Under the pieces are notes generated by a model that was given only the letters and a program-made list of their open reading frames with translations, was not told where the DNA came from and did not search any database. A DNA stretch of 35,973 nt. Origin: a virus. Taxonomy: Duplodnaviria > Heunggongvirae > Uroviricota > Caudoviricetes. How positions within the stretch are numbered: position 1 is the stretch's first letter; the number at the start of each line of letters is the position of its first letter. The stretch is taken from positions 1 to 35,973 of the IMG/VR virus record IMGVR_UViG_3300014890_000016. One strand, written 5' to 3'. Of the stretch, positions 1 to 35,973 are shown piece after piece. Position numbers and translations under genes: made by a program.

Positions 1-1005
1 TTAATCCCCCGTGGACACTGCGTGGACACTTACGCCACCTTTCAGCGGATTAAGGGCCACCGCATCCTGCAGGTAATCCGGTGCAAAATGTGCATACGCC
101 ATTGTTTGCTGAATGGTTGCGTGGCCAAGAATCTTCTGAAGCGCAATAATGTTTCCTCCGTTCATCACAAAATGGCTGGCGAACGTATGCCGCAGCACAT
201 GTGCAGCCTGACCTTTTGGCAAATCGGGCTTAACTCTTTTCAGCGCCAGGCAGAATTCCCGGTACTTCACCTCAAACAAGCTGCCTGTTTCTCTGGTTCT
301 GATCGCCTCACAAACCGCCTGCGAAATTGGCACCGTTCTCTTCCGGCCATTTTTGGTTTCAAGAAACGTCACTCGGTTATGAACTATCTGTTCACCACGG
401 AGCTTACAGGCTTCACTCCAGCGTGCCCCAGTGCTTAAACACAAAAGAGCAACACGCCAGTAATCGCCCTCCAATGTATCGAGCAATAACGCAACTTCCT
501 TCTGTGACAGGAACGCCATTTCTCGTGGAGATACATAAAGAATAGAAATTCCCCTTACCGGATGTTCTGCATCCCAAAGACCTATTTTTTTCAGCACGGT
601 AAACATTCCGGATAACCGATTCATGTACCTGTTAGCAGATGACGGTTTCAATCCATCAGCTATCTTTTGAGAACGCCACGCGATAATTTTCAGCTTATCA
701 AGATCCACAGCCTGCATATCAGCGCCAAGCTCATTGATTATGTTGCGCAGTTGTTTTCGGTCTTCTTCCGCCTTACGTCTGTGCTGGCCGTGATACATCC
801 ACCACAACTCAAGCAAATCATTTAGCGTTCGACGATCACGGTAGCCCTGTATATATTCCCGCTTTTCAGCGTTCGCCATGATGTAGCGTTCAGTGGCCAC
901 CGCTACCGATTTTTTGTCAAATACCTTACGCACGCGCTTTCCCTTGCGTCCGTTCGGCCTGATGTCCAGCAAATAACGACCATCTTCGAGCTTCTTAATC
1001 GACAT
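1..1005 (-). CDS. int: Tyrosine integrase, P2 Int-like
   Basis: Translation from the ATG at 1005 starts MSIKKLEDGRY (P2 Int starts MAIKKLDDGRY) and ends LNPLKGG..VHAVSTGD; GGAGGG Shine-Dalgarno upstream of that ATG. The track start at 1020 is a TTG upstream. Confidence 0.9.
   Translation of the reverse strand: MSIKKLEDGRYLLDIRPNGRKGKRVRKVFDKKSVAVATERYIMANAEKREYIQGYRDRRTLNDLLELWWMYHGQHRRKAEEDRKQLRNIINELGADMQAVDLDKLKIIAWRSQKIADGLKPSSANRYMNRLSGMFTVLKKIGLWDAEHPVRGISILYVSPREMAFLSQKEVALLLDTLEGDYWRVALLCLSTGARWSEACKLRGEQIVHNRVTFLETKNGRKRTVPISQAVCEAIRTRETGSLFEVKYREFCLALKRVKPDLPKGQAAHVLRHTFASHFVMNGGNIIALQKILGHATIQQTMAYAHFAPDYLQDAVALNPLKGGVSVHAVSTGD
8..35. repeat. Putative attL core, overlapping the 3' end of int
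   Basis: GTGGACACTGCGTGGACACTTACGC here resembles GTGGTCACTGTGTGGACATACGC at 34793..34815; the P2-type att core lies at the int 3' end (established). Confidence 0.4.
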
Positions 1006-1101
1006 AGCGAAGCCCTCCAATGAACCGCTTTACAATTTCTCCAGCTTCTTCCCAGCAACAGTCGGACCAGACAAATAACAGATCCAACCAGTTTTCTGGC
1101 C

Positions 1102-1416
1102 TCAGCGGAGTAATTTTTGGTTTGTTTCGGTTGAATCCTGATCGCCCTCCAAATTGCAGGAGCCATCATGAGAGAGAGGCGGGGCAATTTGTCCCGCAGC
1201 TTCGCCAGTTTGTCCGGTCATTAACCACAAAGTGTATTTATGAAACACAGGAATACGAATCACTCTCTCAACCAGCTCTGCTCTAGCAGGCTGATGCCCC
1301 GTTTCGTATTTCTGAATAGTGTTCAGTGGAATCCCTGTAATATCAGAGAACTGACGCCTGTTCAGCCCCTCAGCCTCCCTCATCCTCTGAAGCTTTTTTG
1401 AATAATCCATTGACAT
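1102..1416 (-). CDS. C: Immunity repressor, P2 C-like
   Basis: About 104 aa with HTH region LNRRQFSDITGIPLNTIQKYETG and the motif FHKYTLWLMTGQ...GQIAP matching P2 C (FTKYTLWFMTNQ...GQIAP). Start ambiguous between ATGs at 1410, 1416 and 1425; the 154-aa track ORF is an over-extension. Confidence 0.8.
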   Translation of the reverse strand: MSMDYSKKLQRMREAEGLNRRQFSDITGIPLNTIQKYETGHQPARAELVERVIRIPVFHKYTLWLMTGQTGEAAGQIAPPLSHDGSCNLEGDQDSTETNQKLLR

Positions 1417-1425
1417 GTTTCTCAT

Positions 1426-1537
1426 GTGAGAAATATACTCCTTTCTAAGTTGAGAAATGTTAAAACACATCGAATAGCCAAAATAAGCCCATATAAGCCA
1501 TTTTGAGCAATTCGAGCGAATTAAGGAGATTACCACA
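1426..1537. promoter_or_regulatory. C-cox divergent promoter/operator region with direct repeats
   Basis: Intergenic between divergent C and cox; direct repeats GTGAGAAAT and TTGAGAAAT about 26 bp apart, resembling the P2 arrangement of C operators as direct repeats. Confidence 0.45.
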
Positions 1538-1825
1538 ATGAGCGAATCAGAGCTTGAGGGGTTCATTCAGGTAGCACCATATCCACTTGAAGCGGTGCCA
1601 TATCAGCTATTCGCCAAGATGATTGGCCGCAAAGAATCAACCGTCAGAACCATGATTGACGCTGCAAAGCTACCAACGATTGACTTTGTAAAACCAGGTT
1701 CAGCAAAGACGCGAGCATCAGAAAACTGGGTATATCTGCCAGCATTTAACGCAGGTATGCGCAAAGCGTTTTTTGATCAGCCGAAAGAGCGCCGCGACGC
1801 ATGGTTGCTCTGGCTGGGTCTTTGA
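1538..1825 (+). CDS. cox: Cox-like excisionase / directionality factor
   Basis: 95 aa; PYQLFAKMIG..TVRTMID..KLPTIDF...ENWVYLPAFN...LLWLGL parallels P2 Cox (IPYQEFAKLIG...GEYWVYLPAWN...WLMWLGL); AAGGAG Shine-Dalgarno. Confidence 0.85.
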   Translation: MSESELEGFIQVAPYPLEAVPYQLFAKMIGRKESTVRTMIDAAKLPTIDFVKPGSAKTRASENWVYLPAFNAGMRKAFFDQPKERRDAWLLWLGL

Positions 1826-1846
1826 CGAGGATTTTTATGAGACAAC

Positions 1847-2178
1847 AACGTAATTCACGCTTCCGCAACGGCGCAGAACGCCACGCTAACCGTTTCGCTA
1901 CCAGTGCATCACGCAGCAGCTCTCGCTACAGCCTGAGCGAAACGCACGCAACACCAGACGGACACGCTGTAAAACAAACCGGCGAGCACACCTGGCTGAT
2001 TGAGAAAGCCGGAATCGTGGTCCACAAATGCCCGCGCAATCCGTTTACCGGAAACCGCATTTTTGCACTAAGCAGCGGCGACAATCAGTTCGGACAGGAT
2101 TTCACATTGTACGAAGCACTACGCACGGTTGATCGTCTGCTTCGCGGGCAAGGTTTTATTAAACAGGCTGACTTATAA
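1847..2178 (+). CDS. Hypothetical early protein with basic N-terminus
   Basis: ORF with GAGGA Shine-Dalgarno 7 nt upstream of ATG; in early operon after cox; no family recognised. Confidence 0.5.
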
Positions 2179-2188
2179 CAGGTGCTTT

Positions 2189-2476
2189 ATGACCAAAGAC
2201 TATGCACAAGGTGTATTTATCCGCTTTATTGATTTTCGCGGTGAACTGTTATTACGCGCATCCGCTATTGATGGAGTGGCTCCGGCGGGGAGAAACGGAA
2301 CCGCTGAAGCCACTTACGTTTATCTGAACGGCACTCGACTGCTTGTGGAACTTCCGTACCAGACCGTACGAGAAATCATTAGCGAAGCTGAAAAGGCACG
2401 TCAGGTTAATGGCGATAACCCCTATATCGAAATTATTTGTATGGATTCAGAAGCAGAAATCCAGAAGACAGATTAA
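2189..2476 (+). CDS. Hypothetical early protein
   Basis: 95-aa ORF in the co-directional early operon; no family recognised. Confidence 0.5.
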   Translation: MTKDYAQGVFIRFIDFRGELLLRASAIDGVAPAGRNGTAEATYVYLNGTRLLVELPYQTVREIISEAEKARQVNGDNPYIEIICMDSEAEIQKTD

Positions 2477-2486
2477 AGGGTGTGCG

Positions 2487-2729
2487 ATGGACAAAGAATA
2501 TAAAGCTCTCGTCAATAAAGCACTTGAGCGTTTTCATTTTCGCTTAAACACATCAGGGCTTCACGCCGAACACGCAGCCCATGATTCATTAGCAAGGGCA
2601 ATCAGAAGCCTTTATGACGTGGCTTTTTACGCTGACGATTTGGATGCAATTAACGAACTTTCCGAACTCGTCTGCGCTGCAGAATGCGGAGAACGCATTG
2701 AACCGTATAAACTGGGGAATATCGCATGA
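2487..2729 (+). CDS. Hypothetical early protein
   Basis: 80-aa ORF in the early operon; internal ATG chosen over the longer track ORF that overlaps the previous gene. Confidence 0.45.
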   Translation: MDKEYKALVNKALERFHFRLNTSGLHAEHAAHDSLARAIRSLYDVAFYADDLDAINELSELVCAAECGERIEPYKLGNIA

Positions 2730-2839
2730 GCATATTTATGTCATGGCTTGTTCTGATTATTTCGGTGGCCTGCGCAATCGGGATTATGCGAATTATTCAT
2801 TCAGTGAAAAAGATTGAGAATTTTTACTCTGACGAATAA
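2726..2839 (+). CDS. Small hydrophobic peptide (37 aa), putative membrane protein
   Basis: ATGA start/stop overlap with the upstream ORF; translation MSIFMSWLVLIISVACAIGIMRIIHSVKKIENFYSDE has one predicted TM helix. Below the ORF-track size cutoff. Confidence 0.3.
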   Translation: MSIFMSWLVLIISVACAIGIMRIIHSVKKIENFYSDE

Positions 2840-2932
2840 CAGCACAAATAAAACACCAGATTAAATAAGAAAACGTGAAAACCATCCGAATTAGCGGAGG
2901 CATTCACACACGTAAATAATGGAGATACAAAA

Positions 2933-3343
2933 ATGAACGCAAAAGAAAAAGGCATTGTAACTGCGCTAAAAAATATATCGAAGACCGCAAACAGAGCCAT
3001 TCAGGATGCAACAAATGCAGGAATGATTGGGCCTGCCACCACAGCCATGATGATAGCAAGAGTAACCGCCGAAGCAGCCGAAATTATCGAAAAACAGGAT
3101 GCTGAACTAACGGTTCTCAGAACACAACCAGTCACCGGACTGGATTTGTCTAACACCGGACGCCTTATTTACACAATTGGCTCGGAGCCACAGCAATACA
3201 CCATTATCGCCGGATTACAGGATAAATACCTGATCACTCCTCACCCCATAAGGGAATCAGAAATTCTGACAAATCTCCGCCTGATAGAGCGCTCTCAAGT
3301 CGCATTCATTGATGACGCACAGCGCACCGTATTTAACGCATAG
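2933..3343 (+). CDS. Hypothetical early protein
   Basis: 136-aa ORF with GGAG Shine-Dalgarno; no family recognised. Confidence 0.55.
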   Translation: MNAKEKGIVTALKNISKTANRAIQDATNAGMIGPATTAMMIARVTAEAAEIIEKQDAELTVLRTQPVTGLDLSNTGRLIYTIGSEPQQYTIIAGLQDKYLITPHPIRESEILTNLRLIERSQVAFIDDAQRTVFNA

Positions 3344-3367
3344 GGTTACTGGACAAAAGGGGGCGCA

Positions 3368-3571
3368 ATGGCAATTAAGCGTTTTTCCGTCATTCGTTTC
3401 ACATCCAGAGGGCGTGAATACGAAGTTGACGAACGGCTGATTAAAACGCTCGACCGTCACCGTTCGCAACCTGACGCGCATCACATTTATCTCACTGACG
3501 ACACTTACTTCTGCGCCACCAACGTGGTGCAGGTGAACCTTATCCGACAGGTACAGGAGTCACGCAGATGA
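3368..3571 (+). CDS. Hypothetical early protein
   Basis: 67-aa ORF with G-rich Shine-Dalgarno; stop overlaps next start. Confidence 0.5.
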   Translation: MAIKRFSVIRFTSRGREYEVDERLIKTLDRHRSQPDAHHIYLTDDTYFCATNVVQVNLIRQVQESRR

Positions 3572-3813
3572 CCATTCTGGACTACATCGCCGCCAATCCG
3601 GGTTGTAGCGGTGGAGAAATCGCCGCCGCGCTGAATACCCCAACCACAGCCATTAATGCGGAGTTACGCCGACTCTGGCGCGACGGCTTAGTCATCAGAG
3701 AAGAACGCAAAACAGGCGGTCGGTTCTCTTACCAGGTAAACCCGATGCCGTTCGGGTGTGGCAACCCACTTACTCACATGTTTAACCAGCTACTGAAGGA
3801 AGCCAGAGCATGA
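3568..3813 (+). CDS. Hypothetical protein, possible winged-helix DNA-binding
   Basis: ATGA coupling to flanking ORFs; segment SGGEIAAALNTPTTAINAELRRLWRDGLV resembles a wHTH recognition region (inference). Confidence 0.5.
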   Translation: MTILDYIAANPGCSGGEIAAALNTPTTAINAELRRLWRDGLVIREERKTGGRFSYQVNPMPFGCGNPLTHMFNQLLKEARA

Positions 3814-4109
3814 GCACCATCAACCACCAGGAACTACGCGAACTGGCGACAGACCTGCAACGAATGGCAACGCATCAAAAATTACTGGCGTTTCGCGCAA
3901 TGCTCTCGTCGTCTGCTGTGCTGGCACTGCTGGATGAGCTGGAGCACGCCAGAACCATGGTTCCAGCCATTCGCCTGACGCTCCATCATGAAATCGCTGA
4001 TTTCTGTGCACCACTGGGTTCACCTGGCGAACCGGAAACACCGGAAGCAATGCAGCGAGAGCTGCTGCAACGCATCGACAAGGTTTTTGATTTTTTCCTT
4101 AACCAGTAA
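3810..4109 (+). CDS. Hypothetical early protein
   Basis: 99-aa ORF translationally coupled (ATGA) to the upstream gene. Confidence 0.5.
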   Translation: MSTINHQELRELATDLQRMATHQKLLAFRAMLSSSAVLALLDELEHARTMVPAIRLTLHHEIADFCAPLGSPGEPETPEAMQRELLQRIDKVFDFFLNQ

Positions 4110-4120
4110 GGGACCAGAGC

Positions 4121-4267
4121 ATGCACAAAGCCTTTGAACGATGGATGCATCAGCGTTACGGCAACCACTACGACCTGACAAGAGATACCGATGGCTACTA
4201 CTGCCGCGAAATTGTGAAACGAATGTTTGAAGTGTGGTGCCACCACCGCGGTTTATACGCCGTGTAA
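4121..4267 (+). CDS. Small hypothetical protein (48 aa)
   Basis: Short ORF filling the gap between neighbouring early genes; weak ribosome-binding site. Confidence 0.25.
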   Translation: MHKAFERWMHQRYGNHYDLTRDTDGYYCREIVKRMFEVWCHHRGLYAV

Positions 4268-4294
4268 AGCACCACCGCTAACGAGGTAAAAAAT

Positions 4295-4855
4295 ATGCAT
4301 AACTTCAAACTCAAACCAATAGGTACACCTGGCGTGGCTCCGGCACATGTAAAGCCATGGACACAACAGGAAGATGAAATGCTTATCTCGCTTTATCCGG
4401 AGTGCAACACACGCCAGATAACCGAACAAATTCAACGAACCCATGACGCAGTTATGCACCGACTTAGTTTTTTACGTGATCGTGGATTGATTGGTCGCAA
4501 GAAAAAGACTCTGAGTGCAAAGGAGATCACCTTTCTCATCGAAAACCGCCGCACCAGAACGGCACGGGAACTGGCCGCCGAGGTGGGATGCACCATTCGC
4601 ACCGTACAAGTGCACCTGAAAAAACGTGGTTACAGCCTGCGAAAATGCGGAGGACTCCACCACCTGACCAGATACAGCGATCACCTGGTGGAACTGGTGA
4701 CTGAACTACATGATGAGCAGCACATGACGTTCGCCATGATAGCAAAACACATTAGTCACACACTGCAAATAAAAGTCACCACTCGCACAGCACGTTTTCT
4801 TTACGGTCGCCGCACCGCCGCCGACGCCGTGCTGTACGAGCTATTACCAAACTGA
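4295..4855 (+). CDS. Hypothetical protein with possible HTH segments
   Basis: 186-aa ORF with GAGGT Shine-Dalgarno; followed by an intrinsic terminator. Confidence 0.55.
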   Translation: MHNFKLKPIGTPGVAPAHVKPWTQQEDEMLISLYPECNTRQITEQIQRTHDAVMHRLSFLRDRGLIGRKKKTLSAKEITFLIENRRTRTARELAAEVGCTIRTVQVHLKKRGYSLRKCGGLHHLTRYSDHLVELVTELHDEQHMTFAMIAKHISHTLQIKVTTRTARFLYGRRTAADAVLYELLPN

Positions 4856-4975
4856 GTAATCATCATGCACACACAAAAAAACCGCTTGCCATGCCGCAAT
4901 CAGTCAGGTTACATTTCCGCTGCATCTCATAAAACGGGTGCCGGGATTGGAACCCCGCAGACTAACAGAGCGCAC

Positions 4976-4997
4976 AACCGCGCCAGCGGTTTTTTTG
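4976..4997 (+). terminator. Rho-independent terminator inside the early region
   Basis: AACCGC-gcca-GCGGTT hairpin followed by a run of seven T. Confidence 0.5.
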
Positions 4998-5175
4998 TGC
5001 GTACCGTATCGCCACGTCTTTTTCGCACACGAATTATGGTGGGGCGTACAGGGCCAGCATCAGCTGGGCCGGGTCCTCTGTTAGCCGGTAGTTCCAACCC
5101 TGTGCGTCTCACCACCCTGAGCTTGGAACCTCTGGATGGTGAGTTTTCAAAACTGACTAACAGAGAGGCCACACC

Positions 5176-5406
5176 ATGGCAAACCGCAAACAGCACCGCG
5201 CTATCGCGGAGCGTCGTCACATCCAGACTGAAATCAACCGTAGACTTTTCCGCGCATCACGCGTCGCGCAAATCATGCACATCAATATGCTGCATGAGCG
5301 CAGTCATGCGCTATCAAACACTTATTCCGCCTCTGTTTTTAGCTATCTGGCGGATGATTTGTACGAGCTTCAGCAGCTCATCCAGCAGCAAAACAAACTC
5401 CATTAA
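5176..5406 (+). CDS. Hypothetical protein
   Basis: 76-aa ORF with GAGAGG Shine-Dalgarno 7 nt upstream; sits after a structured non-coding stretch. Confidence 0.4.
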   Translation: MANRKQHRAIAERRHIQTEINRRLFRASRVAQIMHINMLHERSHALSNTYSASVFSYLADDLYELQQLIQQQNKLH

Positions 5407-5478
5407 TTCCTGTTCCGGGCCTTTCCTGCACCTTGCGGCGGGAGGCCTTCGCACATCTGTAACAAGAGGATTGCCGCA

Positions 5479-5844
5479 ATGATTCTCGCCAACGACTTTC
5501 TTGAATACCTGCTCAACACAGAGCGTGATCTTGCCGTTCGCGTGCGTGAACGTTATGACATGCACCTGAAATCCCTGCCTGTACCGCAGCTCGCTGACGG
5601 AAAGATTGTTATTGATGGTCGCTACATGATTGACAGCCACGAGGGAAATTACAGGCTTTACCGCATTGAAGGTGGCACCCCGTACGTTATTGGCATTTAC
5701 CAGCGCCCATCCTCCGCAATCGTCGATGTGATTGCCGACAGCATCCGCATCACACATCGCCATGCCGACACAGAAGACACCGTGCTGGAAATTCAGCGGC
5801 TGGCTACAGTCTGCCGCGACACCCTGAATGGCATGACGAAGTAA
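5479..5844 (+). CDS. Hypothetical protein
   Basis: 121-aa ORF with AGAGGA Shine-Dalgarno, immediately upstream of gpA. Confidence 0.5.
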   Translation: MILANDFLEYLLNTERDLAVRVRERYDMHLKSLPVPQLADGKIVIDGRYMIDSHEGNYRLYRIEGGTPYVIGIYQRPSSAIVDVIADSIRITHRHADTEDTVLEIQRLATVCRDTLNGMTK

Positions 5845-5850
5845 ATCACT

Positions 5851-8673
5851 ATGACGGCAGAGTACATCAGGGACTGGCAACAACCGCGCCACGCAGTGGG
5901 GCGTGAAGGAACGGGGATCCCCGCTCCTGAATCCGCGCTTTCCTCCTGGCTGGGTGCCTACCGGGTAGAGAACGAGCGCCGCCAGGAAATGGCTGATGCG
6001 GCGTTCTCCGCCACGCCGCTGGGCAACCTGATTAATAAAAGCCTGGACGCACAGGAAAAACAGGACAAAACCATCACACTGGCAGGAGACGCCAGAAAAC
6101 AGGCACGCGGCGCGGTGGGTGAAGCCATGGTCTCGCTGCGCCTGCTGCCGTCCTATCTGCGCGATCCGCTTATTCGCCACCTCTCCTTCCTGCGCAAAAA
6201 ACAGGAAGCTGATCGCCGGAAAGGCAAAAAGAGCTGGCAGGCGGAACGCTATGCACGCGGAACCCTGCGCAAAATATTCGAACGTCTGGATCGCACTGAC
6301 GGACGCTGGCTGACACCGGGTTATCGCTCCCTTGCCGGACGCGAACGCCTGGACGATTTGCTTTACCTGCCGCAGCTCAACAAACACCAGATACAGACGC
6401 TGGCCACCATGACGGCGGCGATGTTCAGCAGCACCTTCGAAAAACTCTGCGATGGCTTTGGCGCGACCGATGGCGAACTGACCATGGATGTAACGCTGAA
6501 GGCGTATCAGATGCTGGCCCGCATGGCGTTACACCTGCACATCATGCCTCCACATTATGACGCACTGACAACAGATAAAGACCGGAGGAACGAACCGGAC
6601 ACGGAGCTGCTGCCGGGCGCAATCCTTCGCCTGACCTGTGCGGAATGGTGGAAACGCAAACTGTGGCTGTTACGTTGCGAGTGGAGAGAAGAACAACTCC
6701 GCGCCGCCTGTCTGGTTTCCAGAAAAACATCACCCTATCTGAGCCAGGACGCGTTAAGCGAGTTTCGCGCACAGCGCGAGAAAACACGCGATTTCCTGAA
6801 AAGTTTCATACTGGAAAATGAAGACGGGTTCACGATTGATCTCGAGACGGTGTATTACGCGGGAGTAAGTAACCCGGTTCACCGTAAGGCAGAAATGATG
6901 GCCACCATGAAGGGGCTGGAACTTCTGGCCGAAGCCCGTGGCGACAAAGCGGTGTTTCTTACTGTCACCTGCCCGTCAAAATACCACGCCACAACGGAGA
7001 ACGGTCATCCGAATCCCAAATGGAACGGGGCCACAATGCGCGACTCCAGCGATTACCTGGTTAACACGTTTTTTGCGGCGGTCCGCAAAAAACTGAACCG
7101 CGACGGCCTGCGCTGGTATGGCATCCGCACGGTGGAGCCTCATCATGACGGCACCGTGCACTGGCATATGATGGTCTTTGCACATCCGGAAGAAATCGAC
7201 AGCATCGTGGCCATCACCCGCGATATTGCCATTCAGGAAGACCGCCACGAGCTGGGCAATGATATTACTCCGCGCTTTAAGGCGGAGTATGTCGACGGCT
7301 CAAAAGGCACACCAACCAGCTATATCGCGACCTACATCGGAAAGAACCTGGACAGCCGCGCCGTGGATGGCATCGACCCGAAAACGGGCAAGCCACGCGT
7401 TGACCACGAAACCGGAAAATCAATGGCCGAGAGTGTGGAGCGCGCCATCGGCTGGGCGCGCCTTCACCGGGTCCGCCAGTTCCAGTTCTTTGGCATCCCC
7501 TCCCGTCAGGTGTGGCGTGAACTGCGCCGCCTTGCCAGCCAGATGGCACGCAACCCGGAAGGCCCGCAACGACTGAAGGATGACGCAATGGATGCAGTGC
7601 TCGCTGCCGCTGATGCCGGGTGTTTTGCCTCCTACATTGAAAAACAGGGCGGCGTACTTGTTCCACGCAAAGACTACCTGATTCGCACCGCCTACGACCT
7701 CGCAGATGAGCTGAACGATTACGGCGAACAGAGCGTACAGATTTACGGGATCTGGTCACCACTCATCGGGGAGTCTTCCCGTGTGTGCACACATCCGGAT
7801 AACTGGAAGCTGGTAAGACGTAAACCGGAAGCGGAAGACAGCGCCCGCGAAAATGGTTTTGACCTTCAGGGCGGCCCTGCCGCCCCTTGGACTCGTGGCA
7901 ATAACTGTCCCCGTGTACAGGAAACGGACAACAACGGGACAGAACAGCCGGAAGAACGGCCAGCACCGTGGCCGCAGCTCCCTGACGGCGTTGAAGTGAA
8001 CGAATGGATGCGCTCACTGAAACGGCACGAACGCCGGGCGCTGATGCGTTCGCTTCGTGACAAACAGGCAAAAAACAGCAGTGATGAAATGCAGAGCTGG
8101 ACACAGAGCCGCAAACAACAGCGGCCTTTGCCTGATAACCACGAGTTACTCGCTAAAGAATGGCGGGAGTCTGCTGAATCTCTCGGCCTGCATATCGGTG
8201 AACAGCAGATACTGCACCTGTTACGGGGCGGCAGTCTGTACGTTGACGGCAGCATCATTGCACCGCAGGGATTTGAAATTGTGCGCAAACCGGATACCCG
8301 CCCGGACAGCCGAATCGCGCAGCTCTGGCAGCGCCTGAGCCGTAATCACGGCGTAAGCAGCACGGAGATCCGTCATAACCCGGTCGCCAGCTATCTGGCA
8401 CAGCTGGGGGCATCAGACCCCGAAGCCGCCGCACGCCTGGCATCCACACTTCAGCAGGACCAGAACCCTATGAAAACACCCGTTACCGTGCTTTCTGACA
8501 TGCTGCGCGCCATCCGTGACGCAGAGCACGCACAGAGAATCAGTGAAACCACTGAACGCGCTCGCCGCAAAGCAGACCTGCTGCGGGGTGGCCTGACCAG
8601 TGGAAACAAAAAACAGACAGAAACGGGATTCACAAATCCCGTAAATGAGCAAAAAACGCGCCGCGATATATGA
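5851..8673 (+). CDS. A: Replication initiation endonuclease, P2 gpA-like (rolling-circle HUH nickase)
   Basis: 940 aa; HUH motif region TVHWHMMVF and tyrosine motif YIATYIGKN typical of the P2 A family; about 180 aa longer at the C-terminus than P2 A. Confidence 0.9.
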   Translation: MTAEYIRDWQQPRHAVGREGTGIPAPESALSSWLGAYRVENERRQEMADAAFSATPLGNLINKSLDAQEKQDKTITLAGDARKQARGAVGEAMVSLRLLPSYLRDPLIRHLSFLRKKQEADRRKGKKSWQAERYARGTLRKIFERLDRTDGRWLTPGYRSLAGRERLDDLLYLPQLNKHQIQTLATMTAAMFSSTFEKLCDGFGATDGELTMDVTLKAYQMLARMALHLHIMPPHYDALTTDKDRRNEPDTELLPGAILRLTCAEWWKRKLWLLRCEWREEQLRAACLVSRKTSPYLSQDALSEFRAQREKTRDFLKSFILENEDGFTIDLETVYYAGVSNPVHRKAEMMATMKGLELLAEARGDKAVFLTVTCPSKYHATTENGHPNPKWNGATMRDSSDYLVNTFFAAVRKKLNRDGLRWYGIRTVEPHHDGTVHWHMMVFAHPEEIDSIVAITRDIAIQEDRHELGNDITPRFKAEYVDGSKGTPTSYIATYIGKNLDSRAVDGIDPKTGKPRVDHETGKSMAESVERAIGWARLHRVRQFQFFGIPSRQVWRELRRLASQMARNPEGPQRLKDDAMDAVLAAADAGCFASYIEKQGGVLVPRKDYLIRTAYDLADELNDYGEQSVQIYGIWSPLIGESSRVCTHPDNWKLVRRKPEAEDSARENGFDLQGGPAAPWTRGNNCPRVQETDNNGTEQPEERPAPWPQLPDGVEVNEWMRSLKRHERRALMRSLRDKQAKNSSDEMQSWTQSRKQQRPLPDNHELLAKEWRESAESLGLHIGEQQILHLLRGGSLYVDGSIIAPQGFEIVRKPDTRPDSRIAQLWQRLSRNHGVSSTEIRHNPVASYLAQLGASDPEAAARLASTLQQDQNPMKTPVTVLSDMLRAIRDAEHAQRISETTERARRKADLLRGGLTSGNKKQTETGFTNPVNEQKTRRDI

Positions 8674-8715
8674 AGCGCGCATAAAACAGGCAAAAACGGG
8701 ATTTCAGAATCCCGT
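8623..8715. repeat. Two copies of a 20-bp palindrome ACGGGATT-N4-AATCCCGT
   Basis: Copy 1 at 8623..8642 lies inside the last codons of gpA; copy 2 at 8696..8715 is just upstream of the parM-like gene. Confidence 0.4.
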
Positions 8716-8749
8716 AAACGATTAATTAATCAACATAAGGAAAAGCGAC

Positions 8750-9709
8750 ATGAAAATTTGTATCGACGACGGCTCCACCAACATCAAGCTGGCATGGACT
8801 AAGAACGGCGAACGCCGCAACGCCATCAGCCCGAACAGCTTCAAGTCGGAATGGTCTGCGCCGTTCGGTGGCACGCAGCCCGCGAACTACATGCTTGATG
8901 GCGTGCGCTATGGTTTTGATCCGGTCAGCGATCGCTTTGTCCAGACGACCGACACGCAATACCAGTACAGCGATGTGAATGTCATTGCCATTCATCACGC
9001 GCTGGTCAAATCAGGCATCACGCCACAGGAGGTGGATGTGGTTGTCACCCTGCCACTGAGCGAGTATTTCGACACAAACGCACAGCCGGACATGGCCAAC
9101 ATCAACCGCAAAAAAGCGAACGTTATGCGCCCGGTGGAGTACCAGAACGGCGAAGCATTCACTATCCGTAACGTACGGGTTATGCCTGAATCCATTCCGG
9201 CTGGCTTTAAGGCACTGGCTGACATGAGTCCGTTTGAATCCCTGCTGATTGTGGATTTGGGCGGAACCACGCTGGATGTGGCAAAGGTTCAGGGGCAACT
9301 GGCAGGTATCAGCCAGGTGTTTTGCGATCCACACGTAGGCGTTTCCCTGATGGCCGATGCAGTACTCTCGGTGATGGCCGCTAACGGTATGCGTACCAGT
9401 CACCACATCGCCAATACCATTATCGAACATCGCCATGATGAAGCCTGGCTGCGCCAGCACATCCACAATGACACGCATTACGCCAGCCTGATGGCGGTTA
9501 TTCGTGAAAAGGAAGAAACACTGAAACAACGCGTGATCCGCGCGCTGGCGGTTTTTTCGGGTTACGGGCGGGTGATGGTTGTCGGTGGAGGGGCGGAGAT
9601 TGTAGCACCCGCTATCCGCGAAGCCTGCGGAGTTAATGCGACTTTCATCGCGGACGGGGTGCCACAGTTTGCTCTGGTTAATGGGCTGTACGCAATGGAC
9701 AAGGAGTAA
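8750..9709 (+). CDS. parM: Actin-like ATPase of the ParM/StbA family
   Basis: 319 aa; MKICIDDGSTNIKLAW, ISPNSFKSEW, QYSDVNVIAIHHAL, VMPESIPAG, IVDLGGTTLD, SGYGRVMVVGGGAE and LVNGLY align along the whole length with plasmid R1 ParM as recalled. Confidence 0.85.
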   Translation: MKICIDDGSTNIKLAWTKNGERRNAISPNSFKSEWSAPFGGTQPANYMLDGVRYGFDPVSDRFVQTTDTQYQYSDVNVIAIHHALVKSGITPQEVDVVVTLPLSEYFDTNAQPDMANINRKKANVMRPVEYQNGEAFTIRNVRVMPESIPAGFKALADMSPFESLLIVDLGGTTLDVAKVQGQLAGISQVFCDPHVGVSLMADAVLSVMAANGMRTSHHIANTIIEHRHDEAWLRQHIHNDTHYASLMAVIREKEETLKQRVIRALAVFSGYGRVMVVGGGAEIVAPAIREACGVNATFIADGVPQFALVNGLYAMDKE

Positions 9710-9713
9710 ACCA

Positions 9714-10028
9714 ATGACGACACCAACCAGACGGATAAGTTTCTATCTGAAGCCTGCGGCCGTCAAGAGTGAACAGGAGGCGTGCAATTACCTCGACAGC
9801 CTGCCAGCCTCCGAACGCAGCCGCGCGCAACGCGCGGCTTTTCTGGCCGGACTGGCTCTTATAAAACGCACCCCCGCGTTGGCGTATTCGCTGGCAGAAT
9901 GGTCAGAAGACGAAATACGGATGCCATCGCTACCAGCACAGCCTGAAAAACCGGCGCAACCAGCAGCAGACAGCGCCCCCCATATGCAGCAGGTGAAAAA
10001 GAATATTCAGGCGTTTTTCCCGAAGTGA
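9714..10028 (+). CDS. parR: ParR-like DNA-binding adaptor
   Basis: 104 aa directly after parM with AAGGAG Shine-Dalgarno; N-terminus RRISFYLKP...LDSLPASERSRAQRAAFLAGLAL parallels R1 ParR (RRTIAFKLNP...LDSIPQGERSRLNRAALTAGLAL). Confidence 0.7.
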   Translation: MTTPTRRISFYLKPAAVKSEQEACNYLDSLPASERSRAQRAAFLAGLALIKRTPALAYSLAEWSEDEIRMPSLPAQPEKPAQPAADSAPHMQQVKKNIQAFFPK

Positions 10029-10042
10029 AAACAGGAGTAACT

Positions 10043-10330
10043 ATGCCCACCATTACCAAAGAATGGTTACAACGTAAAATCACAGAGTTTAAATCGTGGC
10101 GCGAAGACATCCCGTTCGGTCTTGATGAAGACGATCACAATATGTTAATCGCACTGGAAATCGCACTTGCATCACTGGAAGCAGAGCCAGTGGCATGGAT
10201 GCACGCAAATAATCCTATTGGAATACCGGCGATAACAAGAAGTAAAGATGTTGCAGACAGCTGGCGCTCTAAGGGATGGAATGTATTGCCTCTTTATTCA
10301 CTGACCCGCTCCATCAATTTATGCCATTAA
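10043..10330 (+). CDS. Hypothetical protein
   Basis: 95-aa ORF with CAGGAG Shine-Dalgarno; no family recognised. Confidence 0.5.
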   Translation: MPTITKEWLQRKITEFKSWREDIPFGLDEDDHNMLIALEIALASLEAEPVAWMHANNPIGIPAITRSKDVADSWRSKGWNVLPLYSLTRSINLCH

Positions 10331-10341
10331 TGGAAGTAATC

Positions 10342-10701
10342 ATGATGAAAGATAATTCCGGAAGCCAGCGTGCATCAGTTGCAGTTATGGTAATGATTAA
10401 ATTTGTGAAACAGTACACCGGAAAGCCAATCTCACTCCGGCAATTAAGCAAAGAAACCGTTTCACTGTCATATCTGGAGCAAATATTCAGATATTTACGG
10501 GAAAGTAGCTTGGTAAAAGCCACACGCGGCCCGGGTGGTGGATATATCCCAACAAAAGAAAATTACAGTGTTGGTGATATTGTCCGGGCAATGAAATGTT
10601 CCGGATTATATACACAGCACGTTATTCTGGCTGCACTGGATAATATTTCTTTAACCAGCCTGCAAGAAGACACAAATTATCAGTTGTCTGCCATTGAATA
10701 A
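10342..10701 (+). CDS. Rrf2-family winged-helix transcriptional regulator, short form
   Basis: ISLRQLSKETVSLSYLEQIFRYLRESSLVKATRGPGGGY matches the Rrf2/IscR signature; no Cys cluster, so probably not Fe-S binding. Start could also be the ATG at 10330. Confidence 0.65.
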   Translation: MMKDNSGSQRASVAVMVMIKFVKQYTGKPISLRQLSKETVSLSYLEQIFRYLRESSLVKATRGPGGGYIPTKENYSVGDIVRAMKCSGLYTQHVILAALDNISLTSLQEDTNYQLSAIE

Positions 10702-10704
10702 GAA

Positions 10705-10749
10705 AACCCGGAACGGGTGCGCAAATTCTTTGTGCGCCCGTTCCGGGTT
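10705..10749. terminator. Hairpin between convergent operons, terminator mainly for the leftward operon
   Basis: 13-bp perfect arms AACCCGGAACGGG / CCCGTTCCGGGTT; a T-rich tract follows only on the minus strand. Confidence 0.5.
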
Positions 10750-10769
10750 GGACAAGCGAAGCGCGTCAG

Positions 10770-11027
10770 CTATCCAGCCTGCAACAACTCCAGCGCCATC
10801 TGTTTTTCTTCCGGGCGCATCCGTTCAATCAACAGCTTTAACACACCGTGATCCAGCCCGCTGGGCACCAGTGTGTGCGAGTAGGTCAGATTCATCACCC
10901 AGGTATGTCCGCACTCGAGACGGGTGCAACGGTAATACACATCAGCAAACTGATCGGTTTTCCAGGCTGTTTTCTCAATCACTGCATGTGCACCGCAGCA
11001 ATGACATCGCGCTTTCTGTCTGCGCAT
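10770..11027 (-). CDS. ogr: Ogr/Delta-family zinc-finger late transcription activator
   Basis: 85 aa from ATG at 11027 with GGAGG Shine-Dalgarno; C-x2-C, 22 residues, C-x4-C spacing identical to P2 Ogr. Confidence 0.65.
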   Translation of the reverse strand: MRRQKARCHCCGAHAVIEKTAWKTDQFADVYYRCTRLECGHTWVMNLTYSHTLVPSGLDHGVLKLLIERMRPEEKQMALELLQAG

Positions 11028-11092
11028 TTTCCACCTCCCGGAACAGCGTTTTACTGCCGCCGATTTTACCCGCTCTTTCCCCATACCGCACA

Positions 11093-12127
11093 TCACTCCA
11101 TGGGTTCATCAAAATCAAGAATAAATTTCACCTCCCCCAGTCGCCTGATATCCGGGTCACTGTTGATCCCCTCCATAATCAGACGGCGCATCGGAATAAC
11201 CTCATCCCTGTAATATGCCTCGCGGGATTTAAGTGGGTCGCCAAGCCCGGCCGTATTTGCGGGAATGATGCCTGCAAGTCCGGGTGGAAAACGGTGCGCC
11301 ACGAGCTGATCCTGAGCACTGATGGTTTTTATATTCAGGAACTCATCTTTTGTACCTGAATCCCCGATAGGGATCACCTTAACGCCTTCTTTGTCTCCGC
11401 CAGGTATATTGATAAACATGGATTTAAAATTGCCCGCCCCTTTTGAGGCCTCTATCTTTTTACGGAATTCCGCCTCGAGCTCGGGATCCATGTCCGGGTC
11501 AGTGGAATACAGGATATAACCAAGATGTGCGCCGTTCTTGTAATACTTGCGGCGAAAGCGGGTGGCATCCACATTCAGCATGGCAGATTCCATCCCGTGA
11601 ATATAATCCGGGACACCGTAAACCTGCTGTTGCGGGTCATAAATGGCCACAAACACCACTTCACCTGACGGATACACGAGATCTTCCAGTGCCGCCTGCA
11701 CAATCACCGTGCCCCCCTCGTTGTTGCGCCGCAGGTACAGAGAAGGCAACGTATGCAGGCGCACCACCCGACCAAAGCCATTACGTACTTTAAGCAACCC
11801 CATATCCCCGAATATCAGCAGATTGGTCACTGCTGCCGCCATGGCGGCGTGTGTCATACCACCACCACCCCGAAAACCCTGCATGATCATATTGACGCGC
11901 GCACGCAATACCGCGCCGTGATACGGCGCGATATTGGACAACATGGCAAGATCCATGCGCTCAATGGGCGGCGTGTACCAGCCGTTATAGCCATCCCAGA
12001 GCGAGCCGTAATAACAGCCCCATGCAGCAACCGGTTCAGGGTCACCAAATTCAATAAACGTCATTTTGCTGGCTGTTTTTTTTGCCACGCCATCGTGTAG
12101 CACGGGGGATTTTTTCTTTTTACTCAT
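11093..12127 (-). CDS. Q: Portal protein, P2 gpQ-like
   Basis: 344 aa; position and orientation as in P2, downstream of and overlapping the terminase gene. Confidence 0.85.
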   Translation of the reverse strand: MSKKKKSPVLHDGVAKKTASKMTFIEFGDPEPVAAWGCYYGSLWDGYNGWYTPPIERMDLAMLSNIAPYHGAVLRARVNMIMQGFRGGGGMTHAAMAAAVTNLLIFGDMGLLKVRNGFGRVVRLHTLPSLYLRRNNEGGTVIVQAALEDLVYPSGEVVFVAIYDPQQQVYGVPDYIHGMESAMLNVDATRFRRKYYKNGAHLGYILYSTDPDMDPELEAEFRKKIEASKGAGNFKSMFINIPGGDKEGVKVIPIGDSGTKDEFLNIKTISAQDQLVAHRFPPGLAGIIPANTAGLGDPLKSREAYYRDEVIPMRRLIMEGINSDPDIRRLGEVKFILDFDEPME

Positions 12128-13907
12128 CTGACAGGATCCATGTTGATTTGCGCTTGTGCTTATAGTTCAGGGGTTCATTACTTGCGGCATGAGCTATGGC
12201 AAAGAAGATGTCAGCGTGCCCGGTTTCTTCGCTACGTTCAGCGGTAAAAGTAACTTTATTGCCACTGTTGGTGGATTCCTGACGAATGGCCAGAAATGAT
12301 GCCGGAATATCCGTGGCTCCCTCATCCCACTCAATACGGTTGGCGTAAATCAGATCCAGCATCTTCATCACCAGGCGGTTTTTGGATTCAACGCTGTAAT
12401 GAATGGCCACTGTTTCACGGCGGGCAAATCCCTGAACCAGCTCAAAGACACCATAGCCAAGCCCGGTAACATCAATGCCGATAAACGTCATGTTATAGCG
12501 CGCCTTAATGCTGCGGATACGCTCTGCCATAAACTGGAATGACATGCTGCGCCAGTGGTGTTTTTCCAGCACGCGGAATCGTTCTGCCGCAACCAGCGGC
12601 GGTGCCAGCACCACAAACGTGGCGTTATCGCCGGAGCGCGCAGGGTCAAAGCCACCCCACACTTCACGGTTTCCAAATGGCATGGCATCTTCCGGGTGAA
12701 AATCCTCCCACGTACTGACATCAACGCCACAGCGCACGAGGTCATCGAATTTAAAGACGCTCTCTTTGTCATCCACAAACACGCACATATACAACATATT
12801 GAATGCTGTTTCGTTATATCGCTCGCGCAGCTCGTCAATGTTGGCAAGGTTAAAGCCGCCGGCAATGGCATCTTCCATTGTCACCACATAGCGCCACTGA
12901 CCATCCGGGCATTCGCGCCCGCCATCGCGCAGTTCATCAAAGGACGGGAACTCAACCCCTTTTCGTTTCGGGTCGCCTTTGCGCCATTCATCGCCAGACC
13001 AGAACGGGTAGCCCTGGTGTGTTTTGGATGACGGCGTGGAGAAGTAGGTAATGCGCCAGTGCGAGTGGGTGGCCATACCGGACGCCACTTCATTGAGGCG
13101 ACGAAAAGCGGGGATCCACAGATATTCGTCAATGTACAGGTGGCCGCTGTTTGACTGCGCCGTATTGCTGTTGGTCGCCAGAAAATACAGTTCAGCAAGA
13201 TTACTTAACTTAACCGGGTTGCCTTTAATGGGAATGCCAAATTCCGTCTGTGCAATCTTAACGATATAGGTGCGGAACACTTCGGCCTGGCGTTTTGATG
13301 CCGATAAAAATATCTGTGTGTCGCCGGTTAATACCGCATCTTCAAATGCCTCAAACGCGAAGTAATATGTCGCCCCAATCTGACGAGATTTAAGCAGGTT
13401 GCGTACACGGCGGAATTTGTTTTCACGCAGATGCAACTGATAAGCAAACAATTTTTTCGTAAACGGCTCAAAACTTTCAGCAGTCAGTCCGGAAACGTCA
13501 TTAGCTTTGCGGGGGCGCTCTTTCTTACCTGCACCTTTTTCTCCGCGTTCTTCTTTTCCATAACGACCAGACTGGGGAATATCCGCTCCCATTCGTTCAA
13601 TCTCGGCCATTCGTTCCGCGTGCTTGTTCCTGACCGACATCAGTTTGACGTGATGGCCAATCAGGCGATCGAGTTCATCGTGTTCTTCCGGCGTTTTATG
13701 ATCACGCTCCGCCAGTACAGCGAGACGACGGGCGATAACATCCTCCACGCCTTCAGTATTAAGCTGCGTGTACCACTCAAACTTTGTCGCCCAATAATAA
13801 ACAATTCGCGGGCTGTTTAGTCCGAGCTTCTTTTGTATTTCTTTTGGTGTGTGTCTTTTCAGATAGAGCGATTTTGCAGCAGCAATCACCTCATCAGAAT
13901 ACGCCAT
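12120..13907 (-). CDS. P: Terminase large subunit (ATPase), P2 gpP-like
   Basis: 595 aa; divergent from the O-N-M-L operon as in P2; Walker-type and nuclease-type regions present. Confidence 0.85.
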   Translation of the reverse strand: MAYSDEVIAAAKSLYLKRHTPKEIQKKLGLNSPRIVYYWATKFEWYTQLNTEGVEDVIARRLAVLAERDHKTPEEHDELDRLIGHHVKLMSVRNKHAERMAEIERMGADIPQSGRYGKEERGEKGAGKKERPRKANDVSGLTAESFEPFTKKLFAYQLHLRENKFRRVRNLLKSRQIGATYYFAFEAFEDAVLTGDTQIFLSASKRQAEVFRTYIVKIAQTEFGIPIKGNPVKLSNLAELYFLATNSNTAQSNSGHLYIDEYLWIPAFRRLNEVASGMATHSHWRITYFSTPSSKTHQGYPFWSGDEWRKGDPKRKGVEFPSFDELRDGGRECPDGQWRYVVTMEDAIAGGFNLANIDELRERYNETAFNMLYMCVFVDDKESVFKFDDLVRCGVDVSTWEDFHPEDAMPFGNREVWGGFDPARSGDNATFVVLAPPLVAAERFRVLEKHHWRSMSFQFMAERIRSIKARYNMTFIGIDVTGLGYGVFELVQGFARRETVAIHYSVESKNRLVMKMLDLIYANRIEWDEGATDIPASFLAIRQESTNSGNKVTFTAERSEETGHADIFFAIAHAASNEPLNYKHKRKSTWILSDE

Positions 13908-13994
13908 AAATAAACCTCACCTGCTGATGCAATTTTAATTTATGCATTTTCAGCAAAGGCTTTTTTAAAAACGAATATCGCTTTTCGGTATTTT

Positions 13995-14018
13995 TCGGAT
14001 ATATGCGCATATCCGAAA
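13995..14018. promoter_or_regulatory. Inverted repeat centred in the P/O divergent late-promoter region
   Basis: TTCGGATAT-N6-ATATCCGAA, 9-bp perfect arms, roughly 100 bp from each start codon. Confidence 0.4.
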
Positions 14019-14101
14019 GTACCGGAAATTAATCAGATGACGACATTTTTATTTCTCCGTTAAATAACGCCAGTTTAATTTTTATCAGCGGATTAATTCA
14101 G

Positions 14102-14998
14102 ATGACGAAGCAGAAAACAGACTGGGTTGTGGTTGCCACATCAGGCCCCACCATCGACGGTCGGGAAATTGATCCGAAGTGGCTGACAGATGCCGCCGAG
14201 GTTTACAACCCGGACGAGCGAGCCGCCATGCTCTGGCCATATCACGCCGATTCCGGATGGCGTGCCTTCACCAATAACTACGGCCTTGTTGATGCCCTGA
14301 AAGTCGAAAAATTTGGTGACAAGGTGCAGCTTAAAGCACGCCTGATCCCAAATCGCTTCCTGATTGAAGCCAATAAGGCCGGGCAGAAACTTTTTACCTC
14401 CATTGAGGTGCGGGAAAACTATCTGGGCACGGGCAAATTCTTTGTGTCCGGTATCGCCGTGACGGATACCCCGGCCAGCATTAACACCACACGTCTGCAG
14501 TTTTCCATGGGGGAAACCATCCATATGGGCAGCGCAGAGGCGCTGAATTTTACGCTGCAGCCTGATGATGAGCAGGCAAAGCGCAACTTCTTCTCCCGCT
14601 TCTTCTCATCTGACAACCACCAACAGGGAATCTACCAAGCCATGAACGAAGAACAGTTCAGCCAGTTAATGGGCGCTATTAATAAAACCAGCGAACGCCT
14701 GGACAAGCTGGAAGAAAACGTCGCGCAGTTCAGCACGAAGGATGCCCCGAAAGATACCGGTGATAACAAGCCGGAAGGCAGCGCCGGCGATCAGGGGCAG
14801 GACAACGCAGAACCGAACAACAAGGACGAGAAAACCTTCACGCTGACCACCGAGCAGGGCGAAAAGCTGTTCTCCACGGTGAACGCTATCGCGGAGAAAG
14901 TCACCAGTATGGAAACCGCATTTGCTGAACTCAGCAAGGATGCCACGAAGCTGCCGGGTAACAATCCGGCCGGTGGCGAAACTTTTAACCTGGTGTAA
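14102..14998 (+). CDS. O: Capsid scaffolding protein, P2 gpO-like
   Basis: 298 aa; first gene of the rightward head operon; acidic C-terminal half. Confidence 0.8.
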   Translation: MTKQKTDWVVVATSGPTIDGREIDPKWLTDAAEVYNPDERAAMLWPYHADSGWRAFTNNYGLVDALKVEKFGDKVQLKARLIPNRFLIEANKAGQKLFTSIEVRENYLGTGKFFVSGIAVTDTPASINTTRLQFSMGETIHMGSAEALNFTLQPDDEQAKRNFFSRFFSSDNHQQGIYQAMNEEQFSQLMGAINKTSERLDKLEENVAQFSTKDAPKDTGDNKPEGSAGDQGQDNAEPNNKDEKTFTLTTEQGEKLFSTVNAIAEKVTSMETAFAELSKDATKLPGNNPAGGETFNLV

Positions 14999-15012
14999 CC
15001 GGAGAGAACGCA

Positions 15013-16026
15013 ATGAACATGACACCAGAAGCACAAAAGCTGGTTAACCAGTACCTCAGCGAACTGCAAAAAACATTCAGTGACTGCGCTGTCTCAGGCG
15101 ATCGCACTTTTTCCCTGACCGAACCGCGCAGCATTGCCCTGCGTAAAGCCCTGCTGGAAAGCACGGAATTTCTGAATTTCACCACCTGCATGGATGTTCC
15201 GCACCCGCAGGGGCAGGTCGTCACCGTGGGCGAATCCACGCTGCGCACCGGTCGCGTGAAAAGTGGTCGTTTCGCCAAAGGTTCTGGCATCAAAGGCAAC
15301 GAATTCAAACTCGTTGAAACTGATTCCTGCTGTGTGATCACCTGGGAACAACTCGCCATCTGGGCGAATGCCGGCAGCCCGCAGGAATTTTTCAATCTGA
15401 TGAACTCCGCCGCCGTCACCAACTTTGCGCTGGATATGCTGCGCATTGGCTTTAACGGTAAAACAGCCGCAGAAAACTCCGATCCTGAAAGTAACCCGAA
15501 CGGTGAAGACGTCAACATCGGCTGGCATGAAATCGCCAAAAAATGGGGAGAACGGCCCGGCAATACCTCCCGTATTCTGACGGACGCCGTTACCCTGGGC
15601 GAAGGCGGTGATTATGTCGGCCTTGATGCCATGGCCTCAGACCTGATCCGCACTTACATCCCGGCGCAATATCACAACGATCCTCGCCTTACCGTGCTGG
15701 TTGGCGCAGACCTTGTGGCTGCTGAAGAACTGCGCCTCTACAACAAAGAGGACAAGCCCACCGAAAAAGTAGCCGCACAGTTGCTGACGAAGAACATCGC
15801 AGGCCGCAAGGCCATCATTCCGCCGTTTATGCCGGGTAAGCGTATGGTGGTGACCATGCTGCCAAACCTGCAGATCCTGACGCTGAAGGGGTCCCGCCGT
15901 CGTAAGGCAGAAGATGTGGGCGATCGCAAACAGTTCGAAAACTCATACTGGCGTTATGAGGGCTACGCCCTGGGCGATCCGAATTTATATGCTGCCGTGG
16001 ATGAGTCTGCGGTAACCATCGCCTGA
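15013..16026 (+). CDS. N: Major capsid protein, P2 gpN-like
   Basis: 337 aa; FNGKTAAENSDPESNP...DVNIGWHEIAKKW...GEGGDYVGLDA parallels P2 gpN. Confidence 0.85.
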   Translation: MNMTPEAQKLVNQYLSELQKTFSDCAVSGDRTFSLTEPRSIALRKALLESTEFLNFTTCMDVPHPQGQVVTVGESTLRTGRVKSGRFAKGSGIKGNEFKLVETDSCCVITWEQLAIWANAGSPQEFFNLMNSAAVTNFALDMLRIGFNGKTAAENSDPESNPNGEDVNIGWHEIAKKWGERPGNTSRILTDAVTLGEGGDYVGLDAMASDLIRTYIPAQYHNDPRLTVLVGADLVAAEELRLYNKEDKPTEKVAAQLLTKNIAGRKAIIPPFMPGKRMVVTMLPNLQILTLKGSRRRKAEDVGDRKQFENSYWRYEGYALGDPNLYAAVDESAVTIA

Positions 16027-16043
16027 TAAACGGAGCGCACGGT

Positions 16044-16754
16044 ATGCCAACGCCAATGCAGCGACAACGTGCCCGACAGATGGATGAGCGCCGTGCAGCA
16101 CTCATGACCAGAACGGACGGGAGCGCCGTCAGTACAGAGAGCCAGCACATTAAGCTGCTGGCACTGAATAACGACATCAGACAACTGCACAACATGGAGC
16201 TGCTGTCTGACAAGCTGGAATTCAAGCGGAACACGCTGCTGCCCCGCTGGCTGCCACACGCACAGGGTTATCTGGAGGGTGAGCGCGTCTATCAGAATCC
16301 TATTCTGGTGTACTGCATCATCTGGCTGTTCGATACCGGGCAGTTTGAGCTGGCGCTGCGGTGGACTGACATTGCCATTGAGCAGGGACAGAAGACGCCG
16401 GAGAACTTCAAAAGCGAGCTGCCAACGTTTGTAGCCCATTTCATTCTTGAATGGGCCGAAACCGAAGCTGAACGCGGGAACAGTATCGCGCCATATTTTC
16501 AGCAGGTGTTTGAAAAAATCCGCGACAAATGGCGTGTGAATGAACGTCTTGCTGCCCGCTACTGGCGCTTTGCAGGCGTCCAGCTGCTGCGCGGCGATGA
16601 CGGTAAACCGCTGGCCAGTGCAATTAATGATCCGGGGATACTGCAACAGGCCGACCAGTGTCTGGAGCGGGCTGCCTGGCTGCATCCCAAAATTCAGGTG
16701 AAGACTCTGCGCCAGCGCATTGCCGCAAGACTGCGCGCGTTGCAGGGCACGTAA
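16044..16754 (+). CDS. M: Terminase small (endonuclease) subunit, P2 gpM-like
   Basis: 236 aa; position after the capsid gene as in P2. Confidence 0.8.
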   Translation: MPTPMQRQRARQMDERRAALMTRTDGSAVSTESQHIKLLALNNDIRQLHNMELLSDKLEFKRNTLLPRWLPHAQGYLEGERVYQNPILVYCIIWLFDTGQFELALRWTDIAIEQGQKTPENFKSELPTFVAHFILEWAETEAERGNSIAPYFQQVFEKIRDKWRVNERLAARYWRFAGVQLLRGDDGKPLASAINDPGILQQADQCLERAAWLHPKIQVKTLRQRIAARLRALQGT

Positions 16755-16852
16755 ACGACTCCCAACAACCGGGCGGGCGCGGTGGAGGTGTGCCGGCAAA
16801 AGCCATCAGCACACTGCGGAAACCGGTCAGTCCGCCTTTCCACGGAGTGAGC

Positions 16853-17347
16853 ATGTTTGACGGGAAAAGCATTCACTATCAGCAGGCCATTATTCAGAAC
16901 GATGGATTCTGGCCGGATATTGATGCCGGTGATTTTGAAAAGAGCCGCAGCATCCCCGCCGTCACGTCACACGAAACGGTGCTGACGGCGCTGCTTTGCG
17001 CGGTGACAGAGATTAACACTGAACTGGCTGCACGCCGTGAATACTGGCAGGAACAGGGCTACATCCGGGCCACTGATATTCCGGGTTACACCGTGTTGCA
17101 ACCAGAGCCGCGCAACACGGATGCACAACCTCAACGAATGCAGAACCACATTACAGCACTGTACACCAAGGCTGTGTATGCACGCGCAAAGGCCGATCTT
17201 TTGCCGGAATCTGCCAGCGTGGGGCGGCGCGAGGCGCAGTCATCAACAGAAGCCAGCGAGAGCCGCCGGACGTTGCTGGCTGAAGCAGCCATGGCGGTGC
17301 GGGCGCTGCTGGGCCGACCGCGCGCCTCCATTGCACTGATTGATTAA
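16853..17347 (+). CDS. L: Head completion/stabilisation protein, P2 gpL-like
   Basis: 164 aa from internal ATG with GGAG Shine-Dalgarno; call rests on synteny and size. Confidence 0.65.
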   Translation: MFDGKSIHYQQAIIQNDGFWPDIDAGDFEKSRSIPAVTSHETVLTALLCAVTEINTELAARREYWQEQGYIRATDIPGYTVLQPEPRNTDAQPQRMQNHITALYTKAVYARAKADLLPESASVGRREAQSSTEASESRRTLLAEAAMAVRALLGRPRASIALID

Positions 17348-17356
17348 GGAAATGGT

Positions 17357-17830
17357 ATGACGCAACTCGCCAGCCTGACGGCATTCATTGAAAACAATCT
17401 GCCGGCACGCGCACGCATTCCGTTCACCAGTGACATGGATGATATCACGCTCGTTCCGTTTACGAAGTCGCTGGGGCACGGGCAGTTATGCACACAGGTT
17501 CGAAAATACACAGCCATTCTGTGCTGGGACGCATGGCCCTATCGTCAGCTCGATCCGGATTTGGTGTTTTCTCTGGTTGAAGCCTGGCTGGCAGACAACG
17601 GCGGCGACCTGCGCCAGCGCCTGGCACCGGATGCGCCAGCCGTTGACGTCGAAGTGGATGATGAAAATGAAGTGGCATGGCTGGAAATCAGTCTGCCGCT
17701 GGTTGATCCCATCACCCTGATTGAGGACGAAAACGGTCCCATCCCCAGAGGCGGGAAACGTTACCAGCTGGAAAAACCTGAAATATGGGTGGCTCAGGCG
17801 CATCAGCTTCACTGTCAGGTGATGCCATGA
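17357..17830 (+). CDS. R: Tail completion protein, gpR-like
   Basis: 157 aa; LVFSLVEAWLADNGGD resembles P2 gpR LLIVPVLAWLRENQPD; ATGA overlap with next gene. Confidence 0.55.
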   Translation: MTQLASLTAFIENNLPARARIPFTSDMDDITLVPFTKSLGHGQLCTQVRKYTAILCWDAWPYRQLDPDLVFSLVEAWLADNGGDLRQRLAPDAPAVDVEVDDENEVAWLEISLPLVDPITLIEDENGPIPRGGKRYQLEKPEIWVAQAHQLHCQVMP

Positions 17831-18540
17831 CGCGCCCCGTGATTAATGAATCACAGCTCCGGCAGGTTCGTCGCGCCATCAGAGAGGCAGAGCTTCCGCC
17901 AGCAAAGGCCAGAAAGCTGTTGGTTCGTATTGCGAAATACGGCCTGATGCCGGCTGCACGGCGCAATGTGAAAGCACAGCGAACACCGGAGGGGGCAGCC
18001 TGGGCACCACGAAAAAGACCGGATAAAGCCCGCGGCAAGTATAAAAACAAAATGCTGCTGGGACTGCCAAAACTGCTGGCCATCAGGGTTGACAGCGACG
18101 GGAAAAGTGTCCGCCTTTTCTTCAAAAAGGGGGACTACAACACCGGATCTCATGGTGGGGCAGTAGCATGGGTGCAACAGCACGGTGCAACCATCAAAGG
18201 CCGCGCCACAAAACGCCGGGACAACGAAGCCATGCGCACCCGCCCCGCCACACGACGGCAGGCGGAGCGGCTTCTTTCTCTGGGCTTTCGGGCCCCCGTC
18301 GGCGCAGTCAGCAAAAAAACCGGACGCAGGGGGCGCAGAAAGCCCTCCCTGAAATGGATTATGGAAAACATGAGTATGGCGCAGGCCGGGCTGGTGATCA
18401 GCATTCTGAAAGGCGAGCAGAAAAAGCGTGTATGGGAAATAAAAATCCCCTCCCGCGCATTTCTGGGCGCCAGCGATGCTGAATTTGCCCGCATTCTGGA
18501 AGCGCAGTTGCGCAGCCTGCATTACGGCGGCACGAGATAA
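17827..18540 (+). CDS. S: Virion morphogenesis / tail completion protein, gpS-like
   Basis: 237 aa, basic, follows the R-like gene as in P2. Confidence 0.6.
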   Translation: MTRPVINESQLRQVRRAIREAELPPAKARKLLVRIAKYGLMPAARRNVKAQRTPEGAAWAPRKRPDKARGKYKNKMLLGLPKLLAIRVDSDGKSVRLFFKKGDYNTGSHGGAVAWVQQHGATIKGRATKRRDNEAMRTRPATRRQAERLLSLGFRAPVGAVSKKTGRRGRRKPSLKWIMENMSMAQAGLVISILKGEQKKRVWEIKIPSRAFLGASDAEFARILEAQLRSLHYGGTR

Positions 18541-18559
18541 CAAAATCAGGAGACAAATT

Positions 18560-19708
18560 ATGACCTGGCCATCTGTCACGATTGAACAGTACAACACATT
18601 CAGTAGCTCGCCGGACGGCGTGGAAAATACGCTGCTGTTTGTGGGCAATGCACAAAACAACAAAGGTAAGGTTCTGCCGGTCAATGCCAACAGTGATCTG
18701 GATGAATTGCTGGGAGCGAACGCCAGCCCGCTGAAGAATTTCCTTCAGTCCGCACTGACCAATGCCGGACAGAATGCCTTTTTCTATGTTGCCGTTCTGC
18801 CGGAAGCAGGCAGGGGCAAAGAAGCGACGCCAGCCTGCCAGGCATGGCGGAACACCGTACTGGCGGCTCAGGAAACTGTTTCAGTTGAAGGCGCGGTGAT
18901 CACCGAACCAGTCAGCACGAAGGATGACATCAACGCCATACAGGCATTACGTCAGACCATCATCAATAAATATCAGCGCCGCATCTGGTTCATCCTGACC
19001 ATCGCCGCCAACGACAACAGTAAAACCTGGGCGGAATACGTTGCCGAACTGACCACGCTACAGAAAGGCATTGCAGCTCCGCAGGTCATGCTGGTTCCGG
19101 AGATTTTTGGATTTGAACCGGGCGTTCTTGCCGGTCGTCTGTGTAACAGCGCCGTCACCATTGCTGACAGTCCGGCACGTGTGGCAACCGGGGCCCTGTC
19201 CGCACTGAAAACCACAGAACGCCCGAAAGACAGCGCAGGGCAGGCAATTGATCTCGCTACCCTGCAGGCACTGGCAGCCGCCCGCTACAGCGTGCCCATG
19301 TGGTATGCCGACTATGACGGCCTTTACTGGGCCGACGGCGTGACACTTGAGGTTGAAGGCGGGGACTACAACGTCATTGAGCATGTCCGCATTGCTGATA
19401 AGGTGGCGCGCCGCGTACGGCTGATGGCCATCCCCAAAATTGCCGATCGCTCACTGAACAGCACACCAGGCAGCATTGCCGCACATGAAACGCTGTTTGC
19501 CCGCCCGCTGCGTACCATGGCGAAATCCACGCAGATTAACGGTGTCACCTTTCCGGGTGAAGTGAAATCGCCACAAAAAAGCGATGTAACCATCACCTGG
19601 CAGGACGAAAAGACAGTCAGCATCAGCATTGTTGTCCGCCCTTACGCCTGCCCCAAAACCATCAAAGTGGGCATTCAGCTGGACAAATCTCTGGAGGAGA
19701 ACGCATGA
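18560..19708 (+). CDS. Putative tail sheath protein
   Basis: 382 aa with AGGAG Shine-Dalgarno; size and position before a tube-sized ORF in a tail with J/I baseplate genes. Assigned by context. Confidence 0.45.
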   Translation: MTWPSVTIEQYNTFSSSPDGVENTLLFVGNAQNNKGKVLPVNANSDLDELLGANASPLKNFLQSALTNAGQNAFFYVAVLPEAGRGKEATPACQAWRNTVLAAQETVSVEGAVITEPVSTKDDINAIQALRQTIINKYQRRIWFILTIAANDNSKTWAEYVAELTTLQKGIAAPQVMLVPEIFGFEPGVLAGRLCNSAVTIADSPARVATGALSALKTTERPKDSAGQAIDLATLQALAAARYSVPMWYADYDGLYWADGVTLEVEGGDYNVIEHVRIADKVARRVRLMAIPKIADRSLNSTPGSIAAHETLFARPLRTMAKSTQINGVTFPGEVKSPQKSDVTITWQDEKTVSISIVVRPYACPKTIKVGIQLDKSLEENA

Positions 19709-20160
19709 CAACCCGCATTAACGGCATGGCCTTTGATGTTTATGTTGGCGGAACGGATATCCGCGTAAAAAACATTTCGCTGGATATCAGCGACGAAAGC
19801 GCCGTGGCCAAAACCCGTGGCATCCCTGACGGCAAACTGCGCGGTCCCGTCAGTGCCGAAGGTGAAATCGAAATGAGCACCCGCAGTTTTAACCAGCTCG
19901 GGGAAGCGGCCGCTCAGGCGGGATCGTGGCGTGACCTGCCATCAATGGATTTTGTGTTCTACGCCAACACAGGCACCGAAGAAATCCGCGTTGAAGTCTT
20001 CGGGTGTGAGCTGATGCTTTCGAATCTGTTAAGCATTGACACCGAGAGCGCGGATCTGACCACGCACAAAATCAAGTACGTGGTGGCAAGCCCTGACTTT
20101 GTGCGTATCAACGGCGTGCCCGTTCTCTCGGAGAACGACGTGCGCGGGCTGATGGGGTAA
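19705..20160 (+). CDS. Putative tail tube protein
   Basis: 151 aa, ATGA-coupled to the sheath candidate. Assigned by context. Confidence 0.45.
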   Translation: MTTRINGMAFDVYVGGTDIRVKNISLDISDESAVAKTRGIPDGKLRGPVSAEGEIEMSTRSFNQLGEAAAQAGSWRDLPSMDFVFYANTGTEEIRVEVFGCELMLSNLLSIDTESADLTTHKIKYVVASPDFVRINGVPVLSENDVRGLMG

Positions 20161-20163
20161 ACC

Positions 20164-20460
20164 ATGCAGGAGCATGAACGCACCATCATCACCCTGAGCA
20201 TTCTGGGCGGAATCGCTGCCGCAAGTCGGGTGCTGGCTGGCGCAGAGCCGATTACATTGCGGCTGTTTGTGGGCCGAACCCTGCTGGGGAGCGCGCTGGG
20301 GGTTTCTGCCGCCGCCCTGCTGGTTCGTTACCCGAACCTTGACCCACTGGCCATTGCCGGCGCAGGTACCGCAATGGGCGTTGCCGGTTACCAGATTGTG
20401 GAGATCTTCCTGCGCCACATGCGCCGGAAGCTGGACGAAAAAGAGAACAAAGAGGAGTAA
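20164..20460 (+). CDS. Putative holin
   Basis: 98 aa with three hydrophobic segments and a charged C-terminus (RRKLDEKENKEE); upstream of an M15 peptidase. Confidence 0.5.
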   Translation: MQEHERTIITLSILGGIAAASRVLAGAEPITLRLFVGRTLLGSALGVSAAALLVRYPNLDPLAIAGAGTAMGVAGYQIVEIFLRHMRRKLDEKENKEE

Positions 20461-20465
20461 CCGCA

Positions 20466-20573
20466 ATGCAGTCCCGCAGGGATCAGAAAGCCGCTGTCAT
20501 TGTCTGGAAAATTATCCGGGCGTTGTGGCGCTGGTTGCGTAAACCTCAACAACCCCATAAGGAGCAAAAATGA
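20466..20573 (+). CDS. Small cationic amphipathic peptide (35 aa)
   Basis: MQSRRDQKAAVIVWKIIRALWRWLRKPQQPHKEQK; GAGGAG Shine-Dalgarno 8 nt upstream; stop overlaps the endolysin ATG. Confidence 0.35.
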   Translation: MQSRRDQKAAVIVWKIIRALWRWLRKPQQPHKEQK

Positions 20574-20911
20574 AACTCTCCGATAAGCAACAACAATTTA
20601 CCGTCATGATCGGAAAGCTCATCCAGTTTGCCCATCAGCGCGGTTATGGCCTGACGTTCGGTGAGGCGTACCGCACGCCAGAGCAGGCAAAACTCAACGC
20701 ACAAAAGGGATCAGGCATCACCAACAGTCTGCACTGCCAGCGACTGGCGGTGGATTTTAATCTGTTTATTAACGGTGAATACCAGACCCGCACAGAGGCT
20801 TACCGCGAACTGGGCGAGTACTGGGAATCCCTCGGCGGCGCATGGGGCGGTCGTTTTAAAAAACGCCCGGATGGCAATCATTTCAGCCTTGAGCACGACG
20901 GTGTGCGCTGA
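20570..20911 (+). CDS. Endolysin, peptidase M15-type
   Basis: 113 aa; His...Asp...His zinc-site pattern (SLHCQRLAVDF ... DGNHFSLEH) as in T5-type M15 lysins. Confidence 0.7.
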   Translation: MKLSDKQQQFTVMIGKLIQFAHQRGYGLTFGEAYRTPEQAKLNAQKGSGITNSLHCQRLAVDFNLFINGEYQTRTEAYRELGEYWESLGGAWGGRFKKRPDGNHFSLEHDGVR

Positions 20912-20975
20912 TTTTACGCTTAATAAGCCTTCCTGCAGGCTTATTAAGCCCTCTTATTCTTGACATTAACAGGAC

Positions 20976-21269
20976 ATGATGATGAACGATAAAAACACCC
21001 AAATCACCGCAGAGAACGCCATCACTTTACAGGTCGGCGAGCATGAACTGACGTTTATTCCGACGGTGAAAGACTACAACGACCTGCAGAACGACTTCAT
21101 GCCGGACAATAAAATTGCACCACTGAAAAACTACCTGCGCCGCATCGTGATTAAAGAGCACCGCGATCTGCTGAACCAGTTGCTGGAAAAACCGGGAATG
21201 CCGGCCAGTCTGGCAACTGCCGTGAATAACGAGTTCGTGCCGGAAGTGGAAATCACCGTAAAAAAATAA
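20976..21269 (+). CDS. E: Tail assembly chaperone, gpE-like
   Basis: 97-aa ORF immediately upstream of the tape measure gene; ends in an A-rich slippery tract. Confidence 0.55.
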   Translation: MMMNDKNTQITAENAITLQVGEHELTFIPTVKDYNDLQNDFMPDNKIAPLKNYLRRIVIKEHRDLLNQLLEKPGMPASLATAVNNEFVPEVEITVKK

Positions 21270-21457
21270 AAAGCCATCTGGGAGCCATTGATCGCAATGA
21301 CCTTACCAGGATGCTGATCCTGCGCCGCCACTGGCTGCCCGGTGAAGATGATTCACCACAGTCACTGGCTGCTGCCGTCTGGCTGGATAACCACTACTGG
21401 GAAAATATGGGTATCGCCGTCAATAACGGCATTATCCGCGCCTTTAAGGGAACGTAA
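20976..21457 (+). CDS. Predicted E+E' -1 frameshift fusion product
   Basis: Slipping -1 in GTAAAAAAATAA gives a reading frame open to a stop that overlaps the tape measure ATG. Hand-translated. Confidence 0.4.
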
Positions 21458-23553
21458 TGTCACAACAGCGCCTTGAATTACTTCTTGAACTGACAGACCG
21501 CCTGACAAGGCCGTTGCGCGCAGCCGGGCGACAGGTTCAGGGATTTGCTGCAACAAGTCGGGGGGCTTTTCGGGACATTGCTACCGGAGGCGCTGCACTC
21601 TGGGGAGTGGGTGCAGCCATTCAGGGTGCACTGATGCCAGCCATTGAAATGGACAGAGCGCTCGGTGAGGTGAAATCACTGGGCGTCGCAGAGTCCGGAT
21701 TGCGTAAACTCAGCCGCGCCGCTGTTGATTTCACTATGGAATACGGCGGAGCTGCGCAGGATTTTGTGCGTGCTTCTTACGACATCCAGTCAGCCATTGC
21801 CGGATTAACTGACGATGAGCTGTCACGCTTCACCACTGCATCAGCAACAGTGGCAGCAGCAACCAAATCCAGCAGCCAGACCATTACCGCCTACATGGGC
21901 ACCATGTACGGCATCTTTAAAGACCAGGCTGATGCCATAGGAAAAAGTAAATGGGTGGAGCAGATCGCCGGACAAACCGCCACTGCCGTGCAAATGTTTA
22001 AAACAACCGGCGATAACATGTCAGCGGCATTCACCACACTGGGTGCCAGTGCAAAAGCAGCCGGTATTGATGCGGCCGAGCAGTTCGCCGTACTGGGGCA
22101 ACTGCAGGCAACCATGAGTGGCAGCGAGGCTGGTACAAAATATAAATCCTTCCTGGCATCCGTTGGTAAAGCACAGAAAAAGCTGGGGCTTAATTTCGTG
22201 AATAAAGACGGCACGATGAAAAGTGTTGTCGAGATCATGAAACTTATCAGGGGCAAATTTGGTGATCTGTCAAAAGTGGCTGACTCTGATTTGCTGAAAA
22301 GCGCCTTTGGCTCCGATGAGGCTGTGGCCATGATTAAATTGCTCAATGCAGACATTGGCGGACTGGAAAAGAACATCGCCACGCTGGGCAATATCAAAGG
22401 TATGGATAAGGCTGTCGAAATGGCACAAGCCATGGCCGATCCGTGGGAACAGGCCGCTGCGATTATTAACGGCATTCGCATTGAAATTGGCACACAACTG
22501 TTACCCGTTCTGTATCCATTCATCCAGAAAAGCAACGAAGGCGGTAAATCCTTTGTTGCCTGGTTGCGTCTGTATCCAAACATCACACGTGCAATCGGCT
22601 TATTAAGCGCGGCACTTATTGGTGTTGCGGCGGTTGGCGCAACGGTCAATATCGTAATGGGGGTGGCGAAATTTATCTGGGTGGGATTACGCATGGTCTG
22701 GATGGCCGCAATCGCACCACTGAAATTAATCATCTTTCTGTATCGTGCCCTGAAAGTGGTTATGCTGGCGTTCTGTGCTACTGCCCGCATGGTCAGGGCA
22801 TTATATCTGGCGATGAGTATCGCCATGGGGGCGCACAATGTCAGGGCCAAAATTCAGATTGCACTGCTGAAACTGCAACGCATCGGTATGTGGCTTTATT
22901 CTGCCGCACTGGGCGCTGCAGCTGTGGCCATGAATATTTACACCGCTGTTACCGGTGGCGCAGCCGTTGCCACTCAGCTACTTTTCAGCCCGATAACGTT
23001 AATCATCCTGGCACTGGCTGCGCTGGGCGTGGGCATTTATTTTCTGATTACCCGCTGGGATGAGATCAAAGCGGCACTGATGGATACAGCCGCTTTTCAG
23101 TGGGTAACCAGTGTCATAAAAAATATAGCTGTATGGTTCGGCAATACCTGGAAAGGCATTAAAAGCGGCTGGGATGCCGTTATTAATTATTTTTCCACCC
23201 GCTCACCGCTGGAAATATTTCAGGATTATGTCCGTCTGATTAATAAATTATTTTCAGGACTATGGCGCACAATTATCGGTATGTTCAGCTCAGCATTCAG
23301 ATGGATCGCTGACAAGCTGAATATGCTCCCGGGTATAAATATTGATGTACCAGAAATTACAGATAACAGTGAGGGTTCTGTATTAACCGGTGGAAAAGTC
23401 ATTAGCGCCGGGCCAGGTGGCATTGCGGCAAAAATGCAAAATAACAGCGACAGCCAGACCACAATTGATAACTCCCGTCGCGTGGTCAATGTCAATGTGC
23501 AGGATGCATCCCCGGCCCACCTTAATGAATGGATGGAGCTGCATGCATACTGA
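21457..23553 (+). CDS. T: Tail tape measure protein
   Basis: 698 aa; Ala/Gly-rich coiled-coil N-terminal half and hydrophobic segments in the C-terminal half; follows the chaperone pair. Confidence 0.8.
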   Translation: MSQQRLELLLELTDRLTRPLRAAGRQVQGFAATSRGAFRDIATGGAALWGVGAAIQGALMPAIEMDRALGEVKSLGVAESGLRKLSRAAVDFTMEYGGAAQDFVRASYDIQSAIAGLTDDELSRFTTASATVAAATKSSSQTITAYMGTMYGIFKDQADAIGKSKWVEQIAGQTATAVQMFKTTGDNMSAAFTTLGASAKAAGIDAAEQFAVLGQLQATMSGSEAGTKYKSFLASVGKAQKKLGLNFVNKDGTMKSVVEIMKLIRGKFGDLSKVADSDLLKSAFGSDEAVAMIKLLNADIGGLEKNIATLGNIKGMDKAVEMAQAMADPWEQAAAIINGIRIEIGTQLLPVLYPFIQKSNEGGKSFVAWLRLYPNITRAIGLLSAALIGVAAVGATVNIVMGVAKFIWVGLRMVWMAAIAPLKLIIFLYRALKVVMLAFCATARMVRALYLAMSIAMGAHNVRAKIQIALLKLQRIGMWLYSAALGAAAVAMNIYTAVTGGAAVATQLLFSPITLIILALAALGVGIYFLITRWDEIKAALMDTAAFQWVTSVIKNIAVWFGNTWKGIKSGWDAVINYFSTRSPLEIFQDYVRLINKLFSGLWRTIIGMFSSAFRWIADKLNMLPGINIDVPEITDNSEGSVLTGGKVISAGPGGIAAKMQNNSDSQTTIDNSRRVVNVNVQDASPAHLNEWMELHAY

Positions 23554-23893
23554 TAAACCGCTTTACATTGATTTGCTTATCACCGGTCGCAATTTCACGC
23601 TGAACAGCGCCGCCGAACCGGTGCTGTGCAACAACAGGGAAAGCATTGCCCAGGACTGCCAGCATGCCATCATTGAAAGCGGACTGGCAACGCGCCTGCT
23701 GGCTGAAAAAAGCCCGACGCTTCGCGCCGACATTATGATGCAGATGACACTGCTGATTGAAGATGATGAGCGCATCACACCCGGCACGGTCAGTGTGACA
23801 GAGGAAACCCCGCTTTCTGGCCGCCTGCTGATTAGCGCCCACACCGAAGATTTTTTTGATCCCCTGACTTTTACGGTATCTCTTGATGATTAA
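23543..23893 (+). CDS. Putative baseplate protein, gpW / Mu gp46 position
   Basis: 116 aa, overlaps the tape measure stop and precedes the J-like gene. Assigned by size and position. Confidence 0.4.
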   Translation: MHTDKPLYIDLLITGRNFTLNSAAEPVLCNNRESIAQDCQHAIIESGLATRLLAEKSPTLRADIMMQMTLLIEDDERITPGTVSVTEETPLSGRLLISAHTEDFFDPLTFTVSLDD

Positions 23894-25070
23894 CGGCAAA
23901 CCAACCGCAGATTACGAGCGCATTCTGGCTGATAACGGCATGCCGGTAACCGAAGAACAGGCGCGTGCTGAATTTGAGGCCATCGTTAAAGACGAAGGGC
24001 TTATCACTAACACATCCCGCATGTCGCCGTTCTGGCGGTTGATTACAGCCATCACCACAAAGCCCGTGATGTGGCTGAAAGATGCGCTGGTTAATGTGGT
24101 AATGAAAAACCTGTTTCTGGCAAGTGCCAGCGGTGTATTTGTGGATGTTTTTGCATGGGCGGTAAACCTGCAGCGCAAGGCTGCCACGCACGCAGCTGGC
24201 GTGATTCGTTTCACAAAAGACGACATTGATCACGCGGTCACCGTACCGGCTGGTACGCAGATTCAGACAGAACGCATTAACGGCGTGATTTATACGCTGA
24301 CCGTTGTCAGGGATACCATTATTCCGGCAGGAATACTCAGCATGAACATCGATGTTTCTGCTGAACAGGCCGGAGCCGGGTTTAACCTCGCGCCGGGGTA
24401 TTACCGCATTCTTCCGGTGGCGATTAATGGTATCGCCGGCGTTGAGAACGACGAAAACTGGCTGACCACGCCGGGGGCCAACGAAGAAAGCGACGACGAA
24501 CTGCGTGATCGCGTTCGCAATCAGTTTAATCTTGCCGGTGCTTATCACACCGACGCTGTTTACCGGGGATTAATTGCCGGTGTTGCCGGCATCAGTGCCG
24601 ACCGCATCTATTTTTTGCATGACGCACCACGCGGCCCCGGCACAGCAAACGCTTACATTCTGCTGGATACCGGCATCGCATCCGGACCGTTCGTTGATGC
24701 AGTAAACGCATTTATTAACGATGAAGGTCATCACGGACACGGCGATGATTTGCGCTGTTTTTCCATGCCTGAAACGCGCCATGCCCTGACCGTGACACTC
24801 TGGCTGTATGCAACACTGAACCTCAACGCTGAAGAGATACAGGCTTTATTACGCAACGTAGAGAATCTGGTCCGCTGTGCGTTTCGCGAAAACAGCGATT
24901 ATGACGTTCAGAAAACATGGCCGTACAGCCGTTTCAGCATGTCCCGACTGGGCGAAGAGATCCACCAGGTATTTCCACAGGTGGAATCGGTCACGTTTTC
25001 CCTTCCGGATATTCTCAGCGACCTGGCTGTACCTCGCCTGGAATCCCTTATCGTGGAGGTGGGATCATGA
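23886..25070 (+). CDS. J: Baseplate J-like protein
   Basis: 394 aa; position before the I-like gene and the tail fibre. Confidence 0.6.
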   Translation: MINGKPTADYERILADNGMPVTEEQARAEFEAIVKDEGLITNTSRMSPFWRLITAITTKPVMWLKDALVNVVMKNLFLASASGVFVDVFAWAVNLQRKAATHAAGVIRFTKDDIDHAVTVPAGTQIQTERINGVIYTLTVVRDTIIPAGILSMNIDVSAEQAGAGFNLAPGYYRILPVAINGIAGVENDENWLTTPGANEESDDELRDRVRNQFNLAGAYHTDAVYRGLIAGVAGISADRIYFLHDAPRGPGTANAYILLDTGIASGPFVDAVNAFINDEGHHGHGDDLRCFSMPETRHALTVTLWLYATLNLNAEEIQALLRNVENLVRCAFRENSDYDVQKTWPYSRFSMSRLGEEIHQVFPQVESVTFSLPDILSDLAVPRLESLIVEVGS

Positions 25071-25702
25071 ATATTCCGGAGATGCCCGAATTCCCTCTCC
25101 CAACCTGGATGAACAAAGGAGAGCCATTAACACTGGCACATTCTTCACGTCGTTACTGGGAGAAGGTCTACAGTTGGCTGACATGGCCACTACAGCAAAT
25201 TGATGTTGATACCTGCGCAGAGCCCCTGCTTAATCTGCTGGCCTATCAGCGCAACATCACCCGCTTCAGTGGGGAGCCAGTTTCATTATTTCGCCTAAGG
25301 GTAAAACACGCGTTTATCAACGCTCAGGACTCGGGCGAACGCGCAGGCTTCGAACGCATCTTTAAGCGTCTTGGCGTGGGAGAGGTAAAAACTCTGGAAC
25401 GACAGCTGCAGCATGACTGGGACGTTATCTTACTGCGTATCAATGACACCCAGTTAAGCGAAAGCAATGCCCTGATGATGCAGCTCGTGCGCCAGTATGG
25501 CCGTACATGTAGACGTTATTTCTTTCAGGTGATTAATACAACCACCGCTCACCTGACAGCCGGCACATTTAGCGGTGATTACCGGTATTACGTGGCAAAA
25601 GCGACGATACGTCCAGGCACAATCAGATTAAACGCATCATTACAGGCAGGGCATTACGGATTATCCGTGGAGCATTACACATTACAGGCAGGTAACGCAT
25701 GA
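25067..25702 (+). CDS. I: Tail protein I-like
   Basis: 211 aa; ATGA-coupled to J and immediately upstream of the tail fibre gene as in P2. Confidence 0.5.
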   Translation: MNIPEMPEFPLPTWMNKGEPLTLAHSSRRYWEKVYSWLTWPLQQIDVDTCAEPLLNLLAYQRNITRFSGEPVSLFRLRVKHAFINAQDSGERAGFERIFKRLGVGEVKTLERQLQHDWDVILLRINDTQLSESNALMMQLVRQYGRTCRRYFFQVINTTTAHLTAGTFSGDYRYYVAKATIRPGTIRLNASLQAGHYGLSVEHYTLQAGNA

Positions 25703-27564
25703 GCACAATCATTACTGAACAATATGAAAACTGGTGCGCAGATCAGATTATCAGCGATAAACCCGCACGCCCGGACATGTTTGTTTTTGCGTATATCCCG
25801 GGACAGGATGAGTCTGCCGAAATTCCCCGTGACGAGGCTTTGCCCGATGAATCCATGATTCAGTACCGCGCGCCGGTCACTCAGTATGGACTACTGTCCC
25901 CGAATGCTGCCGCATTTTCCATTATTCTGGACACCACTATCGGTGACTTCGAATATAACTGGATTGGCCTCATGAACGAAGAAAGCGGCGTGCTCTGCAT
26001 GATTGCACACACACCGCGCCAGCAAAAAATTAAAACAGCAAACGGCGTGCAGGGAAATAACCTTATTCGCACCTTTGCCATGGAGTTTGACGGTGCGGCT
26101 GCGGCAATGCATATCGATGTCAGTGCTGATGTCTGGCAGATTGATTTTACTGCCCGACTCGCGGGAATGGATGAATCACGTCGCCTGTTGGCATTTGATC
26201 ACTACGGAGAAGCCGCTTTTCTGGGGGGCGGTTTTCAGGTCAGTTATCAGGACGGTACCGCCACTGTTGCCGCCGGCGTGGGTTATGTGGGGGGGCTGCG
26301 CGTCAGTCTGCGCGAACCTTACAGCCTGCCGGCTGCGGTCGGGGATACTCTCTGGATTGATGCAAGCTGGCAGGGATTTGTTACCGGCGAATGGAATACC
26401 GTTTTTACGTTCTGCGCCCGCAGGGAACATGCGTCCTATACAGACGGTAACGGCTTCCGACACTTTGTCGCGCCACTTGCAAAAATGACAGCAGACGGCC
26501 CACAGGACCTGCGCCCGGAGACACCCGACGAGGAACAAAGCAATGCACTGGCAGAGCACGAAAAATCCCGCAGACACCCGGATGCCACGCTGAACGAGAA
26601 AGGCTTTGCGCAGTACAGCAACGACACCGACAGCGACGCAGAGGACCGCGCCGCCACATCAAAGGCAGTAAAAGCCGTAATGGATAAGGCAAAAGGCGCT
26701 GTTGAGCGTGCCGGTGATACCATGACCGGCGAGCTGAAAATCCGTGGTGTTAATGCGCTGCGAATTTTCAACAAAGCCTTTGGTCTGATTTTTCGCCGTT
26801 CGGAAGAGTGCCTGCACCTTATCCCTACCAGTGAAGGTCAGGGCGAGAATGGCGATATTGGCCCCCTGCGTCCGTTCACCATTAATCTGCGGACGGGTGA
26901 AATATCCATGTCGCATAAAGTGTCTGTTGGCGGTGGCTCTCAGGTGAATGGTGCGCTGGGTATCGGTGTTCAGAACGCACTGGGCGGTAACTCAATTGCT
27001 CTCGGGGATAGCGATACAGGTATAAAACAAAACGGCGACGGCATTCTGGATGTTTATGCGAATGGACAGCATGTATTTCGTTTCCAGAATGGTGTGGCGA
27101 TAGCGTTAAAAAATATTCAGGCCGGAAATGCTAAAAAATTCACGTTATCCAGCGCCAACAACTCAACGAAAAACGCAACGTTTAATTTATGGGGCAATTC
27201 GTCCCGTCCTGTGGTTGCAGAGCTTGGTGATGATTCCGGCTGGCATTTTTACAGCCAGAGAAATACGGATAACAGCATAACGTTTGCTGTAAACGGTCAG
27301 ATGGTTCCATCAGACTACAGAAATTTTGATGCCCGCTACCAGACAAAGACAGGTGGCGTGCAGAATTTTCAGTACACCAGTGAGGTGTTTTATAACCCTG
27401 GTGGGAATGAGCGCAGCTGGACGTTTCGGGCACCTTCTGGTTGTGTTTTATCAGGCATTAATGTTCAGGACACTGGCAGTAACTCTGCAGATAATATCGG
27501 TGGCGTGTATTACAAGCAGGCTCAGATTTATATTAATGGTGCATGGCGATCCGTATCAGGTTAA
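25699..27564 (+). CDS. H: Tail fibre protein, P2 gpH-like C-terminal part
   Basis: 621 aa; AEHEKSRRHPDATLNEKGFAQYS and NALGGNSIALGDSDTGIKQNGDGILDVYANGQHVFRFQNGVAIALKNIQAG...WHFYSQRNTDNS match P2 gpH closely. Confidence 0.85.
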   Translation: MSTIITEQYENWCADQIISDKPARPDMFVFAYIPGQDESAEIPRDEALPDESMIQYRAPVTQYGLLSPNAAAFSIILDTTIGDFEYNWIGLMNEESGVLCMIAHTPRQQKIKTANGVQGNNLIRTFAMEFDGAAAAMHIDVSADVWQIDFTARLAGMDESRRLLAFDHYGEAAFLGGGFQVSYQDGTATVAAGVGYVGGLRVSLREPYSLPAAVGDTLWIDASWQGFVTGEWNTVFTFCARREHASYTDGNGFRHFVAPLAKMTADGPQDLRPETPDEEQSNALAEHEKSRRHPDATLNEKGFAQYSNDTDSDAEDRAATSKAVKAVMDKAKGAVERAGDTMTGELKIRGVNALRIFNKAFGLIFRRSEECLHLIPTSEGQGENGDIGPLRPFTINLRTGEISMSHKVSVGGGSQVNGALGIGVQNALGGNSIALGDSDTGIKQNGDGILDVYANGQHVFRFQNGVAIALKNIQAGNAKKFTLSSANNSTKNATFNLWGNSSRPVVAELGDDSGWHFYSQRNTDNSITFAVNGQMVPSDYRNFDARYQTKTGGVQNFQYTSEVFYNPGGNERSWTFRAPSGCVLSGINVQDTGSNSADNIGGVYYKQAQIYINGAWRSVSG

Positions 27565-27577
27565 TTAAGGAGAAATA

Positions 27578-28120
27578 ATGGAACTCGTAAACGTTACGCG
27601 TTACTACCCTGAAGACATGCCTTATGGTGAAGGCATTCAGTATTTCCGTAGTGAAGACGGGCAGGATTTTTATGAATCACTGGATAAATTCACGAAGAAA
27701 TACAAGCTGTGCACACATCCTGAAACCGGCGTTATTTATTCCATGGCGGAAGATGTATCCCGCCTTTATCCCGTTGGTTTTACCATTGTGGAAGTGGATG
27801 AACTACCGGAAGGATTTTGTATAGAAGCGCGCTGGTATTATAAAGACGGTGAAGTACTGCCGGTCCCTGTTGACTACCGGCAGCAGGCAGAGTCGGAGCG
27901 TGCGCGCCTGACAGTGATTGCCGAACGGGAAATATCCGATAAGAAGACAGATTTACTTCTGGGGATCATCAGCGATGAAGAAAAAGAAAAACTGACAGCC
28001 TGGCGCATTTACGCGAAATCGCTGCAGGCGATGGATTTCAGCCAGATTACCGATAAATCATCGTATGCCACAATTGCATGGCCGGAATTACCGCAGGATA
28101 TTAACGAGAATAAAAAATAA
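27578..28120 (+). CDS. G: Tail fibre assembly chaperone, gpG/Tfa family
   Basis: 180 aa; C-terminal SDEEKEKLTAWRIYAKSLQAMDFSQ...IAWPELP matches the Tfa consensus. Confidence 0.8.
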   Translation: MELVNVTRYYPEDMPYGEGIQYFRSEDGQDFYESLDKFTKKYKLCTHPETGVIYSMAEDVSRLYPVGFTIVEVDELPEGFCIEARWYYKDGEVLPVPVDYRQQAESERARLTVIAEREISDKKTDLLLGIISDEEKEKLTAWRIYAKSLQAMDFSQITDKSSYATIAWPELPQDINENKK

Positions 28121-29172
28121 TGAGCGCGCTGTTGACGAAAGCATTTGAGAAATGGGTTGCTGAATGCGCCGCCAGTAATTTACCGGCGCGACCTGACTCC
28201 ATTGTTTTTGCACTGATGGAAAGGGAACCATCCAGAGATGATGAAGTTGTCCCCCCTGAAAAAATCACACACACGGTAAATAATCTGCGCTATGGAAAAC
28301 TGGATCCAAACAGCATTGTCTGTAGTGCCGTTGTTGCTGATAACGAGACATTCACTTACGACTGGATTTGCCTGGTCCATCAACCCAGCAACACACTCTG
28401 CGGCGTAATTAAAACCCCGGTTCGCCACAAACTGACCGGCGAAACACTTATCCGCAATTTTGCTGTTATTTATAGTGGACTGGCCCAGGCGGCACACATC
28501 ACTGTACCTCCGGAAAGCTGGCAATTGGATCTTTTTCCTGAATTAAACAAAAAAGCACCATTGCACAGCCCCTCACTCACCGGGGAACCAACTACGCCAA
28601 CTCCTCCCGAGGATGCCGCAGATACCGAAATAGCAAATGCGAAATTTGTCCGCAAGCTACTTAAAGAAATGAGCGATTCTTTATCTGCCCCTTCTGTTTC
28701 GGGTGATCCCAAAAATTTACTGAAAACACAATCTGGCGCTTTATTTGTTGATGGCGCTCACCCGATCATCCCCAAAATGCTCGTAAGCACCATGAACTCC
28801 AATCTGGATTCATTTAAAAGCCTGCCCGATGGTTCGCGTGTTTATACCCTGAAGCTGGATGTATCAAACCCCATCGGGCAATCCTCAGTTGGCGGTATCG
28901 GAATCGCTGTTTCAGCGATGATTGAGCCGCGTTATCTCTATCAGAACCAGAACCGACAGTACATTCCTGCGCAGTATTTTGTCGGCTCTGTCTCTGCAAA
29001 TACGCGAACAATCACTATCGGAATACAGGTGGTGATGCCTGATAAACCTTACTATGCACTGGATATGTCAACACTGAAAGATATTGCCGGCGCAGATGAT
29101 GGGCCGCTCCCCTGTGTTGTGGTTATAAAAACACTAGCAGGGACAACGTTGCGTCAGAACGGAATGGGATAA
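28120..29172 (+). CDS. Second tail-fibre-like protein (shared N-terminal domain, distinct C-terminus)
   Basis: 350 aa; N-terminal ~150 aa align with the H N-terminus (PARPD..VFA, LIRNFA, SWQLD); contains KKAPLHSPSLTGEPTTPTPPED...TEIANAKFV, similar to the P2 gpH collar motif. Confidence 0.55.
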   Translation: MSALLTKAFEKWVAECAASNLPARPDSIVFALMEREPSRDDEVVPPEKITHTVNNLRYGKLDPNSIVCSAVVADNETFTYDWICLVHQPSNTLCGVIKTPVRHKLTGETLIRNFAVIYSGLAQAAHITVPPESWQLDLFPELNKKAPLHSPSLTGEPTTPTPPEDAADTEIANAKFVRKLLKEMSDSLSAPSVSGDPKNLLKTQSGALFVDGAHPIIPKMLVSTMNSNLDSFKSLPDGSRVYTLKLDVSNPIGQSSVGGIGIAVSAMIEPRYLYQNQNRQYIPAQYFVGSVSANTRTITIGIQVVMPDKPYYALDMSTLKDIAGADDGPLPCVVVIKTLAGTTLRQNGMG

Positions 29173-29196
29173 CATTTGAACGTACAGGAAAATGAG

Positions 29197-29919
29197 ATGA
29201 AATATTCTGTATGGGAGCACGCCATTCTGCGTCCGGCTCCGATAGCCATCACCTGTTCAGTGGTTTGCCTCCACCCATGGTCAGAAAATACGGGAAACAT
29301 TACACCATCAGGGCGTTACCTCAGCCCGGATAATGCTGTATCCGCGCTTTTACCTTATCTGACAGAAAACACTGAAAAAGACGTTGTGGCGCTGTTATTT
29401 TGCGCTCCGTCTGCTGGCGAGTTTTTATCACTGGCCAGACAGTTTTCGGGTGCACTTCCATTGGCGGAAGTGGGAAGAATGTCCCGCATGATCTCCAGTC
29501 AGCTTTCGCTGGCCGTGAGTAAAATGCAGCTCCCTGCAAAACCGGCAACCACACTTCCTGCAGAAGTCACGCTGTCCACACAAACCACCCGCAGCATGAC
29601 GCGGGCAGCGACTATTGCGCGGGCTGCGATCCCGACCGCTGTATCTCCGGAAACATTATCCTCGTCTCTGAATCAGTTCAGAATCGCGAGAGATAAGGCA
29701 CTACAGGAAATCACCGACCAGCAGGCCGCAATTCAGAAAAACGCGTGTCCGGTGTGGCGTTTTTTTTATACGGGCACACTAAATCAGGTTGCAGCACTGA
29801 TAAAAAAAAATATTCCACATCCGGAATGGGTTTTTACAGCTGTGATGCTGTTTGTCGGTAATGATCTTTCATCACTAAGAGAATCACTACATGACCCAGA
29901 TGATCGTTCTTGCACTTGA
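29197..29919 (+). CDS. Hypothetical protein downstream of the second fibre gene
   Basis: 240-aa ORF with AGGAA Shine-Dalgarno; Ala/Ser/Thr-rich centre; no Tfa signature. Confidence 0.4.
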   Translation: MKYSVWEHAILRPAPIAITCSVVCLHPWSENTGNITPSGRYLSPDNAVSALLPYLTENTEKDVVALLFCAPSAGEFLSLARQFSGALPLAEVGRMSRMISSQLSLAVSKMQLPAKPATTLPAEVTLSTQTTRSMTRAATIARAAIPTAVSPETLSSSLNQFRIARDKALQEITDQQAAIQKNACPVWRFFYTGTLNQVAALIKKNIPHPEWVFTAVMLFVGNDLSSLRESLHDPDDRSCT

Positions 29920-30466
29920 CGGAGAAGCCATTCTGTTACGCAACATAACCGTCAGCGCCACCATGCAACTACCGGATAAAGATATGTCCGGACAGTCAAC
30001 CAGCACCACCAGTGCCCAGCAGGGAAACAAGGCCAAGGAGCTACGCGTGTCGGGTGTTATTGATTTTAACGATGAAGCCATTCTGACCCGTATTTTTCAG
30101 CTTGCAGAAGCTACAGAAAGCAATGGGGCTAAAAAAACATACCGCATCGCCAACGCTACTGCTAAAGCGATTAATATGCGACAGGGTGTTTTTTCCGGCG
30201 GCATTGATGCCACGGAGCAGCAAGGCAAGATGCACTGGCAGGTCACCTTTACTCTCAGGGAAAAATTAAGCGTGCCGGAAAAAGCATCGGCACGCAGTGG
30301 CTCACAGAAAACAATTGCAAAACAGCAGACGCAGAACGGCAGCGAACAGGCGCCAGACAAAGGGATGAATACCCAGGATGCGTTCTGGAAAAATATCAAT
30401 GATGGTATTGGCTCCGGGCTGGACTGGATTGGCATCGGGAGCGTGAAAGAGGAAGGGAAAACATGA
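29891..30466 (+). CDS. Putative tail protein (gpU position)
   Basis: 191 aa directly upstream of and ATGA-coupled to the gpD-like hub gene. By position only. Confidence 0.35.
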   Translation: MTQMIVLALDGEAILLRNITVSATMQLPDKDMSGQSTSTTSAQQGNKAKELRVSGVIDFNDEAILTRIFQLAEATESNGAKKTYRIANATAKAINMRQGVFSGGIDATEQQGKMHWQVTFTLREKLSVPEKASARSGSQKTIAKQQTQNGSEQAPDKGMNTQDAFWKNINDGIGSGLDWIGIGSVKEEGKT

Positions 30467-32160
30467 AATTAACCCAGCGCTGTATGATTAATGGTGAGCT
30501 GGCGGAAATTGCCGATATCAGCCTTGTTCTTACCCTGAATGCTGCCGGGCGCGGCTTCATTTCTGTTAATAATCTGCCCCCCCAAAAAAGCCTTGCCGGC
30601 GCAATGATACAAATTGATCTCGGCCGTAATGGTGAGGCATGGCGCTATTTCTCCGGCTACATTGAGCGCGATCAACCCGCCGAAAATGGCTCACGCCGCC
30701 TTTTTATCCGTGAAGCAGCTGCCGTGCTGGATTTTGATTTCCCCTGCTCCATGCAACATCCAACGTTACGGGATGTACTCGATAATCTGGGTAAACAAAG
30801 CGGCATCGTTTTCATCACGCCAGATGCGGATTACGTCAGCACACCGACACCTTACATCACCCACAGCGGCAGCGGAGCACAACTGCTCAGCCAGTTGGGG
30901 CGAGCATTCAGTATCAGCGATTACGTCTGGCATCCAATGCCGGACGGTTCCGTATTTGTGGGAAGCGCACCGGATTCACGGTTTGCCAGTATTACCATGC
31001 CGGATATTCCGCAACAATACACACTCGGGCAAAGCGGCGGAAACAGCATCGACATCATGTTTATGGAAACTGTGCGACCGGGCGTGAACCTTCCGGCCGG
31101 GCGCATTACCCGTGTAGCCCTCAACAACGAGAAAATGACCCTGACATGGGAACGCCTTACCGCCACGGGTAGCCCTGTTTCCAAATCACCATTACGCAGA
31201 CAGATGGAAACACAGTTCCCGGAACTGGCCAGCGGCACTCTGCATACCCGGCTGGCGCGCGTCATTGCGCCAACGGAATCTGTCACCCTGGGCGATATTG
31301 CCGACAGCTTCCGCCCACGCTACGCCGTCGATGTGCAACTGCTTGATGAGAATGGCAACGATAAAAGCGATACGCCTGTTTATCCGGCTGTACCACTCCC
31401 CGTCCCGATGGCTGGTAGCGAGGCGGGATGTTTTGCCTACCCGCCAGCAGGCACCATCGTGGAAATATCCAACATTGAAGGGCGACCGGATAAACCTGTC
31501 ATCAGGCAAATCTTACCCGCGGGCCATAACCTGCCTGATGTAAAGCCCGGCGAACAGCTGCAGCAACAGCGCGCAGAGGTGTTTCAGCGCGTCACGACTG
31601 ACGGAAGCTGGTACAGAGAAACTGACCAGCAAATCAGGGAGCATTCAGCCAGGCGAACCATTAACAGCGATCAGGAAGAACGCACAACAACAACCAGAAC
31701 AACAACAGTCCAGGCAAACGACATAACCAGTGTTCTTGGTACCAGTAAGCTGATGACAGGCCAGACAGAACACCTTACTACCGGCAATTATGCGATCGCA
31801 GCCGGTGAGCATATCCAGATGGTAGCGCAGAATTTGCTGACTCAACTCAAAGGGGCGATATCCACTATTGAGCATGACCTCACCGAAAACGTGGGAGGCC
31901 GCAGAACATGCAGGGCAGACAGCGGTCTGGAATTTACCGCCCCGACAGTATTTATTGGTCGCGGCGGCTCGCGGGAAAAGTCCGGACTTAACCTGCTGAC
32001 GTTGCTGATCGATATTCTGGACCTGGTTCAGTTGCTGGCCACACATACAGCAAACCACACCCATAGCAACACTGGCACGCCAATGAACAGCAGCGAATTT
32101 GCAGCAGATGCCCTGCAGGCGACGAGCCTGCGCGAAAAATACGGCGACATTATCGCCTGA
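30463..32160 (+). CDS. D: Baseplate hub protein, gpD-like, with C-terminal extension
   Basis: 565 aa; N-terminal region resembles the late-control-D family pattern; C-terminal LLATHTANHTHSNTGTP is His-rich; last gene of the late operon, followed by a terminator. Confidence 0.5.
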   Translation: MKLTQRCMINGELAEIADISLVLTLNAAGRGFISVNNLPPQKSLAGAMIQIDLGRNGEAWRYFSGYIERDQPAENGSRRLFIREAAAVLDFDFPCSMQHPTLRDVLDNLGKQSGIVFITPDADYVSTPTPYITHSGSGAQLLSQLGRAFSISDYVWHPMPDGSVFVGSAPDSRFASITMPDIPQQYTLGQSGGNSIDIMFMETVRPGVNLPAGRITRVALNNEKMTLTWERLTATGSPVSKSPLRRQMETQFPELASGTLHTRLARVIAPTESVTLGDIADSFRPRYAVDVQLLDENGNDKSDTPVYPAVPLPVPMAGSEAGCFAYPPAGTIVEISNIEGRPDKPVIRQILPAGHNLPDVKPGEQLQQQRAEVFQRVTTDGSWYRETDQQIREHSARRTINSDQEERTTTTRTTTVQANDITSVLGTSKLMTGQTEHLTTGNYAIAAGEHIQMVAQNLLTQLKGAISTIEHDLTENVGGRRTCRADSGLEFTAPTVFIGRGGSREKSGLNLLTLLIDILDLVQLLATHTANHTHSNTGTPMNSSEFAADALQATSLREKYGDIIA

Positions 32161-32200
32161 ACACCAGACATAAAAGCCACATAAACGCCCCATCACGCAA

Positions 32201-32226
32201 CGCACGGTCCCGGCCGTGCGTTTTCC
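32201..32226 (+). terminator. Rho-independent terminator ending the late operon
   Basis: CGCACGG-loop-CCGTGCG hairpin followed by TTTT. Confidence 0.5.
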
Positions 32227-32702
32227 TATCCACCACCTGATTAATGCGTTCTGCGTGCCATTCTGGCGCTGTATGCACACACCGCGTAAACGGTGTGACG
32301 TAAAGCGTGAGGTGACGTAAACCGCGCTACCCCCTCCAACCCGCGGGTTTCGTGTCGAAACAGTTTTTCAGTTTTCTGCCGTGCAAAAATGACCGCCAGC
32401 CCGCGCAGTAACTAAGGGAAAAGCGAAGATCTGAAATTTCACGCCGGGAAATTTTTTGCAGTTTTCAGAGAGATTTTTACGATCCCATAAATGGCAGGAG
32501 AAATAAAACAGTATGATATTAAAAGAATTTTCATGCTTTACGCGAGACGAAAAACGATCACGAAAGGATCGCATCAAACAACCATCAAACAAAGAAGCCA
32601 GACGCGGCGCGGACTGCGTAAAATCAAGAGCCAGAATCAAACTGAAAAAAGGATCAATTCCGTGCTCTGATCGCACATGACGATCTACGCAGTAACAGGA
32701 CG

Positions 32703-32728
32703 AAAAAAACCGGCGCGAACGCCGGCGG
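32703..32728 (-). terminator. Rho-independent terminator for a leftward transcript
   Basis: On the minus strand CCGCCGGCG-TTCG-CGCCGG followed by seven T; no minus-strand CDS ends here, so it would terminate a short RNA. Confidence 0.45.
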
Positions 32729-32806
32729 AAGCGTGTATCAAATACGTAATTGGGTAATGTCTAAGGTCGGGAATTTTACATCAGAAAACTGACAAGTCTC
32801 AACGGA

Positions 32807-32836
32807 TTGAAACAAGGGAAAAAACCAGGCTAGAAT
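32807..32836 (+). promoter_or_regulatory. Candidate sigma70 promoter upstream of the hok-like ORF
   Basis: TTGAAA, 18-bp spacer, TAGAAT; about 150 nt upstream of the toxin start codon. Confidence 0.35.
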
Positions 32837-32988
32837 TCGCACGGGTGCCTTTCGGCTGATGGCTGGAGGGAATACCCGAAGGCCGGATGTGGAAAGGCCC
32901 CGGAAAACATTTTTGTTTAACCGAGGCCCTAACCATCTACCCTAGACAAGTGATAGGTTAGCGCCTCCCTGAAAAAGGAGCAAGCGCT

Positions 32989-33129
32989 ATGTCGCAAAAA
33001 TCGCTTACGGCCATTACGTTCTGCGTAACGGCAATCCTCATCATCTGGATGCTGCACGGTTCACTGTGTGAAATACGGATGAGCTTCTGGGGAGCGGAGT
33101 TTGCGGCGTTCTTACAGTGTAAGCAGTAA
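32989..33129 (+). CDS. hok: Hok/Gef-family type I toxin peptide (46 aa)
   Basis: MSQKSLTAITFCVTAILIIWMLHGSLCEIRMSFWGAEFAAFLQCKQ: one TM helix then the SLCEIR motif and an AAFL.CK C-terminus as in HokA/PndA; GGAG Shine-Dalgarno. Below the ORF-track cutoff. Confidence 0.7.
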   Translation: MSQKSLTAITFCVTAILIIWMLHGSLCEIRMSFWGAEFAAFLQCKQ

Positions 33130-33214
33130 GGAAACCGCGACGGGGGAGCAATCCCCCGTCAATCGGTTGCCAGGGTAAGGTCGATAAGGCACCCTATCTC
33201 GCAAACCTGAATGC

Positions 33215-33246
33215 AAAAAGCCCGCAGGATTAATCGCGGGCTTTTT
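33215..33246. terminator. Bidirectional Rho-independent terminator
   Basis: AAAAA-GCCCGC-loop-GCGGGC-TTTTT; ends the hok transcript and the convergent minus-strand gene. Confidence 0.55.
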
Positions 33247-33275
33247 ATTTCCAGAGAGGGTGGTTGGCTTACCGA

Positions 33276-33713
33276 TTATTCTTCATTTTCCTTTGACGTT
33301 ATTACCACAGTAGCCAGTTTATCAATCAGGCGCTCACACGCATCAACATCTTTGAGGTTTCTTAATTTGAGCTTTGCAGTTTTAGGCTCATCATCTCTGG
33401 TACAAAGGTGTAGCTCAACTTCAACATCATTCCTGTTTAACAACCCCATAATAACCCCTGCAAATTTTTTCGCCCGTGAGAGCAATTCGAACATAACACT
33501 AAGCATATCGGGTGCATTCGCAGAGAAGCAAGTCACGCGACCTATATCAAATCCATTATTTTGAAAATACTCCTCTATTGAAGAGGAAAGCTCTGAAGGG
33601 CATGTAATCCTGACACTTGCAAATCGGGACTGATGTAATGGTGTTCCCTTTAAATATTGCACTTGAAGCCTCCGCATTAAAACTACAGCACAAGTGAGGC
33701 CAAACAGCCCCAT
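33276..33713 (-). CDS. Hypothetical protein
   Basis: About 145-aa ORF divergent from com; start uncertain (TTG 33719, ATG 33713 or ATG 33677); no family recognised. Confidence 0.45.
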   Translation of the reverse strand: MGLFGLTCAVVLMRRLQVQYLKGTPLHQSRFASVRITCPSELSSSIEEYFQNNGFDIGRVTCFSANAPDMLSVMFELLSRAKKFAGVIMGLLNRNDVEVELHLCTRDDEPKTAKLKLRNLKDVDACERLIDKLATVVITSKENEE

Positions 33714-33732
33714 GAACAAAATAGAAAACGCA

Positions 33733-33766
33733 GATCGATAATATAAAACCGATCGATAAAATCGAT
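33733..33766. promoter_or_regulatory. Three ATCGAT palindromes, two containing GATC, in a divergent promoter region
   Basis: ATCGAT at 33733, 33752 and 33761 between the leftward ORF and the com-methylase operon. Confidence 0.35.
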
Positions 33767-33814
33767 CAATTTGTTATCATACCGGCAGCAGTAACCACAT
33801 AAGAGGTGCCGCAA

Positions 33815-34012
33815 ATGACGCAAAATGTACGATGCAAAAATTGCAACAAACTACTTGCCCGCGCCTCATTTCACTACATTGAAATAAAATGTCCGCGCTG
33901 CAAAACACTTAACCAGATAACGAGAGCCATTGAGCACCCCACACACATGAGGAGCTATGACCGTGGGGATCGCAATCCAGCACCAACCAGCACATACACC
34001 GGAACACACTAA
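33815..34012 (+). CDS. com: Com-like zinc-finger translational regulator
   Basis: MTQNVRCKNCNKLLARASFHYIEIKCPRCKTL matches Mu Com (MKSIRCKNCNKLLFKADSFDHIEIRCPRCKRH); AAGAGG Shine-Dalgarno; 3' end overlaps the methylase gene as com overlaps mom in Mu. Confidence 0.7.
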   Translation: MTQNVRCKNCNKLLARASFHYIEIKCPRCKTLNQITRAIEHPTHMRSYDRGDRNPAPTSTYTGTH

Positions 34013-34748
34013 GGTTTATCAGACTGACAATGCCACGCTCTGTCGTGGGAATGCGCTGGAAATATTGCCGCTGATTGAGCCAGAAAGCATTGACGCCTTA
34101 ATCACTGATCCGCCTTACAGTTCGGGCGCGACACATAAGGCCGGACGCACCAACCATGGTAGCCATGCAAAATATCTGAACGGCGAGAGCCTTCACCGCT
34201 TTGATGGGTTCGCGGGTGAAAACATGGACGCCCGTTCGTGGGCTTACTGGACACAATTATGGATGGCACAGGCACACCGCGCAGTCAGGCCGGGCGGTTA
34301 TGCCCTGGTATTTACTGACTGGCGACAACTACCAGCTTTAACCGATGCGTTTCAGGCCAGTGGTTTTACATGGCGCGGCATCATTGCGTGGAACAAGGGG
34401 AGGGGGTCACGAACACCACATACCGGATATTTCCGGCATCAGTGCGAATACATCGTCTGGGGCAGCAAAGGCCATTTAGATAAATCGCCTTCGGGGCCGT
34501 TCGACGGCTGCATGACGTTCCCGGTTATCCCGTCAAAGAAAATGCACCCGACCGGAAAACCAGAAGAACTAATGGCAGAACTGGTCAGGACTGTGAATAG
34601 CGGCGGAACAGTCCTTGATCCTTTTATGGGGTCAGGGACAACGGGTGTGGCTGCACTTAAAGCAGGACGCAAATTTATTGGTATAGAAACCAGTGATCAT
34701 TATTTTGATGTAGCAACACAACGGCTCAAAACGGCGATCGAACCATAA
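33957..34748 (+). CDS. DNA methyltransferase, N6-adenine/N4-cytosine class
   Basis: 263 aa; catalytic DPPY (ALITDPPYSSG) precedes the SAM-binding FMGSGTTG motif; target base not determinable from sequence. Confidence 0.85.
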   Translation: MTVGIAIQHQPAHTPEHTKVYQTDNATLCRGNALEILPLIEPESIDALITDPPYSSGATHKAGRTNHGSHAKYLNGESLHRFDGFAGENMDARSWAYWTQLWMAQAHRAVRPGGYALVFTDWRQLPALTDAFQASGFTWRGIIAWNKGRGSRTPHTGYFRHQCEYIVWGSKGHLDKSPSGPFDGCMTFPVIPSKKMHPTGKPEELMAELVRTVNSGGTVLDPFMGSGTTGVAALKAGRKFIGIETSDHYFDVATQRLKTAIEP

Positions 34749-34792
34749 GACAAAGCCCGCAATGTTGCGGGCTTACTCTACCTCTCGAAAAT

Positions 34793-34815
34793 GTGGTCAC
34801 TGTGTGGACATACGC
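34793..34815. repeat. Putative attR core, imperfect copy of the int-end repeat
   Basis: GTGGTCACTGTGTGGACATACGC versus 11..35; about 21 of 23 positions match, then a 2-nt indel before TACGC; lies between the methylase terminator hairpin and the flk-like gene. Confidence 0.4.
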
Positions 34816-34977
34816 TGATACAAATCCTTTTATATCAATAAATTAAATCTTTGTTTTTTTCATCAACAAGGATTTTCACGTTTGTGTTACCTGTATGAGA
34901 CGAGAGTTAACCGGACAAGTGTGCCATAATCTCGCGGCCAGGCATACTTGCGAAGATTTCAGGTATAAGGATACGTA

Positions 34978-35973
34978 ATGATACAACCTATTTCCGGCCC
35001 TCCTCCTGGGCAACCACCAGGTCAGGGAGATAACCTGCCGTCTGGCGCGGGCAATCAGCCTTTATCCAGTCAGCAACGTACTTCGCTGGAAAGCTTAATG
35101 ACGAAAGTGACCTCACTGACGCAACAACAAAGAGCAGAACTGTGGGCGGGTATCAGGCACGATATTGGTCTGTCGGGAGATTCACCGCTGCTTTCGCGTC
35201 ACTTTCCTGCCGCTGAGCATAATCTGGCGCAACGTCTGCTGGCCGCGCAAAAAAGCCATTCTGCCCGCCAGCTTTTAGCGCAATTAGGGGAGTATTTACG
35301 TCTGGGGAATAATCGTCAGGCGGTCACGGATTATATCCGTCATAACTTTGGTCAGACGCCGCTGAATCAGCTCTCACCGGAGCAATTAAAAACCATTCTA
35401 ACCCTGTTGCAGGAAGGGAAGATGGTTATTCCGCAACCTCAGCAGCGCGAGGCGACCGACCGTCCGTTATTACCGGCGGAGCACAATGCGCTCAAACAGC
35501 TGGTGACCAAACTTGCGGCGGCAACGGGAGAACCCAGCAAGCAGATCTGGCAATCGATGCTGGAACTTTCCGGGGTGAAAGATGGCGAGTTAATTCCAGC
35601 GAAACTGTTTAACCATCTGGTGACCTGGCTACAGGCGCGTCAGACGCTAAGCCAGCAAAATACGCCGACGCTTGAATCACTCCAGATGGCGCTAAAACAA
35701 CCTTTAGATGCCAGTGAACTGGCGGCGTTATCGGCATATATCCAGCAGAAATATGGCCTTTCTGCGCAATCATCGCTTTCTTCTGCCCAGGCCGAGGATA
35801 TTCTTAATCAGCTTTATCAACGGCGGGTTAAAGGGATTGATCCGCGAGATATACAACCGCTGCTTAATCCTTTTCCACCGATGATGGACACGTTGCAAAA
35901 TATGGCAACGCGTCCCGCGCTGTGGTTACTGTTAGTCGCGATTATCCTGATGCTGGTCTGGCTGGTTCGTTAA
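34978..35973 (+). CDS. flk: Flk-like flagellar regulator with C-terminal membrane anchor (chromosomal)
   Basis: 331 aa; Pro/Gln-rich N-terminus MIQPISGPPPGQPPGQ and hydrophobic tail ALWLLLVAIILMLVWLVR, as recalled for enterobacterial Flk. Confidence 0.55.
   Translation: MIQPISGPPPGQPPGQGDNLPSGAGNQPLSSQQRTSLESLMTKVTSLTQQQRAELWAGIRHDIGLSGDSPLLSRHFPAAEHNLAQRLLAAQKSHSARQLLAQLGEYLRLGNNRQAVTDYIRHNFGQTPLNQLSPEQLKTILTLLQEGKMVIPQPQQREATDRPLLPAEHNALKQLVTKLAAATGEPSKQIWQSMLELSGVKDGELIPAKLFNHLVTWLQARQTLSQQNTPTLESLQMALKQPLDASELAALSAYIQQKYGLSAQSSLSSAQAEDILNQLYQRRVKGIDPRDIQPLLNPFPPMMDTLQNMATRPALWLLLVAIILMLVWLVR

What the first reader, a model, noticed from the sequence alone, without database searches (positions are those of the whole stretch)
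1..34815. Prophage boundaries marked by an imperfect repeat, next to an flk-like gene
The last codons of int (11..35) and a site about 185 bp upstream of the flk-like gene (34793..34815) share a GTGGACAC-containing repeat, 21 of 23 positions identical before a 2-nt indel. Imperfect att repeats are expected for P2-type integration into secondary sites. If correct, the hok and com-methylase island is prophage cargo occupying the position where P2 carries ogr.
Basis: partly seen in the sequence, partly recalled or inferred. Interest (0 to 1): 0.5.

Follow-up and report, generated by a model that had tools for sequence, protein, structure and literature searches.

The report
P2-type integrase arm sites, not att core

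Summary
The repeat exists as described: 11-35 against 34793-34815, 21 of 23 aligned positions, one 2-nt gap. It does not mark the prophage ends.

Empty-site alleles (pdxB, 98 bp, flk) and 302-303 occupied E. coli genomes place the junction at a perfect 20-bp core, TTTTCATCAACAAGGATTTT. This core is codons 2-8 of pdxB. One copy is attR at 34857-34876. The other lies 182 bp left of window base 1, outside the window. It was read from a contig 100% identical to window 1-6425.

This is the published pdxB attachment site of Citrobacter phage phiSM (Xuanwuvirus); the window int is 96-97.5% identical in DNA to that group.

They match the P2-type arm consensus tgTGGaCa. They align with the Int P-arm and P'-arm sites annotated in phage P2, whose P' arm also lies inside the last int codons.

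Phage Chuche carries D, ogr, hok, com, methylase, attP and int in that order. Here an Ogr/Delta gene sits at 10770-11096(-).

Known biology; low interest.

The parts
1..1005 (-). int: P2-type tyrosine integrase, 334 aa. The stop codon is window bases 1-3.
   Evidence: Translation. The exact protein carries Pfam Int_N + Phage_integrase and is always followed by pdxB. 50% identical to P2 Int, with a near-identical N-terminal arm-binding region.
10..28 (+). P' arm: two direct units cGTGGACA (10-17 and 21-28), 11 bp apart, inside the last int codons. Inferred Int arm-type binding sites.
   Evidence: Aligns with the P2 'Int P' arm' protein_bind feature, which also lies inside the 3' end of P2 int. 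Consensus tgTGGaCa from PMC3448106.
1102..1425 (-). C-type immunity repressor (107 aa, MRNMSMDY...), same strand as int.
   Evidence: The exact protein is on record in 63 collection blocks. In all 6 places shown it is followed by int and then pdxB.
1538..1825 (+). cox (excisionase and Pc repressor family).
   Evidence: Pfam Phage_Cox, E 3.4e-23.
10770..11096 (-). Ogr/Delta-like zinc-finger protein, the candidate late-gene activator, immediately downstream of the portal gene on the minus strand.
   Evidence: Pfam PF04606, E 1.3e-12, 47.9 bits against a cut-off of 26.3. Weak tblastn hit with P88 Ogr.
30463..32160 (+). Last ORF of the HP1/ESSI-2-like virion module (565 aa, no Pfam family). P2-type D and U are absent.
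   Evidence: The neighbouring ORF matches HP1_ORF34. Sheath is DUF2586 and tube is HP1 Orf24.
32700..33165 (+). hok/sok-type toxin-antitoxin locus (hok CDS 32989-33129).
   Evidence: Pfam HOK_GEF. Sub-threshold Rfam sok match at 32843-33002, E 8e-9. Face-to-face promoter-like sites and terminators. Shared with P88, phiSM, PhiR44_2 and Chuche.
33276..33719 (-). Hypothetical cargo ORF, AT-rich (about 41% GC).
   Evidence: (no family). Its homologue is annotated as hypothetical in NZ_LR778147.
33806..34012 (+). com-like zinc-ribbon gene. Its 3' end overlaps the methylase start.
   Evidence: Pfam Zn_ribbon_Com, E 1.1e-11.
33957..34748 (+). N6/N4 DNA methyltransferase (cargo).
   Evidence: Pfam N6_N4_Mtase, E 3.4e-33. 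Found in 211 of 5426 E. coli genomes. The com-methylase pair sits next to attP in phage Chuche.
34753..34774 (.). GC-rich terminator hairpin that closes the cargo, immediately before the P arm. P2 has the same layout, with the ogr terminator before its P arm.
34792..34810 (+). P arm: two direct units TGTGGTCA (34792-34799) and TGTGGACA (34803-34810), 11 bp apart. Inferred Int arm-type binding sites.
   Evidence: ATGTGGTCA and GTGGAC are invariant across the 8 attP/attR sequences aligned, including the annotated Int P arm of P2.
34833..34845 (+). IHF consensus TATCAATAAATTA (WATCAANNNNTTR), between the P arm and the core.
   Evidence: One of only 2 matches in the window. Lies in the stretch AAATCCTTTTA..TCA that is conserved with the annotated IHF site of P2.
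34857..34876 (+). attR core, TTTTCATCAACAAGGATTTT. This is the true right junction. It equals codons 2-8 of pdxB read on the minus strand. Strand exchange is inferred to fall within 34863-34876.
   Evidence: Single occurrence in the window. Identical in attB, attL and attR. Empty sites align from exactly 34857. Contains the published phiSM 17-mer. Crossover inferred from the C/A polymorphism in strain 31B19CPO012.
34835..34879 (-). Orphaned native pdxB start (GTG at 34877-34879) with a 14-codon stub, MKILVDEKNKDLIY*, that reads into the prophage.
34978..35973 (+). flk, a host gene.

Best explanation
The window is a P2-family (Peduoviridae) prophage of about 35.06 kb, integrated at the 5' end of pdxB between pdxB and flk.

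Integration is by a P2-type heterobivalent tyrosine integrase. It recombines a 20-bp core, TTTTCATCAACAAGGATTTT, that is shared by attP and attB. In this window the core is at 34857-34876 (attR). The second copy (attL) is 182 bp to the left of base 1, outside the window.

It is the two sets of arm-type Int-binding sites of attP:
- P arm, 34792-34810 (TGTGGTCA, then TGTGGACA 11 bp on).
- P' arm, 10-28 (cGTGGACA twice, 11 bp apart), embedded in the last codons of int.

In the circular phage the order is: terminator, P arm, IHF site, core, 182-bp P' spacer, P' arm/int. Integration splits this at the core, so the two arm sets end up at opposite ends of the prophage, each just inside a junction. 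That is why they look like terminal repeats.

Inferred mechanism: the N-terminal domain of Int binds the arm units while its core-binding and catalytic domains act on the core. IHF bends the P arm. Cox, made from the divergent early operon, directs excision.

Shown here: the junction positions, the core identity, and the conservation and homology of the arm units. Inferred, not shown: protein binding.

The hok/sok, com and methylase genes occupy the cargo slot between the virion genes and the P arm.
For: Junction:
- The empty allele has pdxB, 98 bp, then flk, with ...catATTTTCATCAACAAGGATTTTcac(GTG of pdxB).
- Occupied alleles have the same 20-mer followed by phage DNA on the pdxB side.
- The window has phage DNA, the 20-mer, then cacgtttg....
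- Contig L019 is 100% identical to window 1-6425. It puts the left core 182 bp before window base 1.
- 303 of 5426 complete E. coli genomes carry the attL junction and 302 the attR junction. All others break at the edges of the core: window 34857 for the attR query, position 113 of the attL query.
- Every place read with this exact Int (8 of 8) or this repressor (6 of 6) has pdxB next to int.
- Free or circular phage records P88_4B11 and Chuche show the intact attP in the predicted order.
- The core contains the 17-bp attP/attB determined experimentally for phage phiSM (PMC6456863). That phage's int is 96.2% identical in DNA to the window's.

Arm sites:
- The P2 record annotates Int P arm, IHF, core, Cox and Int P' arm, with the P' arm inside the 3' end of int.
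- P2 reads gaTGTGGTCAatgTGTGGAC and cTGTGGACACTGTGTGGACAC. The window reads TGTGGTCActgTGTGGACA and GTGGACActgcGTGGACAC.
- These units are invariant in alignments A1 and A2, while the core differs between P2 and this group.
- Int residues 1-45 are nearly identical to P2 Int.
- The two-unit motif occurs only at these two places in the window.
- An IHF consensus lies between the P arm and the core.
Against: - No binding or recombination experiment exists for this element. The arm-site function rests on homology with footprinted P2 sites.
- The left core copy is not in the window. It was read from an identical contig and from relatives.
- The P' units lie in coding sequence (SVHAVST, also conserved in P2 Int). 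Part of their conservation could therefore reflect protein constraint.
- P2-type cox-boxes are not enriched in the 182-bp P' spacer.
- The P' arm is about 105 bp further from the core than in P2 (192 bp against 87 bp). The geometry is therefore not identical.
Confidence: 0.88

Rival explanations
1. One reading: the two GTGGACA-containing segments are imperfect attL/attR core repeats created by P2-type integration into a secondary site. On this view the prophage runs from about 11 to about 34815.
For: The two segments lie near the two ends, on the same strand, and are 21/23 identical. P2 is known to use secondary sites with imperfect cores (general knowledge, not tested here).
Against: - Sequence to the right of 34815, up to 34876, is phage attP DNA shared with free phages P88_4B11 and Chuche.
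- Host homology starts at 34857.
- To the left of window base 1 there are 182 more bp of phage DNA before the host junction.
- A perfect 20-bp repeat flanks the element in 302-303 genomes.
- The same segments are present together in unintegrated attP. They therefore pre-exist integration and are not generated by it.
Confidence: 0.01
2. Chance similarity with no function.
For: The pairwise score of 16 is reached by 2% of shuffles, and other tiles of the window score higher. GTGGACA as a 7-mer is not enriched in the window: 4 found against 4.4 expected.
Against: - The two-unit, 11-bp-phased motif is unique to these two places, against 0.01 expected.
- Both copies are conserved in position and sequence in the attP/attL/attR sequences aligned for each arm (8 for the P arm, 5 for the P' arm), each set including P2, where they are annotated Int-binding sites.
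Confidence: 0.02
3. The units are conserved for another reason. The left copy would reflect only coding constraint on the Int C-terminus. The right copy would bind some other protein, or form part of the cargo terminator region. Neither would serve as an Int arm site.
For: The P' units encode SVHAVST, which is also conserved in P2 Int as SVHTVST. No biochemical data exist for this phage.
Against: - The non-coding P-arm copy has the same sequence and phasing, and is invariant from P2 to this phage while its flanks diverge.
- In P2 both are annotated as Int-binding sites.
- The Int arm-binding domain is conserved.
Confidence: 0.07

Closest known systems
Bacteriophage P2 attP (NC_001895: terminator, Int P arm, IHF, core, Cox, Int P' arm within int)
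   Same: - Same order of elements and same arm-unit sequences (TGTGGTCA/TGTGGAC and TGTGGACAC x2).
- Same 11-bp phasing.
- The P' arm begins 8-10 nt into the 3' end of int.
- Similar distance from P-arm start to core start: 65 bp here, 63 bp in P2.
- Homologous IHF stretch.
- Int 50% identical, with a near-identical N-terminal domain; Cox family excisionase present.
   Different: - Unrelated core: 20 bp in pdxB, against the 27-bp P2 core at locI.
- P' spacer of 182 bp against about 87 bp.
- Cox-boxes not recognisable.
- The slot between the virion genes and the P arm holds hok/com/methylase instead of ogr alone.
Citrobacter rodentium phage phiSM (Shae_phiSM) and the Xuanwuvirus/P88 group integrating at pdxB (Magaziner et al. 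2019, PMC6456863)
   Same: - int 96-97.5% identical in DNA.
- The same core: the published 17-mer ATCCTTGTTGATGAAAA is the reverse complement of core positions 1-17.
- The same P' spacer carrying AAGGAG plus an in-frame TTG that rebuilds the pdxB 5' end.
- The same early region up to parM at about 94% identity.
- The same hok locus.
   Different: - The virion module from about 9.9 to 32.2 kb is not P88-like. It is HP1/ESSI-2-like, with the sheath at most 58% amino-acid identity to any sequenced phage.
- D and ogr are missing from the right end, and Ogr/Delta is encoded next to the portal gene.
- The cargo is com-methylase instead of zinc-ribbon/TagO-like genes.
Escherichia phage Chuche (PP925824)
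   Same: Carries hok, com, DNA methyltransferase, then attP and int in the same order and about 95% identical. This shows that the island travels in a phage genome.
   Different: Chuche has a P2/P88-type tail with D and ogr directly before hok. It lacks the 147-aa hypothetical ORF. Its int is 91.5% identical.
Lambda attP (P/P' arm-type sites, IHF, Xis): the paradigm for heterobivalent integrases
   Same: Same logic: arm sites distinct from the core, separated to the two prophage ends by integration, with host bending protein and excisionase as accessory factors (general knowledge; PMC3448106).
   Different: Different arm sequence, number and arrangement. Cox replaces Xis. No sequence homology was tested.

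Membership tests
   Host homology starts at 34857, not at 34793-34815. 182 bp of phage DNA lie to the left of window base 1.
   Both segments are present together in the unintegrated attP of P88_4B11 and Chuche. Neither segment appears in the sequence read across the empty site.
P2-type attP (heterobivalent tyrosine integrase site) | A core identical in attP and attB, duplicated as a direct repeat at both prophage ends. | tested here: met
   The 20-bp TTTTCATCAACAAGGATTTT is present in attB, attL and attR. One phage variant differs at position 6.
P2-type attP (heterobivalent tyrosine integrase site) | At least two direct repeats matching tgTGGaCa on each side of the core (PMC3448106). | tested here: met
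   34792-34799 and 34803-34810; 10-17 and 21-28. Aligned with the annotated P2 arm sites.
P2-type attP (heterobivalent tyrosine integrase site) | An integrase of the P2 type with the N-terminal arm-binding domain. | tested here: met
   50% identity to P2 Int over the full length, with the N-terminal 45 residues nearly identical. Pfam Int_N + Phage_integrase.
P2-type attP (heterobivalent tyrosine integrase site) | An IHF site between the P arm and the core. | tested here: met
   A perfect WATCAANNNNTTR match at 34833-34845, one of 2 in the window, within a stretch conserved with the annotated IHF site of P2. Met at sequence level only.
P2-type attP (heterobivalent tyrosine integrase site) | A Cox protein, and an array of cox-boxes between the core and the P' arm. 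| tested here: inconclusive
   The Cox gene is present. TTAAASNCM matches in the 182-bp spacer are not above shuffles. The P2 control region is also weak under this test, and this Cox may recognise a different box.
P2-type attP (heterobivalent tyrosine integrase site) | Int binds the arm units and catalyses attP x attB recombination. | not testable with these tools
   Needs EMSA or footprinting and integration/excision assays. Integration at this core was shown experimentally only for phiSM (PMC6456863).
phiSM / P88 group (genus Xuanwuvirus) | Integration module (int, attP core, P' spacer) of the phiSM type at pdxB. | tested here: met
phiSM / P88 group (genus Xuanwuvirus) | Genome-wide nucleotide similarity, including the virion genes. 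| tested here: not met
   Only about 40-52% of window 1-17000 and at most 9% of 17000-34876 match any sequenced phage. The tail genes are HP1/ESSI-2-like.

The most novel reading that the evidence does not exclude
In lysogens pdxB has lost its own promoter, ribosome-binding site and GTG start. It sits 158 bp downstream of, and co-directional with, the prophage C-int operon. The pattern scan found no intrinsic-terminator-like site in between.

The unusually long P' spacer (182 bp against about 87 bp in P2) may therefore have evolved to carry replacement expression signals: AAGGAG plus an in-frame TTG. Vitamin B6 synthesis would then be driven partly by read-through from the lysogenic (Pc) transcript, which would couple an important host gene to the prophage's regulatory state.

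Separately, the window represents an unisolated mosaic lineage. It combines the phiSM/P88 integration, immunity and replication module with an HP1/ESSI-2-like virion module and a relocated ogr.
Probability: 0.2. Interest if true: 0.4.

Novelty: already known. Interest (0 to 1): 0.15.

Why it matters
Mostly as a correction. Terminal look-alike repeats in P2-family prophages can be the integrase arm sites, which sit tens to hundreds of bp inside the true junctions. Taking them for att cores misplaces the boundaries, here by 46-65 bp on the right and about 190-210 bp on the left. It also invites wrong ideas about secondary-site integration.

The correct boundary confirms three things:
- The hok/sok and com-methylase genes are phage-borne cargo.
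- The pdxB start codon is replaced by phage sequence in lysogens.
- This site is occupied in about 1 in 18 complete E. coli genomes.

None of this is new in kind. The site was published for phiSM, and the arm consensus for P2-like phages.

Tried and rejected
- Exact-sequence look-ups of the 154-aa ORF 1102-1566(-) and of the methylase found nothing. The shorter 107-aa repressor start worked and gave the identical contig L019.
- Pairwise alignment statistics do not single out the repeat. GTGGACA alone is not enriched.
- A second core copy inside the window, which would point to a tandem or remnant element before the hok island, was not found with up to 3 mismatches.
- tblastn with P2 Ogr, D and U found no homologue in the window. 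Only P88 Ogr gave a weak hit, which led to the Ogr/Delta ORF at 10770-11096.
- The cox-box search in the P' spacer was inconclusive. A promoter scan of the int-pdxB spacer gave only one weak site, downstream of the TTG, and no terminator.
- Rfam at gathering threshold found nothing in the island. Only a sub-threshold sok match appeared.
- One repeat finder failed because minus-strand regions are not accepted.
- A genome-contig scan for the source genome was not run, because that collection holds one genome per species.

Full report
**Observation**

- A, window 11-35: GTGGACACTGCGTGGACACTTACGC
- B, window 34793-34815: GTGGTCACTGTGTGGACATACGC

They share 21 of 23 aligned positions with one internal 2-nt gap.

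A lies in the last codons of int. Int is window 1-1005 on the minus strand, 334 aa; window base 1 is the first base of its stop codon. B starts 185 bp before the flk ATG at 34978. That gene is genuine flk, 98-99% identical to E. coli flk.

As a raw alignment the match is unremarkable. Its score of 16 is reached by 20 of 1000 shuffles, and other 300-nt tiles of the window score 17-19. The 7-mer GTGGACA is not enriched either: 4 found against 4.4 expected.

The internal structure is not random. Each segment is two 8-bp units 11 bp apart. The two-unit pattern GTGGWCAYTGYGTGGACA, allowing up to 2 mismatches, occurs only at 11 and 34793, on the same strand, against 0.01 expected.

**Where the junctions really are**

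All 5426 complete E. coli genomes match the flk end of the window. Most align only from about 34857 rightwards.

An empty allele (NZ_CP018991) has pdxB and flk divergent and 98 bp apart. It reads ...ggcatATTTTCATCAACAAGGATTTTcacgtttgtg, where cac is the GTG start of pdxB on the minus strand.

A close occupied relative (NZ_LR778147) has the same island. On the pdxB side it reads ...ggcatATTTTCATCAACAAGGATTTT|taacccttttt..., followed by 182 bp and then the int stop codon.

The window itself reads ...tttgtttTTTTCATCAACAAGGATTTT|cacgtttgtg at 34857-34876. That 20-mer occurs only once in the window, even allowing 3 mismatches.

The window's own left flank was recovered from a Logan contig, L019, that is 100% identical to window 1-6425. 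There the core ends exactly 182 bp before window base 1.

Two junction-spanning queries gave matching counts:
- 303 of 5426 genomes have the pdxB-side junction and 302 have the flk-side junction.
- All others break at the edges of the 20-mer: window 34857 for the flk-side query, position 113 of the pdxB-side query.

Every place read that encodes exactly this Int (8 of 8), or this repressor (6 of 6), has pdxB next to int.

The element therefore runs from a core 182 bp left of the window to 34876, about 35.06 kb. Site B ends 41 bp before the core starts. Site A starts 192 bp after the left core ends.

**This site is already published**

The int gene is 96-97.5% identical in DNA to Xuanwuvirus P88_4B11, Escherichia phage PhiR44_2 and Citrobacter phage Shae_phiSM.

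Magaziner et al. 2019 (PMC6456863) mapped the phiSM attP/attB experimentally. It is the 17-mer ATCCTTGTTGATGAAAA, 6 bp inside the 5' end of pdxB. This is the reverse complement of positions 1-17 of the 20-mer found here.

They also noted that the phage supplies an AAGGAG Shine-Dalgarno sequence, an in-frame TTG and a putative promoter, and that lysogens still grow on minimal medium. The same sequence is present in the window's source contig: gataaAGGAGccttagaTTGtcagag...ttaAAAATCCTT. It gives an N-terminus LSETEKGL-KILVDEN.... PGAP accordingly annotates a 385-aa PdxB in lysogens, against 378 aa in empty alleles.

On the flk side, the native pdxB promoter and GTG remain. They now read a 14-codon stub into the prophage.

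The P2 record NC_001895 annotates the following, in order: ogr terminator, Int P arm, IHF site, attP core, Cox site, and an Int P' arm. The P' arm lies inside the 3' end of int, starting 8 nt from the first base of the stop codon.

| | P arm | P' arm |
|---|---|---|
| P2 | gaTGTGGTCAatgTGTGGACgtg | cTGTGGACACTGTGTGGACACtc |
| Window | aaTGTGGTCActgTGTGGACAtac (34792-34810) | ccGTGGACActgcGTGGACACtt (10-28) |

Alignments of 8 P-arm-to-core regions and 5 core-to-P'-arm regions, each including P2, show the following:
- The units ATGTGGTCA, GTGGAC and GTGGACAC are invariant, as is the stretch AAATCCTTTTA..TCA.
- The cores of P2 and of this group are unrelated.

Nilsson et al. [quoted passage not shown] These are bound by the N-terminal domain of Int.

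The window Int is 50% identical to P2 Int overall. It is nearly identical over residues 1-45: MSIKKLEDGRYLLDIRPNGRKGKR against MAIKKLDDGRYEVDIRPTGRNGKR.

A perfect IHF consensus, TATCAATAAATTA, lies at 34833-34845 between the P arm and the core. It is one of only two matches in the whole window.

The intact attP of free or circular phage genomes (P88_4B11, Chuche) shows the predicted continuous order: terminator, P arm, IHF, core, 182-bp spacer, P' arm/int. Integration cuts this at the core. The two arm sets therefore land at opposite prophage ends, each just inside its junction.

**Crossover position**

P88_4B11 has C at core position 6 (TTTTCCTC...), where attB has A. In strain 31B19CPO012 the flk-side core keeps the phage C, and the pdxB-side core keeps the host A. 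If the infecting phage carried the C, strand exchange lies to the right of position 6, which corresponds to window 34863-34876. This is an inference.

**The island**

Between the last virion ORF (30463-32160) and the P arm lie:
- about 540 bp of conserved, unannotated spacer, within the 680-bp stretch 32161-32840
- a hok/sok locus, about 32700-33165 (Pfam HOK_GEF; sub-threshold Rfam sok; promoter and terminator pattern)
- an AT-rich hypothetical ORF on the minus strand
- a Mu-Com-like zinc-ribbon gene, overlapping the start of the next gene
- an N6/N4 DNA methyltransferase
- a terminator hairpin

The hok locus is shared with P88, phiSM and PhiR44_2. In those phages it follows D and ogr and precedes zinc-ribbon/TagO-like cargo. 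Phage Chuche carries D, ogr, hok, com, methyltransferase, attP and int in that order. The com-methylase pair occurs in 211 of 5426 E. coli genomes, often about 34 kb from a pdxB-type int.

It does not replace ogr, because in P2-tailed relatives both are present.

This phage has no P2-type D or U. An Ogr/Delta zinc-finger gene is present at 10770-11096 on the minus strand, next to the portal gene.

**Nature of the prophage**

It is a mosaic:
- Window 1 to about 9.9 kb (int, C, cox, early genes, A-type replication protein, ParM) matches phiSM/P88-type phages at about 94%.
- Head genes Q, P, O, N and M are P2-family by Pfam.
- The tail is HP1/ESSI-2-like (DUF2586 sheath, HP1 Orf24 tube, HP1_ORF34). 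No close sequenced phage exists; the sheath is at most 58% amino-acid identity.

**Limits**

- No biochemical evidence exists for Int, IHF or Cox binding in this phage.
- Cox-boxes could not be recognised in the P' spacer.
- The P' arm is about 105 bp further from the core than in P2.
- The P' units are also coding sequence (SVHAVST).
- The left core is outside the window.

**Verdict**

The boundary interpretation is wrong and the cargo interpretation is right. The feature is a textbook P2-type attP split by integration at the published pdxB site. Interest is low.

Noticed in passing
window 1-9900 versus 9900-32160: The prophage is a mosaic. The integration, immunity and replication module is about 94% identical to phiSM/P88 (Xuanwuvirus). 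The tail is HP1/ESSI-2-like (DUF2586 sheath, HP1 Orf24, HP1_ORF34), with no close relative among 50,697 phage records; the sheath is at most 58% amino-acid identity.
   Followed up: partly
window 10770-11096 (-): An Ogr/Delta-like zinc-finger ORF (PF04606, E 1.3e-12) lies directly downstream of the portal gene. P2 and P88 carry ogr at the right end.
   Followed up: partly
window 4922-4996 and 5032-5119 (+): Rfam matches above gathering score to isrK (70.2 bits) and C4 antisense RNA (77.2 bits) in the early region. This suggests a P1/P7-type c4-like antisense control element inside a P2-family phage.
   Followed up: no
window 8750-10028 (+): ParM (StbA_N + ParM C-terminal domain) and a Plasmid_stab_B partner: a plasmid-type segregation pair in the prophage. 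It is also present in P88/phiSM.
   Followed up: no
window 10276-10701 (+): An Rrf2-family regulator ORF lies between the partition genes and the Ogr-like gene.
   Followed up: no
window 33806-34748 (+): A Mu-Com-like zinc-ribbon gene overlaps the start of an N6/N4 DNA methyltransferase by 56 nt. The arrangement resembles com-mom translational control but with a true methylase. It is present in 211 of 5426 E. coli genomes.
   Followed up: partly
window 32161-32840: A roughly 680-bp stretch between the last tail ORF and the hok promoter has no annotated gene. It is nevertheless conserved at 89-92% in about 41-50 E. coli genomes, and contains small hairpin or terminator-like sites.
   Followed up: partly
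L019 6426-6607 (the 182 bp left of window base 1) and pdxB: In lysogens the pdxB GTG start becomes TTA. The phage P' spacer supplies AAGGAG plus an in-frame TTG, giving an 8-residue N-terminal replacement. C, int and pdxB are co-directional, and the pattern scan found no intrinsic-terminator-like site between int and pdxB. There is only a palindrome with 16-nt arms, GGGCGATACTGAATAA/TTTTTCAGTATTGCCC.
   Followed up: partly
window 1-1005 versus L006 6001-7005: The int genes differ at 10 nucleotides, all at third codon positions and all synonymous. The Int protein is identical, and the same protein is on record in 572 collection blocks. This points to strong purifying selection.
   Followed up: no
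L003 3074-3093 and L025 about 6786-6805 (strain 31B19CPO012): The two core copies of one prophage differ at position 6: phage-type C on the flk side and host-type A on the pdxB side. This places strand exchange to the right of that position.
   Followed up: yes

What the first reader, a model, noticed from the sequence alone, without database searches (positions are those of the whole stretch)
1847..5844. Long early operon of small, mostly unassignable proteins
At least twelve short co-directional ORFs lie between cox and gpA, several with overlapping stop/start codons, none recognisable as P2 B, and one a 37-aa single-helix membrane peptide at 2726..2839. Early-operon small proteins in temperate phages are a frequent source of host-takeover and anti-defence factors.
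Basis: inference. Interest (0 to 1): 0.35.

Follow-up and report, generated by a model that had tools for sequence, protein, structure and literature searches.

The report
RNA-gated antirepressor inside phage early operon

Summary
Twelve small co-directional ORFs lie between cox (1538-1825) and gpA (5851-8673), and all show coding-type substitution patterns in about 80 related loci. The 37-aa membrane peptide is real, and there is no P2 B homologue. The window is a P88-like (Xuanwuvirus) P2-type prophage, and most of the ORFs belong to phage families of unknown function.

The informative part is 4865-5482, which is not a simple ORF. It holds a promoter-like site (4886-4915), an isrK/seqA-type RNA with terminator (4922-4996, 70 bits) and a C4/CI-type antisense RNA (5032-5119, 77 bits). 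Two short loop sequences of C4 are complementary to sites inside isrK and to sites beside the ribosome-binding site of a homologue of the P4 epsilon anti-repressor (5176-5406). Across 37 distinct relatives these three sets co-vary perfectly (17 haplotypes, 98-100% paired) and are 4-5 times more diverse than synonymous sites. That pattern marks an immunity-specificity code.

A 205-codon Ash/Eta-like ORF starts upstream of the internal promoter and ends on the start codon of the next gene, as P4 eta does.

The kind is known (P4 seqA-CI-seqC/eta/epsilon, P1 immI). The setting in a helper-type phage, present in 16-24% of complete E. coli genomes, is apparently undescribed. The anti-defence reading is untested.

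The parts
1410..1458 (+). Early promoter Pe (TTGACA-18-TATACT, 1410-1439) with two 17-nt operator-like palindromes (1418-1434 and 1442-1458, 24 bp apart)
   Evidence: Promoter scan 11/12; repeats; lies between the divergent C (about 1102-1407, minus strand) and cox, as in P2
1837..2178 (+). ORF 113 aa, DUF4761; core early gene
   Evidence: Pfam 229 bits; dN/dS 0.13; AF2 domain 30-108 with pLDDT 80-89, no fold match
2189..2476 (+). ORF 95 aa, phrog_3800, unknown function; core
   Evidence: PHROG E 2e-58; dN/dS 0.27
2487..2729 (+). ORF 80 aa, DUF4754; core
   Evidence: Pfam 160 bits; dN/dS 0.17
2726..2839 (+). 37-aa single-pass membrane peptide, ATGA-coupled to DUF4754
   Evidence: Intact in all 83 loci that carry it, hydrophobic core conserved, KD maximum 2.54; dN/dS 0.32; no family hit
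2933..3343 (+). ORF 136 aa, phrog_9338; cargo of variable slot 1 (2840-3367), which is reduced to an 86-bp junction in 29 relatives
3368..3571 (+). ORF 67 aa, phrog_3459; core
   Evidence: dN/dS 0.27
3568..3813 (+). ORF 81 aa, MarR-type winged-helix DNA-binding protein; core
   Evidence: Pfam MarR_2 34.6 bits and HTH_24; dN/dS 0.16
3810..4109 (+). ORF 99 aa, weak Ead/Ea22-like N-terminus, phrog_4144; core
   Evidence: dN/dS 0.29
4121..4855 (+). Cargo of variable slot 2: ORF 48 aa (4121-4267, phrog_3871) and ORF 186 aa HTH/Myb-like protein (4295-4855, phrog_323). The slot is a 26-bp junction in 59 of 82 relatives
4865..5482 (+). 205-codon Ash/Eta-like ORF. Its ATG lies upstream of the internal promoter. 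It runs through isrK, C4 and, in another frame, the epsilon-like gene. Its stop overlaps the ATG of the next gene (ATGA)
   Evidence: Phage_ASH 25.7 bits, cutoff 26; P4 Eta is Phage_ASH at 82 bits; open ATG to 5480 in 56 of 59 distinct relatives; ATG kept in every junction type; no codon-position bias; PGAP sometimes calls it 'ash family protein'
4886..4915 (+). Internal sigma-70-like promoter (TTGCCA-18-TACATT); its -10 ends 6 nt before the isrK 5' end
   Evidence: 9/12, not above chance on its own; both hexamers invariant in 52 distinct sequences
4922..4996 (+). isrK / P4 seqA-type RNA with intrinsic terminator (4976-4996); carries target a1 (4947-4953, hairpin loop) and target b1 (4962-4970, linker)
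   Evidence: Rfam RF01394 70.2 bits, cutoff 50; terminator; fold
5032..5119 (+). C4 / P4 CI-type antisense RNA; recognition elements b' (5076-5084, loop of hairpin 2) and a' (5091-5097, junction)
   Evidence: Rfam RF01695 77.2 bits, cutoff 45; MFE -47 kcal/mol, z -5.15; helices 100% paired with compensatory changes
5123..5165 (+). Downstream targets a2 (5123-5129) and b2 (5157-5165); b2 overlaps the first 3 nt of the Shine-Dalgarno-like GAGAGG (5163-5168) of the epsilon-like gene
5176..5406 (+). ORF 76 aa, homologue of the P4 epsilon helper-derepression (anti-repressor) protein
   Evidence: Pfam PF25738 30.0 bits, cutoff 27; 32% identity over 50 aa to P4 epsilon, E 6e-8; P4 epsilon scores 170 bits on the same model; dN/dS 0.16
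5479..5844 (+). ORF 121 aa, phrog_3237, unknown function; ATGA-coupled to the Ash/Eta-like ORF and 6 nt upstream of gpA
   Evidence: AF2 model unusable, pLDDT 54
5851..8673 (+). gpA replication endonuclease (940 aa), the last gene of the operon
   Evidence: Pfam Phage_GPA 438 bits; P2 A E 8e-86 and 186 A E 2.5e-95

Best explanation
Region 1837-5844 is the Pe-driven early operon of a P88-like (Xuanwuvirus) P2-type prophage. It combines nine lineage-restricted core genes, two cargo slots and, just before the replication genes, a P4/P1-type RNA immunity cassette.

Proposed mechanism:
- In a lysogen the C repressor shuts Pe.
- An internal promoter (4886-4915) inside the 5' end of a 205-codon Ash/Eta-like ORF makes an untranslated transcript starting at about 4922.
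- Most of that transcript ends at the isrK terminator. Read-through yields the C4/CI-like RNA.
- The b' loop and a' junction of C4 pair with a1/b1 (in isrK) and with a2/b2. The b2 site abuts the ribosome-binding site of the epsilon-like gene.
- This pairing would block translation of the anti-repressor homologue and, by polarity, expression of orf121 and gpA.
- When Pe fires, ribosomes coming from upstream start at ATG 4865 and translate through the RNA elements. This would prevent terminator and antisense action and deliver ribosomes onto orf121 and gpA through ATGA coupling, as shown for P4 eta.
- If made, the epsilon-like protein would inactivate P2-type C repressors and lock in or trigger lytic growth.
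- The hypervariable, co-varying a/b sequences would set immunity specificity, independently of the C/operator type.

Shown here: the RNA family matches, the folds, the three-way complementarity and covariation, the geometry at the ribosome-binding site, the homologies and the conservation of the ORF architecture.

Inferred: promoter activity, RNA processing, the translational block, polarity on gpA, anti-termination by translation, and the target of the epsilon-like protein.
For: - Rfam hits above gathering score: isrK 70.2 bits and C4 77.2 bits, adjacent and on the same strand. The same pair is found in P4, where they are seqA and CI (PMC3632133, PMC10111431).
- C4 folds at -47 kcal/mol, z -5.15.
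- The 9-mer CTAACAGAG occurs only three times in 36 kb, all in this cassette: b1, b2 and, as its complement, b'. Expected by chance 0.1. The 7-mer TTGGAAC does the same for a1, a2 and a'.
- In 37 distinct relatives, a1-a' and b1-b' are 100% paired with 11 of 16 pairs changed on both sides. a'-a2 and b'-b2 are 98.1% paired with 10 of 16 changed. Slid controls give 55% or less.
- There are 17 haplotypes built from at least 5 a alleles and at least 10 b alleles. The rare imperfect cells are G-U wobbles, as expected for RNA pairing.
- Diversity in the a/b blocks is 0.29-0.38, against 0.074 at epsilon third positions.
- b2 overlaps the Shine-Dalgarno-like GAGAGG, 7 nt before ATG 5176.
- The promoter hexamers are invariant, and the -10 ends 6 nt before the isrK 5' end.
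- The epsilon-like ORF passes the Pfam cutoff for the P4 epsilon family and is under purifying selection.
- ORF205 is open in 56 of 59 relatives. Its ATG is kept 18-21 nt upstream of the -35 whatever lies upstream, and its stop overlaps the next gene's ATG, even where a different downstream allele is present.
- P4 Eta belongs to the same Pfam family, and its translation from an upstream promoter prevents termination (PMC10111431, section 20).
Against: - There is no expression data.
- The promoter match is only 9/12, and such matches are not enriched in the region.
- Selection for an open ORF205 is not statistically demonstrable. Given the epsilon protein, the frame is open by chance in 6% of recodings. 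Stop-creating variants are only mildly depleted. ORF205 falls 0.3 bits short of the Pfam cutoff and has no BLASTP similarity to P4 Eta.
- The epsilon-like protein is short (76 aa against 95) and only 32% identical to P4 epsilon.
- One epsilon type (at least 85% identity) is combined with at least 12 C repressor types that are less than 70% identical to each other. Either it recognises a conserved part of C or C is not its target.
- Polarity on gpA is inferred only from gene order.
Confidence: 0.65

Rival explanations
1. The small proteins are mainly host-takeover or anti-defence factors, and the RNA cassette is a side feature.
For: Two slots carry interchangeable cargo: o136 or alternatives, and o48 plus an HTH protein or an SPFH-like lipoprotein with a membrane protein. 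The core proteins are lineage-restricted orphans without known folds. A conserved 37-aa membrane peptide is present.
Against: No hit to any defence-related model. No homology to known inhibitors. The search gave no positive evidence of any kind. Several of the ORFs are DNA-binding or regulatory proteins.
Confidence: 0.25
2. The cassette is a decaying remnant: an 'ash family' pseudogene left by recombination with a lambdoid phage or a P4-like element, without function in this phage.
For: PGAP labels the region 'similar to ash family protein' as a non-coding feature in one record. ORF205 lacks codon-position bias. The RNA region is 70-74% identical to cassettes in Stx and other lambdoid phages.
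Against: Perfect three-way compensatory covariation across 17 haplotypes, with 4-5 times elevated diversity confined to the pairing blocks. Invariant promoter hexamers and terminator. Purifying selection on the epsilon-like gene. Presence in 874-1318 of 5426 complete E. coli genomes.
Confidence: 0.03
3. The RNAs act chiefly in trans on other elements or on the host. The C4-like RNA would silence P4-like satellites or competing phages that share its a/b code. Alternatively the IsrK-like RNA would be an Hfq-dependent regulator of host genes, as proposed for Gifsy-1 IsrK. Regulation of the phage's own genes would be secondary.
For: Diversifying selection on the code suggests conflict between elements. 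A defensive role of IsrK-C4 systems in prophages has been suggested (PMC3632133). IsrK of Gifsy-1 acts in trans (PMC4825925). In the one informative genome holding two such prophages, the codes differ.
Against: The window's code occurs only inside the cassette within this 36-kb window. All 11 IMG/VR contigs with the same b'/a' code are P88-like phages, not satellites. The cis targets are always present and always matched.
Confidence: 0.15
4. ORF205 is a genuine Ash-family regulatory protein, and the Rfam matches merely reflect its conserved coding sequence.
For: Long ORF, open in 56 of 59 relatives. Phage_ASH and PHROG 'transcriptional regulator' hits (E 1.4e-18 for phrog_995) over residues 12-119. 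Annotated as a CDS in some RefSeq genomes.
Against: Substitutions show no third-position excess: 62/97/104 at codon positions 1/2/3, dN/dS 0.62. The variable blocks change the encoded peptide freely but always keep RNA complementarity. The C-terminal half overlaps, in another frame, a gene that does show purifying selection. The covariance-model scores are far above threshold.
Confidence: 0.07

Closest known systems
Satellite phage P4 immunity and derepression region (PLE - seqA - CI RNA - seqC, eta/kil, epsilon, then the alpha replication gene)
   Same: Same two Rfam families in the same order and on the same strand. Recognition loops with matched targets upstream and downstream. A long Phage_ASH ORF that begins upstream of the internal promoter and ends on the start of the next gene. 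An epsilon-family gene follows, and the replication gene lies at the end of the operon.
   Different: The host element is a complete P2-type (helper-type) phage with C, Cox and gpA, not a satellite. The upstream promoter is the C-repressed Pe, not the delta-activated PLL. The epsilon-like gene sits 57 nt after C4, inside the Ash-like ORF in another frame, in the position of P4 kil. In P4, epsilon lies about 245 nt after CI. The epsilon-like protein is 76 aa rather than 95. The downstream gene is orf121 and then a rolling-circle endonuclease, not orf151/cnr and a primase-helicase.
Phage P1/P7 immI (a1 b1 - c4 RNA - a2 b2 - icd - ant)
   Same: C4-family RNA with a' and b' elements, duplicated targets, the downstream target at a ribosome-binding site, and an anti-repressor as the controlled function. 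Allelic a/b differences give heteroimmunity (Citron and Schuster 1990, as cited in PMC7313666; otherwise from my own knowledge).
   Different: No icd-like leader gene. The anti-repressor is epsilon-type, not Ant. The cassette lies inside the early replication operon, not in a separate immunity operon.
Gifsy-1 isrK-orf45-anrP locus of Salmonella (PMC4825925)
   Same: IsrK-family RNA with its own promoter and a leaky intrinsic terminator. A downstream processed RNA is present (STnc1160). An anti-repressor gene is translated only when RNA pairing permits.
   Different: A lambdoid context, a different anti-repressor family and an orf45 leader. In Gifsy-1, IsrK acts as an activator in trans, and whether it does so here is unknown.
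Early operons of P2 (cox-orf78-B-orf80-83-A) and 186 (apl-cII-fil-dhr-...-A; Tum anti-repressor under LexA)
   Same: A divergent C/Pe-cox switch, a string of small early genes ending in gpA, and an ORF coupled to the start of A.
   Different: None of the twelve ORFs is homologous to the P2 or 186 early genes. P2 and 186 have no isrK/C4 in these regions. No LexA box was found outside gpA: the single CTGT-N8-ACAG match lies at 7905-7920 inside gpA and is no more than chance. No Tum homologue was found.

Membership tests
C4 antisense RNA (Rfam RF01695; P1 c4 / P4 CI class) | Match to the covariance model at or above the gathering score | tested here: met
   77.2 bits against 45, full-length model 1-87
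C4 antisense RNA (Rfam RF01695; P1 c4 / P4 CI class) | Long closing stem enclosing two hairpins, with the recognition elements exposed in the hairpin-2 loop and the 3' junction | tested here: met
   The MFE structure equals the Rfam consensus, z -5.15. The three C4 helices are 100% paired in 37 sequences, with compensatory changes in four pairs
C4 antisense RNA (Rfam RF01695; P1 c4 / P4 CI class) | Complementary target pairs both upstream (a1 b1 / seqA) and downstream (a2 b2 / seqC) on the same transcript | tested here: met
   7-nt and 9-nt perfect complements at 4947-4953/4962-4970 and 5123-5129/5157-5165. 98-100% paired, with 10-11 of 16 pairs co-varying
C4 antisense RNA (Rfam RF01695; P1 c4 / P4 CI class) | The downstream target occludes the ribosome-binding site of the first downstream gene | tested here: met
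   b2 ends at 5165 inside GAGAGG (5163-5168); the ATG is at 5176. The geometry is shown; the effect on translation was not tested
C4 antisense RNA (Rfam RF01695; P1 c4 / P4 CI class) | The RNA is processed from a longer transcript and causes a translational block or premature termination | not testable with these tools
   Needs Northern blots or RNA-seq and reporter fusions
isrK / P4 seqA RNA (Rfam RF01394) | Match at or above the gathering score, with its own promoter and a Rho-independent terminator | tested here: met
   70.2 bits against 50. The -10 ends 6 nt before model position 1. Stem plus U7 at 4976-4996. Promoter activity was not tested
isrK / P4 seqA RNA (Rfam RF01394) | Hfq binding and trans action | not testable with these tools
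   No experimental data available here
P4 epsilon derepression protein family (Pfam PF25738) | Profile score at or above the gathering cutoff | tested here: met
   30.0 bits against 27, residues 12-67 on profile positions 16-71 of 95. P4 epsilon itself scores 170 bits. Pairwise E 6e-8
P4 epsilon derepression protein family (Pfam PF25738) | Binds and inactivates a P2-type C repressor | not testable with these tools
   Indirect only. The window's C is a P2 C homologue, E 2e-22. One epsilon type accompanies at least 12 C types that share a C-terminal motif
P4 Eta / Ash family (Pfam PF10554) | Profile score at or above the gathering cutoff | tested here: not met
   25.7 bits against 26, E 1.7e-5, so 0.3 bits short. 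A relative's ORF scores 19.8 bits. No BLASTP similarity to P4 Eta
P4 Eta / Ash family (Pfam PF10554) | The ORF starts upstream of the internal constitutive promoter, spans the seqA and CI RNAs, and its end is coupled to the next gene | tested here: met
   ATG at 4865 against the -35 at 4886. Stop at 5480-5482 over the ATG at 5479. Kept in 56 of 59 relatives and in every junction type. P4 eta spans 8168-8812 and overlaps the epsilon start
P4 Eta / Ash family (Pfam PF10554) | Translation of the ORF prevents immunity-dependent termination | not testable with these tools
   Known for P4 (PMC10111431, section 20); needs nonsense mutants here
P2-type early operon (Peduoviridae) | Divergent C repressor and Cox, and gpA rolling-circle endonuclease at the operon end | tested here: met
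   C against P2 C E 2e-22, Cox E 2.5e-30, A E 8e-86. Closest records are Xuanwuvirus phages
P2-type early operon (Peduoviridae) | P2 B (helicase loader) or other P2/186 early gene homologues | tested here: not met
   No match better than E 0.02 in an all-against-all phmmer comparison
Known anti-phage defence systems (PADLOC) | A significant profile hit to a defence protein | tested here: not met
   Only weak HTH-type hits (E about 1e-3) for the 186-aa protein. No anti-defence library was available

The most novel reading that the evidence does not exclude
P88-like P2-type phages would run a two-key immunity system. The first key is a protein repressor with many operator specificities. The second is a P4/P1-type antisense RNA whose hypervariable two-part 'address code' gates a generic anti-C anti-repressor and the replication genes. 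On this reading, helper-type phages and their P4-like satellites share, and compete through, the same RNA-immunity and epsilon machinery. P4's derepression and immunity module would then be derived from, or exchanged with, its helper lineage. The code diversity would be the trace of an arms race over who may derepress whom.
Probability: 0.3. Interest if true: 0.6.

Novelty: new member of a known kind. Interest (0 to 1): 0.42.

Why it matters
P2 is the textbook non-inducible prophage, and P4 is the textbook satellite that derepresses it with epsilon. A survey of P4-like satellites states that delta is the only P4-specific gene with clear homologues in P2-like phages (PMC8628076). Here a common P2-type lineage, found in 16-24% of complete E. 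coli genomes including O157:H7, carries the whole P4-style set in front of its own replication gene: the seqA-like RNA, the CI-like RNA, an Eta-like ORF and an epsilon homologue.

If the cassette works as proposed, three things follow. It explains how these phages can be induced or can escape repression without a LexA-controlled Tum. It adds a second, RNA-encoded immunity specificity that reassorts independently of the repressor type. It also gives a direct handle on helper-satellite and phage-phage interference.

Practically, it shows that current annotations of this region are inconsistent. Records carry a minus-strand hypothetical CDS, or an 'ash family protein', or a 'derepression protein', and none examined here annotates the RNA genes.

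Tried and rejected
- PADLOC scan of ten ORFs: nothing significant.
- NCBIfam: nothing beyond weak HTH hits.
- PDB sequence searches for six ORFs: nothing meaningful.
- AF2 of orf121: pLDDT 54, unusable, so not searched.
- LexA box search: a single chance-level match inside gpA. SOS control as in 186 is therefore not indicated.
- orf121 against P4 orf151: no similarity.
- ORF205 against P4 Eta by BLASTP: no similarity. They are linked only through the Pfam profile.
- Test for selection keeping ORF205 open: not significant.
- My first 'intactness' count for ORF205 (17 of 29) was an artefact of alignment ends. The anchored analysis replaces it.
- Scan of one genome per species for epsilon-like genes: only 3 loci, so no deeper divergence was available.
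- Search for the window's RNA code in satellites: only P88-like phages were found.
- Co-resident prophage comparison: only one informative genome.
- The minus-strand ORF 5314-6387 was rejected as spurious. It has a first-position-biased substitution pattern and overlaps gpA.

Full report
**What the window is.** The region belongs to a P2-type temperate phage of the P88 group (genus Xuanwuvirus, Peduoviridae).
- A megablast of 1400-6000 finds Citrobacter phage Shae_phiSM (83% covered, 91.6% identity), Xuanwuvirus P884B11 and Escherichia phage P88 as the closest records.
- Their annotation shows the same layout: integrase, C repressor, Cox, a run of hypothetical proteins, then a replication endonuclease.
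- In the window, integrase is 1-1020 (minus strand) and C is about 1102-1407 (minus strand).
- Pe is a near-consensus promoter at 1410-1439. It is flanked by two 17-nt operator-like palindromes.
- cox is 1538-1825 and gpA is 5851-8673.
- C, Cox and A are clear homologues of the P2 proteins, with E 2e-22, 2.5e-30 and 8e-86.

**Check of the observation.**
- Twelve + strand ORFs fill the space between cox and gpA. Coordinates are in the parts list.
- Four junctions are ATGA overlaps.
- I collected 80 IMG/VR loci plus three phage records that carry the same operon and compared each ORF codon by codon.
- All twelve show an excess of third-position substitutions and dN/dS between 0.13 and 0.43.
- The 37-aa ORF at 2726-2839 is intact in every one of the 83 loci that carry it. 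It keeps a 20-residue hydrophobic core followed by R/K residues and is always joined to the preceding gene by ATGA.
- Eleven of the twelve fall in PHROG families, mostly of unknown function.
- Pfam recognises DUF4761, DUF4754, a MarR-type winged helix, a weak Ead/Ea22 N-terminus, HTH/Myb motifs in the 186-aa protein, and the 'Derepression' family.
- None resembles P2 orf78, B or orf80-83, or 186 cII, fil or dhr.

**Architecture of the operon.** Presence and absence across the loci shows nine core genes and two cargo slots.
- Slot 1 (2840-3367) is an 86-bp junction in 29 loci. Elsewhere it holds the 136-aa protein or alternatives.
- Slot 2 (4110-4880) is a 26-bp junction in 59 of 82 loci.
- In the window, slot 2 holds the 48-aa and 186-aa ORFs. 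In P88 and others it holds a 67-aa membrane protein plus a 276-aa SPFH-like lipoprotein, in various combinations.
- These slots are the most plausible place for accessory (moron-like) functions, but nothing in them matched a defence model.

A scan of the whole window against Rfam at gathering thresholds gives exactly two hits, adjacent and on the + strand.
- isrK lies at 4922-4996 (70.2 bits, cutoff 50).
- C4 antisense RNA lies at 5032-5119 (77.2 bits, cutoff 45).
- The same pair is found in satellite phage P4. The literature equates IsrK-like RNAs with P4 seqA and C4-like RNAs with the P4 immunity factor CI (PMC3632133; PMC10111431; PMC4825925).
- A sigma-70-like promoter (TTGCCA-18-TACATT, 4886-4915) ends 6 nt before the isrK 5' end.
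- A stem followed by seven U residues closes isrK at 4976-4996.
- C4 folds into the family's structure at -47 kcal/mol, z -5.15.
- P2 and 186 have no such RNAs in their early regions, whereas P88 and Shae_phiSM do.

**Recognition code.** The loop of C4 hairpin 2 (b', 5076-5084) and the junction after it (a', 5091-5097) are exactly complementary to two pairs of sites.
- a1 lies at 4947-4953, in the loop of the second isrK hairpin.
- b1 lies at 4962-4970, in the isrK linker.
- a2 lies at 5123-5129.
- b2 lies at 5157-5165.
- The 9-mer occurs three times in the 36-kb window, all in this cassette, against 0.1 expected. The 7-mer likewise occurs only at these three sites.
- b2 overlaps the first three bases of GAGAGG (5163-5168), the Shine-Dalgarno-like sequence 7 nt before ATG 5176.
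- This is the a1 b1 - c4 - a2 b2 design of P1/P7 immI and the seqA - CI - seqC design of P4.

**Covariation.** An alignment of 4860-5410 with 51 other distinct sequences shows that variation is concentrated in exactly these six blocks.
- There are 17 haplotypes, built from at least five a alleles and at least ten b alleles.
- In each haplotype a1 = a2 = complement of a', and b1 = b2 = complement of b'.
- On a 37-sequence alignment, the upstream interaction is 100% paired with 11 of 16 pairs changed on both sides. The downstream interaction is 98.1% paired with 10 of 16 changed.
- Partners slid by 1-3 columns reach at most 55% pairing.
- The few imperfect cells are G-U wobbles. That fits RNA pairing rather than DNA-level repeat homogenisation.
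- Nucleotide diversity is 0.29-0.38 in the blocks. It is 0.084 in the rest of the RNA region and 0.074 at third positions of the neighbouring gene.
- The internal helices of both RNAs are 96% paired.
- The promoter hexamers are invariant.
- This is strong comparative evidence that the RNA-RNA contacts are functional and under diversifying selection. That is the behaviour expected of an immunity-specificity determinant.

**The controlled gene.** The ORF at 5176-5406 (76 aa) passes the Pfam cutoff for the 'Derepression' family (30.0 bits against 27).
- P4 epsilon itself scores 170 bits on that model.
- The two proteins align at 32% identity over 50 residues, E 6e-8.
- The ORF is under purifying selection, dN/dS 0.16.
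- P4 epsilon inactivates the P2 C repressor (Liu et al. 1997, as cited in PMC8628076).
- The window's C is a P2 C homologue.
- However, one epsilon type (at least 85% identity) is found with at least twelve C types that are less than 70% identical to each other. These C types share only a C-terminal motif, KY..W...GQ(I/V).P.L.
- The same RNA code also occurs with C proteins only 29-53% identical to the window's.
- If C is the target, the protein must recognise the conserved part. Specificity of the system would then lie in the RNA code, not in the anti-repressor.

**The long overlapping ORF.** ORF 4865-5482 (205 codons) has a borderline Phage_ASH match over residues 16-105, which is exactly the isrK-C4 stretch (25.7 bits, cutoff 26).
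- P4's eta ORF (8168-8812, minus strand) is a solid Phage_ASH member at 82 bits.
- P4 eta starts upstream of the internal constitutive promoter, spans seqA and CI, and overlaps the start of the next gene.
- In P4, eta is translated only from the upstream late promoter, and its translation prevents immunity-dependent termination (PMC10111431, section 20).
- In the window and its relatives the ORF is open from an ATG at 4862/4865 to a stop at 5480 in 56 of 59 distinct sequences.
- The ATG is retained 18-21 nt upstream of the -35 hexamer in all junction types.
- The stop overlaps the ATG of the next gene, even in relatives with a different downstream gene.
- Against a protein-coding role: there is no codon-position bias and no BLASTP similarity to Eta.
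- Openness across the epsilon-like gene would arise by chance in about 6% of synonymous recodings.
- Depletion of stop-creating variants is not significant.
- I therefore treat the eta-like anti-termination role as a well-motivated inference, not a demonstrated fact.

**Model.**
- In lysogens C represses Pe.
- The internal promoter makes untranslated RNA that yields the IsrK-like and C4-like RNAs.
- C4 pairs with a2/b2 and blocks the epsilon-like ribosome-binding site. By leaving the RNA untranslated, this also blocks orf121 and gpA.
- a1/b1 in IsrK either help termination, as in P4, or titrate C4, as the Gifsy-1 data suggest.
- When Pe is active, translation entering ORF205 overrides the terminator and the antisense control, and feeds ribosomes into orf121 and gpA.
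- Release of the epsilon-like protein would inactivate C.
- No LexA box accompanies the cassette, so induction would not follow the 186 Tum route.

**Other small proteins.** Attempts to assign them failed.
- PADLOC gave nothing significant.
- PDB sequence searches gave nothing meaningful.
- The orf121 family is restricted to E. coli and gave an unusable model.
- The DUF4761 protein gave a confident small domain without structural relatives.
- Their roles remain open.

**Distribution and novelty.**
- The 4860-5850 segment is found in 1318 of 5426 complete E. coli genomes, and at 80% coverage or more in 874.
- Among species-representative genomes, epsilon-like genes of this type turned up only in Salmonella enterica, E. 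albertii and a probably contaminated 'Vagococcus' assembly.
- IsrK-C4 cassettes are well known in P4, P1/P7, N15, Gifsy-1 and Stx phages (PMC3632133).
- In the searchable literature I found no description of one in a P2-type phage. One survey states that delta is the only P4-specific gene with clear homologues in P2-like phages (PMC8628076).
- The finding is therefore a new member of a known kind, in an unexpected host element.
- Existing records annotate the region inconsistently.

Noticed in passing
window 8607-8721 and 8750-10028: Two 42-nt direct repeats (81% identical) straddle the gpA stop codon. Each holds a 20-nt palindrome, ACGGGATT..AATCCCGT. They lie just upstream of a ParM actin-like ATPase (8750-9709) and a ParR-like Plasmid_stab_B ORF (within 9636-10028). 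This looks like a parC-parMR partition cassette in an integrating P2-type phage. P88 has been listed among possible phage-plasmids (PMC7969092).
   Followed up: partly
window 10276-10701: An Rrf2-family winged-helix regulator (Pfam 50 bits) lies between the partition genes and the portal gene, at the position of the P2 old/tin accessory locus. A relative carries an AAA ATPase plus an S8 peptidase there (locus L101).
   Followed up: no
window 5851-8673: gpA is 940 aa, against 761 aa in P2 and 694 aa in 186. The Phage_GPA domain covers only residues 179-503, so a long C-terminal region is unexplained.
   Followed up: no
window 1410-1458: Pe (TTGACA-18-TATACT) carries a 17-nt palindrome, TTTCTCATGTGAGAAAT, between its hexamers. 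A second copy lies 24 bp downstream. These are likely C operators, arranged like O1/O2 of P2.
   Followed up: partly
L002 4463-4651 (P88 SF19_gp13); L003 3776-4036; L101 7002-7619; L102 7313-7543: Public annotations of the cassette disagree. The P88 RefSeq record has a minus-strand hypothetical CDS over C4/isrK. One record has a 'similar to ash family protein' feature. PGAP calls either the 205-aa 'ash family protein' or the 76-aa 'derepression protein', never both. None of these records annotates the RNAs.
   Followed up: yes
window 4121-4267: The 48-aa cargo ORF shares about 84% nucleotide identity with lambdoid phages phi467 and phiP27. It occurs as a separable module in slot 2 of relatives (L020, L055).
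   Followed up: partly
L002 3314-4344, L013, L055 and others (slot 2 of relatives): The alternative slot-2 cargo is a 67-aa two-helix membrane protein plus a 276-aa lipoprotein, annotated as SPFH-domain or serine protease in the P88 records. It is absent from the window. It could be a superinfection-exclusion or envelope module.
   Followed up: no
C genes of 52 related loci (for example L001 1140-1460, L002 600-881): There are at least 14 C repressor types that are less than 70% identical to each other. They share a C-terminal motif, KY..W...GQ(I/V).P.L(S/A), while the N-terminal HTH part varies. All accompany nearly the same epsilon-like protein.
   Followed up: partly
L099 (NZ_JBQPOM010000071.1, 'Vagococcus sp. 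WN89Y'): A Firmicute assembly contains a 226-kb contig with a P88-like early region that is 91% identical at the epsilon-like protein. This is probably enterobacterial contamination of the assembly.
   Followed up: no
L021 and L063 (same IMG genome 2537561977): Two P88-like prophages in one genome carry different a/b RNA codes. This is consistent with heteroimmunity, but it is a single case.
   Followed up: partly

What the first reader, a model, noticed from the sequence alone, without database searches (positions are those of the whole stretch)
4856..5175. Structured non-coding stretch with a repeated motif and its complement
About 320 bp in the early operon has no convincing ORF. GACTAACAGAG occurs at 4960..4970, just upstream of a terminator, and again at 5155..5165 overlapping the ribosome-binding site of the next ORF. 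Its complement CTCTGTTAG lies at 5076..5084. The arrangement allows alternative pairings that could occlude that Shine-Dalgarno sequence, suggesting an attenuator or small RNA.
Basis: seen in the sequence. Interest (0 to 1): 0.45.

Follow-up and report, generated by a model that had tools for sequence, protein, structure and literature searches.

The report
P1/P4-type antisense RNA immunity cassette
The repeated motif and its complement are the target boxes and recognition loop of a well-known kind of phage regulatory RNA (a C4/CI antisense RNA with its IsrK-like leader) that most likely silences an anti-repressor gene by covering its ribosome-binding site; this is an ordinary copy of that system, apparently not yet described in this P2-like prophage.

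Summary
GACTAACAGAG sits at 4960 and 5155, and CTCTGTTAG at 5076; these are the only three copies in 36 kb, against about 0.1 expected by chance. The stretch holds two catalogued RNAs: isrK (4922..4996, 70 bits) and C4 antisense RNA (5032..5119, 77 bits). The complement lies in a C4 hairpin loop. In 42 distinct relatives the scaffold is almost invariant, while the six boxes vary and co-vary: 100% of cells pair with the upstream sites and 98% with the downstream sites. The gene whose ribosome-binding site is covered (5176..5406) is a homolog of the P4 epsilon anti-repressor. The host element is a P88-like (P2-family) prophage, and the cassette occurs in about 22% of complete E. coli genomes. 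The most likely mechanism is that C4 blocks translation of the epsilon-like gene. The role of the IsrK copy (decoy or termination target) remains open. The stretch is also spanned by a 205-codon Ash/Eta-frame ORF. Verdict: a new member of a known kind, of modest interest.

The parts
4865..5482 (+). 205-codon Ash/Eta-frame ORF. It spans isrK and C4, overlaps the epsilon-like gene out of frame, and its stop overlaps the ATG of orf121 (ATGA).
   Evidence: It has the same codon phase through isrK and C4 as P4 eta and the Stx2a_1447 long ORF. Pfam Phage_ASH scores 25.7 bits against a cut-off of 26. It is open to the same stop in 80 of 83 relatives.
4886..4915 (+). Promoter-like site (TTGCCA, 18 nt, TACATT) that would start transcription near 4922. 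It is the positional equivalent of P1 P1c4 and of the promoter-like site ahead of P4 isrK/seqA.
   Evidence: Both hexamers are invariant in 42 relatives. The distance from the -10 end to box a1 is 31 nt in the window, P88, Stx2a_1447, P4 and P1. P1c4 is annotated in the P1 record.
4922..4996 (+). IsrK-like small RNA / leader (equivalent to the P4 seqA region and the P1 a1b1 region): two hairpins, a single-stranded linker and an intrinsic terminator.
   Evidence: Rfam RF01394 scores 70.2 bits against a gathering score of 50. Fold.
4947..4953 (+). Box a1 (TTGGAAC), in the loop of IsrK hairpin 2.
   Evidence: It co-varies with a'. P(unpaired) 0.87.
4960..4970 (+). Box b1 (GACTAACAGAG; paired core 4962..4970), in the single-stranded linker before the terminator.
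   Evidence: It co-varies with b'. P(unpaired) 0.71.
4976..4996 (+). Intrinsic terminator of IsrK (AACCGC-GCCA-GCGGTT followed by U7).
5032..5119 (+). C4/CI-type antisense RNA: a long closing helix, two internal hairpins and a single-stranded junction.
   Evidence: Rfam RF01695 scores 77.2 bits against a gathering score of 45. MFE -47 kcal/mol, z -5.15. The P4 CI RNA and the P1 c4 RNA hit the same model.
5076..5084 (+). Box b' (CTCTGTTAG), in the 12-nt loop of C4 hairpin 2. It is complementary to b1 and b2.
   Evidence: P(unpaired) 0.92. Covariation.
5091..5097 (+). Box a' (GTTCCAA), in the single-stranded junction of C4. It is complementary to a1 and a2.
   Evidence: P(unpaired) 1.0. Covariation.
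5123..5129 (+). Box a2 (TTGGAAC), just 3' of C4.
5155..5168 (+). Box b2 (GACTAACAGAG; paired core 5157..5165) running into the Shine-Dalgarno GAGG (5165..5168) of the epsilon-like gene.
   Evidence: The distance from the b2 end to the ATG is 10-11 nt, as in P1, P4 and Stx2a_1447.
5176..5406 (+). 76-aa homolog of the P4 epsilon (derepression / anti-repressor) protein; the gene proposed to be controlled.
   Evidence: Pfam PF25738 scores 30 bits against a cut-off of 27. BLASTP against P4 epsilon gives 29% identity, E 4e-8. The P88 record annotates it as 'derepression protein'.
5479..8673 (+). Downstream genes of the same transcription unit: orf121 (5479..5844) and the GpA-type replication endonuclease (5851..8673). 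They may be affected by polarity or translational coupling.
   Evidence: The link to the cassette is inferred only.
4869..5002 (+). 21-nt inverted repeat (4869..4889 with 4982..5002) that brackets the isrK promoter and RNA. In transcripts arriving from upstream it is predicted to sequester the 3' half of the terminator and the U tract.
   Evidence: I1, 90% complementary. (MFE -51.3 kcal/mol, z -3.9). It is invariant in relatives, so it could not be tested by covariation, and it is absent from P4, P1 and Stx2a_1447.

Best explanation
The stretch is an immI/P4-type RNA immunity cassette inside the early operon of a P88-like (P2-family, Xuanwuvirus) prophage.

Proposed mechanism:
1. A promoter-like site at 4886..4915 starts an IsrK-like RNA at about 4922. 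Most of these transcripts should end at the terminator (4976..4996).
2. Read-through transcripts carry an 88-nt C4/CI-type RNA (5032..5119). By analogy with P1 and P4, this RNA is cut out and accumulates.
3. C4 exposes two single-stranded boxes: b' (CUCUGUUAG, in a hairpin loop) and a' (GUUCCAA, in a junction).
4. These boxes pair with a2 (5123) and b2 (5157..5165) on the mRNA. The b2 duplex ends at the Shine-Dalgarno, 10 nt before the AUG at 5176, so C4 blocks ribosome binding to the epsilon-like anti-repressor gene.
5. As in P1 and P4, this block may also reduce expression of the downstream orf121 and replication gene A through polarity.
6. The identical boxes a1/b1 in the IsrK-like RNA are a second, equally matched C4 partner. 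They act either as a decoy that titrates C4 and turns the gene on (Gifsy-1 behaviour) or as a leader target that reinforces termination (P4 behaviour).
7. The box sequences set the immunity specificity and differ between otherwise near-identical phages.

Shown here: the family identity of both RNAs, the fold and exposure of the boxes, selection for pairing with both target sets, the position relative to the SD, and the epsilon homology. Inferred: promoter activity, processing of C4, repression rather than activation, polarity, and anti-repressor activity of the 76-aa protein.
For: - Rfam matches above the gathering scores: C4 77.2 bits (gathering 45) and isrK 70.2 bits (gathering 50).
- The same two models hit the P4 CI/seqA region (74.9 and 60.8 bits). 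C4 hits the annotated c4 RNA of P1.
- C4 folds autonomously at -47 kcal/mol, z -5.15. P(unpaired) is 0.92 for b' and 1.0 for a'.
- All copies of both box motifs in the 36-kb window lie in this locus.
- Covariation on 42 distinct sequences. C4 boxes against a1/b1: 672 of 672 cells paired, 11 of 16 pairs changed on both sides, score 0.689 against 0.129 in shuffles (0 of 500 reach it), slid controls 30-55% paired. C4 boxes against a2/b2: 98.2% paired, 10 of 16 pairs changed on both sides, score 0.638 against 0.119 (0 of 500).
- There are 17 distinct box-region sequence variants (12 (a',b') specificity types by strict parsing) on an almost invariant scaffold, and the a and b types are reassorted.
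- The geometry matches P1 (annotated a1, b1, c4, a2, b2, icd), P4, Stx2a_1447 and P88: -10 end to a1 is 31 nt in all five, and b2 end to ATG is 10-11 nt.
- Predicted duplex energies: b'-b2 -16.5, a'-a2 -8.9, b'-b1 -13.5, a'-a1 -14.0 kcal/mol.
- The 5176 ORF belongs to the Pfam Derepression family (30 bits against 27) and is 29% identical to P4 epsilon (E 4e-8).
- Published behaviour of the homologous systems: Gifsy-1 isrK (PMC4825925), P4 CI/seqA/eta (summarised in PMC10111431), and P1 c4/icd/ant (annotation; Citron & Schuster 1990, from my own knowledge).
Against: - No expression data exist for this element, so the promoter, termination efficiency, processing of C4 and direction of regulation are all inferred from homologs.
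- In the unbound mRNA, b2 and the SD are already predicted to sit in a local hairpin (P(unpaired) 0.13 for b2 and 0.42 for the SD). C4 binding could therefore remodel the site rather than simply occlude it.
- The window's b'-b2 duplex covers only the first base of the GAGG core: 9 bp, then an A-C mismatch.
- In Gifsy-1 the published mechanism involves different long-range helices and activation by IsrK, not simple C4 repression.
- The epsilon-like protein is only 29% identical to P4 epsilon, and its target is unknown.
- A conserved ORF runs through the whole cassette, so some of the sequence conservation could be at the protein level.
Confidence: 0.78

Rival explanations
1. Gifsy-1-type activation is the main logic. 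The read-through mRNA is translationally silent by itself (local or long-range structure, C4 acting in cis). The short IsrK RNA, acting in trans through a1/b1, binds the C4 portion and switches translation on. On this reading the upstream motif copy is an activator (anti-antisense), not a passive duplicate.
For: The isrK model fits at 70 bits. In Gifsy-1, IsrK supplied in trans raises translation more than 100-fold (PMC4825925). The a1/b1 boxes are as well matched to C4 as a2/b2 (100% paired) and more accessible (0.87 and 0.71 against 0.31 and 0.13). The SD is predicted to sit in a local hairpin opposite a conserved CUCUGG.
Against: The helices mapped genetically in Gifsy-1 (the middle of IsrK pairing with the 3' part of orf45) are not the a/b box pairings that co-vary here. 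This reading does not conflict with C4 being a repressor; it only adds a titration layer. There are no data on IsrK levels for this phage.
Confidence: 0.4
2. P4-type transcription-termination immunity. C4 pairs with a1/b1 and a2/b2 on nascent transcripts from the internal promoter and causes premature (Rho-dependent or intrinsic) termination. The real target is then the downstream replication gene A (with orf121), and translation of the Ash/Eta-frame ORF on transcripts from the early promoter Pe makes those transcripts immune-insensitive.
For: The P4 CI/seqA region hits the same Rfam models. The gene order (RNA, then epsilon, then a small ORF, then the replication gene) parallels P4. The Eta-phase ORF is conserved, with its ATG at the left edge of the cassette and an ATGA overlap with orf121. 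The epsilon ORF is C-rich (69 C against 46 G). The P4 mechanism is summarised in PMC10111431.
Against: There is no kil homolog and no mapped Rho site. orf121 has its own good SD (AAGAGGA). Rho dependence cannot be read from sequence. The epsilon-like gene, not A, is the gene whose SD is touched.
Confidence: 0.35
3. A purely cis-acting attenuator. Within one transcript the complement at 5076 pairs with either the 4960 copy or the 5155 copy, toggling the SD, with no separate trans-acting RNA.
For: All three elements lie on one transcript and are complementary. Cis action cannot be excluded from sequence alone.
Against: The complement is locked in the loop of a very stable independent fold that dominates the MFE of the whole leader. 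Either cis pairing would be a pseudoknot with the C4 closing helix rather than an alternative hairpin. The homologous RNAs of P1 and P4 are processed, diffusible immunity factors (annotation; PMC10111431). Hypervariable, reassorting specificity boxes are the signature of trans-acting immunity types.
Confidence: 0.08
4. The stretch is simply protein-coding (an Ash/Eta-family protein), and the repeats are incidental to that protein.
For: A 205-codon open frame. A weak Pfam Phage_ASH match at 25.7 bits. PGAP labels it 'ash family protein'.
Against: The variation consists of reverse-complement-coupled changes at six nucleotide boxes, which protein constraint cannot produce. Covariance-model scores are high. 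In the part that overlaps epsilon, substitutions between the window and Citrobacter phage Shae_phiSM fall mostly on the ORF's second codon position. PGAP itself flags the feature as a pseudogene.
Confidence: 0.03

Closest known systems
Phage P1/P7 immI region (c4 antisense RNA - icd - ant)
   Same: The C4 covariance model hits both (77 bits here, 69 bits in P1). The order is the same: promoter, a1, b1, C4 (b', a'), a2, b2, SD, first ORF. The spacings are almost identical: -10 to a1 is 31 nt, a1 to b1 14-15 nt, b' to a' 14-15 nt, and b2 end to ATG 10-11 nt. Box sequence sets the immunity type. The controlled function is an anti-repressor.
   Different: The first ORF is a P4-epsilon homolog, not icd, and there is no Ant1/Ant2. 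The upstream region fits isrK (with a terminator) far better than c4-a1b1, which scores 18 bits against a gathering score of 46.7. The host phage belongs to the P2 family, not to Punavirus. No C1 operator comparable to Op51 was looked for.
Satellite phage P4 immunity (seqA - CI RNA/seqB - seqC, eta/kil, epsilon)
   Same: Both RNAs hit the same Rfam models. The layout has two boxes at three sites. An Eta-phase ORF runs through the RNAs. An epsilon homolog lies downstream, followed by a small ORF and then the replication gene. Both families show many box types on a conserved scaffold (11 types in 76 P4-like loci).
   Different: There is no kil ORF; b2 abuts the SD of the epsilon-like gene directly. 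The spacer between isrK and C4 is about 75 nt shorter. The Eta-phase ORF is out of frame with the downstream gene. The replication gene is GpA, not the alpha primase. The host element is a complete helper-type phage, not a satellite. The box repertoires do not overlap those of P4-like elements.
Gifsy-1 isrK - STnc1160/orf45 - anrP locus of Salmonella (PMC4825925)
   Same: An isrK-family sRNA with a leaky terminator, a read-through mRNA, a stable processed RNA downstream that is complementary to IsrK, and an anti-repressor gene as the output. The AUG at 5035, within the conserved UUAUGG at the 5' end of C4, appears to correspond in position to the orf45 start (not checked on the Gifsy-1 sequence).
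   Different: The output gene is of a different family (epsilon-like rather than AnrP). The published switch uses other helices. No AntQ-type antiterminator was noted next to the module. The Gifsy-1 sequence itself was not examined here.
Phage P22 immI (sar antisense RNA - ant)
   Same: Functional analogy only: a small antisense RNA blocks the RBS of an anti-repressor gene as a second immunity layer.
   Different: sar is transcribed from the opposite strand of its target and has no sequence or structural relationship to C4. This comparison rests on my own knowledge and was not tested.

Membership tests
Rfam RF01695 C4 antisense RNA | Covariance-model score at or above the gathering score (45 bits) over the full model | tested here: met
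   77.2 bits, model positions 1-87 of 87, window 5032..5119 +.
Rfam RF01695 C4 antisense RNA | A long closing helix enclosing two hairpins, with the recognition boxes left single-stranded (hairpin-2 loop and 3' junction) | tested here: met
   The MFE structure equals the centroid, -47 kcal/mol, z -5.15. P(unpaired) is 0.92 for b' and 1.0 for a'. Hairpin 1 shows two compensatory pair changes relative to its relatives.
Rfam RF01394 isrK | Covariance-model score at or above the gathering score (50 bits); three hairpins, the last an intrinsic terminator | tested here: met
   70.2 bits, model positions 1-77 of 77, window 4922..4996. Fold and terminator.
Rfam RF03163 c4-a1b1 | Covariance-model score at or above the gathering score (46.7 bits) | tested here: not met
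   18 bits at 4909..4961. P1 itself scores 51 bits. The window's upstream target region is of the isrK/seqA type.
P1/P7 immI system | C4 boxes complementary to a pair of sites downstream (a2, b2), with b2 adjoining the SD of the first ORF | tested here: met
   98.2% of cells paired and 10 of 16 pairs with changes on both sides. The b2 end lies 10 nt from the ATG, against 11 nt in P1.
P1/P7 immI system | A second pair of the same sites upstream of C4 (a1, b1) on the same transcript | tested here: met
   100% of cells paired and 11 of 16 pairs with changes on both sides. That they lie on the same transcript is inferred from the promoter-like site.
P1/P7 immI system | C4 is excised from the precursor (RNase P) and acts in trans | not testable with these tools
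   This needs RNA mapping. Only the conserved scaffold and the 3' CACCACC tail are visible in the sequence.
P1/P7 immI system | The first ORF is icd and is coupled to ant1/ant2 | tested here: not met
   The first ORF matches Pfam Derepression (the P4 epsilon family), not Icd, and no Ant or Rha domain follows.
P4 immunity (seqA-CI-seqC) | A CI-type RNA with seqB complementary to seqA upstream and seqC downstream | tested here: met
   The P4 CI and seqA regions hit C4 and isrK. P4 has the same box arrangement (GTGAGAA/TTCTCAC and TTCACAGG/CCTGTGAA).
P4 immunity (seqA-CI-seqC) | An epsilon (derepression) gene downstream of the RNA | tested here: met
   PF25738 scores 30 bits against a cut-off of 27. 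BLASTP against P4 epsilon gives E 4e-8, 29% identity. Alignment A2 has 17 invariant columns.
P4 immunity (seqA-CI-seqC) | An Eta ORF reading through the RNAs (Pfam Phage_ASH), in frame with kil | tested here: inconclusive
   The codon phase is the same and the frame is open, but Phage_ASH scores 25.7 bits against a cut-off of 26. There is no kil, and the frame is out of phase with the downstream gene.
P4 immunity (seqA-CI-seqC) | Immunity works by premature Rho-dependent termination (timm) | not testable with these tools
   Only a mild excess of C over G in 5176..5406 (69 against 46).
Gifsy-1 isrK locus | Short IsrK activates translation of its own read-through mRNA in trans | not testable with these tools
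   Described in PMC4825925. Here only the homologous parts are present.

The most novel reading that the evidence does not exclude
The 205-codon Ash/Eta-frame ORF (4865..5482) is really translated. On this reading the cassette is a dual-coded RNA/protein region, and the ORF overlaps the whole epsilon-like gene in another frame. Ribosomes that start at 4865 on transcripts from the early promoter, or at the conserved AUG at 5035 inside C4, would read through the terminator, through C4 and over the blocked SD. They would then deliver translation by ATGA coupling to orf121 and replication gene A, a translational bypass of the RNA immunity. Combined with the freely reassorting a and b boxes, this would give P2-family phages a two-key RNA immunity barcode with a built-in override.
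Probability: 0.2. Interest if true: 0.5.

Novelty: new member of a known kind. Interest (0 to 1): 0.3.

Why it matters
The finding explains a conserved 'non-coding' block that genome annotation currently labels as a hypothetical protein or an 'ash family' pseudogene, in a prophage family present in about one in five complete E. coli genomes.

It shows that helper-type P2-family phages carry the same RNA immunity module plus epsilon anti-repressor homolog as their satellite P4. This bears on how satellites and helpers have exchanged regulatory modules.

If the inferred function holds, it also provides a natural set of at least 12-17 orthogonal antisense/target specificities on one scaffold, which could be useful for studies of immunity typing. 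It does not reveal a new principle.

Tried and rejected
1. tRNA or tmRNA: none in the window.
2. Chance repeats: rejected by shuffles and by covariation.
3. Classical attenuator with nested alternative hairpins: the MFE of the whole leader keeps C4 folded, and the box pairings would be pseudoknots. RNAcofold cannot represent them, so only duplex energies were used.
4. c4-a1b1 Rfam family for the upstream sites: below threshold.
5. orf121 as a homolog of P4 orf151: no similarity. No Pfam, NCBIfam or PDB lead for orf121. No PDB relative of the epsilon-like protein.
6. RNA cross-immunity between P4-like satellites and P88-like phages: the box repertoires are disjoint, with 0 shared a', b' or combinations.
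7. More distant epsilon-like loci to test the overlapping ORF: the genome-contig scan returned only 7 loci, 3 of them close relatives.
8. The original P4 papers (PMC94026, PMC176756) are not held, so P4 mechanistic details rest on the summaries in PMC10111431 and PMC4825925 and on my own knowledge.
9. The P88 and PhiSM papers do not mention the module, and literature searches for a description in P2-like phages found nothing.

Full report
**1. Observation**

The sequence is as described. GACTAACAGAG occurs at 4960..4970 and 5155..5165, and CTCTGTTAG at 5076..5084. The 9-mer CTAACAGAG and its complement occur three times in the 35,973-nt window, all in this locus. Shuffles give a mean of 0.10, and 0 of 100 shuffles reach three. 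A terminator-like hairpin with a U tract follows the first copy (4976..4996). The second copy runs into the GAGG Shine-Dalgarno that lies 7 nt before the ATG at 5176.

These are again the only three copies in the window.

**2. What it is**

An Rfam scan of the whole window gave exactly two hits, both inside the finding (repeated):
- isrK (RF01394): 4922..4996, 70.2 bits against a gathering score of 50.
- C4 antisense RNA (RF01695): 5032..5119, 77.2 bits against a gathering score of 45.

The positions of the motifs within these RNAs are as follows:
- The first motif copy (b1) lies in the single-stranded linker of the isrK RNA.
- TTGGAAC (a1) lies in the loop of isrK's second hairpin.
- The complement CTCTGTTAG (b') is the loop of C4's second hairpin.
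- GTTCCAA (a') is C4's single-stranded junction.
- The second copies (a2, b2) lie just 3' of C4, and b2 ends at the SD.

C4 folds on its own at -47 kcal/mol (z -5.15; 0 of 200 shuffles fold as well) and keeps that fold within the 279-nt leader. The boxes are predicted to be exposed: P(unpaired) is 0.92 for b', 1.0 for a', 0.87 for a1 and 0.71 for b1.

**3. Relatives**

The window is a complete P88-like prophage (Peduoviridae, Xuanwuvirus) with an integrase, a C-type HTH repressor, Cox and a GpA replication protein.

The same two Rfam models hit P88, Citrobacter phage Shae_phiSM, a lambdoid Stx2a phage, and satellite phage P4 itself. In P4 they fall on the CI RNA and the seqA region. C4 also hits the annotated c4 RNA of phage P1.

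The P1 record annotates promoter P1c4, a1, b1, c4, a2, b2 and icd. Measured on the sequences, the layout is nearly superimposable in the window, P88, Stx2a_1447, P4 and P1:

| Interval | Distance |
|---|---|
| -10 end to a1 | 31 nt in all five |
| a1 to b1 | 14-16 nt |
| b' to a' | 14-15 nt |
| a' to a2 | 29-35 nt |
| a2 to b2 | 29-34 nt |
| b2 end to ATG | 10-11 nt |

A promoter-like site (TTGCCA, 18 nt, TACATT; 4886..4915) sits where P1c4 sits. Both of its hexamers are invariant in all relatives.

**4. Is the pairing real?**

I fetched 80 IMG/VR loci that encode the downstream protein at 92-100% identity. Together with the window and Shae_phiSM they give 42 distinct 326-nt sequences, which I aligned (A1).

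The scaffold is almost invariant, but the six boxes are hypervariable. There are at least 5 a-types and about 10 b-types, reassorted into 17 distinct box-region sequence variants, which reduce to 12 (a',b') specificity types on strict parsing. In every case the three copies of a box change together.

| Measure | C4 boxes vs upstream sites | C4 boxes vs downstream sites |
|---|---|---|
| Cells forming standard pairs | 672 of 672 (100%) | 98.2% |
| Pairs changed on both sides | 11 of 16 | 10 of 16 |
| Covariation score (shuffled mean) | 0.689 (0.129) | 0.638 (0.119) |
| Shuffles reaching the observed score | 0 of 500 | 0 of 500 |
| Partners slid by 1-3 columns | 30-55% paired | 36-48% paired |

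This is strong evidence that C4 pairs with both target sets and that box sequence defines specificity types, as is known for P1 against P7 and among P4-like elements. P4-like satellites show the same pattern, with 11 types in 76 loci.

**5. What is controlled**

The ORF at 5176..5406 (76 aa) belongs to the Pfam Derepression family (PF25738, 30 bits against a cut-off of 27). It aligns with P4 epsilon at 29% identity, E 4e-8, and P88 annotates it as a derepression protein. From my own knowledge (Liu et al. 1998), P4 epsilon is an anti-repressor that binds the P2 C repressor.

orf121 and the GpA replication gene follow. The module is therefore: RNA immunity element, then epsilon-like anti-repressor, then a small ORF, then the replication gene. 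This parallels P4 (CI, [kil], epsilon, orf151, alpha) and is functionally like P1 (c4, icd, ant).

**6. Most likely mechanism**

C4, released from read-through transcripts, pairs through a' and b' with a2 and b2. Predicted duplex energies are -8.9 and -16.5 kcal/mol. This covers the region from -53 to -11 relative to the AUG and blocks initiation on the epsilon-like gene, with possible polarity on orf121 and A.

The IsrK-like RNA carries an equally good target (-14.0 and -13.5 kcal/mol) that is more accessible. In Gifsy-1, short IsrK activates translation of its own read-through mRNA (PMC4825925). In P4, pairing between CI and seqA drives early termination (PMC10111431). Sequence alone cannot decide which of these applies here.

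The following steps are inferred and not shown: promoter activity, processing of C4, the sign of regulation, Rho involvement, and the anti-repressor activity of the 76-aa protein. One caveat is that b2 and the SD are already predicted to sit in a local hairpin opposite a conserved CUCUGG.

**7. The stretch is not ORF-free**

A 205-codon ORF (4865..5482) spans it. Through isrK and C4 it is in the same codon phase as P4 eta and as the long 'antirepressor' ORF of Stx2a_1447. It matches Pfam Phage_ASH at 25.7 bits against a cut-off of 26; P4 eta scores 82 bits. PGAP labels it an 'ash family' pseudogene.

- Its ATG lies 9 nt after the stop of the upstream gene.
- An in-frame ATG is present at the left edge of the cassette even where the upstream gene differs.
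- The frame is open to the same stop in 80 of 83 relatives, and also in Salmonella and E. albertii copies.
- The stop overlaps the ATG of orf121 as ATGA.
- Unlike in P4, the frame is out of phase with the next gene and overlaps the whole epsilon-like gene.

Shuffle tests are suggestive but not conclusive. P(frame open from 4865 to 5175) is 0.017. With the epsilon protein held fixed, P(alternative frame open) is 0.08 for the window allele and 0.006 for the Shae_phiSM allele. Substitutions in the overlap fall mainly on the ORF's second codon position, so it is not constrained as a protein there.

By analogy with P4 eta, translation of this frame on transcripts from the early promoter could make them insensitive to the RNA immunity. 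This is a hypothesis.

**8. Comparison and novelty**

Both RNAs are members of curated Rfam families, and the system-level layout meets the sequence-testable criteria of P1 immI and P4 immunity.

The differences are these: the host phage family; the absence of icd, kil and ant; direct control of an epsilon homolog; an isrK-type rather than a c4-a1b1-type upstream region (18 bits against 46.7); and the out-of-frame Eta-phase ORF.

The two papers on P88 and PhiSM do not mention the module, and full-text searches found no description of it in P2-like phages. The cassette plus the epsilon-like gene occurs in 1,199 of 5,426 complete E. coli genomes.

I rate it a new member of a known kind with interest about 0.3. 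It is a clean and widespread example, but it shows no new principle. The idea that satellites and helpers share box types, which would give RNA cross-immunity, was tested and not supported, because no boxes are shared.

Noticed in passing
These are the only three copies in the window and complete the two-box a/b layout of P1 immI and P4 immunity.
   Followed up: yes
window 4865..5482 (+): A 205-codon ORF in the P4-eta / Pfam Phage_ASH phase spans isrK and C4, overlaps the entire epsilon-like gene out of frame and ends in ATGA on the start of orf121. It is kept open in 80 of 83 relatives and in Salmonella and E. albertii copies. Shuffle tests give P = 0.006-0.08. The conserved AUG at 5035 inside C4 is in this frame and appears to correspond to the Gifsy-1 orf45 start (not checked on the Gifsy-1 sequence).
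   Followed up: partly
window 4869..4889 and 4982..5002: A 21-nt inverted repeat, 90% complementary, brackets the isrK promoter and RNA. In RNA arriving from upstream it is predicted to sequester the 3' half of the isrK terminator and the U tract (MFE -51.3 kcal/mol, z -3.9), which could act as an antiterminator for early-operon transcripts. Its A7 run also sits where a UP element would lie (-47..-41). It is invariant in relatives and absent from P4, P1 and Stx2a_1447, so it remains untested.
   Followed up: partly
window 5131..5165: A conserved CUCUGG (5131..5136) can pair with the CAGAG(AGG) of b2 and the SD, putting the ribosome-binding site into a local hairpin even without C4. P(unpaired) is 0.13 for b2 and 0.42 for the SD.
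   Followed up: partly
window 5036..5045 and 5168..5177: The 5' strand of the C4 closing helix (AUGGUGGGGC) is complementary to GCCACACCAU, which spans the SD-AUG spacer and the start codon. P4 has a similar complementarity (AUGGUAGC / GCUGCCAU). It may be trivial (AUGG against CCAU) or it may be an alternative structure of the unprocessed precursor.
   Followed up: no
window 4295..4855 versus L001 (P88) 4084..4914: The gene immediately upstream of the cassette is a variable cargo slot: a 186-aa HTH protein here and in Shae_phiSM, and an SPFH-domain protein in P88 and many E. coli prophages. Sequence similarity between the phages resumes exactly at the left edge of the cassette, near 4865..4872.
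   Followed up: partly
L002 (Stx2a_1447) 2146..3297; L004 (P4) 8168..8584: Database annotations translate straight through the isrK and C4 RNAs: 'antirepressor' in Stx2a_1447, 'cI gene product' in P4, 'ash family protein' in RefSeq E. coli, and a minus-strand hypothetical CDS in P88. The RNA genes themselves are not annotated in these records.
   Followed up: partly
L087-L166 versus L005-L084: The a' boxes of P88-like phages all end in AA before CCC, while those of P4-like and Stx2a elements end in AC. One P88-like a' (GTGGAAA) is the exact reverse complement of a P4-like a' (TTTCCAC), so the two C4 RNAs could in principle kiss through that one box. No b box matches, so cross-talk is unlikely.
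   Followed up: partly
L168 (NZ_JBQPOM010000071.1, labelled Vagococcus sp.): A 226-kb contig of a Gram-positive 'Vagococcus' assembly carries a P88-like cassette with 91% protein identity to the E. coli version. The contig is probably enterobacterial contamination.
   Followed up: no
window 8750..9709: A ParM-type plasmid segregation actin (StbA_N plus ParM C-terminal domain, E 1e-81) lies directly after the replication gene A in this P2-like phage, which hints at a plasmid-like maintenance or partition function.
   Followed up: no

What the first reader, a model, noticed from the sequence alone, without database searches (positions are those of the whole stretch)
8623..8715. Paired palindromes spanning the gpA stop, upstream of parM
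Two copies of ACGGGATT-N4-AATCCCGT sit about 73 bp apart, one encoding the last residues of gpA and one in the parM leader. They are not plus-strand terminators (no T-run follows). They could be ParR binding sites, although R1 parC uses ten short direct repeats, or part of the replication origin, which in P2 lies near the 3' end of A.
Basis: seen in the sequence. Interest (0 to 1): 0.5.

Follow-up and report, generated by a model that had tools for sequence, protein, structure and literature searches.

The report
Two-dyad centromere of a prophage ParMR
The two palindromes are real and are most likely the DNA sites where the prophage's own partition adaptor protein ParR binds, a compact two-site version of a plasmid centromere carried by P2-like prophages found in about a quarter of complete E. 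coli genomes.

Summary
ACGGGATT-N4-AATCCCGT occurs at 8623-8642 and 8696-8715. Each copy lies inside a 42-nt direct repeat, and the copies are 73 bp apart. The window is a P88-like (P2-like) phage with gpA, ParM and an R1-family ParR. Comparative evidence puts both palindromes in the parMR cassette, not in gpA. Close gpA relatives with other cargo lack them. The shared gpA DNA ends at about 8567-8575, and in another gpA lineage the similarity begins at about 8606. In a Hafnia relative the gpA stop codon falls inside the loop of palindrome 1. Both repeats are constrained at the nucleotide level. In outgroup phages (ParM 62% identical) only GGG-N10-CCC half-sites survive. They sit at the same distance from parM and 72-73 bp apart, with almost no hairpin potential left. 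The dyad pair is present in 8 of 8 loci whose ParR strand reads RR(I/V)SFYL and in 0 of 81 loci with other strands. The best reading is a two-dyad parC/operator bound by ParR (confidence 0.68; binding not shown). The replication-origin and terminator readings are rejected. This is a new variant of a known kind and is moderately interesting.

The parts
5851..8673 (+). gpA replication endonuclease (940 aa). Its last ~22-33 codons are encoded by cassette DNA rather than by shared gpA DNA.
   Evidence: Pfam PF05840, E=2e-131. Homology with gpA relatives that carry other cargo ends at about 8567-8575. Homology with the L290 cassette begins at about 8606.
8607..8648 (.). 42-nt repeat, copy 1 (A-tract segment plus dyad 1), inside the gpA reading frame.
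   Evidence: Direct repeat family D1. Third-codon positions are polymorphic at 3/14 sites against 256/398 in the background (Fisher p=0.0016), and pi at positions 1+2 equals pi at position 3, so the constraint is on the nucleotides.
8623..8642 (.). Dyad 1: ACGGGATT-CACA-AATCCCGT. Conserved core GGG 8625-8627 and CCC 8638-8640.
   Evidence: GGG-N10-CCC is kept in 114/118 haplotypes and in the outgroups L293 and L294.
8649..8679 (.). 31-nt spacer holding the gpA stop (8671-8673), a short GC-rich inverted repeat (CGCGC 8657-8661 / GCGCG 8675-8679) and weak promoter-like hexamers.
   Evidence: Reading; central stem in the fold; candidate hexamers ATGAGC/TATATG at 7/12 matches; sequence variable between lineages.
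8680..8721 (.). 42-nt repeat, copy 2 (A-tract segment plus dyad 2), non-coding.
   Evidence: The non-coding stretch 8674-8749 is polymorphic at 28% of sites against 64% of synonymous-position sites (Mann-Whitney p=4e-10).
8696..8715 (.). Dyad 2: ACGGGATT-TCAG-AATCCCGT. Core GGG 8698-8700 and CCC 8711-8713. Overlaps a weak -35-like TTCAGA at 8703-8708.
   Evidence: GGG-N10-CC is kept in 117/118 haplotypes, and 18 have CCT instead of CCC. The loop is hypervariable (pi 0.23) and the stems are constrained (pi 0.049).
8722..8749 (+). parM leader: conserved ATTAATCAA motif (-10-like ATTAAT at 8725-8730) and Shine-Dalgarno AAGGA at 8737-8741.
   Evidence: Low diversity (pi 0.028). Motif conserved in L293, L294 and, with changes, L290. 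Promoter candidate TTCAGA-16-ATTAAT at 8/12 matches.
8750..9709 (+). parM, actin-like partition ATPase (319 aa).
   Evidence: PF06406 E=1e-81 and PF21523 E=3e-68. 98-99% identical across the P88-type loci retrieved.
9714..10028 (+). parR, ribbon-helix-helix adaptor (104 aa). N-terminal strand TRRISFYLKP, hypervariable linker, conserved C-terminal tail NIxALFPE.
   Evidence: PF10784 E=7e-25. Residues 6-63 match pB171 ParR 2JD3, E=0.003. Alignment of 21 variants.

Best explanation
Positions about 8606-8749 are the cis-acting site (parC-type centromere, and probably also the operator) of the prophage's ParM/ParR partition cassette. The two palindromes are its two core ParR-binding dyads. Proposed mechanism (inferred, not shown): each 20-bp dyad offers two inverted half-sites, CGGGA and TCCCG, centred 13 bp apart. 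Each dyad would be bound by a pair of ribbon-helix-helix ParR dimers. The dyads are 73 bp apart, which is 7.0 helical turns at the 10.4-bp period of the surrounding A-tracts, so both complexes would lie on one face of bent DNA. As in R1 parC, the ParR C-terminal tails would be displayed together to capture ParM filament ends. Dyad 2 overlaps a weak promoter-like element just upstream of parM, so ParR binding there probably also represses parMR. What is shown: the anatomy, cassette membership, nucleotide-level constraint, conserved geometry across lineages, loss of hairpin potential in outgroups, and co-occurrence with one ParR strand type. What is inferred: ParR binding, stoichiometry, centromere activity and autoregulation.
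For: (1) Context: ParM (PF06406/PF21523) and an R1-family ParR (PF10784; N-terminal domain matches pB171 ParR 2JD3) lie immediately downstream. Type II parC sites lie upstream of parM (PMC5016525, PMC2241845). (2) Cassette membership: gpA relatives L208, L209 and L210 carry other cargo, have no parMR and have no palindromes. Shared DNA ends at about 8567-8575. In L290, a different gpA lineage, similarity starts at about 8606, the left edge of repeat 1. In L288 the gpA stop is in the loop of dyad 1 and the dyad is read in another frame. In L293 the dyads lie in a 167-aa ORF with no detectable similarity to gpA. (3) In IMG/VR the motif occurs 147 times just upstream of parM; the other 10 matches were 5 at truncated contig ends in the same context and 5 unrelated palindromes in 4 contigs. 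(4) Nucleotide-level constraint on both repeats. (5) Outgroups with only 62% ParM identity keep GGG-N10-CCC at -128/-55 and -131/-59 from the parM ATG, spaced 73 and 72 bp. In the window they are at -125/-52, spaced 73 bp. That pair is the only one with 72-73 bp spacing among the 10 GGG-N10-CCC sites in the 36-kb window. (6) Hairpin energy decays from -10/-11 to about -5 kcal/mol in the outgroups while the half-sites stay, which fits duplex recognition. (7) Association with the ParR strand: RR(I/V)SFYL 8/8, seven other strand types 0/81. Serratia-type RKISFYL has a different dyad layout. (8) Sense-strand A-tracts are phased at 10.4 bp, ranking 1 of 7169 windows here and 1 of 732 in R100-type parC. 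R1 parC is intrinsically curved (PMC2241845). (9) ParR is the only DNA-binding protein that always accompanies the element; the cargo to its right differs between phages.
Against: There is no binding or stabilisation experiment. Characterised relatives use arrays of 10-11 bp direct iterons (R1/R100), and the uncharacterised pEL60, D6 and L306 loci show the same kind of array, so a two-dyad site has no precedent in this ParR family. The strand-type association is confounded by shared ancestry: the positives amount to about three deep lineages. Within the P88 clade, palindrome variants do not track the two ParR N-domain types. The perfect palindrome is degraded in about half of the loci, 18 of 118 haplotypes have CCT instead of CCC in dyad 2, and one locus (L020) has lost a copy by deletion between the repeats. 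No consensus sigma-70 promoter is found. Nearly all copies are in chromosomally integrated prophages (1441 of 1443 places), where a centromere has no obvious job.
Confidence: 0.68

Rival explanations
1. Minus-strand intrinsic terminators: two tandem hairpin-plus-U-tract terminators that stop antisense or late-operon read-through before it enters gene A.
For: On the minus strand each 8-bp stem is followed by a T-rich run, and the consensus scan lists both. Each hairpin is about -10 kcal/mol. The A-runs, which are T-runs on the minus strand, are highly conserved.
Against: No minus-strand gene ends within 2.4 kb; parM and parR are on the plus strand. A separate terminator-like site already lies at 10718-10706. 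In about 40% of P88-type loci dyad 2 carries A.C mismatches on the minus strand. In L293 and L294 the hairpin is reduced to 3-4 bp with a 10-nt loop (about -5 kcal/mol) while position and spacing are kept. No compensatory stem changes were seen.
Confidence: 0.06
2. Plus-strand RNA elements: hairpins in the gpA-parM transcript that act as processing sites, mRNA stabilisers or translational regulators.
For: Stable local hairpins form on the plus strand (-10.7 to -11 kcal/mol, z -3 to -4.8). The common dyad-2 variants keep pairing through G.U on the plus strand. Loops vary while stems are constrained.
Against: Dyad 1 lies inside the translated gpA frame, so ribosomes would unfold it. The common dyad-1 variants give A.C mismatches on the plus strand. 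There were no compensatory changes. Hairpin potential is lost in the outgroups although geometry is kept. No Rfam family matches at E<=1. An exact 72-73 bp spacing and a 10.4-bp phasing are properties of duplex DNA, not of RNA.
Confidence: 0.07
3. Operator only, or a site for another protein: the dyads regulate parMR transcription through ParR or a conserved host factor, but are not the centromere. The centromere would then be the phased A-tract units or a site elsewhere.
For: Dyad 2 overlaps the best promoter-like candidate, TTCAGA-16-ATTAAT. The A-tract flanks are more invariant than the dyads (pi 0.019 against 0.043-0.049). They resemble R100 iterons of the AAAAC type on the same strand with the same 10.4-bp phase.
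Against: In R1 the operator and the centromere are the same iterons (PMC2241845). No other repeated element was found in the cassette. No host-factor consensus was recognised, though that rests on memory only. The dyads track ParR type, not host genus.
Confidence: 0.12
4. Part of the gpA-dependent replication origin, or another gpA cis site.
For: The position is at the 3' end of gene A. From my general knowledge, the P2 ori lies inside gene A; I could not retrieve the primary paper.
Against: gpA relatives 88-94% identical over the searched C-terminal part have no such elements and other tails. The elements lie on the cargo side of the mosaic junction. In L293 they lie in an ORF with no detectable similarity to gpA. 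P2-like phages with Serratia-type ParR lack them.
Confidence: 0.02
5. Functionless relic: a chance palindrome duplicated along with 42 nt of the gpA 3' end.
For: Copy 2 read in another frame gives KQAKTGFQNPVND*, similar to the gpA tail KQTETGFTNPVNE (reading). L020 has a fused single copy. The perfect palindromes decay in about half of the loci.
Against: There is significant purifying selection at synonymous and non-coding positions. The dyads are retained with identical spacing in lineages whose flanks are unrelated and whose reading frames differ.
Confidence: 0.03

Closest known systems
parC of plasmid R1/R100 (type II ParMRC partition locus)
   Same: It lies immediately upstream of parM-parR. 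The ParR is homologous (PF10784; about 41-43% identity over the N-terminal 63 residues). The repeated units form two blocks separated by a 31-39 bp central segment. Sense-strand A-tracts are phased at 10.4 bp in both. R100 iterons (AAAACCC AAAA) resemble the right half of the phage dyads (AATCCCGTAAA; AAACCCAAAAAC in L293).
   Different: R1 has 5+5 direct 11-bp iterons over 159 bp with a clear promoter in the centre (PMC2241845). Here there are two 20-bp dyads with inverted half-sites, 73 bp apart in about 115 bp, no consensus promoter, and the left half is embedded in the upstream ORF.
pSK41 parC
   Same: From the review PMC5016525 and general knowledge: ParR ribbon-helix-helix dimers bind 10-bp half-repeats, and 20-bp units take a dimer of dimers. 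That matches a 20-bp dyad binding two dimers.
   Different: The pSK41 repeats are contiguous tandem direct repeats. The ParR and ParM are very distant. No sequence relation was tested here.
Ribbon-helix-helix operators with inverted sub-sites (Arc, CopG, omega of pSM19035)
   Same: From general knowledge, not tested here: these proteins bind as pairs of dimers to sub-sites in inverted or direct orientation roughly one helical turn apart. The phage dyads would work in the same way.
   Different: They belong to different protein families, and only omega is a centromere-binding protein. The 13-bp centre-to-centre distance and the 73-bp pairing of two dyads are specific to this element.
'Putative plasmid partitioning system' in the gpA-gpQ hotspot of E. 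coli P2-like phages (Rousset et al. 2022, PMC9122126)
   Same: It is the same cassette at the same locus. They report it in about a quarter of P2-like phages; here the junction is in 1304 of 5426 complete E. coli genomes.
   Different: A term search of that paper's main text found only this passing mention of the partitioning genes and no description of a cis site. The cis element and its overlap with the gpA 3' end appear to be undescribed in the literature I could search.

Membership tests
Type II (ParMRC) partition locus: parC centromere | Lies immediately upstream of a parM-parR operon | tested here: met
   The dyads are at -125 and -52 from the parM ATG. ParM and ParR were identified by Pfam.
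Type II (ParMRC) partition locus: parC centromere | Cognate actin-like ParM and ribbon-helix-helix ParR with a C-terminal ParM-binding tail | tested here: met
   PF06406/PF21523, PF10784, match to 2JD3, conserved tail NIxALFPE. The tail's function is inferred.
Type II (ParMRC) partition locus: parC centromere | Array of tandem direct 10-11 bp iterons, typically 4-10 of them | tested here: not met
   There are only two 42-nt repeats, each with one dyad. About 9 phased AAA(C/T) units exist, but they are not clear iterons. R100, pEL60, D6 and L306 do show such arrays.
Type II (ParMRC) partition locus: parC centromere | Helically phased, intrinsically bent DNA | tested here: met
   A-tract period 10.4 bp, rank 1 of 7169, the same as R100-type parC. 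73 bp is 7.0 turns at that period. Curvature itself was not measured.
Type II (ParMRC) partition locus: parC centromere | Site co-varies with ParR specificity | tested here: met
   RR(I/V)SFYL 8/8 against other strand types 0/81. Serratia-type ParR has a different dyad layout. The comparison is confounded by phylogeny, and there is no covariation within the P88 clade.
Type II (ParMRC) partition locus: parC centromere | Embedded par promoter repressed by ParR | tested here: inconclusive
   Only weak candidates were found, the best at 8/12 matches and overlapping dyad 2.
Type II (ParMRC) partition locus: parC centromere | ParR binding, plasmid stabilisation in cis, incompatibility | not testable with these tools
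   Needs EMSA or footprinting and plasmid-loss assays.
Intrinsic (Rho-independent) terminator | GC-rich hairpin followed by a U-tract on the transcribed strand | tested here: inconclusive
   Not met on the plus strand. Met by consensus on the minus strand in the window.
Intrinsic (Rho-independent) terminator | Hairpin preserved among relatives, with a gene upstream to terminate | tested here: not met
   The hairpin decays to about -5 kcal/mol in L293 and L294 although the site is conserved. There are no compensatory changes. No minus-strand gene lies within 2.4 kb.
P2-type replication origin (gpA nick site) | Present in every phage that uses the same gpA, and located in shared gpA DNA | tested here: not met
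   Absent from L208, L209 and L210, which have 88-94% identical gpA C-terminal parts. It lies beyond the mosaic junction.

The most novel reading that the evidence does not exclude
The RR(I/V)SFYL clade of R1-family ParR proteins, fixed in integrating P2-like prophages of Escherichia, Hafnia and Plesiomonas, uses a new centromere architecture. It has two dyad-symmetric sites exactly seven helical turns apart instead of an iteron array. The cassette carries this site into the 3' end of whatever ORF lies upstream, so it supplies that ORF's C-terminal tail and stop codon. Because 1441 of 1443 copies in complete E. coli genomes are chromosomal, the ParR-dyad complex may do something other than plasmid partition. 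Possibilities are positioning the excised or replicating phage genome, or acting on the chromosome locus itself.
Probability: 0.25. Interest if true: 0.6.

Novelty: new variant of a known kind. Interest (0 to 1): 0.45.

Why it matters
The ParMR cassette sits in about 24% of complete E. coli genomes, including O157:H7 and the ST131 strain JJ1886, yet the literature I could search assigns it no centromere and no function. Defining a short candidate site with predicted critical bases (GGG/CCC), a predicted spacing (73 bp) and a predicted reading head (RR(I/V)SFYL) makes the system directly testable. One can ask whether ParR binds, whether the 150-bp fragment plus parMR stabilises a plasmid, and why an integrating phage keeps a partition machine. 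It would also add a dyad-based variant to the known iteron-based layouts of type II centromeres. Finally, it shows how hotspot cargo in P2-like phages can rewrite the C-terminus of the essential replication protein.

Tried and rejected
(1) Covariation between ParR type and palindrome variant inside the P88 clade was uninformative. The N-terminal strand is invariant, and both N-domain types pair with all variants. (2) Looking for compensatory stem changes as evidence of RNA structure found none. The one-sided changes favour opposite strands in the two copies. (3) The phage collection and two IMG/VR protein scans returned only the same 98-99% identical clade. Scans with the L293 and L294 ParM found nothing (L293) and one distant locus (L294). 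(4) The idea of a dispersed repeat or mobile element was rejected: the motif occurs only at this junction. (5) Known RNA families: no Rfam hit at E<=1. (6) Promoter search: nothing at consensus stringency and only weak candidates. (7) The idea that copy 2 is or was coding (small ORF 8645-8725, or a frameshifted gpA tail) was not pursued. It has no Shine-Dalgarno sequence, and the dyad is read in a different frame in L288. (8) Literature on the P2 ori nick site could not be retrieved, and PMC2034672 is not held. The ori reading was rejected on comparative grounds instead. (9) A Pfam scan of the cargo ORFs failed on a coordinate error and was not repeated.
Full report
1. Observation. The sequence contains ACGGGATTCACAAATCCCGT at 8623-8642 and ACGGGATTTCAGAATCCCGT at 8696-8715. 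A search allowing three mismatches finds only these two plus one poor match, against 0.14 expected; none of 100 shuffles reached three. Each palindrome is part of a longer 42-nt direct repeat (8607-8648 and 8680-8721, 81% identical, 73 bp start to start). The 31 nt that follow each copy are unrelated to each other (reading). The long ORF 5851-8673 ends with TGA at 8671-8673, so copy 1 lies inside it (residues TGFTNPV, about ten codons before the stop). Copy 2 is in the 76-nt gap before the next ORF.

2. Context. The long ORF is a P2-type replication endonuclease gpA (PF05840, E=2e-131). The next ORF, 8750-9709, is ParM (PF06406 and PF21523). ORF 9714-10028 is an R1-family ParR/StbB (PF10784). 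Residues 6-63 of ParR match the solved pB171 ParR ribbon-helix-helix domain 2JD3. The window is 94-97% identical over 8400-9900 to Escherichia phage P88 and other Xuanwuvirus records. The gpA-parM junction is present in 1304 of 5426 complete E. coli genomes, and 1441 of 1443 places are chromosomal. Rousset et al. 2022 noted that about a quarter of E. coli P2-like phages carry a putative plasmid partitioning system in the gpA-gpQ hotspot. A term search of their main text found no description of a cis site (PMC9122126).

3. The elements belong to the parMR cassette, not to gpA. A search with the C-terminal 340 residues of gpA found relatives 88-94% identical that end in three other tails lacking TGFxNPV. 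Their contigs carry other cargo between gpA and the portal gene: three unknown minus-strand genes, or Dam plus an AAA ATPase, or AAA plus an S8 peptidase. None has parMR and none has the palindromes. The DNA alignment shows that shared gpA sequence stops at about 8567-8575. In L290, whose gpA tail is unrelated, similarity to the window begins at about 8606, the left edge of repeat 1. In the Hafnia relative L288 the gpA stop codon lies in the loop of dyad 1 and the dyad is read in another frame. In L293 the dyads lie in a 167-aa ORF with no significant similarity to P88-type gpA. In IMG/VR the motif AACGGGATT-N4-AATCCCGT occurs 147 times just upstream of parM; the other 10 matches were 5 at truncated contig ends in the same context and 5 unrelated palindromes in 4 contigs. 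So this is not a dispersed repeat, and it cannot be the origin used by gpA, because phages with nearly the same gpA lack it.

4. Selective constraint. I compared 118 unique haplotypes of the P88-type locus. Diversity at four-fold degenerate sites is about 0.10. Inside repeat 1, third-codon positions are polymorphic at 3 of 14 sites, against 256 of 398 in the background (Fisher p=0.0016). Diversity at codon positions 1+2 equals that at position 3, so the constraint is on nucleotides, not on protein. The non-coding stretch 8674-8749 is polymorphic at 28% of sites against 64% (p=4e-10). Stems have pi 0.043 and 0.049, and loops 0.083 and 0.226. The A-tract flank 8607-8622 is the most invariant part, at pi 0.019. 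The perfect 8-bp palindrome is not strictly maintained: 36 of 83 loci for copy 1 and 43 of 83 for copy 2. The changes are one-sided and never compensatory. They leave G.U pairs on opposite strands in the two copies, so there is no consistent RNA-strand signal. One locus (L020) has a single fused copy produced by deletion between the repeats.

5. What is conserved at greater distance. The nearest outgroup ParM proteins are 62% identical (Hafnia L293, Plesiomonas L294) and 58% identical (Serratia L295). They also lie downstream of gpA in P2-like phages. L293 and L294 each have exactly two GGG-N10-CCC elements upstream of parM. They sit at -128/-55 and -131/-59 from the ATG and are spaced 73 and 72 bp. 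In the window the positions are -125/-52 and the spacing is 73 bp. Among the 10 GGG-N10-CCC sites in the 36-kb window, this is the only pair with that spacing. The inner parts of the dyads differ in these outgroups. The predicted hairpin energy falls from -10/-11 kcal/mol (window) to -7 (L288) and about -5 (L293, L294), where only 3-4 pairs close a 10-nt loop. So the half-sites and their geometry are conserved, and the hairpin is not. Within the P88 population, strict GGG-N10-CCC is kept in 114 of 118 haplotypes (copy 1) and 99 of 118 (copy 2). Eighteen haplotypes have CCT, and GGG-N10-CC is kept in 117 of 118.

6. Link to ParR. All 21 aligned P88-type ParR variants have an invariant N-terminal strand RRISFYLKP, a hypervariable linker and a conserved C-terminal tail. 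L293 has RRVSFYLKP and L294 has RRISFYLNP. I pooled the metagenome loci with the loci already in hand. The dyad pair is present in 8 of 8 loci with an RR(I/V)SFYL strand. It is present in 0 of 81 loci with seven other strand types: SRRCSFELFP, RRKITFYLNP, RRKIQFYINP, RKISFYLKP, RKC(L/S)FYIYP, RKKVMIYLRP and KRRTIAFKLNP. The Serratia-type systems (RKISFYLKP; L295, L297) have a different conserved layout instead: two 19-bp arms in inverted orientation about 48 bp apart. L306 has classic 11-bp direct iterons in two clusters flanking a promoter. L299 has clusters inverted relative to each other. R100-type, pEL60 and D6 have direct iterons. The association is confounded by common descent, since the positives amount to about three deep lineages. 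Still, it is what ParR recognition predicts. ParR is also the only DNA-binding protein that always accompanies the element. Inside the P88 clade there is no covariation to exploit.

7. Resemblance to R1 parC. R1 parC has two sets of five 11-bp iterons flanking a 39-bp promoter segment, is intrinsically curved, and binds about one ParR dimer per iteron (PMC2241845, PMC5016525). The phage region is the top-ranked stretch of the window for sense-strand A-tracts phased at 10.4 bp (rank 1 of 7169). The R100-type parC gives the same period, on the same strand, also at rank 1 in its locus. The right halves of the dyads (AATCCCGTAAA; AAACCCAAAAAC in L293) resemble R100 iterons (AAAACCCAAAAAC). At the 10.4-bp period, 73 bp is 7.0 turns.

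8. Mechanism proposed. The region about 8606-8749 is the parC/operator of the cassette. Each dyad binds a pair of ParR dimers at inverted half-sites centred 13 bp apart. The two dyads lie on the same face of phased, bent DNA and together present ParR tails to ParM filament ends. Dyad 2 overlaps a weak promoter-like element, TTCAGA-16-ATTAAT at 8/12 matches. The ATTAATCAA motif is conserved in the outgroups, so ParR binding may also repress parMR. Binding, stoichiometry, centromere activity and repression are all inferences. My confidence is 0.68.

9. Rivals. Minus-strand terminators fit the window. They fail on the missing upstream gene, on the mismatches in about 40% of loci and on the loss of the hairpin in the outgroups. 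A plus-strand RNA element fails for similar reasons: no Rfam match, and dyad 1 is translated. A role as operator only, or binding by another protein, cannot be excluded (0.12). The origin reading is rejected (section 3). A neutral relic is contradicted by sections 4 and 5.

10. Verdict. The element is a new variant of a known kind: a type II centromere built from two dyads rather than an iteron array, carried into the 3' end of the upstream gene. It is of moderate interest, mainly because the cassette is so common in E. coli and its function in an integrating phage is unknown.

Noticed in passing
window 8645-8725: A small ORF (ATG 8645 to TAA 8725, 26 aa, MSKKRAAIYEARIKQAKTGFQNPVND) reads repeat copy 2 in a frame that mimics the gpA tail encoded by copy 1 (KQTETGFTNPVNE). 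It has no Shine-Dalgarno sequence. It is probably a by-product of the repeat, but a frameshifted gpA tail was not excluded.
   Followed up: partly
window 8657-8661 and 8675-8679: There is a short GC-rich inverted repeat (CGCGC/GCGCG, 13-nt AT-rich loop) in the spacer between the dyads, around the gpA stop codon. L290 (GCGCA/TGCGC) and L288 (CACGTGC/GTGCGTG with wobbles) keep pairing with different sequences, which hints at a third conserved dyad or structure.
   Followed up: partly
window 9714-10028 (ParR residues about 65-95); DNA similarity to P88 ends at about 9866-9911: The ParR linker is hypervariable (overall identity 48-96% among variants), whereas ParM is 98-99% identical and the ParR N-terminal strand and C-terminal tail are invariant. 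The mosaic boundary with P88 falls inside parR.
   Followed up: partly
L020 (IMGVR_UViG_2657245439_000011): A natural deletion variant has a single fused repeat copy. gpA then ends in ...KQTKTGFKNPVTD* and parM follows as usual. It is a ready-made one-dyad mutant.
   Followed up: partly
L295 2880-2950 and L297 1384-1450: P2-like phages with Serratia-type ParR (RKISFYLKP) have two 19-bp arms (GGAACGAAATAGAAAAAT / ATTTTTCT.TTTCGTTCC) in inverted orientation about 48 bp apart upstream of parM. This is a second, different dyad-type candidate centromere.
   Followed up: partly
L208, L209, L210 (gpA relatives): The same gpA lineage carries alternative hotspot cargo that also rewrites the gpA C-terminal tail: three unknown minus-strand genes; Dam methyltransferase plus an AAA_15/AAA_21 ATPase; an AAA ATPase plus an S8 peptidase. 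The last two look like defence systems.
   Followed up: no
window 10025-10701: The cargo to the right of parR differs from P88. There is an unknown ORF (10025-10330, probably starting at ATG 10044) and an Rrf2-family winged-helix regulator (10276-10701, PF02082 E=4e-13).
   Followed up: no
window 10706-10718, minus strand: A terminator-like hairpin (ACCCGTTCCGGGT followed by TTTCTTATTC) lies between the Rrf2-like gene and the portal gene. It is a plausible end point for leftward late transcription.
   Followed up: no
plasmid record NZ_CP148288.1 (34,461 bp, E. coli from cat); L005 (Vagococcus sp. WN89Y contig): A P88-like phage is deposited as a 34-kb circular plasmid, which could be an episomal form or an assembly of excised phage. 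An almost identical cassette sits on a 226-kb contig labelled Vagococcus, most likely contamination or mislabelling.
   Followed up: no
L088 751-782 (R100-type parC): The central promoter segment of R100-type parC contains a perfect 9-bp inverted repeat (AAATGGGGT-N14-ACCCCATTT). So dyad symmetry inside an iteron-type parC is not unique to the phage element.
   Followed up: no

What the first reader, a model, noticed from the sequence alone, without database searches (positions are those of the whole stretch)
8674..10770. ParM/ParR-type actin module and a short Rrf2 regulator in the gpA-to-Q cargo slot
Between the replication gene and the packaging genes, where P2 carries tin and old and where P2-like phages are known to swap anti-phage cargo, this prophage has four co-directional genes: a full-length ParM-like actin ATPase, a ParR-like adaptor, a 95-aa unknown and an Rrf2-family regulator lacking the Fe-S cysteines. 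An integrating prophage has no obvious need for a plasmid partition system. Possible roles are episome segregation after induction, a filament-based exclusion or defence function, or an undescribed regulatory module. This is my strongest candidate for the undescribed system.
Basis: partly seen in the sequence, partly recalled or inferred. Interest (0 to 1): 0.8.

Follow-up and report, generated by a model that had tools for sequence, protein, structure and literature searches.

The report
P88-like prophage ParMR partition cassette
The four genes are real, but the actin-like ParM/ParR pair is a fixed and already published backbone feature of the common P88-like family of E. coli P2-type prophages, and only the two small genes after it (an unknown 95-aa protein and an IscR-like regulator that has lost its iron-sulfur site) are swappable cargo.

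Summary
Observation confirmed: parM (8750-9709), parR (9714-10028), a 95-aa ORF (10043-10330) and a 119-aa Rrf2/IscR-like ORF (10342-10701) lie co-directionally between gpA and ogr/portal.

Interpretation only partly right. ParM (E 1e-92 to R1 ParM) and ParR are not cargo. They are present at 98-99% aa identity in all 80 related viral contigs. They occur in 1279-1303 of 5426 complete E. coli genomes, tightly linked to this gpA type, with dN/dS 0.06. The variable slot starts inside or after parR. It shows at least 30 architectures in 54 loci, including IetAS, AbiL-like and other known or candidate defence families.

The module is already in the literature. Rousset 2022 notes a "putative plasmid partitioning system" in about a quarter of P2-like phages and tabulates this exact gene arrangement. 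Pfeifer 2021 flags P88 as a possible phage-plasmid.

Best reading: a type II ParMRC cassette, with a candidate parC of two 20-bp palindromes at 8623-8715. It is probably read through from the early operon and acts on the circular episomal phage DNA after infection or induction, not on a stable plasmid prophage (1441 of 1443 copies are chromosomal).

The p95 + cluster-less IscR-like pair is uncharacterised cargo with no defence-database hit. Low novelty, modest interest.

The parts
5851..8673 (+). gpA replication endonuclease (940 aa), the upstream backbone gene to which the ParMR cassette is linked
   Evidence: Pfam Phage_GPA 2e-131. This gpA type is found at >=80% coverage in 1320 complete E. 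coli genomes, against 1279 for parM.
8607..8721 (.). Candidate parC. Two 42-nt direct repeats lie 73 bp apart (8607-8648 and 8680-8721). Each holds a perfect 20-bp palindrome ACGGGATT-N4-AATCCCGT (8623-8642 and 8696-8715).
   Evidence: Repeats found. All four ACGGGATT 8-mers in the 36-kb window are these half-sites (1 of 100 shuffles reach 4). The pair is retained in Salmonella relatives where the upstream ORF is different. Both hairpins also score as minus-strand terminator-like. The assignment as centromere is inferred, not shown.
8750..9709 (+). parM, actin-fold partition ATPase (319 aa)
   Evidence: Pfam StbA_N 1.3e-81 + ParM_C 2.7e-68. R1 ParM 1mwk E 1.2e-92 over the full length with nucleotide-binding motifs intact. 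98-99% aa identity in 80 IMG/VR loci. dN/dS 0.057.
9714..10028 (+). parR, ribbon-helix-helix-type adaptor (104 aa). It is also the left edge of the variable region.
   Evidence: Pfam Plasmid_stab_B 4.2e-25. pB171 ParR 2jd3 E 0.003. 50 distinct alleles were seen: residues 1-17 are nearly invariant, the 67-90 linker is hypervariable, and the C-terminal NI-x-x-x-FP(E/K) motif is conserved. That motif is shared with an IncFIA plasmid ParR.
10043..10330 (+). 95-aa mosaic prophage protein (Eaa/DUF551-associated N-module plus a small C-terminal domain). Cargo, function unknown.
10342..10701 (+). 119-aa IscR-like Rrf2 winged-helix protein lacking the Fe-S ligand loop. Cargo.
   Evidence: Pfam Rrf2 2.2e-13. 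Best PDB sequence and fold match is E. coli apo-IscR 4hf0 (TM 0.74; model pLDDT 82.5). An approximately 26-residue deletion spans the Cys ligands, while the SLSYLEQ recognition helix and RGPGGGY wing are invariant. Close relatives occur only in E. coli/Salmonella P88-like prophages, plus one 51% homologue in a lambdoid context.
10705..10749 (.). 21-bp-arm inverted repeat (bidirectional terminator-like hairpin) that closes the + strand gene string and separates it from ogr
   Evidence: I1, 90% complementary, 3-nt loop. A sub-stem (10706-10718) scores as minus-strand terminator-like. The same sequence follows the Rrf2-like gene in Salmonella relatives.
10770..11096 (-). Ogr/Delta-like zinc-finger late activator. 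It travels with the window's portal type, not with the cargo.
   Evidence: Pfam Ogr_Delta 1.3e-12. It co-occurs with the 'type 2' portal in loci that lack p95/Rrf2 (L050, L053, L070, L082).

Best explanation
The interval holds two separate things.

(1) 8607-10028 is a complete type II (ParMRC, R1/pB171-type) DNA-partition cassette:
- a candidate centromere of two 20-bp palindromes;
- the actin-like ATPase ParM;
- the adaptor ParR.

This cassette is a fixed backbone module of the P88-like (Xuanwuvirus) lineage of P2-type temperate phages. It is welded to the 3' end of the replication gene A.

Proposed mechanism (inferred): the cassette has no recognisable promoter of its own and is read through from the early lytic promoter together with gpA. 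It is therefore made when the phage genome is a free circle, after infection or after excision. ParR dimers bind the palindromes through the invariant N-terminal strand. The conserved ParR C-terminal tail captures growing ParM filaments. The filaments push sister circles apart. This spreads or segregates the monomeric circles produced by gpA replication, so that both daughter cells, or distinct cell regions, keep phage DNA until integration or packaging. The closest functional precedent is the AlpAC system of the CGP3 prophage.

(2) 10043-10701 is the real occupant of the gpA-Q hotspot in this phage. It is a two-gene cargo: an Eaa-type mosaic 95-aa protein and a cluster-less IscR-like winged-helix protein. 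The cargo ends at a strong hairpin.

The second protein most likely acts as a constitutive DNA-binding regulator with IscR-like (apo-form, type-2-site) specificity on host targets.

Shown: gene identities, backbone versus cargo status, purifying selection, and chromosomal residence.

Inferred: parC assignment, timing of expression, the episome-positioning role, and the targets of the IscR-like protein.
For: Identity of the cassette:
- ParM E 1e-92 to R1 ParM with ATPase motifs intact.
- ParR Pfam PF10784 4e-25 and a pB171 ParR hit.
- The ParR N-terminus (residues 1-17) and the C-terminal NIxxxFP(E/K) motif are conserved across 50 alleles. The C-terminal motif is shared with a plasmid ParR.

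Backbone status:
- ParM is 98-99% identical in 80 of 80 IMG/VR loci and in all 14 P88-like phage records.
- parM is in 1279 genomes and this gpA type in 1320 genomes, out of 5426.
- dN/dS is 0.057 for parM against 0.135 for gpA.
- Plasmid ParMs are <=52% identical with no intermediates, so this is an old, fixed acquisition.

Variable slot starts after parR:
- megablast similarity ends at window positions of about 9768-9911.
- The parR-to-portal slot is 1-4.2 kb, with >=30 architectures in 54 loci.
- In other loci the slot holds PADLOC families: IetA/IetS, AbiL-like, RmrA-like, PDC-M04A and PDC-M11A.

Candidate parC:
- Two perfect palindromes, unique in the window, sit directly upstream of parM.
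- They are retained with the cassette in Salmonella despite a different upstream ORF.

Early-operon reading:
- The C-repressor/cox switch and an 11/12 sigma-70 promoter lie at 1410-1439. All genes from cox to the Rrf2-like gene are on the + strand.
- No promoter better than 7/12 lies upstream of parM, p95 or the Rrf2-like gene.
- The gene string ends at the 10705-10749 hairpin.

Not a plasmid prophage as a rule:
- 1441 of 1443 parM places are chromosomal.
- An integrase is present.

Precedent: the prophage-encoded actin AlpC and adaptor AlpA are early-induced, bind the excised circle, and are needed for efficient replication (PMC4446434).

Cargo:
- The Rrf2-like model matches apo-IscR.
- The equivalents of IscR Ser40/Glu43/Gln44, the residues that read type-2 sites (PMC5411485), are kept and the wing Arg is invariant. 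The Cys loop is deleted.
Against: - No experiment bears on this cassette.
- The palindromes number only two, whereas R1 has ten iterons by my recollection. Both also score as minus-strand intrinsic-terminator-like hairpins. Their arms are not clearly more conserved than the already highly conserved flanks. One relative (L017) has lost one copy.
- Absence of a consensus promoter is weak evidence. ParR-autoregulated or non-consensus promoters could allow expression in the lysogen.
- One 34,461-bp circular 'plasmid' record is a complete P88-like genome. An episomal state therefore does occur, or is at least assembled.
- AlpC is a different actin-like family and its host is Gram-positive, so the analogy is functional only.
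- No IscR type-1 or type-2 site occurs in the window. Host targets were not examined.
- The N-terminal helix of the IscR-like protein differs from that of IscR.
Confidence: 0.55

Rival explanations
1. Phage-plasmid lifestyle. ParMR exists to stabilise a plasmid form of the prophage, so P88-like phages alternate between integrated and stably replicating episomal lysogeny. This is the suggestion made by Rousset 2022 and Pfeifer 2021.
For: - The partition cassette is intact and under strong purifying selection.
- Both papers propose it.
- pZ1323PEC0009-2 is a 34,461-bp circular record holding a whole P88-like genome.
- The only other phage in the collection with this ParM type is D6, labelled 'StbA type plasmid stability protein' in its record (48% identical). 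By my recollection D6 is a P1-like phage-plasmid.
Against: - 1441 of 1443 copies in complete E. coli genomes are chromosomal.
- Only 1-2 of 72,556 plasmid records look like free P88-like episomes. The other hits are prophages inside very large replicons.
- Integrase, cox and the C repressor are all present.
- A circular contig can simply be excised, replicating phage DNA.
- By analogy with P2 (established knowledge), replication depends on gpA expressed from the repressible early promoter. A repressed episome would then have partition but no replication.
Confidence: 0.2
2. The 95-aa + Rrf2-like pair is an undescribed anti-phage or superinfection-exclusion module, expressed from the prophage like P2 tin/old.
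For: - It occupies the same slot that holds IetAS, AbiL-like, RmrA-like, PDC-M04A and PDC-M11A in sister phages. That slot is the published P2 defence hotspot.
- The pair is sporadically distributed: 37 complete E. coli genomes.
- The pair is co-inherited in E. coli and Salmonella.
Against: - No PADLOC hit for either protein.
- No recognisable promoter of its own.
- Neither protein has an enzymatic or effector domain. p95 belongs to a ubiquitous Eaa/DUF551-type mosaic family.
- The two genes occur apart elsewhere. The p95 C-module is in L032 without the Rrf2-like gene. The Rrf2-like homologue P0003 sits in a lambdoid nin-like region.
- Many hotspot genes are not defence genes.
Confidence: 0.15
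3. ParM/ParR itself is a filament-based exclusion or defence device. This is one of the first reader's options.
For: It lies next to a defence hotspot. Partition proteins can in principle cause incompatibility against elements that share a centromere.
Against: - It is invariant across the lineage while true cargo turns over.
- No PADLOC hit.
- It has all the hallmarks of an ordinary partition cassette, including the conserved ParR tail.
- It is tightly linked to the replication gene.
Confidence: 0.04
4. The twin palindromes are not a centromere. They are minus-strand transcription terminators (or an RNA structure) that insulate gpA from antisense transcription out of the cargo slot. On this reading parC lies elsewhere or is absent.
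For: - Both score as intrinsic-terminator-like on the minus strand, with an 8-bp stem followed by a T-rich tail.
- Several sister phages carry minus-strand cargo genes.
- The region folds strongly as RNA, z = -4.7.
Against: - They sit about 2 kb from the cargo, beyond parR and parM.
- They are duplicated as 42-nt units in the position where R1-type parC lies.
- They travel with parMR in Salmonella.
- No other repeat family is present near the cassette.
- The two roles are not mutually exclusive.
Confidence: 0.2

Closest known systems
Type II ParMRC partition systems of plasmids R1 and pB171 (ParM/StbA, ParR/StbB, parC)
   Same: - Full-length ParM homology (E 1e-92, 46-52% identity to plasmid ParMs) with intact nucleotide-binding motifs.
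- parR lies directly downstream, with a Plasmid_stab_B N-domain and a conserved C-terminal tail.
- Repeats lie directly upstream of parM.
   Different: - It resides in an integrating P2-type phage, fused to the end of the gpA early operon.
- The candidate centromere is two 20-bp GC-rich palindromes rather than an array of about 10 AT-rich iterons (R1 iteron number and composition recalled from memory).
- No recognisable internal promoter.
- The ParM clade is separated from all plasmid ParMs by a gap (<=52% versus >=95%).
AlpAC of Corynebacterium glutamicum prophage CGP3 (Donovan et al. 2015, PMC4446434)
   Same: An integrated prophage encodes an actin-like filament former plus a DNA-binding adaptor whose sites lie upstream of the operon. 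In CGP3 both are early-induced, connect the excised circular phage DNA to filaments, and are required for efficient replication. This is the role proposed here.
   Different: AlpC/AlpA are a different actin-like family in an actinobacterial host. Homology to the window's proteins was not tested. In the window the gene order is ParM then adaptor, and the proteins are bona fide R1-type.
P2 gpA-gpQ (tin/old) accessory hotspot (Rousset et al. 2022, PMC9122126)
   Same: The chromosomal interval is the same. The paper already reports a putative plasmid partitioning system in about a quarter of P2-like phages. [quoted passage not shown]
   Different: The paper treats everything between gpA and gpQ as hotspot content. 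Here ParMR is shown to be constant within its lineage, and the variable part begins inside or after parR.
Phage-plasmids with partition systems (P1/D6, N15; Pfeifer et al. 2021, PMC7969092)
   Same: A phage genome carries a plasmid-type partition cassette. P88 itself was picked up in that screen, and D6 carries a 48%-identical ParM.
   Different: P88-like elements have integrase/cox/C and are chromosomal in 1441 of 1443 cases.
IscR (Rrf2 family) of E. coli
   Same: Best sequence and fold match. The recognition helix SLSYLEQ (Ser40/Glu43/Gln44 equivalents), the wing RGPGGGY and the end of the dimerisation helix are conserved.
   Different: - About 26 residues including all three Cys ligands are deleted, leaving 119 aa.
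- The N-terminal helix is divergent.
- It is encoded in phage cargo.
- No IscR-type operator is present in the phage.

Membership tests
Type II (ParMRC) partition system | Actin-fold ParM ATPase with intact nucleotide-binding motifs | tested here: met
   Pfam StbA_N 1.3e-81 + ParM C-domain 2.7e-68. Full-length alignment to R1 ParM 1mwk, E 1.2e-92, with phosphate-1, phosphate-2, adenosine and catalytic Glu motifs conserved.
Type II (ParMRC) partition system | ParR adaptor gene immediately downstream of parM, with an N-terminal DNA-binding (RHH-type) domain | tested here: met
   Starts 4 nt after the parM stop. Pfam Plasmid_stab_B 4.2e-25. pB171 ParR (2jd3) E 0.003 over residues 7-64.
Type II (ParMRC) partition system | ParR C-terminal tail that binds ParM | tested here: inconclusive
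   The C-terminal motif NI-x-x-x-FP(E/K) is conserved in all 50 ParR alleles despite a hypervariable linker. It resembles the end of an IncFIA plasmid ParR, NNIKNLFPDDE. Binding itself was not tested.
Type II (ParMRC) partition system | parC centromere: multiple ParR-binding repeats upstream of parM, overlapping an autoregulated promoter | tested here: inconclusive
   Two 42-nt repeats, each with a perfect 20-bp palindrome, unique in the window and retained in Salmonella relatives. Against: only two copies, no promoter better than 7/12, terminator-like on the minus strand, and arms no more conserved than flanks.
Type II (ParMRC) partition system | Forms filaments and stabilises an otherwise unstable replicon | not testable with these tools
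   Needs a plasmid-stabilisation assay and imaging.
P2 gpA-gpQ hotspot cargo / defence system | Lies between gpA and gpQ | tested here: met
   gpA 5851-8673, portal 11093-12127. Hotspot defined in PMC9122126.
P2 gpA-gpQ hotspot cargo / defence system | Varies between otherwise closely related phages | tested here: not met
   For ParM/ParR: present in 80 of 80 loci at 98-99% (ParM), and in 1279 genomes against 1320 for gpA. For the 95-aa + Rrf2-like pair the feature IS met: 8 of 54 complete slots and 37 complete E. coli genomes.
P2 gpA-gpQ hotspot cargo / defence system | Similarity to a known or candidate defence protein family | tested here: not met
   PADLOC gave 0 hits for all four proteins at E<=1. 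Cargo of sister loci hits IetA/IetS, AbiL, RmrA, PDC-M04A and PDC-M11A.
Rrf2 / IscR family regulator | N-terminal winged helix-turn-helix of Rrf2 type | tested here: met
   Pfam Rrf2 50.9 bits (cut-off 30), residues 8-88. AF2 model matches apo-IscR 4hf0 with TM 0.74.
Rrf2 / IscR family regulator | Three Cys (+His) ligands for the Fe-S cluster | tested here: not met
   Alignment A1 shows a gap of about 26 residues across the ligand region. Only one Cys remains.
Rrf2 / IscR family regulator | Long dimerisation helix | tested here: inconclusive
   Only the C-terminal part (ILAALDNISLTSLQE) aligns with the IscR helix. The monomer model shows short helices at 93-100 and 104-109. No dimer prediction was possible.
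Phage-plasmid | Lysogeny as an extrachromosomal replicon | tested here: not met
   1441 of 1443 parM places in complete E. coli genomes are chromosomal. One 34,461-bp circular record exists. Integrase is present.

The most novel reading that the evidence does not exclude
The 119-aa cargo protein is a phage-borne, cluster-less mimic of host IscR. It keeps IscR's DNA-reading residues but cannot sense Fe-S status. It would therefore behave as a permanently 'apo' IscR, or poison IscR dimers. When the early operon fires, it would lock the host Fe-S/respiratory type-2 regulon (for example suf on, hya off) into one state to the phage's benefit. I know of no described case of a phage hijacking the IscR regulon in this way.
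Probability: 0.12. Interest if true: 0.6.

Novelty: already known. Interest (0 to 1): 0.3.

Why it matters
The ParMR cassette sits in roughly a quarter of complete E. coli genomes and is under strong purifying selection. It has been remarked on twice in print, yet nobody has tested what it does. Its role in a phage that integrates and replicates by a gpA nickase remains a real, easily testable gap.

This analysis narrows the question in four ways:
- ParMR is backbone, not cargo.
- It is almost never found on a plasmid.
- It probably fires with the replication gene.
- It has a concrete candidate centromere.

If ParMR positions or segregates episomal phage circles, that would extend the AlpAC precedent to Gram-negative P2-type phages. 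The finding itself, as submitted, is not a new system.

Tried and rejected
- PADLOC on all four proteins: no hits.
- Rfam on 8300-11300: nothing near threshold.
- IscR type-1 and type-2 operator searches in the window. No type-1 match. One type-2 match with a single mismatch, against 4.9 expected by chance.
- Sigma-70 promoter scans, strict and relaxed, upstream of parM, p95 and the Rrf2-like gene: nothing better than 7/12. One 9/12 site lies inside p95 and is within chance expectation.
- Per-column conservation of the palindrome arms against flanks across 59 unique upstream sequences: no discrimination, because the whole region is conserved.
- Comparison with the parC region of the closest plasmid ParMR (IncFIA, 52% ParM): different AT-rich short repeats, so no transferable centromere motif.
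- Whether p95 and the Rrf2-like gene form an obligate pair: rejected as unproven, because each module occurs without the other elsewhere.
- ParMR as a decaying relic: rejected on dN/dS 0.057 and intact ORFs in about 1,280 genomes.


Full report
**What is there**

Between the stop of the replication gene A (5851-8673) and the Ogr/portal genes on the opposite strand lie four tightly packed + strand ORFs:
- ParM, 8750-9709, 319 aa.
- ParR, 9714-10028, 104 aa. The start is three bases later than I first took it.
- A 95-aa ORF, 10043-10330.
- A 119-aa ORF, 10342-10701.

The string ends at a 21-bp-arm hairpin at 10705-10749.

ParM matches Pfam StbA_N (1.3e-81) and the ParM C-terminal domain (2.7e-68). 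It aligns end to end with R1 ParM (PDB 1mwk, E 1.2e-92), with the phosphate-binding, adenosine and catalytic motifs intact. ParR matches Plasmid_stab_B (4.2e-25) and, weakly, pB171 ParR. The 95-aa protein has no Pfam, NCBIfam or PADLOC hit. The 119-aa protein is an Rrf2-family winged helix (Pfam 2.2e-13, above the curated cut-off).

**Whose genome this is**

The window is a P88-like (genus Xuanwuvirus, Peduoviridae) prophage of E. coli.
- Phage P88, 520873, P884B11, vB_EcoM-569R5 and Citrobacter phage phiSM match gpA-parM-parR at 94-98% DNA identity.
- In strain STEC316 the same element sits next to dmsABC with an integrase at its end.
- The window has the P2-type switch: integrase 1-1020 (-), an HTH repressor at 1102-1566 (-), a near-consensus promoter at 1410-1439, then cox. 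From cox to the Rrf2-like gene there is an unbroken run of + strand genes.

**ParMR is backbone, not cargo**

- Eighty related viral contigs fetched with ParM all carry ParM at 98-99% amino-acid identity, next to gpA.
- In 5,426 complete E. coli genomes, parM is present at >=80% coverage in 1,279 genomes and this gpA type in 1,320.
- Pairwise dN/dS is 0.057 for parM, lower than for gpA at 0.135.
- Plasmid ParMs are at most 52% identical and nothing bridges the gap. This points to an old, fixed acquisition.
- DNA similarity between relatives stops inside parR, at window positions of about 9768, 9866 or 9911.
- ParR exists as 50 distinct sequences in several allele classes. Residues 1-17 are nearly invariant, the linker (67-90) is hypervariable, and the C-terminal motif NI-x-x-x-FP(E/K) is conserved. 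An IncFIA plasmid ParR shares that motif. The pattern fits a conserved DNA-reading strand and a conserved ParM-binding tail flanking a recombination-prone middle.
- The stretch from parR to the portal is 1.0-4.2 kb and shows at least 30 different gene architectures in 54 complete loci.
- In sister phages that stretch holds IetA/IetS, AbiL-like, RmrA-like + PIN, PDC-M04A and PDC-M11A proteins.

So the hotspot is real, but it begins after, or within, parR. In this window its occupant is the 95-aa + Rrf2-like pair. That pair is found in 8 of 54 loci and in 37 complete E. coli genomes. It is also found in Salmonella relatives.

**It is already described**

- Rousset et al. 2022 analysed exactly this gpA-gpQ interval. 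[quoted passage not shown] RefSeq gives the same accession to the 95-aa protein in STEC316.
- Pfeifer et al. 2021 picked up P88 in a phage-plasmid screen. [quoted passage not shown]
- PGAP names the gene ParM in all the listed genomes.
- No functional test was found in the searchable literature.

**How it most likely works**

A candidate centromere lies directly upstream of parM. Two 42-nt direct repeats sit 73 bp apart, each with a perfect palindrome ACGGGATT-N4-AATCCCGT (8623-8642 and 8696-8715).
- All four ACGGGATT 8-mers in the 36-kb window are these half-sites.
- The pair is kept in Salmonella relatives even though the ORF upstream is different there.
- The assignment is not proven. There are only two sites. 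Both also look like minus-strand intrinsic terminators. Their arms are not more conserved than the conserved flanks. One relative has lost a copy by a precise 73-bp deletion.

No sigma-70-like promoter better than 7/12 precedes parM, p95 or the Rrf2-like gene. The simplest reading is read-through from the early promoter with gpA. By analogy with P2, that promoter is shut in lysogens.

Copies are almost always chromosomal: 1441 of 1443. Only one convincing free 34-kb circle was found among 72,556 plasmid records. Together this argues against stable plasmid lysogeny as the normal state. It favours action on the free circular genome after infection or induction. In this model ParR on the palindromes seeds ParM filaments that push sister circles apart. 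The AlpAC system of prophage CGP3 is the closest functional precedent. From general knowledge of P2, not tested here: gpA replication yields monomeric circles, which are also the packaging substrate. A plasmid-type spindle therefore has a sensible substrate. I put about 0.55 on this overall picture. The identities and backbone status are near certain. The timing and role are inferred.

**The cargo pair**

The Rrf2-like protein:
- It has close relatives only in these prophages, plus one 51% homologue in a lambdoid replication/nin-like region. Beyond that come bacterial IscR proteins at about 35-45% over the winged helix.
- The AF2 model (pLDDT 82.5) matches apo-IscR best (TM 0.74).
- The alignment shows a deletion of about 26 residues that removes the Cys ligands. 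The recognition helix SLSYLEQ and the wing RGPGGGY are invariant.
- Ser40, Glu43 and Gln44 of IscR are the residues that read type-2 sites, and apo-IscR binds only such sites (PMC5411485).
- No IscR-type site occurs in the phage. If the specificity is IscR-like, the targets are host genes. This is a hypothesis only.

The 95-aa protein:
- It belongs to the very common Eaa/DUF551-associated mosaic family of enterobacterial prophage proteins.
- Its model is a helical hairpin plus a small alpha/beta unit without informative structural neighbours.
- Its N-terminal module recurs in the cargo of 18 of 54 slots, attached to different C-termini.
- The two genes occur without each other elsewhere, so they are not shown to be one system.
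- A defence role is possible by location but has no direct support.

**Verdict**

The ParM/ParR module is an ordinary, intact type II partition cassette that is a known hallmark of P88-like phages, not a new or swappable system. What remains open is its biological role in an integrating phage, and what the small IscR-like cargo protein does. Both are cheap to test.

Noticed in passing
window 11093-12127 (portal) and the late region beyond; compare L001 6649-7695: The window's portal is only about 30% identical to P88's portal, while gpA and ParM are 97-99% identical. Two unrelated structural-gene modules are therefore joined to the same early/replication module, with the junction in or after parR. 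The ogr gene next to the portal travels with the window's portal type (L050, L053, L070, L082 have ogr and this portal without the p95/Rrf2 pair).
   Followed up: partly
window 9714-10028; loci L001-L084: ParR occurs as 50 distinct sequences in several allele classes (53-95% identity to the window) while ParM stays at 98-99%. The invariant parts are residues 1-17 and the last ~10 residues. The linker is hypervariable. Whether this is neutral mosaicism at the hotspot edge or selection (for example on incompatibility) is unknown.
   Followed up: partly
L017, upstream of parM (about 5900-6000): One relative carries a single palindrome. The sequence is what a recombination between the two 42-nt repeats would leave (precise loss of one 73-bp unit), and this also alters the gpA C-terminus.
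   Followed up: no
L085 (NZ_CP148288.1, 1-34461): pZ1323PEC0009-2, deposited as a circular non-mobilizable E. coli plasmid, is a complete P88-like phage genome with integrase, cox, repressor, gpA, ParM and ParR. It is either a genuine episomal state or an assembled excised/replicating form.
   Followed up: partly
L087-L090 (Salmonella enterica), 551-3709: In Salmonella relatives gpA is 872 aa and is followed by a separate 142-aa ORF in place of the E. coli gpA C-terminal extension. An extra 209-aa minus-strand gene sits between the Rrf2-like gene's hairpin and ogr.
   Followed up: no
slots of L001, L027, L029, L055, L060, L061, L082 (first gene after parR): Several sister phages carry, as first cargo gene, a ~110-125-aa protein ending in a C4 zinc-ribbon motif (CSFCNK...ICNECV). 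By eye this resembles the ClpX N-terminal zinc-binding domain, and a note on P88 gp19 reads 'ClpX'. It may be a ClpX-ZBD mimic. Not examined.
   Followed up: no
slots of L008, L075, L015/L016, L084, L068: The slot downstream of parR in sister phages carries IetA/IetS, an AbiL-like ATPase with a TOPRIM-like partner, an RmrA-like ImmA/IrrE protein with a PIN protein, PDC-M04A (by eye DUF3800-like) and PDC-M11A with what looks like an ASCH protein. This is a useful set of P88-lineage defence cargos.
   Followed up: partly
window 10043-10100 and slots of 18 of 54 loci: The N-terminal module of the 95-aa protein (M-x-TITKEWLQ..., ...LASLEAEPVAW) recurs in slot cargo with different C-terminal domains. 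In L049 only the first ~14 residues are shared. This suggests that recombination within this module creates chimeric cargo genes.
   Followed up: partly
window 8600-8720: AAAC/A-tracts recur at 8604, 8611, 8621, 8654, 8684, 8694 and 8716, with spacings of 7, 10, 33, 30, 10 and 22 nt. Most spacings are near multiples of a helical turn, hinting at intrinsically bent DNA around the palindromes. Read by eye from the sequence, not tested statistically.
   Followed up: no

What the first reader, a model, noticed from the sequence alone, without database searches (positions are those of the whole stretch)
10770..11092. Ogr-type activator placed at the end of the terminase-portal operon
In P2 ogr lies at the far right end next to attP, and the cos site lies just beyond the 3' end of Q. 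Here an Ogr/Delta-type zinc finger is the last gene of the leftward P-Q operon. The 65-bp Q-ogr gap contains GGGGAAAG on the minus strand, which matches the centre of the P2 cohesive end; this is a weak cue only. The canonical 19-nt P2 cos sequence was not found.
Basis: partly seen in the sequence, partly recalled or inferred. Interest (0 to 1): 0.45.

Follow-up and report, generated by a model that had tools for sequence, protein, structure and literature searches.

The report
Ogr late-gene activator after portal gene
This is the ordinary late-gene activator (an Ogr/Delta zinc-finger protein) of an HP1/K139/ESSI-2-type P2-like prophage; sitting just after the portal gene is the normal place for it in that lineage, and the phage's DNA-packaging (cos) site lies about 21 kb away, not in the gap beside it.

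Summary
An 85-aa Ogr/Delta zinc-finger gene (10770-11027, minus strand) lies 65 bp downstream of portal gene Q. It is the last gene before a strong terminator hairpin (10705-10749).

It is not unusual. RefSeq already annotates the same gene in the same context in about 40 complete E. coli chromosomes. The order P, Q, zinc finger recurs in ESSI-2, SI7, YenM_324, ev015, phiO18P, K139 and a Pseudomonas phage. HP1 has an unannotated copy. The arrangement is stated in print for K139 and Smhb1.

The cos cue fails. GGGGAAAG occurs once in the window, as chance predicts, and is not conserved even among close E. coli relatives. The site matches the P2 cos at 12 of 19 positions, like about 30 other sites.

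The likely cos lies at about 32249-32391. That stretch aligns with the ESSI-2 genome termini and the HP1 cos junction. A satellite-like E. coli island carries a 92% identical copy.

What the gap does conserve is G-N-TAAAAT (11063-11068), invariant in 12 of 12 relatives. It is the same -10 hexamer, at the same distance from the start codon, as P2's annotated ogr promoter. The regulatory design therefore matches P2: late operon, own promoter, ogr, shared terminator. Here it is attached to the P-Q operon instead of FETUD.

A lineage-conserved dyad (13993-14018) midway between P and O is the probable activator site.

The parts
10770..11027 (-). ogr-like gene: 85-aa Ogr/Delta zinc-finger late-gene activator with the cysteine pattern C8-X2-C11-X22-C34-X4-C39
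   Evidence: Pfam PF04606 E=1.3e-12. PHROG 603 E=2.4e-28. The four Cys are invariant in a 9-sequence alignment that includes P2 Ogr. 24% identity to P2 Ogr over 55 aa, E=6e-5. RefSeq names it 'ogr/Delta-like zinc finger family protein'.
11028..11092 (-). 65-bp Q-ogr gap. No terminator. Holds the probable ogr promoter and the ribosome-binding site GGAGGTG (11032-11038). GGGGAAAG at 11075-11082 is a non-conserved chance match.
   Evidence: RNA fold z-score +0.33.
11063..11068 (-). TAAAAT, a -10-like hexamer preceded by an invariant G at -14, 35 nt upstream of the ogr ATG: probable P_ogr
   Evidence: Invariant in 12/12 aligned relatives (E. coli x4, E. albertii, Edwardsiella x2, ev015, ESSI-2, YenM_324, SI7). 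These include a satellite-borne copy with no Q gene upstream. P2's annotated ogr -10 is TAAAATG, 33 nt before the ATG.
10705..10749 (-). 21-bp-stem hairpin followed by a U-run on the minus strand: terminator of the P-Q-ogr transcript, shared with the convergent Rrf2 gene
   Evidence: the repeat finder I1, 90% complementary arms. MFE -39.5 kcal/mol, z-score -6.0. Flagged by the terminator scan.
11093..12127 (-). portal gene Q
   Evidence: Pfam Phage_portal E=4.7e-14. RefSeq 'phage portal protein'.
12120..13907 (-). large terminase gene P
   Evidence: Pfam Terminase_6N, Terminase_6C and Terminase_5.
13993..14018 (.). Perfect dyad TTTCGGATAT-N6-ATATCCGAAA, 97-98 nt from both the P and O start codons, with extra half-sites at 13983 and 14020. 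Probable binding site of the Ogr-like activator for the divergent late promoters.
   Evidence: the repeat finder I3. Unique in the window. The same dyad lies in the P/O intergenic region of K139 (0 mismatches), YenM_324 (2), ESSI-2 (3), HP1 (3) and E. coli EC42405 (0). No P2-type TGT-N12-ACA is present there.
32249..32391 (+). Probable cos region: three GACGTAAA-type repeats, a C-rich core CTACCCCCTCCAACC (about 32327-32341) and TTTTTCAG (32364-32371), beginning 89 bp after the last baseplate gene (30463-32160; core about 167 bp after it)
   Evidence: Aligns with the ESSI-2 terminal junction (15-nt terminal repeat, 198 bp past the orthologous gene) and the HP1 cosR/cosL junction (192 bp past orf35). 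P2 has TTTTTTCAG at a similar distance from its cohesive end. A 143-bp block is 91.6% identical in a satellite-like island of E. coli STEC307.

Best explanation
The gene encodes the late-gene transcriptional activator of a P2-like (Peduoviridae) prophage. The prophage's late module is of the HP1/K139/ESSI-2 type.

Proposed mechanism; the anatomy is shown, the function is inferred:
1. After induction, ogr is first transcribed from its own weak promoter in the Q-ogr gap. The -10 element TAAAAT is at 11063-11068, with G at -14 and a poor -35.
2. The zinc-finger protein binds the GGATAT-N6-ATATCC dyad midway between P and O. Written as GGA-N12-TCC, this has the same 18-bp geometry as P2's TGT-N12-ACA.
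3. Binding switches on both divergent late promoters.
4. Leftward late transcription through P and Q meets no terminator and reads into ogr. It stops at the hairpin at 10705-10749. This gives positive feedback.

This is the circuit annotated for P2: late FETUD operon, P_ogr in an 81-bp gap, ogr, then a terminator shared by ogr and the F operon. Here the circuit is attached to the P-Q operon.

The cos site is not here. In this lineage it lies after the last tail or baseplate gene, towards attP, at about 32.3 kb in the window.
For: Family membership: Pfam and PHROG hits, and four invariant Cys with the P2 spacing.

Context: Q and P lie upstream on the same strand. The gap has no terminator and a strong one follows ogr.

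Conserved synteny of P, Q and the zinc finger: ESSI-2, SI7, K139, YenM_324, phiO18P, ev015, Pseudomonas UFJF_PfPro, Edwardsiella, E. albertii and about 40 E. coli genomes. HP1 has an unannotated copy. The arrangement is published for K139 and Smhb1 (PMC8537503).

Promoter: G-N-TAAAAT is invariant in 12/12 relatives while the rest of the gap diverges, and it is kept in a satellite copy with unrelated upstream DNA. P2's annotated ogr -10 is TAAAATG at the same distance from the ATG, and the annotated P2 terminator serves both the ogr transcript and the F operon.

Activator site: the dyad is single-copy and conserved in the P/O region of five phages.

cos elsewhere: and PMC2771037.
Against: No experiment supports any step.
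- The generic sigma-70 scan did not call a promoter in the gap, because the -35 is poor.
- Assigning the dyad to the Ogr-like protein is an inference from position and conservation only. The P2-type TGT-N12-ACA motif is absent.
- Identity to P2 Ogr is only 24%.
- What keeps P_ogr silent in the lysogen is unknown.
- In E. coli, ESSI-2, YenM_324 and SI7 the reading frame upstream of the ATG stays open back to Q's stop codon. A longer protein is therefore not excluded in those phages.
Confidence: 0.8

Rival explanations
1. The Q-ogr gap is (or contains) the cos site, as in P2, where cos lies just beyond the 3' end of Q. The packaged genome would then have ogr at one end and Q at the other.
For: In P2, cosL is 187 bp from the Q stop codon. 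The gap contains GGGGAAAG, the centre of the P2 cohesive end. The gap has a conserved block.
Against: - The match to the P2 19-mer is 12/19, no better than about 30 other sites, and GGGGAAAG occurs at chance frequency.
- GGGGAAAG varies among close E. coli relatives, and only G-N-TAAAAT is invariant.
- HP1, whose cos was mapped experimentally, has cos next to attP, 192 bp past orf35 (PMC2771037).
- The ESSI-2 record ends carry a 15-nt terminal repeat 198 bp past the orthologous gene. The window has the homologous block at 32249-32391.
- A satellite-like island shares that block at 92% identity but shares nothing from the Q-ogr gap except GGGTAAAATC.
Confidence: 0.03
2. The true product is a 107-108-aa protein that starts at the ATG or GTG overlapping Q's stop codon (TGATG, 11091-11096). 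It would be translationally coupled to Q and carry a basic N-terminal extension. The gap would then be coding, not regulatory.
For: The frame is open from Q's stop to the ATG at 11027 in the window, other E. coli copies, ESSI-2, YenM_324, ev015 and SI7. Spacing differences there are multiples of 3. GenBank annotates the long form in ESSI-2 and YenM_324.
Against: - The Edwardsiella orthologues (81-82% aa identity) have in-frame stops, and their spacing differs by 1 nt. phiO18P also has stops.
- The satellite copy has unrelated upstream DNA yet keeps TAAAAT.
- A strong Shine-Dalgarno sequence precedes the internal ATG.
- The Pfam domain starts at the internal ATG region, and P2 Ogr starts 3 residues before the first Cys.
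- RefSeq aa.
- The gap appears to diverge faster than the ogr coding sequence between E. coli copies; this was judged by eye from the alignment and not computed.
Confidence: 0.07
3. ogr has no promoter of its own and is expressed only as the distal gene of the late P-Q operon. The conserved TAAAAT would be something else, for example a protein-binding site or an RNA element.
For: The generic promoter scan found nothing in the gap. The -35 region (GTGCGG) is far from consensus.
Against: - An activator that is made only from a promoter it must itself activate cannot start the circuit.
- The hexamer matches P2's annotated ogr -10 in sequence and in distance to the ATG.
- -10-like hexamers (TATGAT, TAAGAT, TATAAT) sit 30-40 nt upstream of the ATG in K139, phiO18P and HP1.
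- The satellite copy has no late operon upstream but keeps the element.
Confidence: 0.08

Closest known systems
P2 Ogr (also 186 B, P4 Delta, PSP3 Pag): the founding Ogr/Delta zinc-finger late activators
   Same: - Same Pfam family.
- Identical cysteine pattern C-X2-C-X22-C-X4-C.
- Small size.
- Same circuit design: last gene after a late operon, its own promoter in a short gap with -10 TAAAAT about 33-35 nt before the ATG, then a shared terminator.
   Different: - Only 24% identity.
- 13 residues longer, with a conserved helical C-terminal tail (..EEKQMALELL..) that P2 Ogr lacks.
- Attached to the P-Q operon instead of FETUD next to attP.
- The late control region has GGATAT-N6-ATATCC instead of TGT-N12-ACA, and apparently a single bidirectional site rather than four promoters.
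K139 orf13, Smhb1, phiO18P gp19, ESSI-2 gp32, YenM_324 gp11 and SI7 gp38: Ogr homologues of HP1-like and related Peduoviridae
   Same: - Same subfamily (39-48% identity; Edwardsiella prophage copies about 81-84%).
- Same position between the portal gene and the replication or cargo region.
- Same conserved motif ECGHT[FW]VMNLT[FY]SHTL.PS.
- Same P/O dyad, seen in K139, ESSI-2 and YenM_324; the P/O region was not sampled for Smhb1, phiO18P or SI7 (PMC8537503).
   Different: - K139 has an extra small orf14 between Q and the zinc finger.
- K139 and phiO18P have a LexA-box-like CTGT-N8-ACAG in the gap; the window does not.
- In the window, P88-type ParM/StbB plus Rrf2 cargo lies between ogr and the replication gene A.
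HP1-type cos placement (HP1, HP2, phiCTX)
   Same: The window's cos-like block lies just past the last baseplate gene on the attP side, as in HP1. It has repeats, a C-rich cleavage region and TTTTTCAG about 30 nt beyond (PMC2771037).
   Different: The termini of this particular phage have not been mapped. Cargo genes (methylase, GemA-like) lie between the cos-like block and the prophage end.

Membership tests
Ogr/Delta zinc-finger late activators (Pfam PF04606) | Sequence match to the family profile above the curated threshold | tested here: met
   PF04606 E=1.3e-12, 47.9 bits against a gathering score of 26.3, covering the full 47-position profile. PHROG 603 E=2.4e-28. No NCBIfam model matches.
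Ogr/Delta zinc-finger late activators (Pfam PF04606) | Four zinc-ligand cysteines, C-X2-C-X22-C-X4-C | tested here: met
   C8, C11, C34 and C39 are the only invariant columns in a 9-sequence alignment with P2 Ogr. The spacing is identical to P2 C4/C7/C30/C35.
Ogr/Delta zinc-finger late activators (Pfam PF04606) | Encoded by a P2-like phage or its satellite, alongside P2-type late genes (Q, P, O, N, M, L) | tested here: met
   Pfam hits to Phage_portal, Terminase_6N/6C/5, Phage_GPO, Phage_GPA and Phage_Cox. RefSeq annotation of a 97.6% identical locus.
Ogr/Delta zinc-finger late activators (Pfam PF04606) | Late promoters carry a dyad about 55 bp upstream of the start site that the activator binds (TGT-N12-ACA in P2, 186 and P4) | tested here: inconclusive
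   The P2-type motif is absent from 13908-14101, and the 10 sites in the window are at chance level. A different lineage-conserved dyad with the same 18-bp span (GGA-N12-TCC) lies midway between P and O. Binding was not tested.
Ogr/Delta zinc-finger late activators (Pfam PF04606) | Binds zinc and activates sigma-70 late promoters through the RNA polymerase alpha C-terminal domain | not testable with these tools
   Needs biochemistry and genetics.
P2-type cos site adjacent to Q | 19-nt cohesive-end sequence GGCGAGGCGGGGAAAGCAC or a close variant | tested here: not met
   0 matches with up to 3 mismatches. The gap site matches 12/19, like about 30 other sites.
P2-type cos site adjacent to Q | Conservation of the candidate cleavage sequence among relatives, and presence in cognate satellites | tested here: not met
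   GGGGAAAG is variable among E. coli copies. The satellite-like island instead shares the 32249-32391 block.
HP1-type cos site (next to attP, after the last baseplate gene) | Positional and sequence homology to mapped or recorded termini | tested here: met
   Window 32296-32420 aligns with the ESSI-2 terminal-repeat junction and the HP1 cosR/cosL junction. TTTTTCAG is invariant and the C-rich core is shared. The distance to the orf35 homologue is comparable: about 167 bp against 192 and 198 bp.
HP1-type cos site (next to attP, after the last baseplate gene) | Physical cohesive ends at this position in virion DNA | not testable with these tools
   Requires virion DNA.

The most novel reading that the evidence does not exclude
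The Ogr subfamily of this lineage has changed its DNA specificity from P2's TGT-N12-ACA to GGATAT-N6-ATATCC. It would drive the whole late regulon, about 20 kb, from one bidirectional control site between P and O, and feed back on itself through P-Q read-through. A capsid-encoding, P4-like satellite in E. coli (STEC307 island) has captured this lineage's ogr (81% nt identity, with the same TAAAAT promoter element) and its cos (92% identity). That would define a helper-satellite pair distinct from P2/P4.
Probability: 0.45. Interest if true: 0.35.

Novelty: already known. Interest (0 to 1): 0.14.

Why it matters
It matters little as a discovery. The gene is already annotated as an Ogr/Delta-like zinc-finger protein in identical context in RefSeq. 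The portal-adjacent position is the documented norm for K139-type phages.

The useful outcomes are corrective:
- P2 is not a safe template for where ogr and cos lie in HP1/ESSI-2-type prophages of E. coli.
- The ogr promoter design (-10 TAAAAT, own promoter plus late read-through, shared terminator) appears conserved from P2 to this lineage even though the gene has moved.
- The probable cos and the probable activator-binding dyad of this prophage type are now located and can be tested directly.

Tried and rejected
- P2 cos 19-mer search with up to 3 mismatches: none found. A relaxed scan gave only chance-level matches.
- P2-type Ogr box TGT-N12-ACA: 10 sites against 8.7 expected, none in the P/O region.
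- A mis-spaced dyad pattern returned nothing, not even the dyad itself, so it was my error. Corrected.
- The generic sigma-70 scan called no promoter in the gap. I relied on phylogenetic footprinting instead.
- N-terminally extended Ogr (107-108 aa): considered because the frame is open in several phages. Rejected on the in-frame stops in Edwardsiella and phiO18P.
- LexA control of ogr: a CTGT-N8-ACAG box is present in K139 and phiO18P but not in the window's gap.
- PDB sequence search: only insignificant zinc-ribbon hits to RPB9 and TFIIS-like chains (E >= 0.23).
- NCBIfam: no model.
- The K139 (2002) and HP1 (1996) genome papers were not available in the library. The search for YenM_324 found nothing.
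- I did not use the large protein-database searches or structure prediction. The family assignment was already unambiguous.

Full report
**What is there**

The window is a P2-like (Peduoviridae) prophage. From left to right it carries:
- an integrase (1-1020, minus strand), an HTH repressor, Cox and early genes;
- the replication endonuclease gene A (5851-8673);
- a P88-type ParM/StbB partition pair, a small ORF and an Rrf2-family regulator (all plus strand);
- convergently on the minus strand, an 85-aa zinc-finger gene (10770-11027), portal Q (11093-12127) and large terminase P (12120-13907);
- a 194-bp divergent region, then O, N, M, L and an HP1-type tail module on the plus strand.

The zinc-finger ORF matches Pfam Ogr_Delta (E=1.3e-12, above the curated cutoff) and PHROG 603 (E=2.4e-28). 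Its four cysteines, C8-X2-C11-X22-C34-X4-C39, are the only invariant columns in an alignment with P2 Ogr and seven other homologues. Their spacing is exactly that of P2.

The Q-ogr gap is 65 bp and has no significant RNA structure (z = +0.33). Immediately after ogr there is a 21-bp-stem hairpin followed by a U-run (z = -6.0).

**Is the placement unusual?**

It is unusual only relative to P2.
- A 97.6% identical locus lies in 36 complete E. coli chromosomes. The ogr-Q junction is in about 42-69 of 5426 genomes. RefSeq already labels the gene 'ogr/Delta-like zinc finger family protein'.
- tblastn finds homologues in 130 phage records.
- Wherever I looked in the HP1/K139/ESSI-2/phiO18P branch, the order is terminase, portal, zinc finger. 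This holds for ESSI-2, SI7, K139, YenM_324, phiO18P, ev015 and Pseudomonas UFJF_PfPro. It also holds for E. albertii and Edwardsiella prophages.
- HP1 itself has an unannotated Ogr-like reading frame just downstream of Q.
- The Smhb1 paper states that in K139 and Smhb1 the ogr homologue lies between the portal gene and the replication endonuclease gene (PMC8537503).
- In a Burkholderia phage the gene sits in the early region instead. Its position varies across the family.

**The cos cue**

- GGGGAAAG occurs once in the window, which is the chance expectation.
- The surrounding 19-mer matches the P2 cos at 12/19 positions, like about 30 other sites. No P2 cos is present with up to 3 mismatches.
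- In an alignment of 12 related gaps the octamer is not conserved even among E. coli copies: GCGAAAAG, GGATAAGG and GGCAAAGA.

The cos site is more likely elsewhere, for these reasons.
- HP1's mapped cohesive ends lie next to attP, 192 bp past orf35. [quoted passage not shown]
- The ESSI-2 record begins and ends with the same 15 nt (CTACACCGCACCCGC), 198 bp past the orf35 homologue. This pattern is expected when a cohesive end is written at both termini.
- The window has the homologous block downstream of its orf35 homologue (30463-32160). It contains GACGTAAA-type repeats, a C-rich core at about 32327-32341 and TTTTTCAG at 32364-32371. The TTTTTCAG element is also seen at a similar offset from the ends in P2, HP1 and ESSI-2.
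- Independent support comes from a satellite-like island in E. coli STEC307, which carries an integrase, a toprim primase, a P2-family capsid gene, Icd and an ogr/Delta-like gene. It has a 143-bp block 91.6% identical to window 32249-32391, with 100% identity across the core. P4 likewise carries the P2 cos (established knowledge).

**What the gap does contain**

The only invariant element is G-N-TAAAAT (window 11063-11068, minus strand), 32-38 nt upstream of the start codon. It is present in all 12 relatives. One of these is the STEC307 satellite copy, whose upstream DNA is otherwise unrelated and has no Q gene.

The annotated P2 ogr promoter has -10 TAAAATG, 33 nt before the ATG. It lies in an 81-bp gap after the last gene (D) of the late FETUD operon. 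A terminator follows that is annotated as serving both the ogr transcript and the F operon.

K139, phiO18P and HP1 have -10-like hexamers at 30-40 nt upstream.

I conclude that the gap most likely holds P_ogr. This is an inference.

The alternative, that the gap encodes an N-terminal extension translationally coupled to Q, is not supported. The Edwardsiella and phiO18P copies have in-frame stops, and a strong Shine-Dalgarno sequence precedes the internal ATG.

**Probable target site**

The P/O intergenic region has a perfect dyad, TTTCGGATAT-N6-ATATCCGAAA (13993-14018). Its centre is 97-98 nt from both start codons, and further half-sites lie one helical turn out.

It is single-copy in the window. 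The same dyad recurs in the P/O region of K139 (0 mismatches), EC42405 (0), YenM_324 (2), ESSI-2 (3) and HP1 (3).

No P2-type TGT-N12-ACA is present there. Read as GGA-N12-TCC, the dyad has the same 18-bp geometry as the P2 box. Assigning it to the Ogr-like protein is an inference from position and conservation.

**Mechanism**

Shown by the sequence:
- the family membership;
- the synteny;
- the absence of a terminator in the gap and the presence of one after ogr;
- the conserved hexamer and the conserved dyad.

Inferred:
1. A weak promoter of ogr's own starts expression.
2. The protein activates the divergent late promoters through the dyad.
3. Late P-Q transcription reads into ogr and gives positive feedback.

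This is the same logic as in P2, attached to a different late operon.

**Verdict**

The feature is already known and annotated. Interest is low.

Noticed in passing
L023/L026 (E. coli STEC307, NZ_CP091018.1, about 1603.7-1613.9 kb): A satellite-like island about 10 kb long. It encodes an HTH regulator, a P2-family major capsid protein, an Icd-like protein, a toprim primase, an integrase, an ogr/Delta-like gene (81% nt identity to the window's ogr, with the same GGGTAAAATC upstream element) and Hok/Gef. It also has a 143-bp block 92% identical to the window's putative cos. It looks like a P4-style, capsid-encoding satellite of this HP1/ESSI-2-type helper lineage.
   Followed up: partly
L012 (HP1, NC_001697) 10447-10650, minus strand: HP1 has an unannotated Ogr-like reading frame directly downstream of portal Q (tblastn E=2e-8). 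The first CxxC (CTVC) lies in a different frame from the rest. The record therefore has either a frameshift or a sequencing error in this gene.
   Followed up: partly
L004 (K139) about 3914-3929; L006 (phiO18P) about 2917-2932: The portal-ogr gap of K139 and phiO18P carries a canonical LexA-box-like sequence, CTGTAyAAAAACACAG. It sits immediately upstream of a -10-like hexamer (TATGAT or TAAGAT). HP1 has CTGTACAAAAAGCCAT followed by TGATATAAT. This suggests direct SOS control of the late activator in those phages. It is absent from the window's clade.
   Followed up: no
window 13908-14101: The whole P/O intergenic region is mirror-symmetric around about 14006. The inner dyad is at 13993-14018, extra half-sites TTTCGGTA and TACCGGAAA flank it, and outer arms lie at 13923-13938 and 14074-14089. 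The sequence TCAGATGACGA that contains the O start codon is duplicated 65 bp upstream (14033-14043).
   Followed up: partly
window 8750-10701: A plasmid-type partition pair (ParM 8750-9709 and StbB/Plasmid_stab_B ending at 10028), a small ORF and an Rrf2-family regulator lie between replication gene A and ogr. The ParM/StbB part is 95-98% identical to phage P88-type (Xuanwuvirus) phages. The prophage is therefore a mosaic of a P88-like early region and an ESSI-2/HP1-like late region.
   Followed up: partly
window 32161-35973: Beyond the putative cos lie cargo genes that differ from those in E. coli EC42405. The window has an unknown ORF (33211-33564), a DNA methylase (33957-34748) and a GemA-like protein (34978 to the window end). 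EC42405 has a YafO toxin and an ATP-dependent nuclease. This looks like a variable cargo hotspot between cos and attR.
   Followed up: no
L016 (ESSI-2, NC_047854), positions 1-15 and 28751-28765: The record starts and ends with the same 15 nt (GCGGGTGCGGTGTAG on the record's plus strand). This is consistent with a cohesive end written at both termini. It is not annotated as cos in the record.
   Followed up: partly
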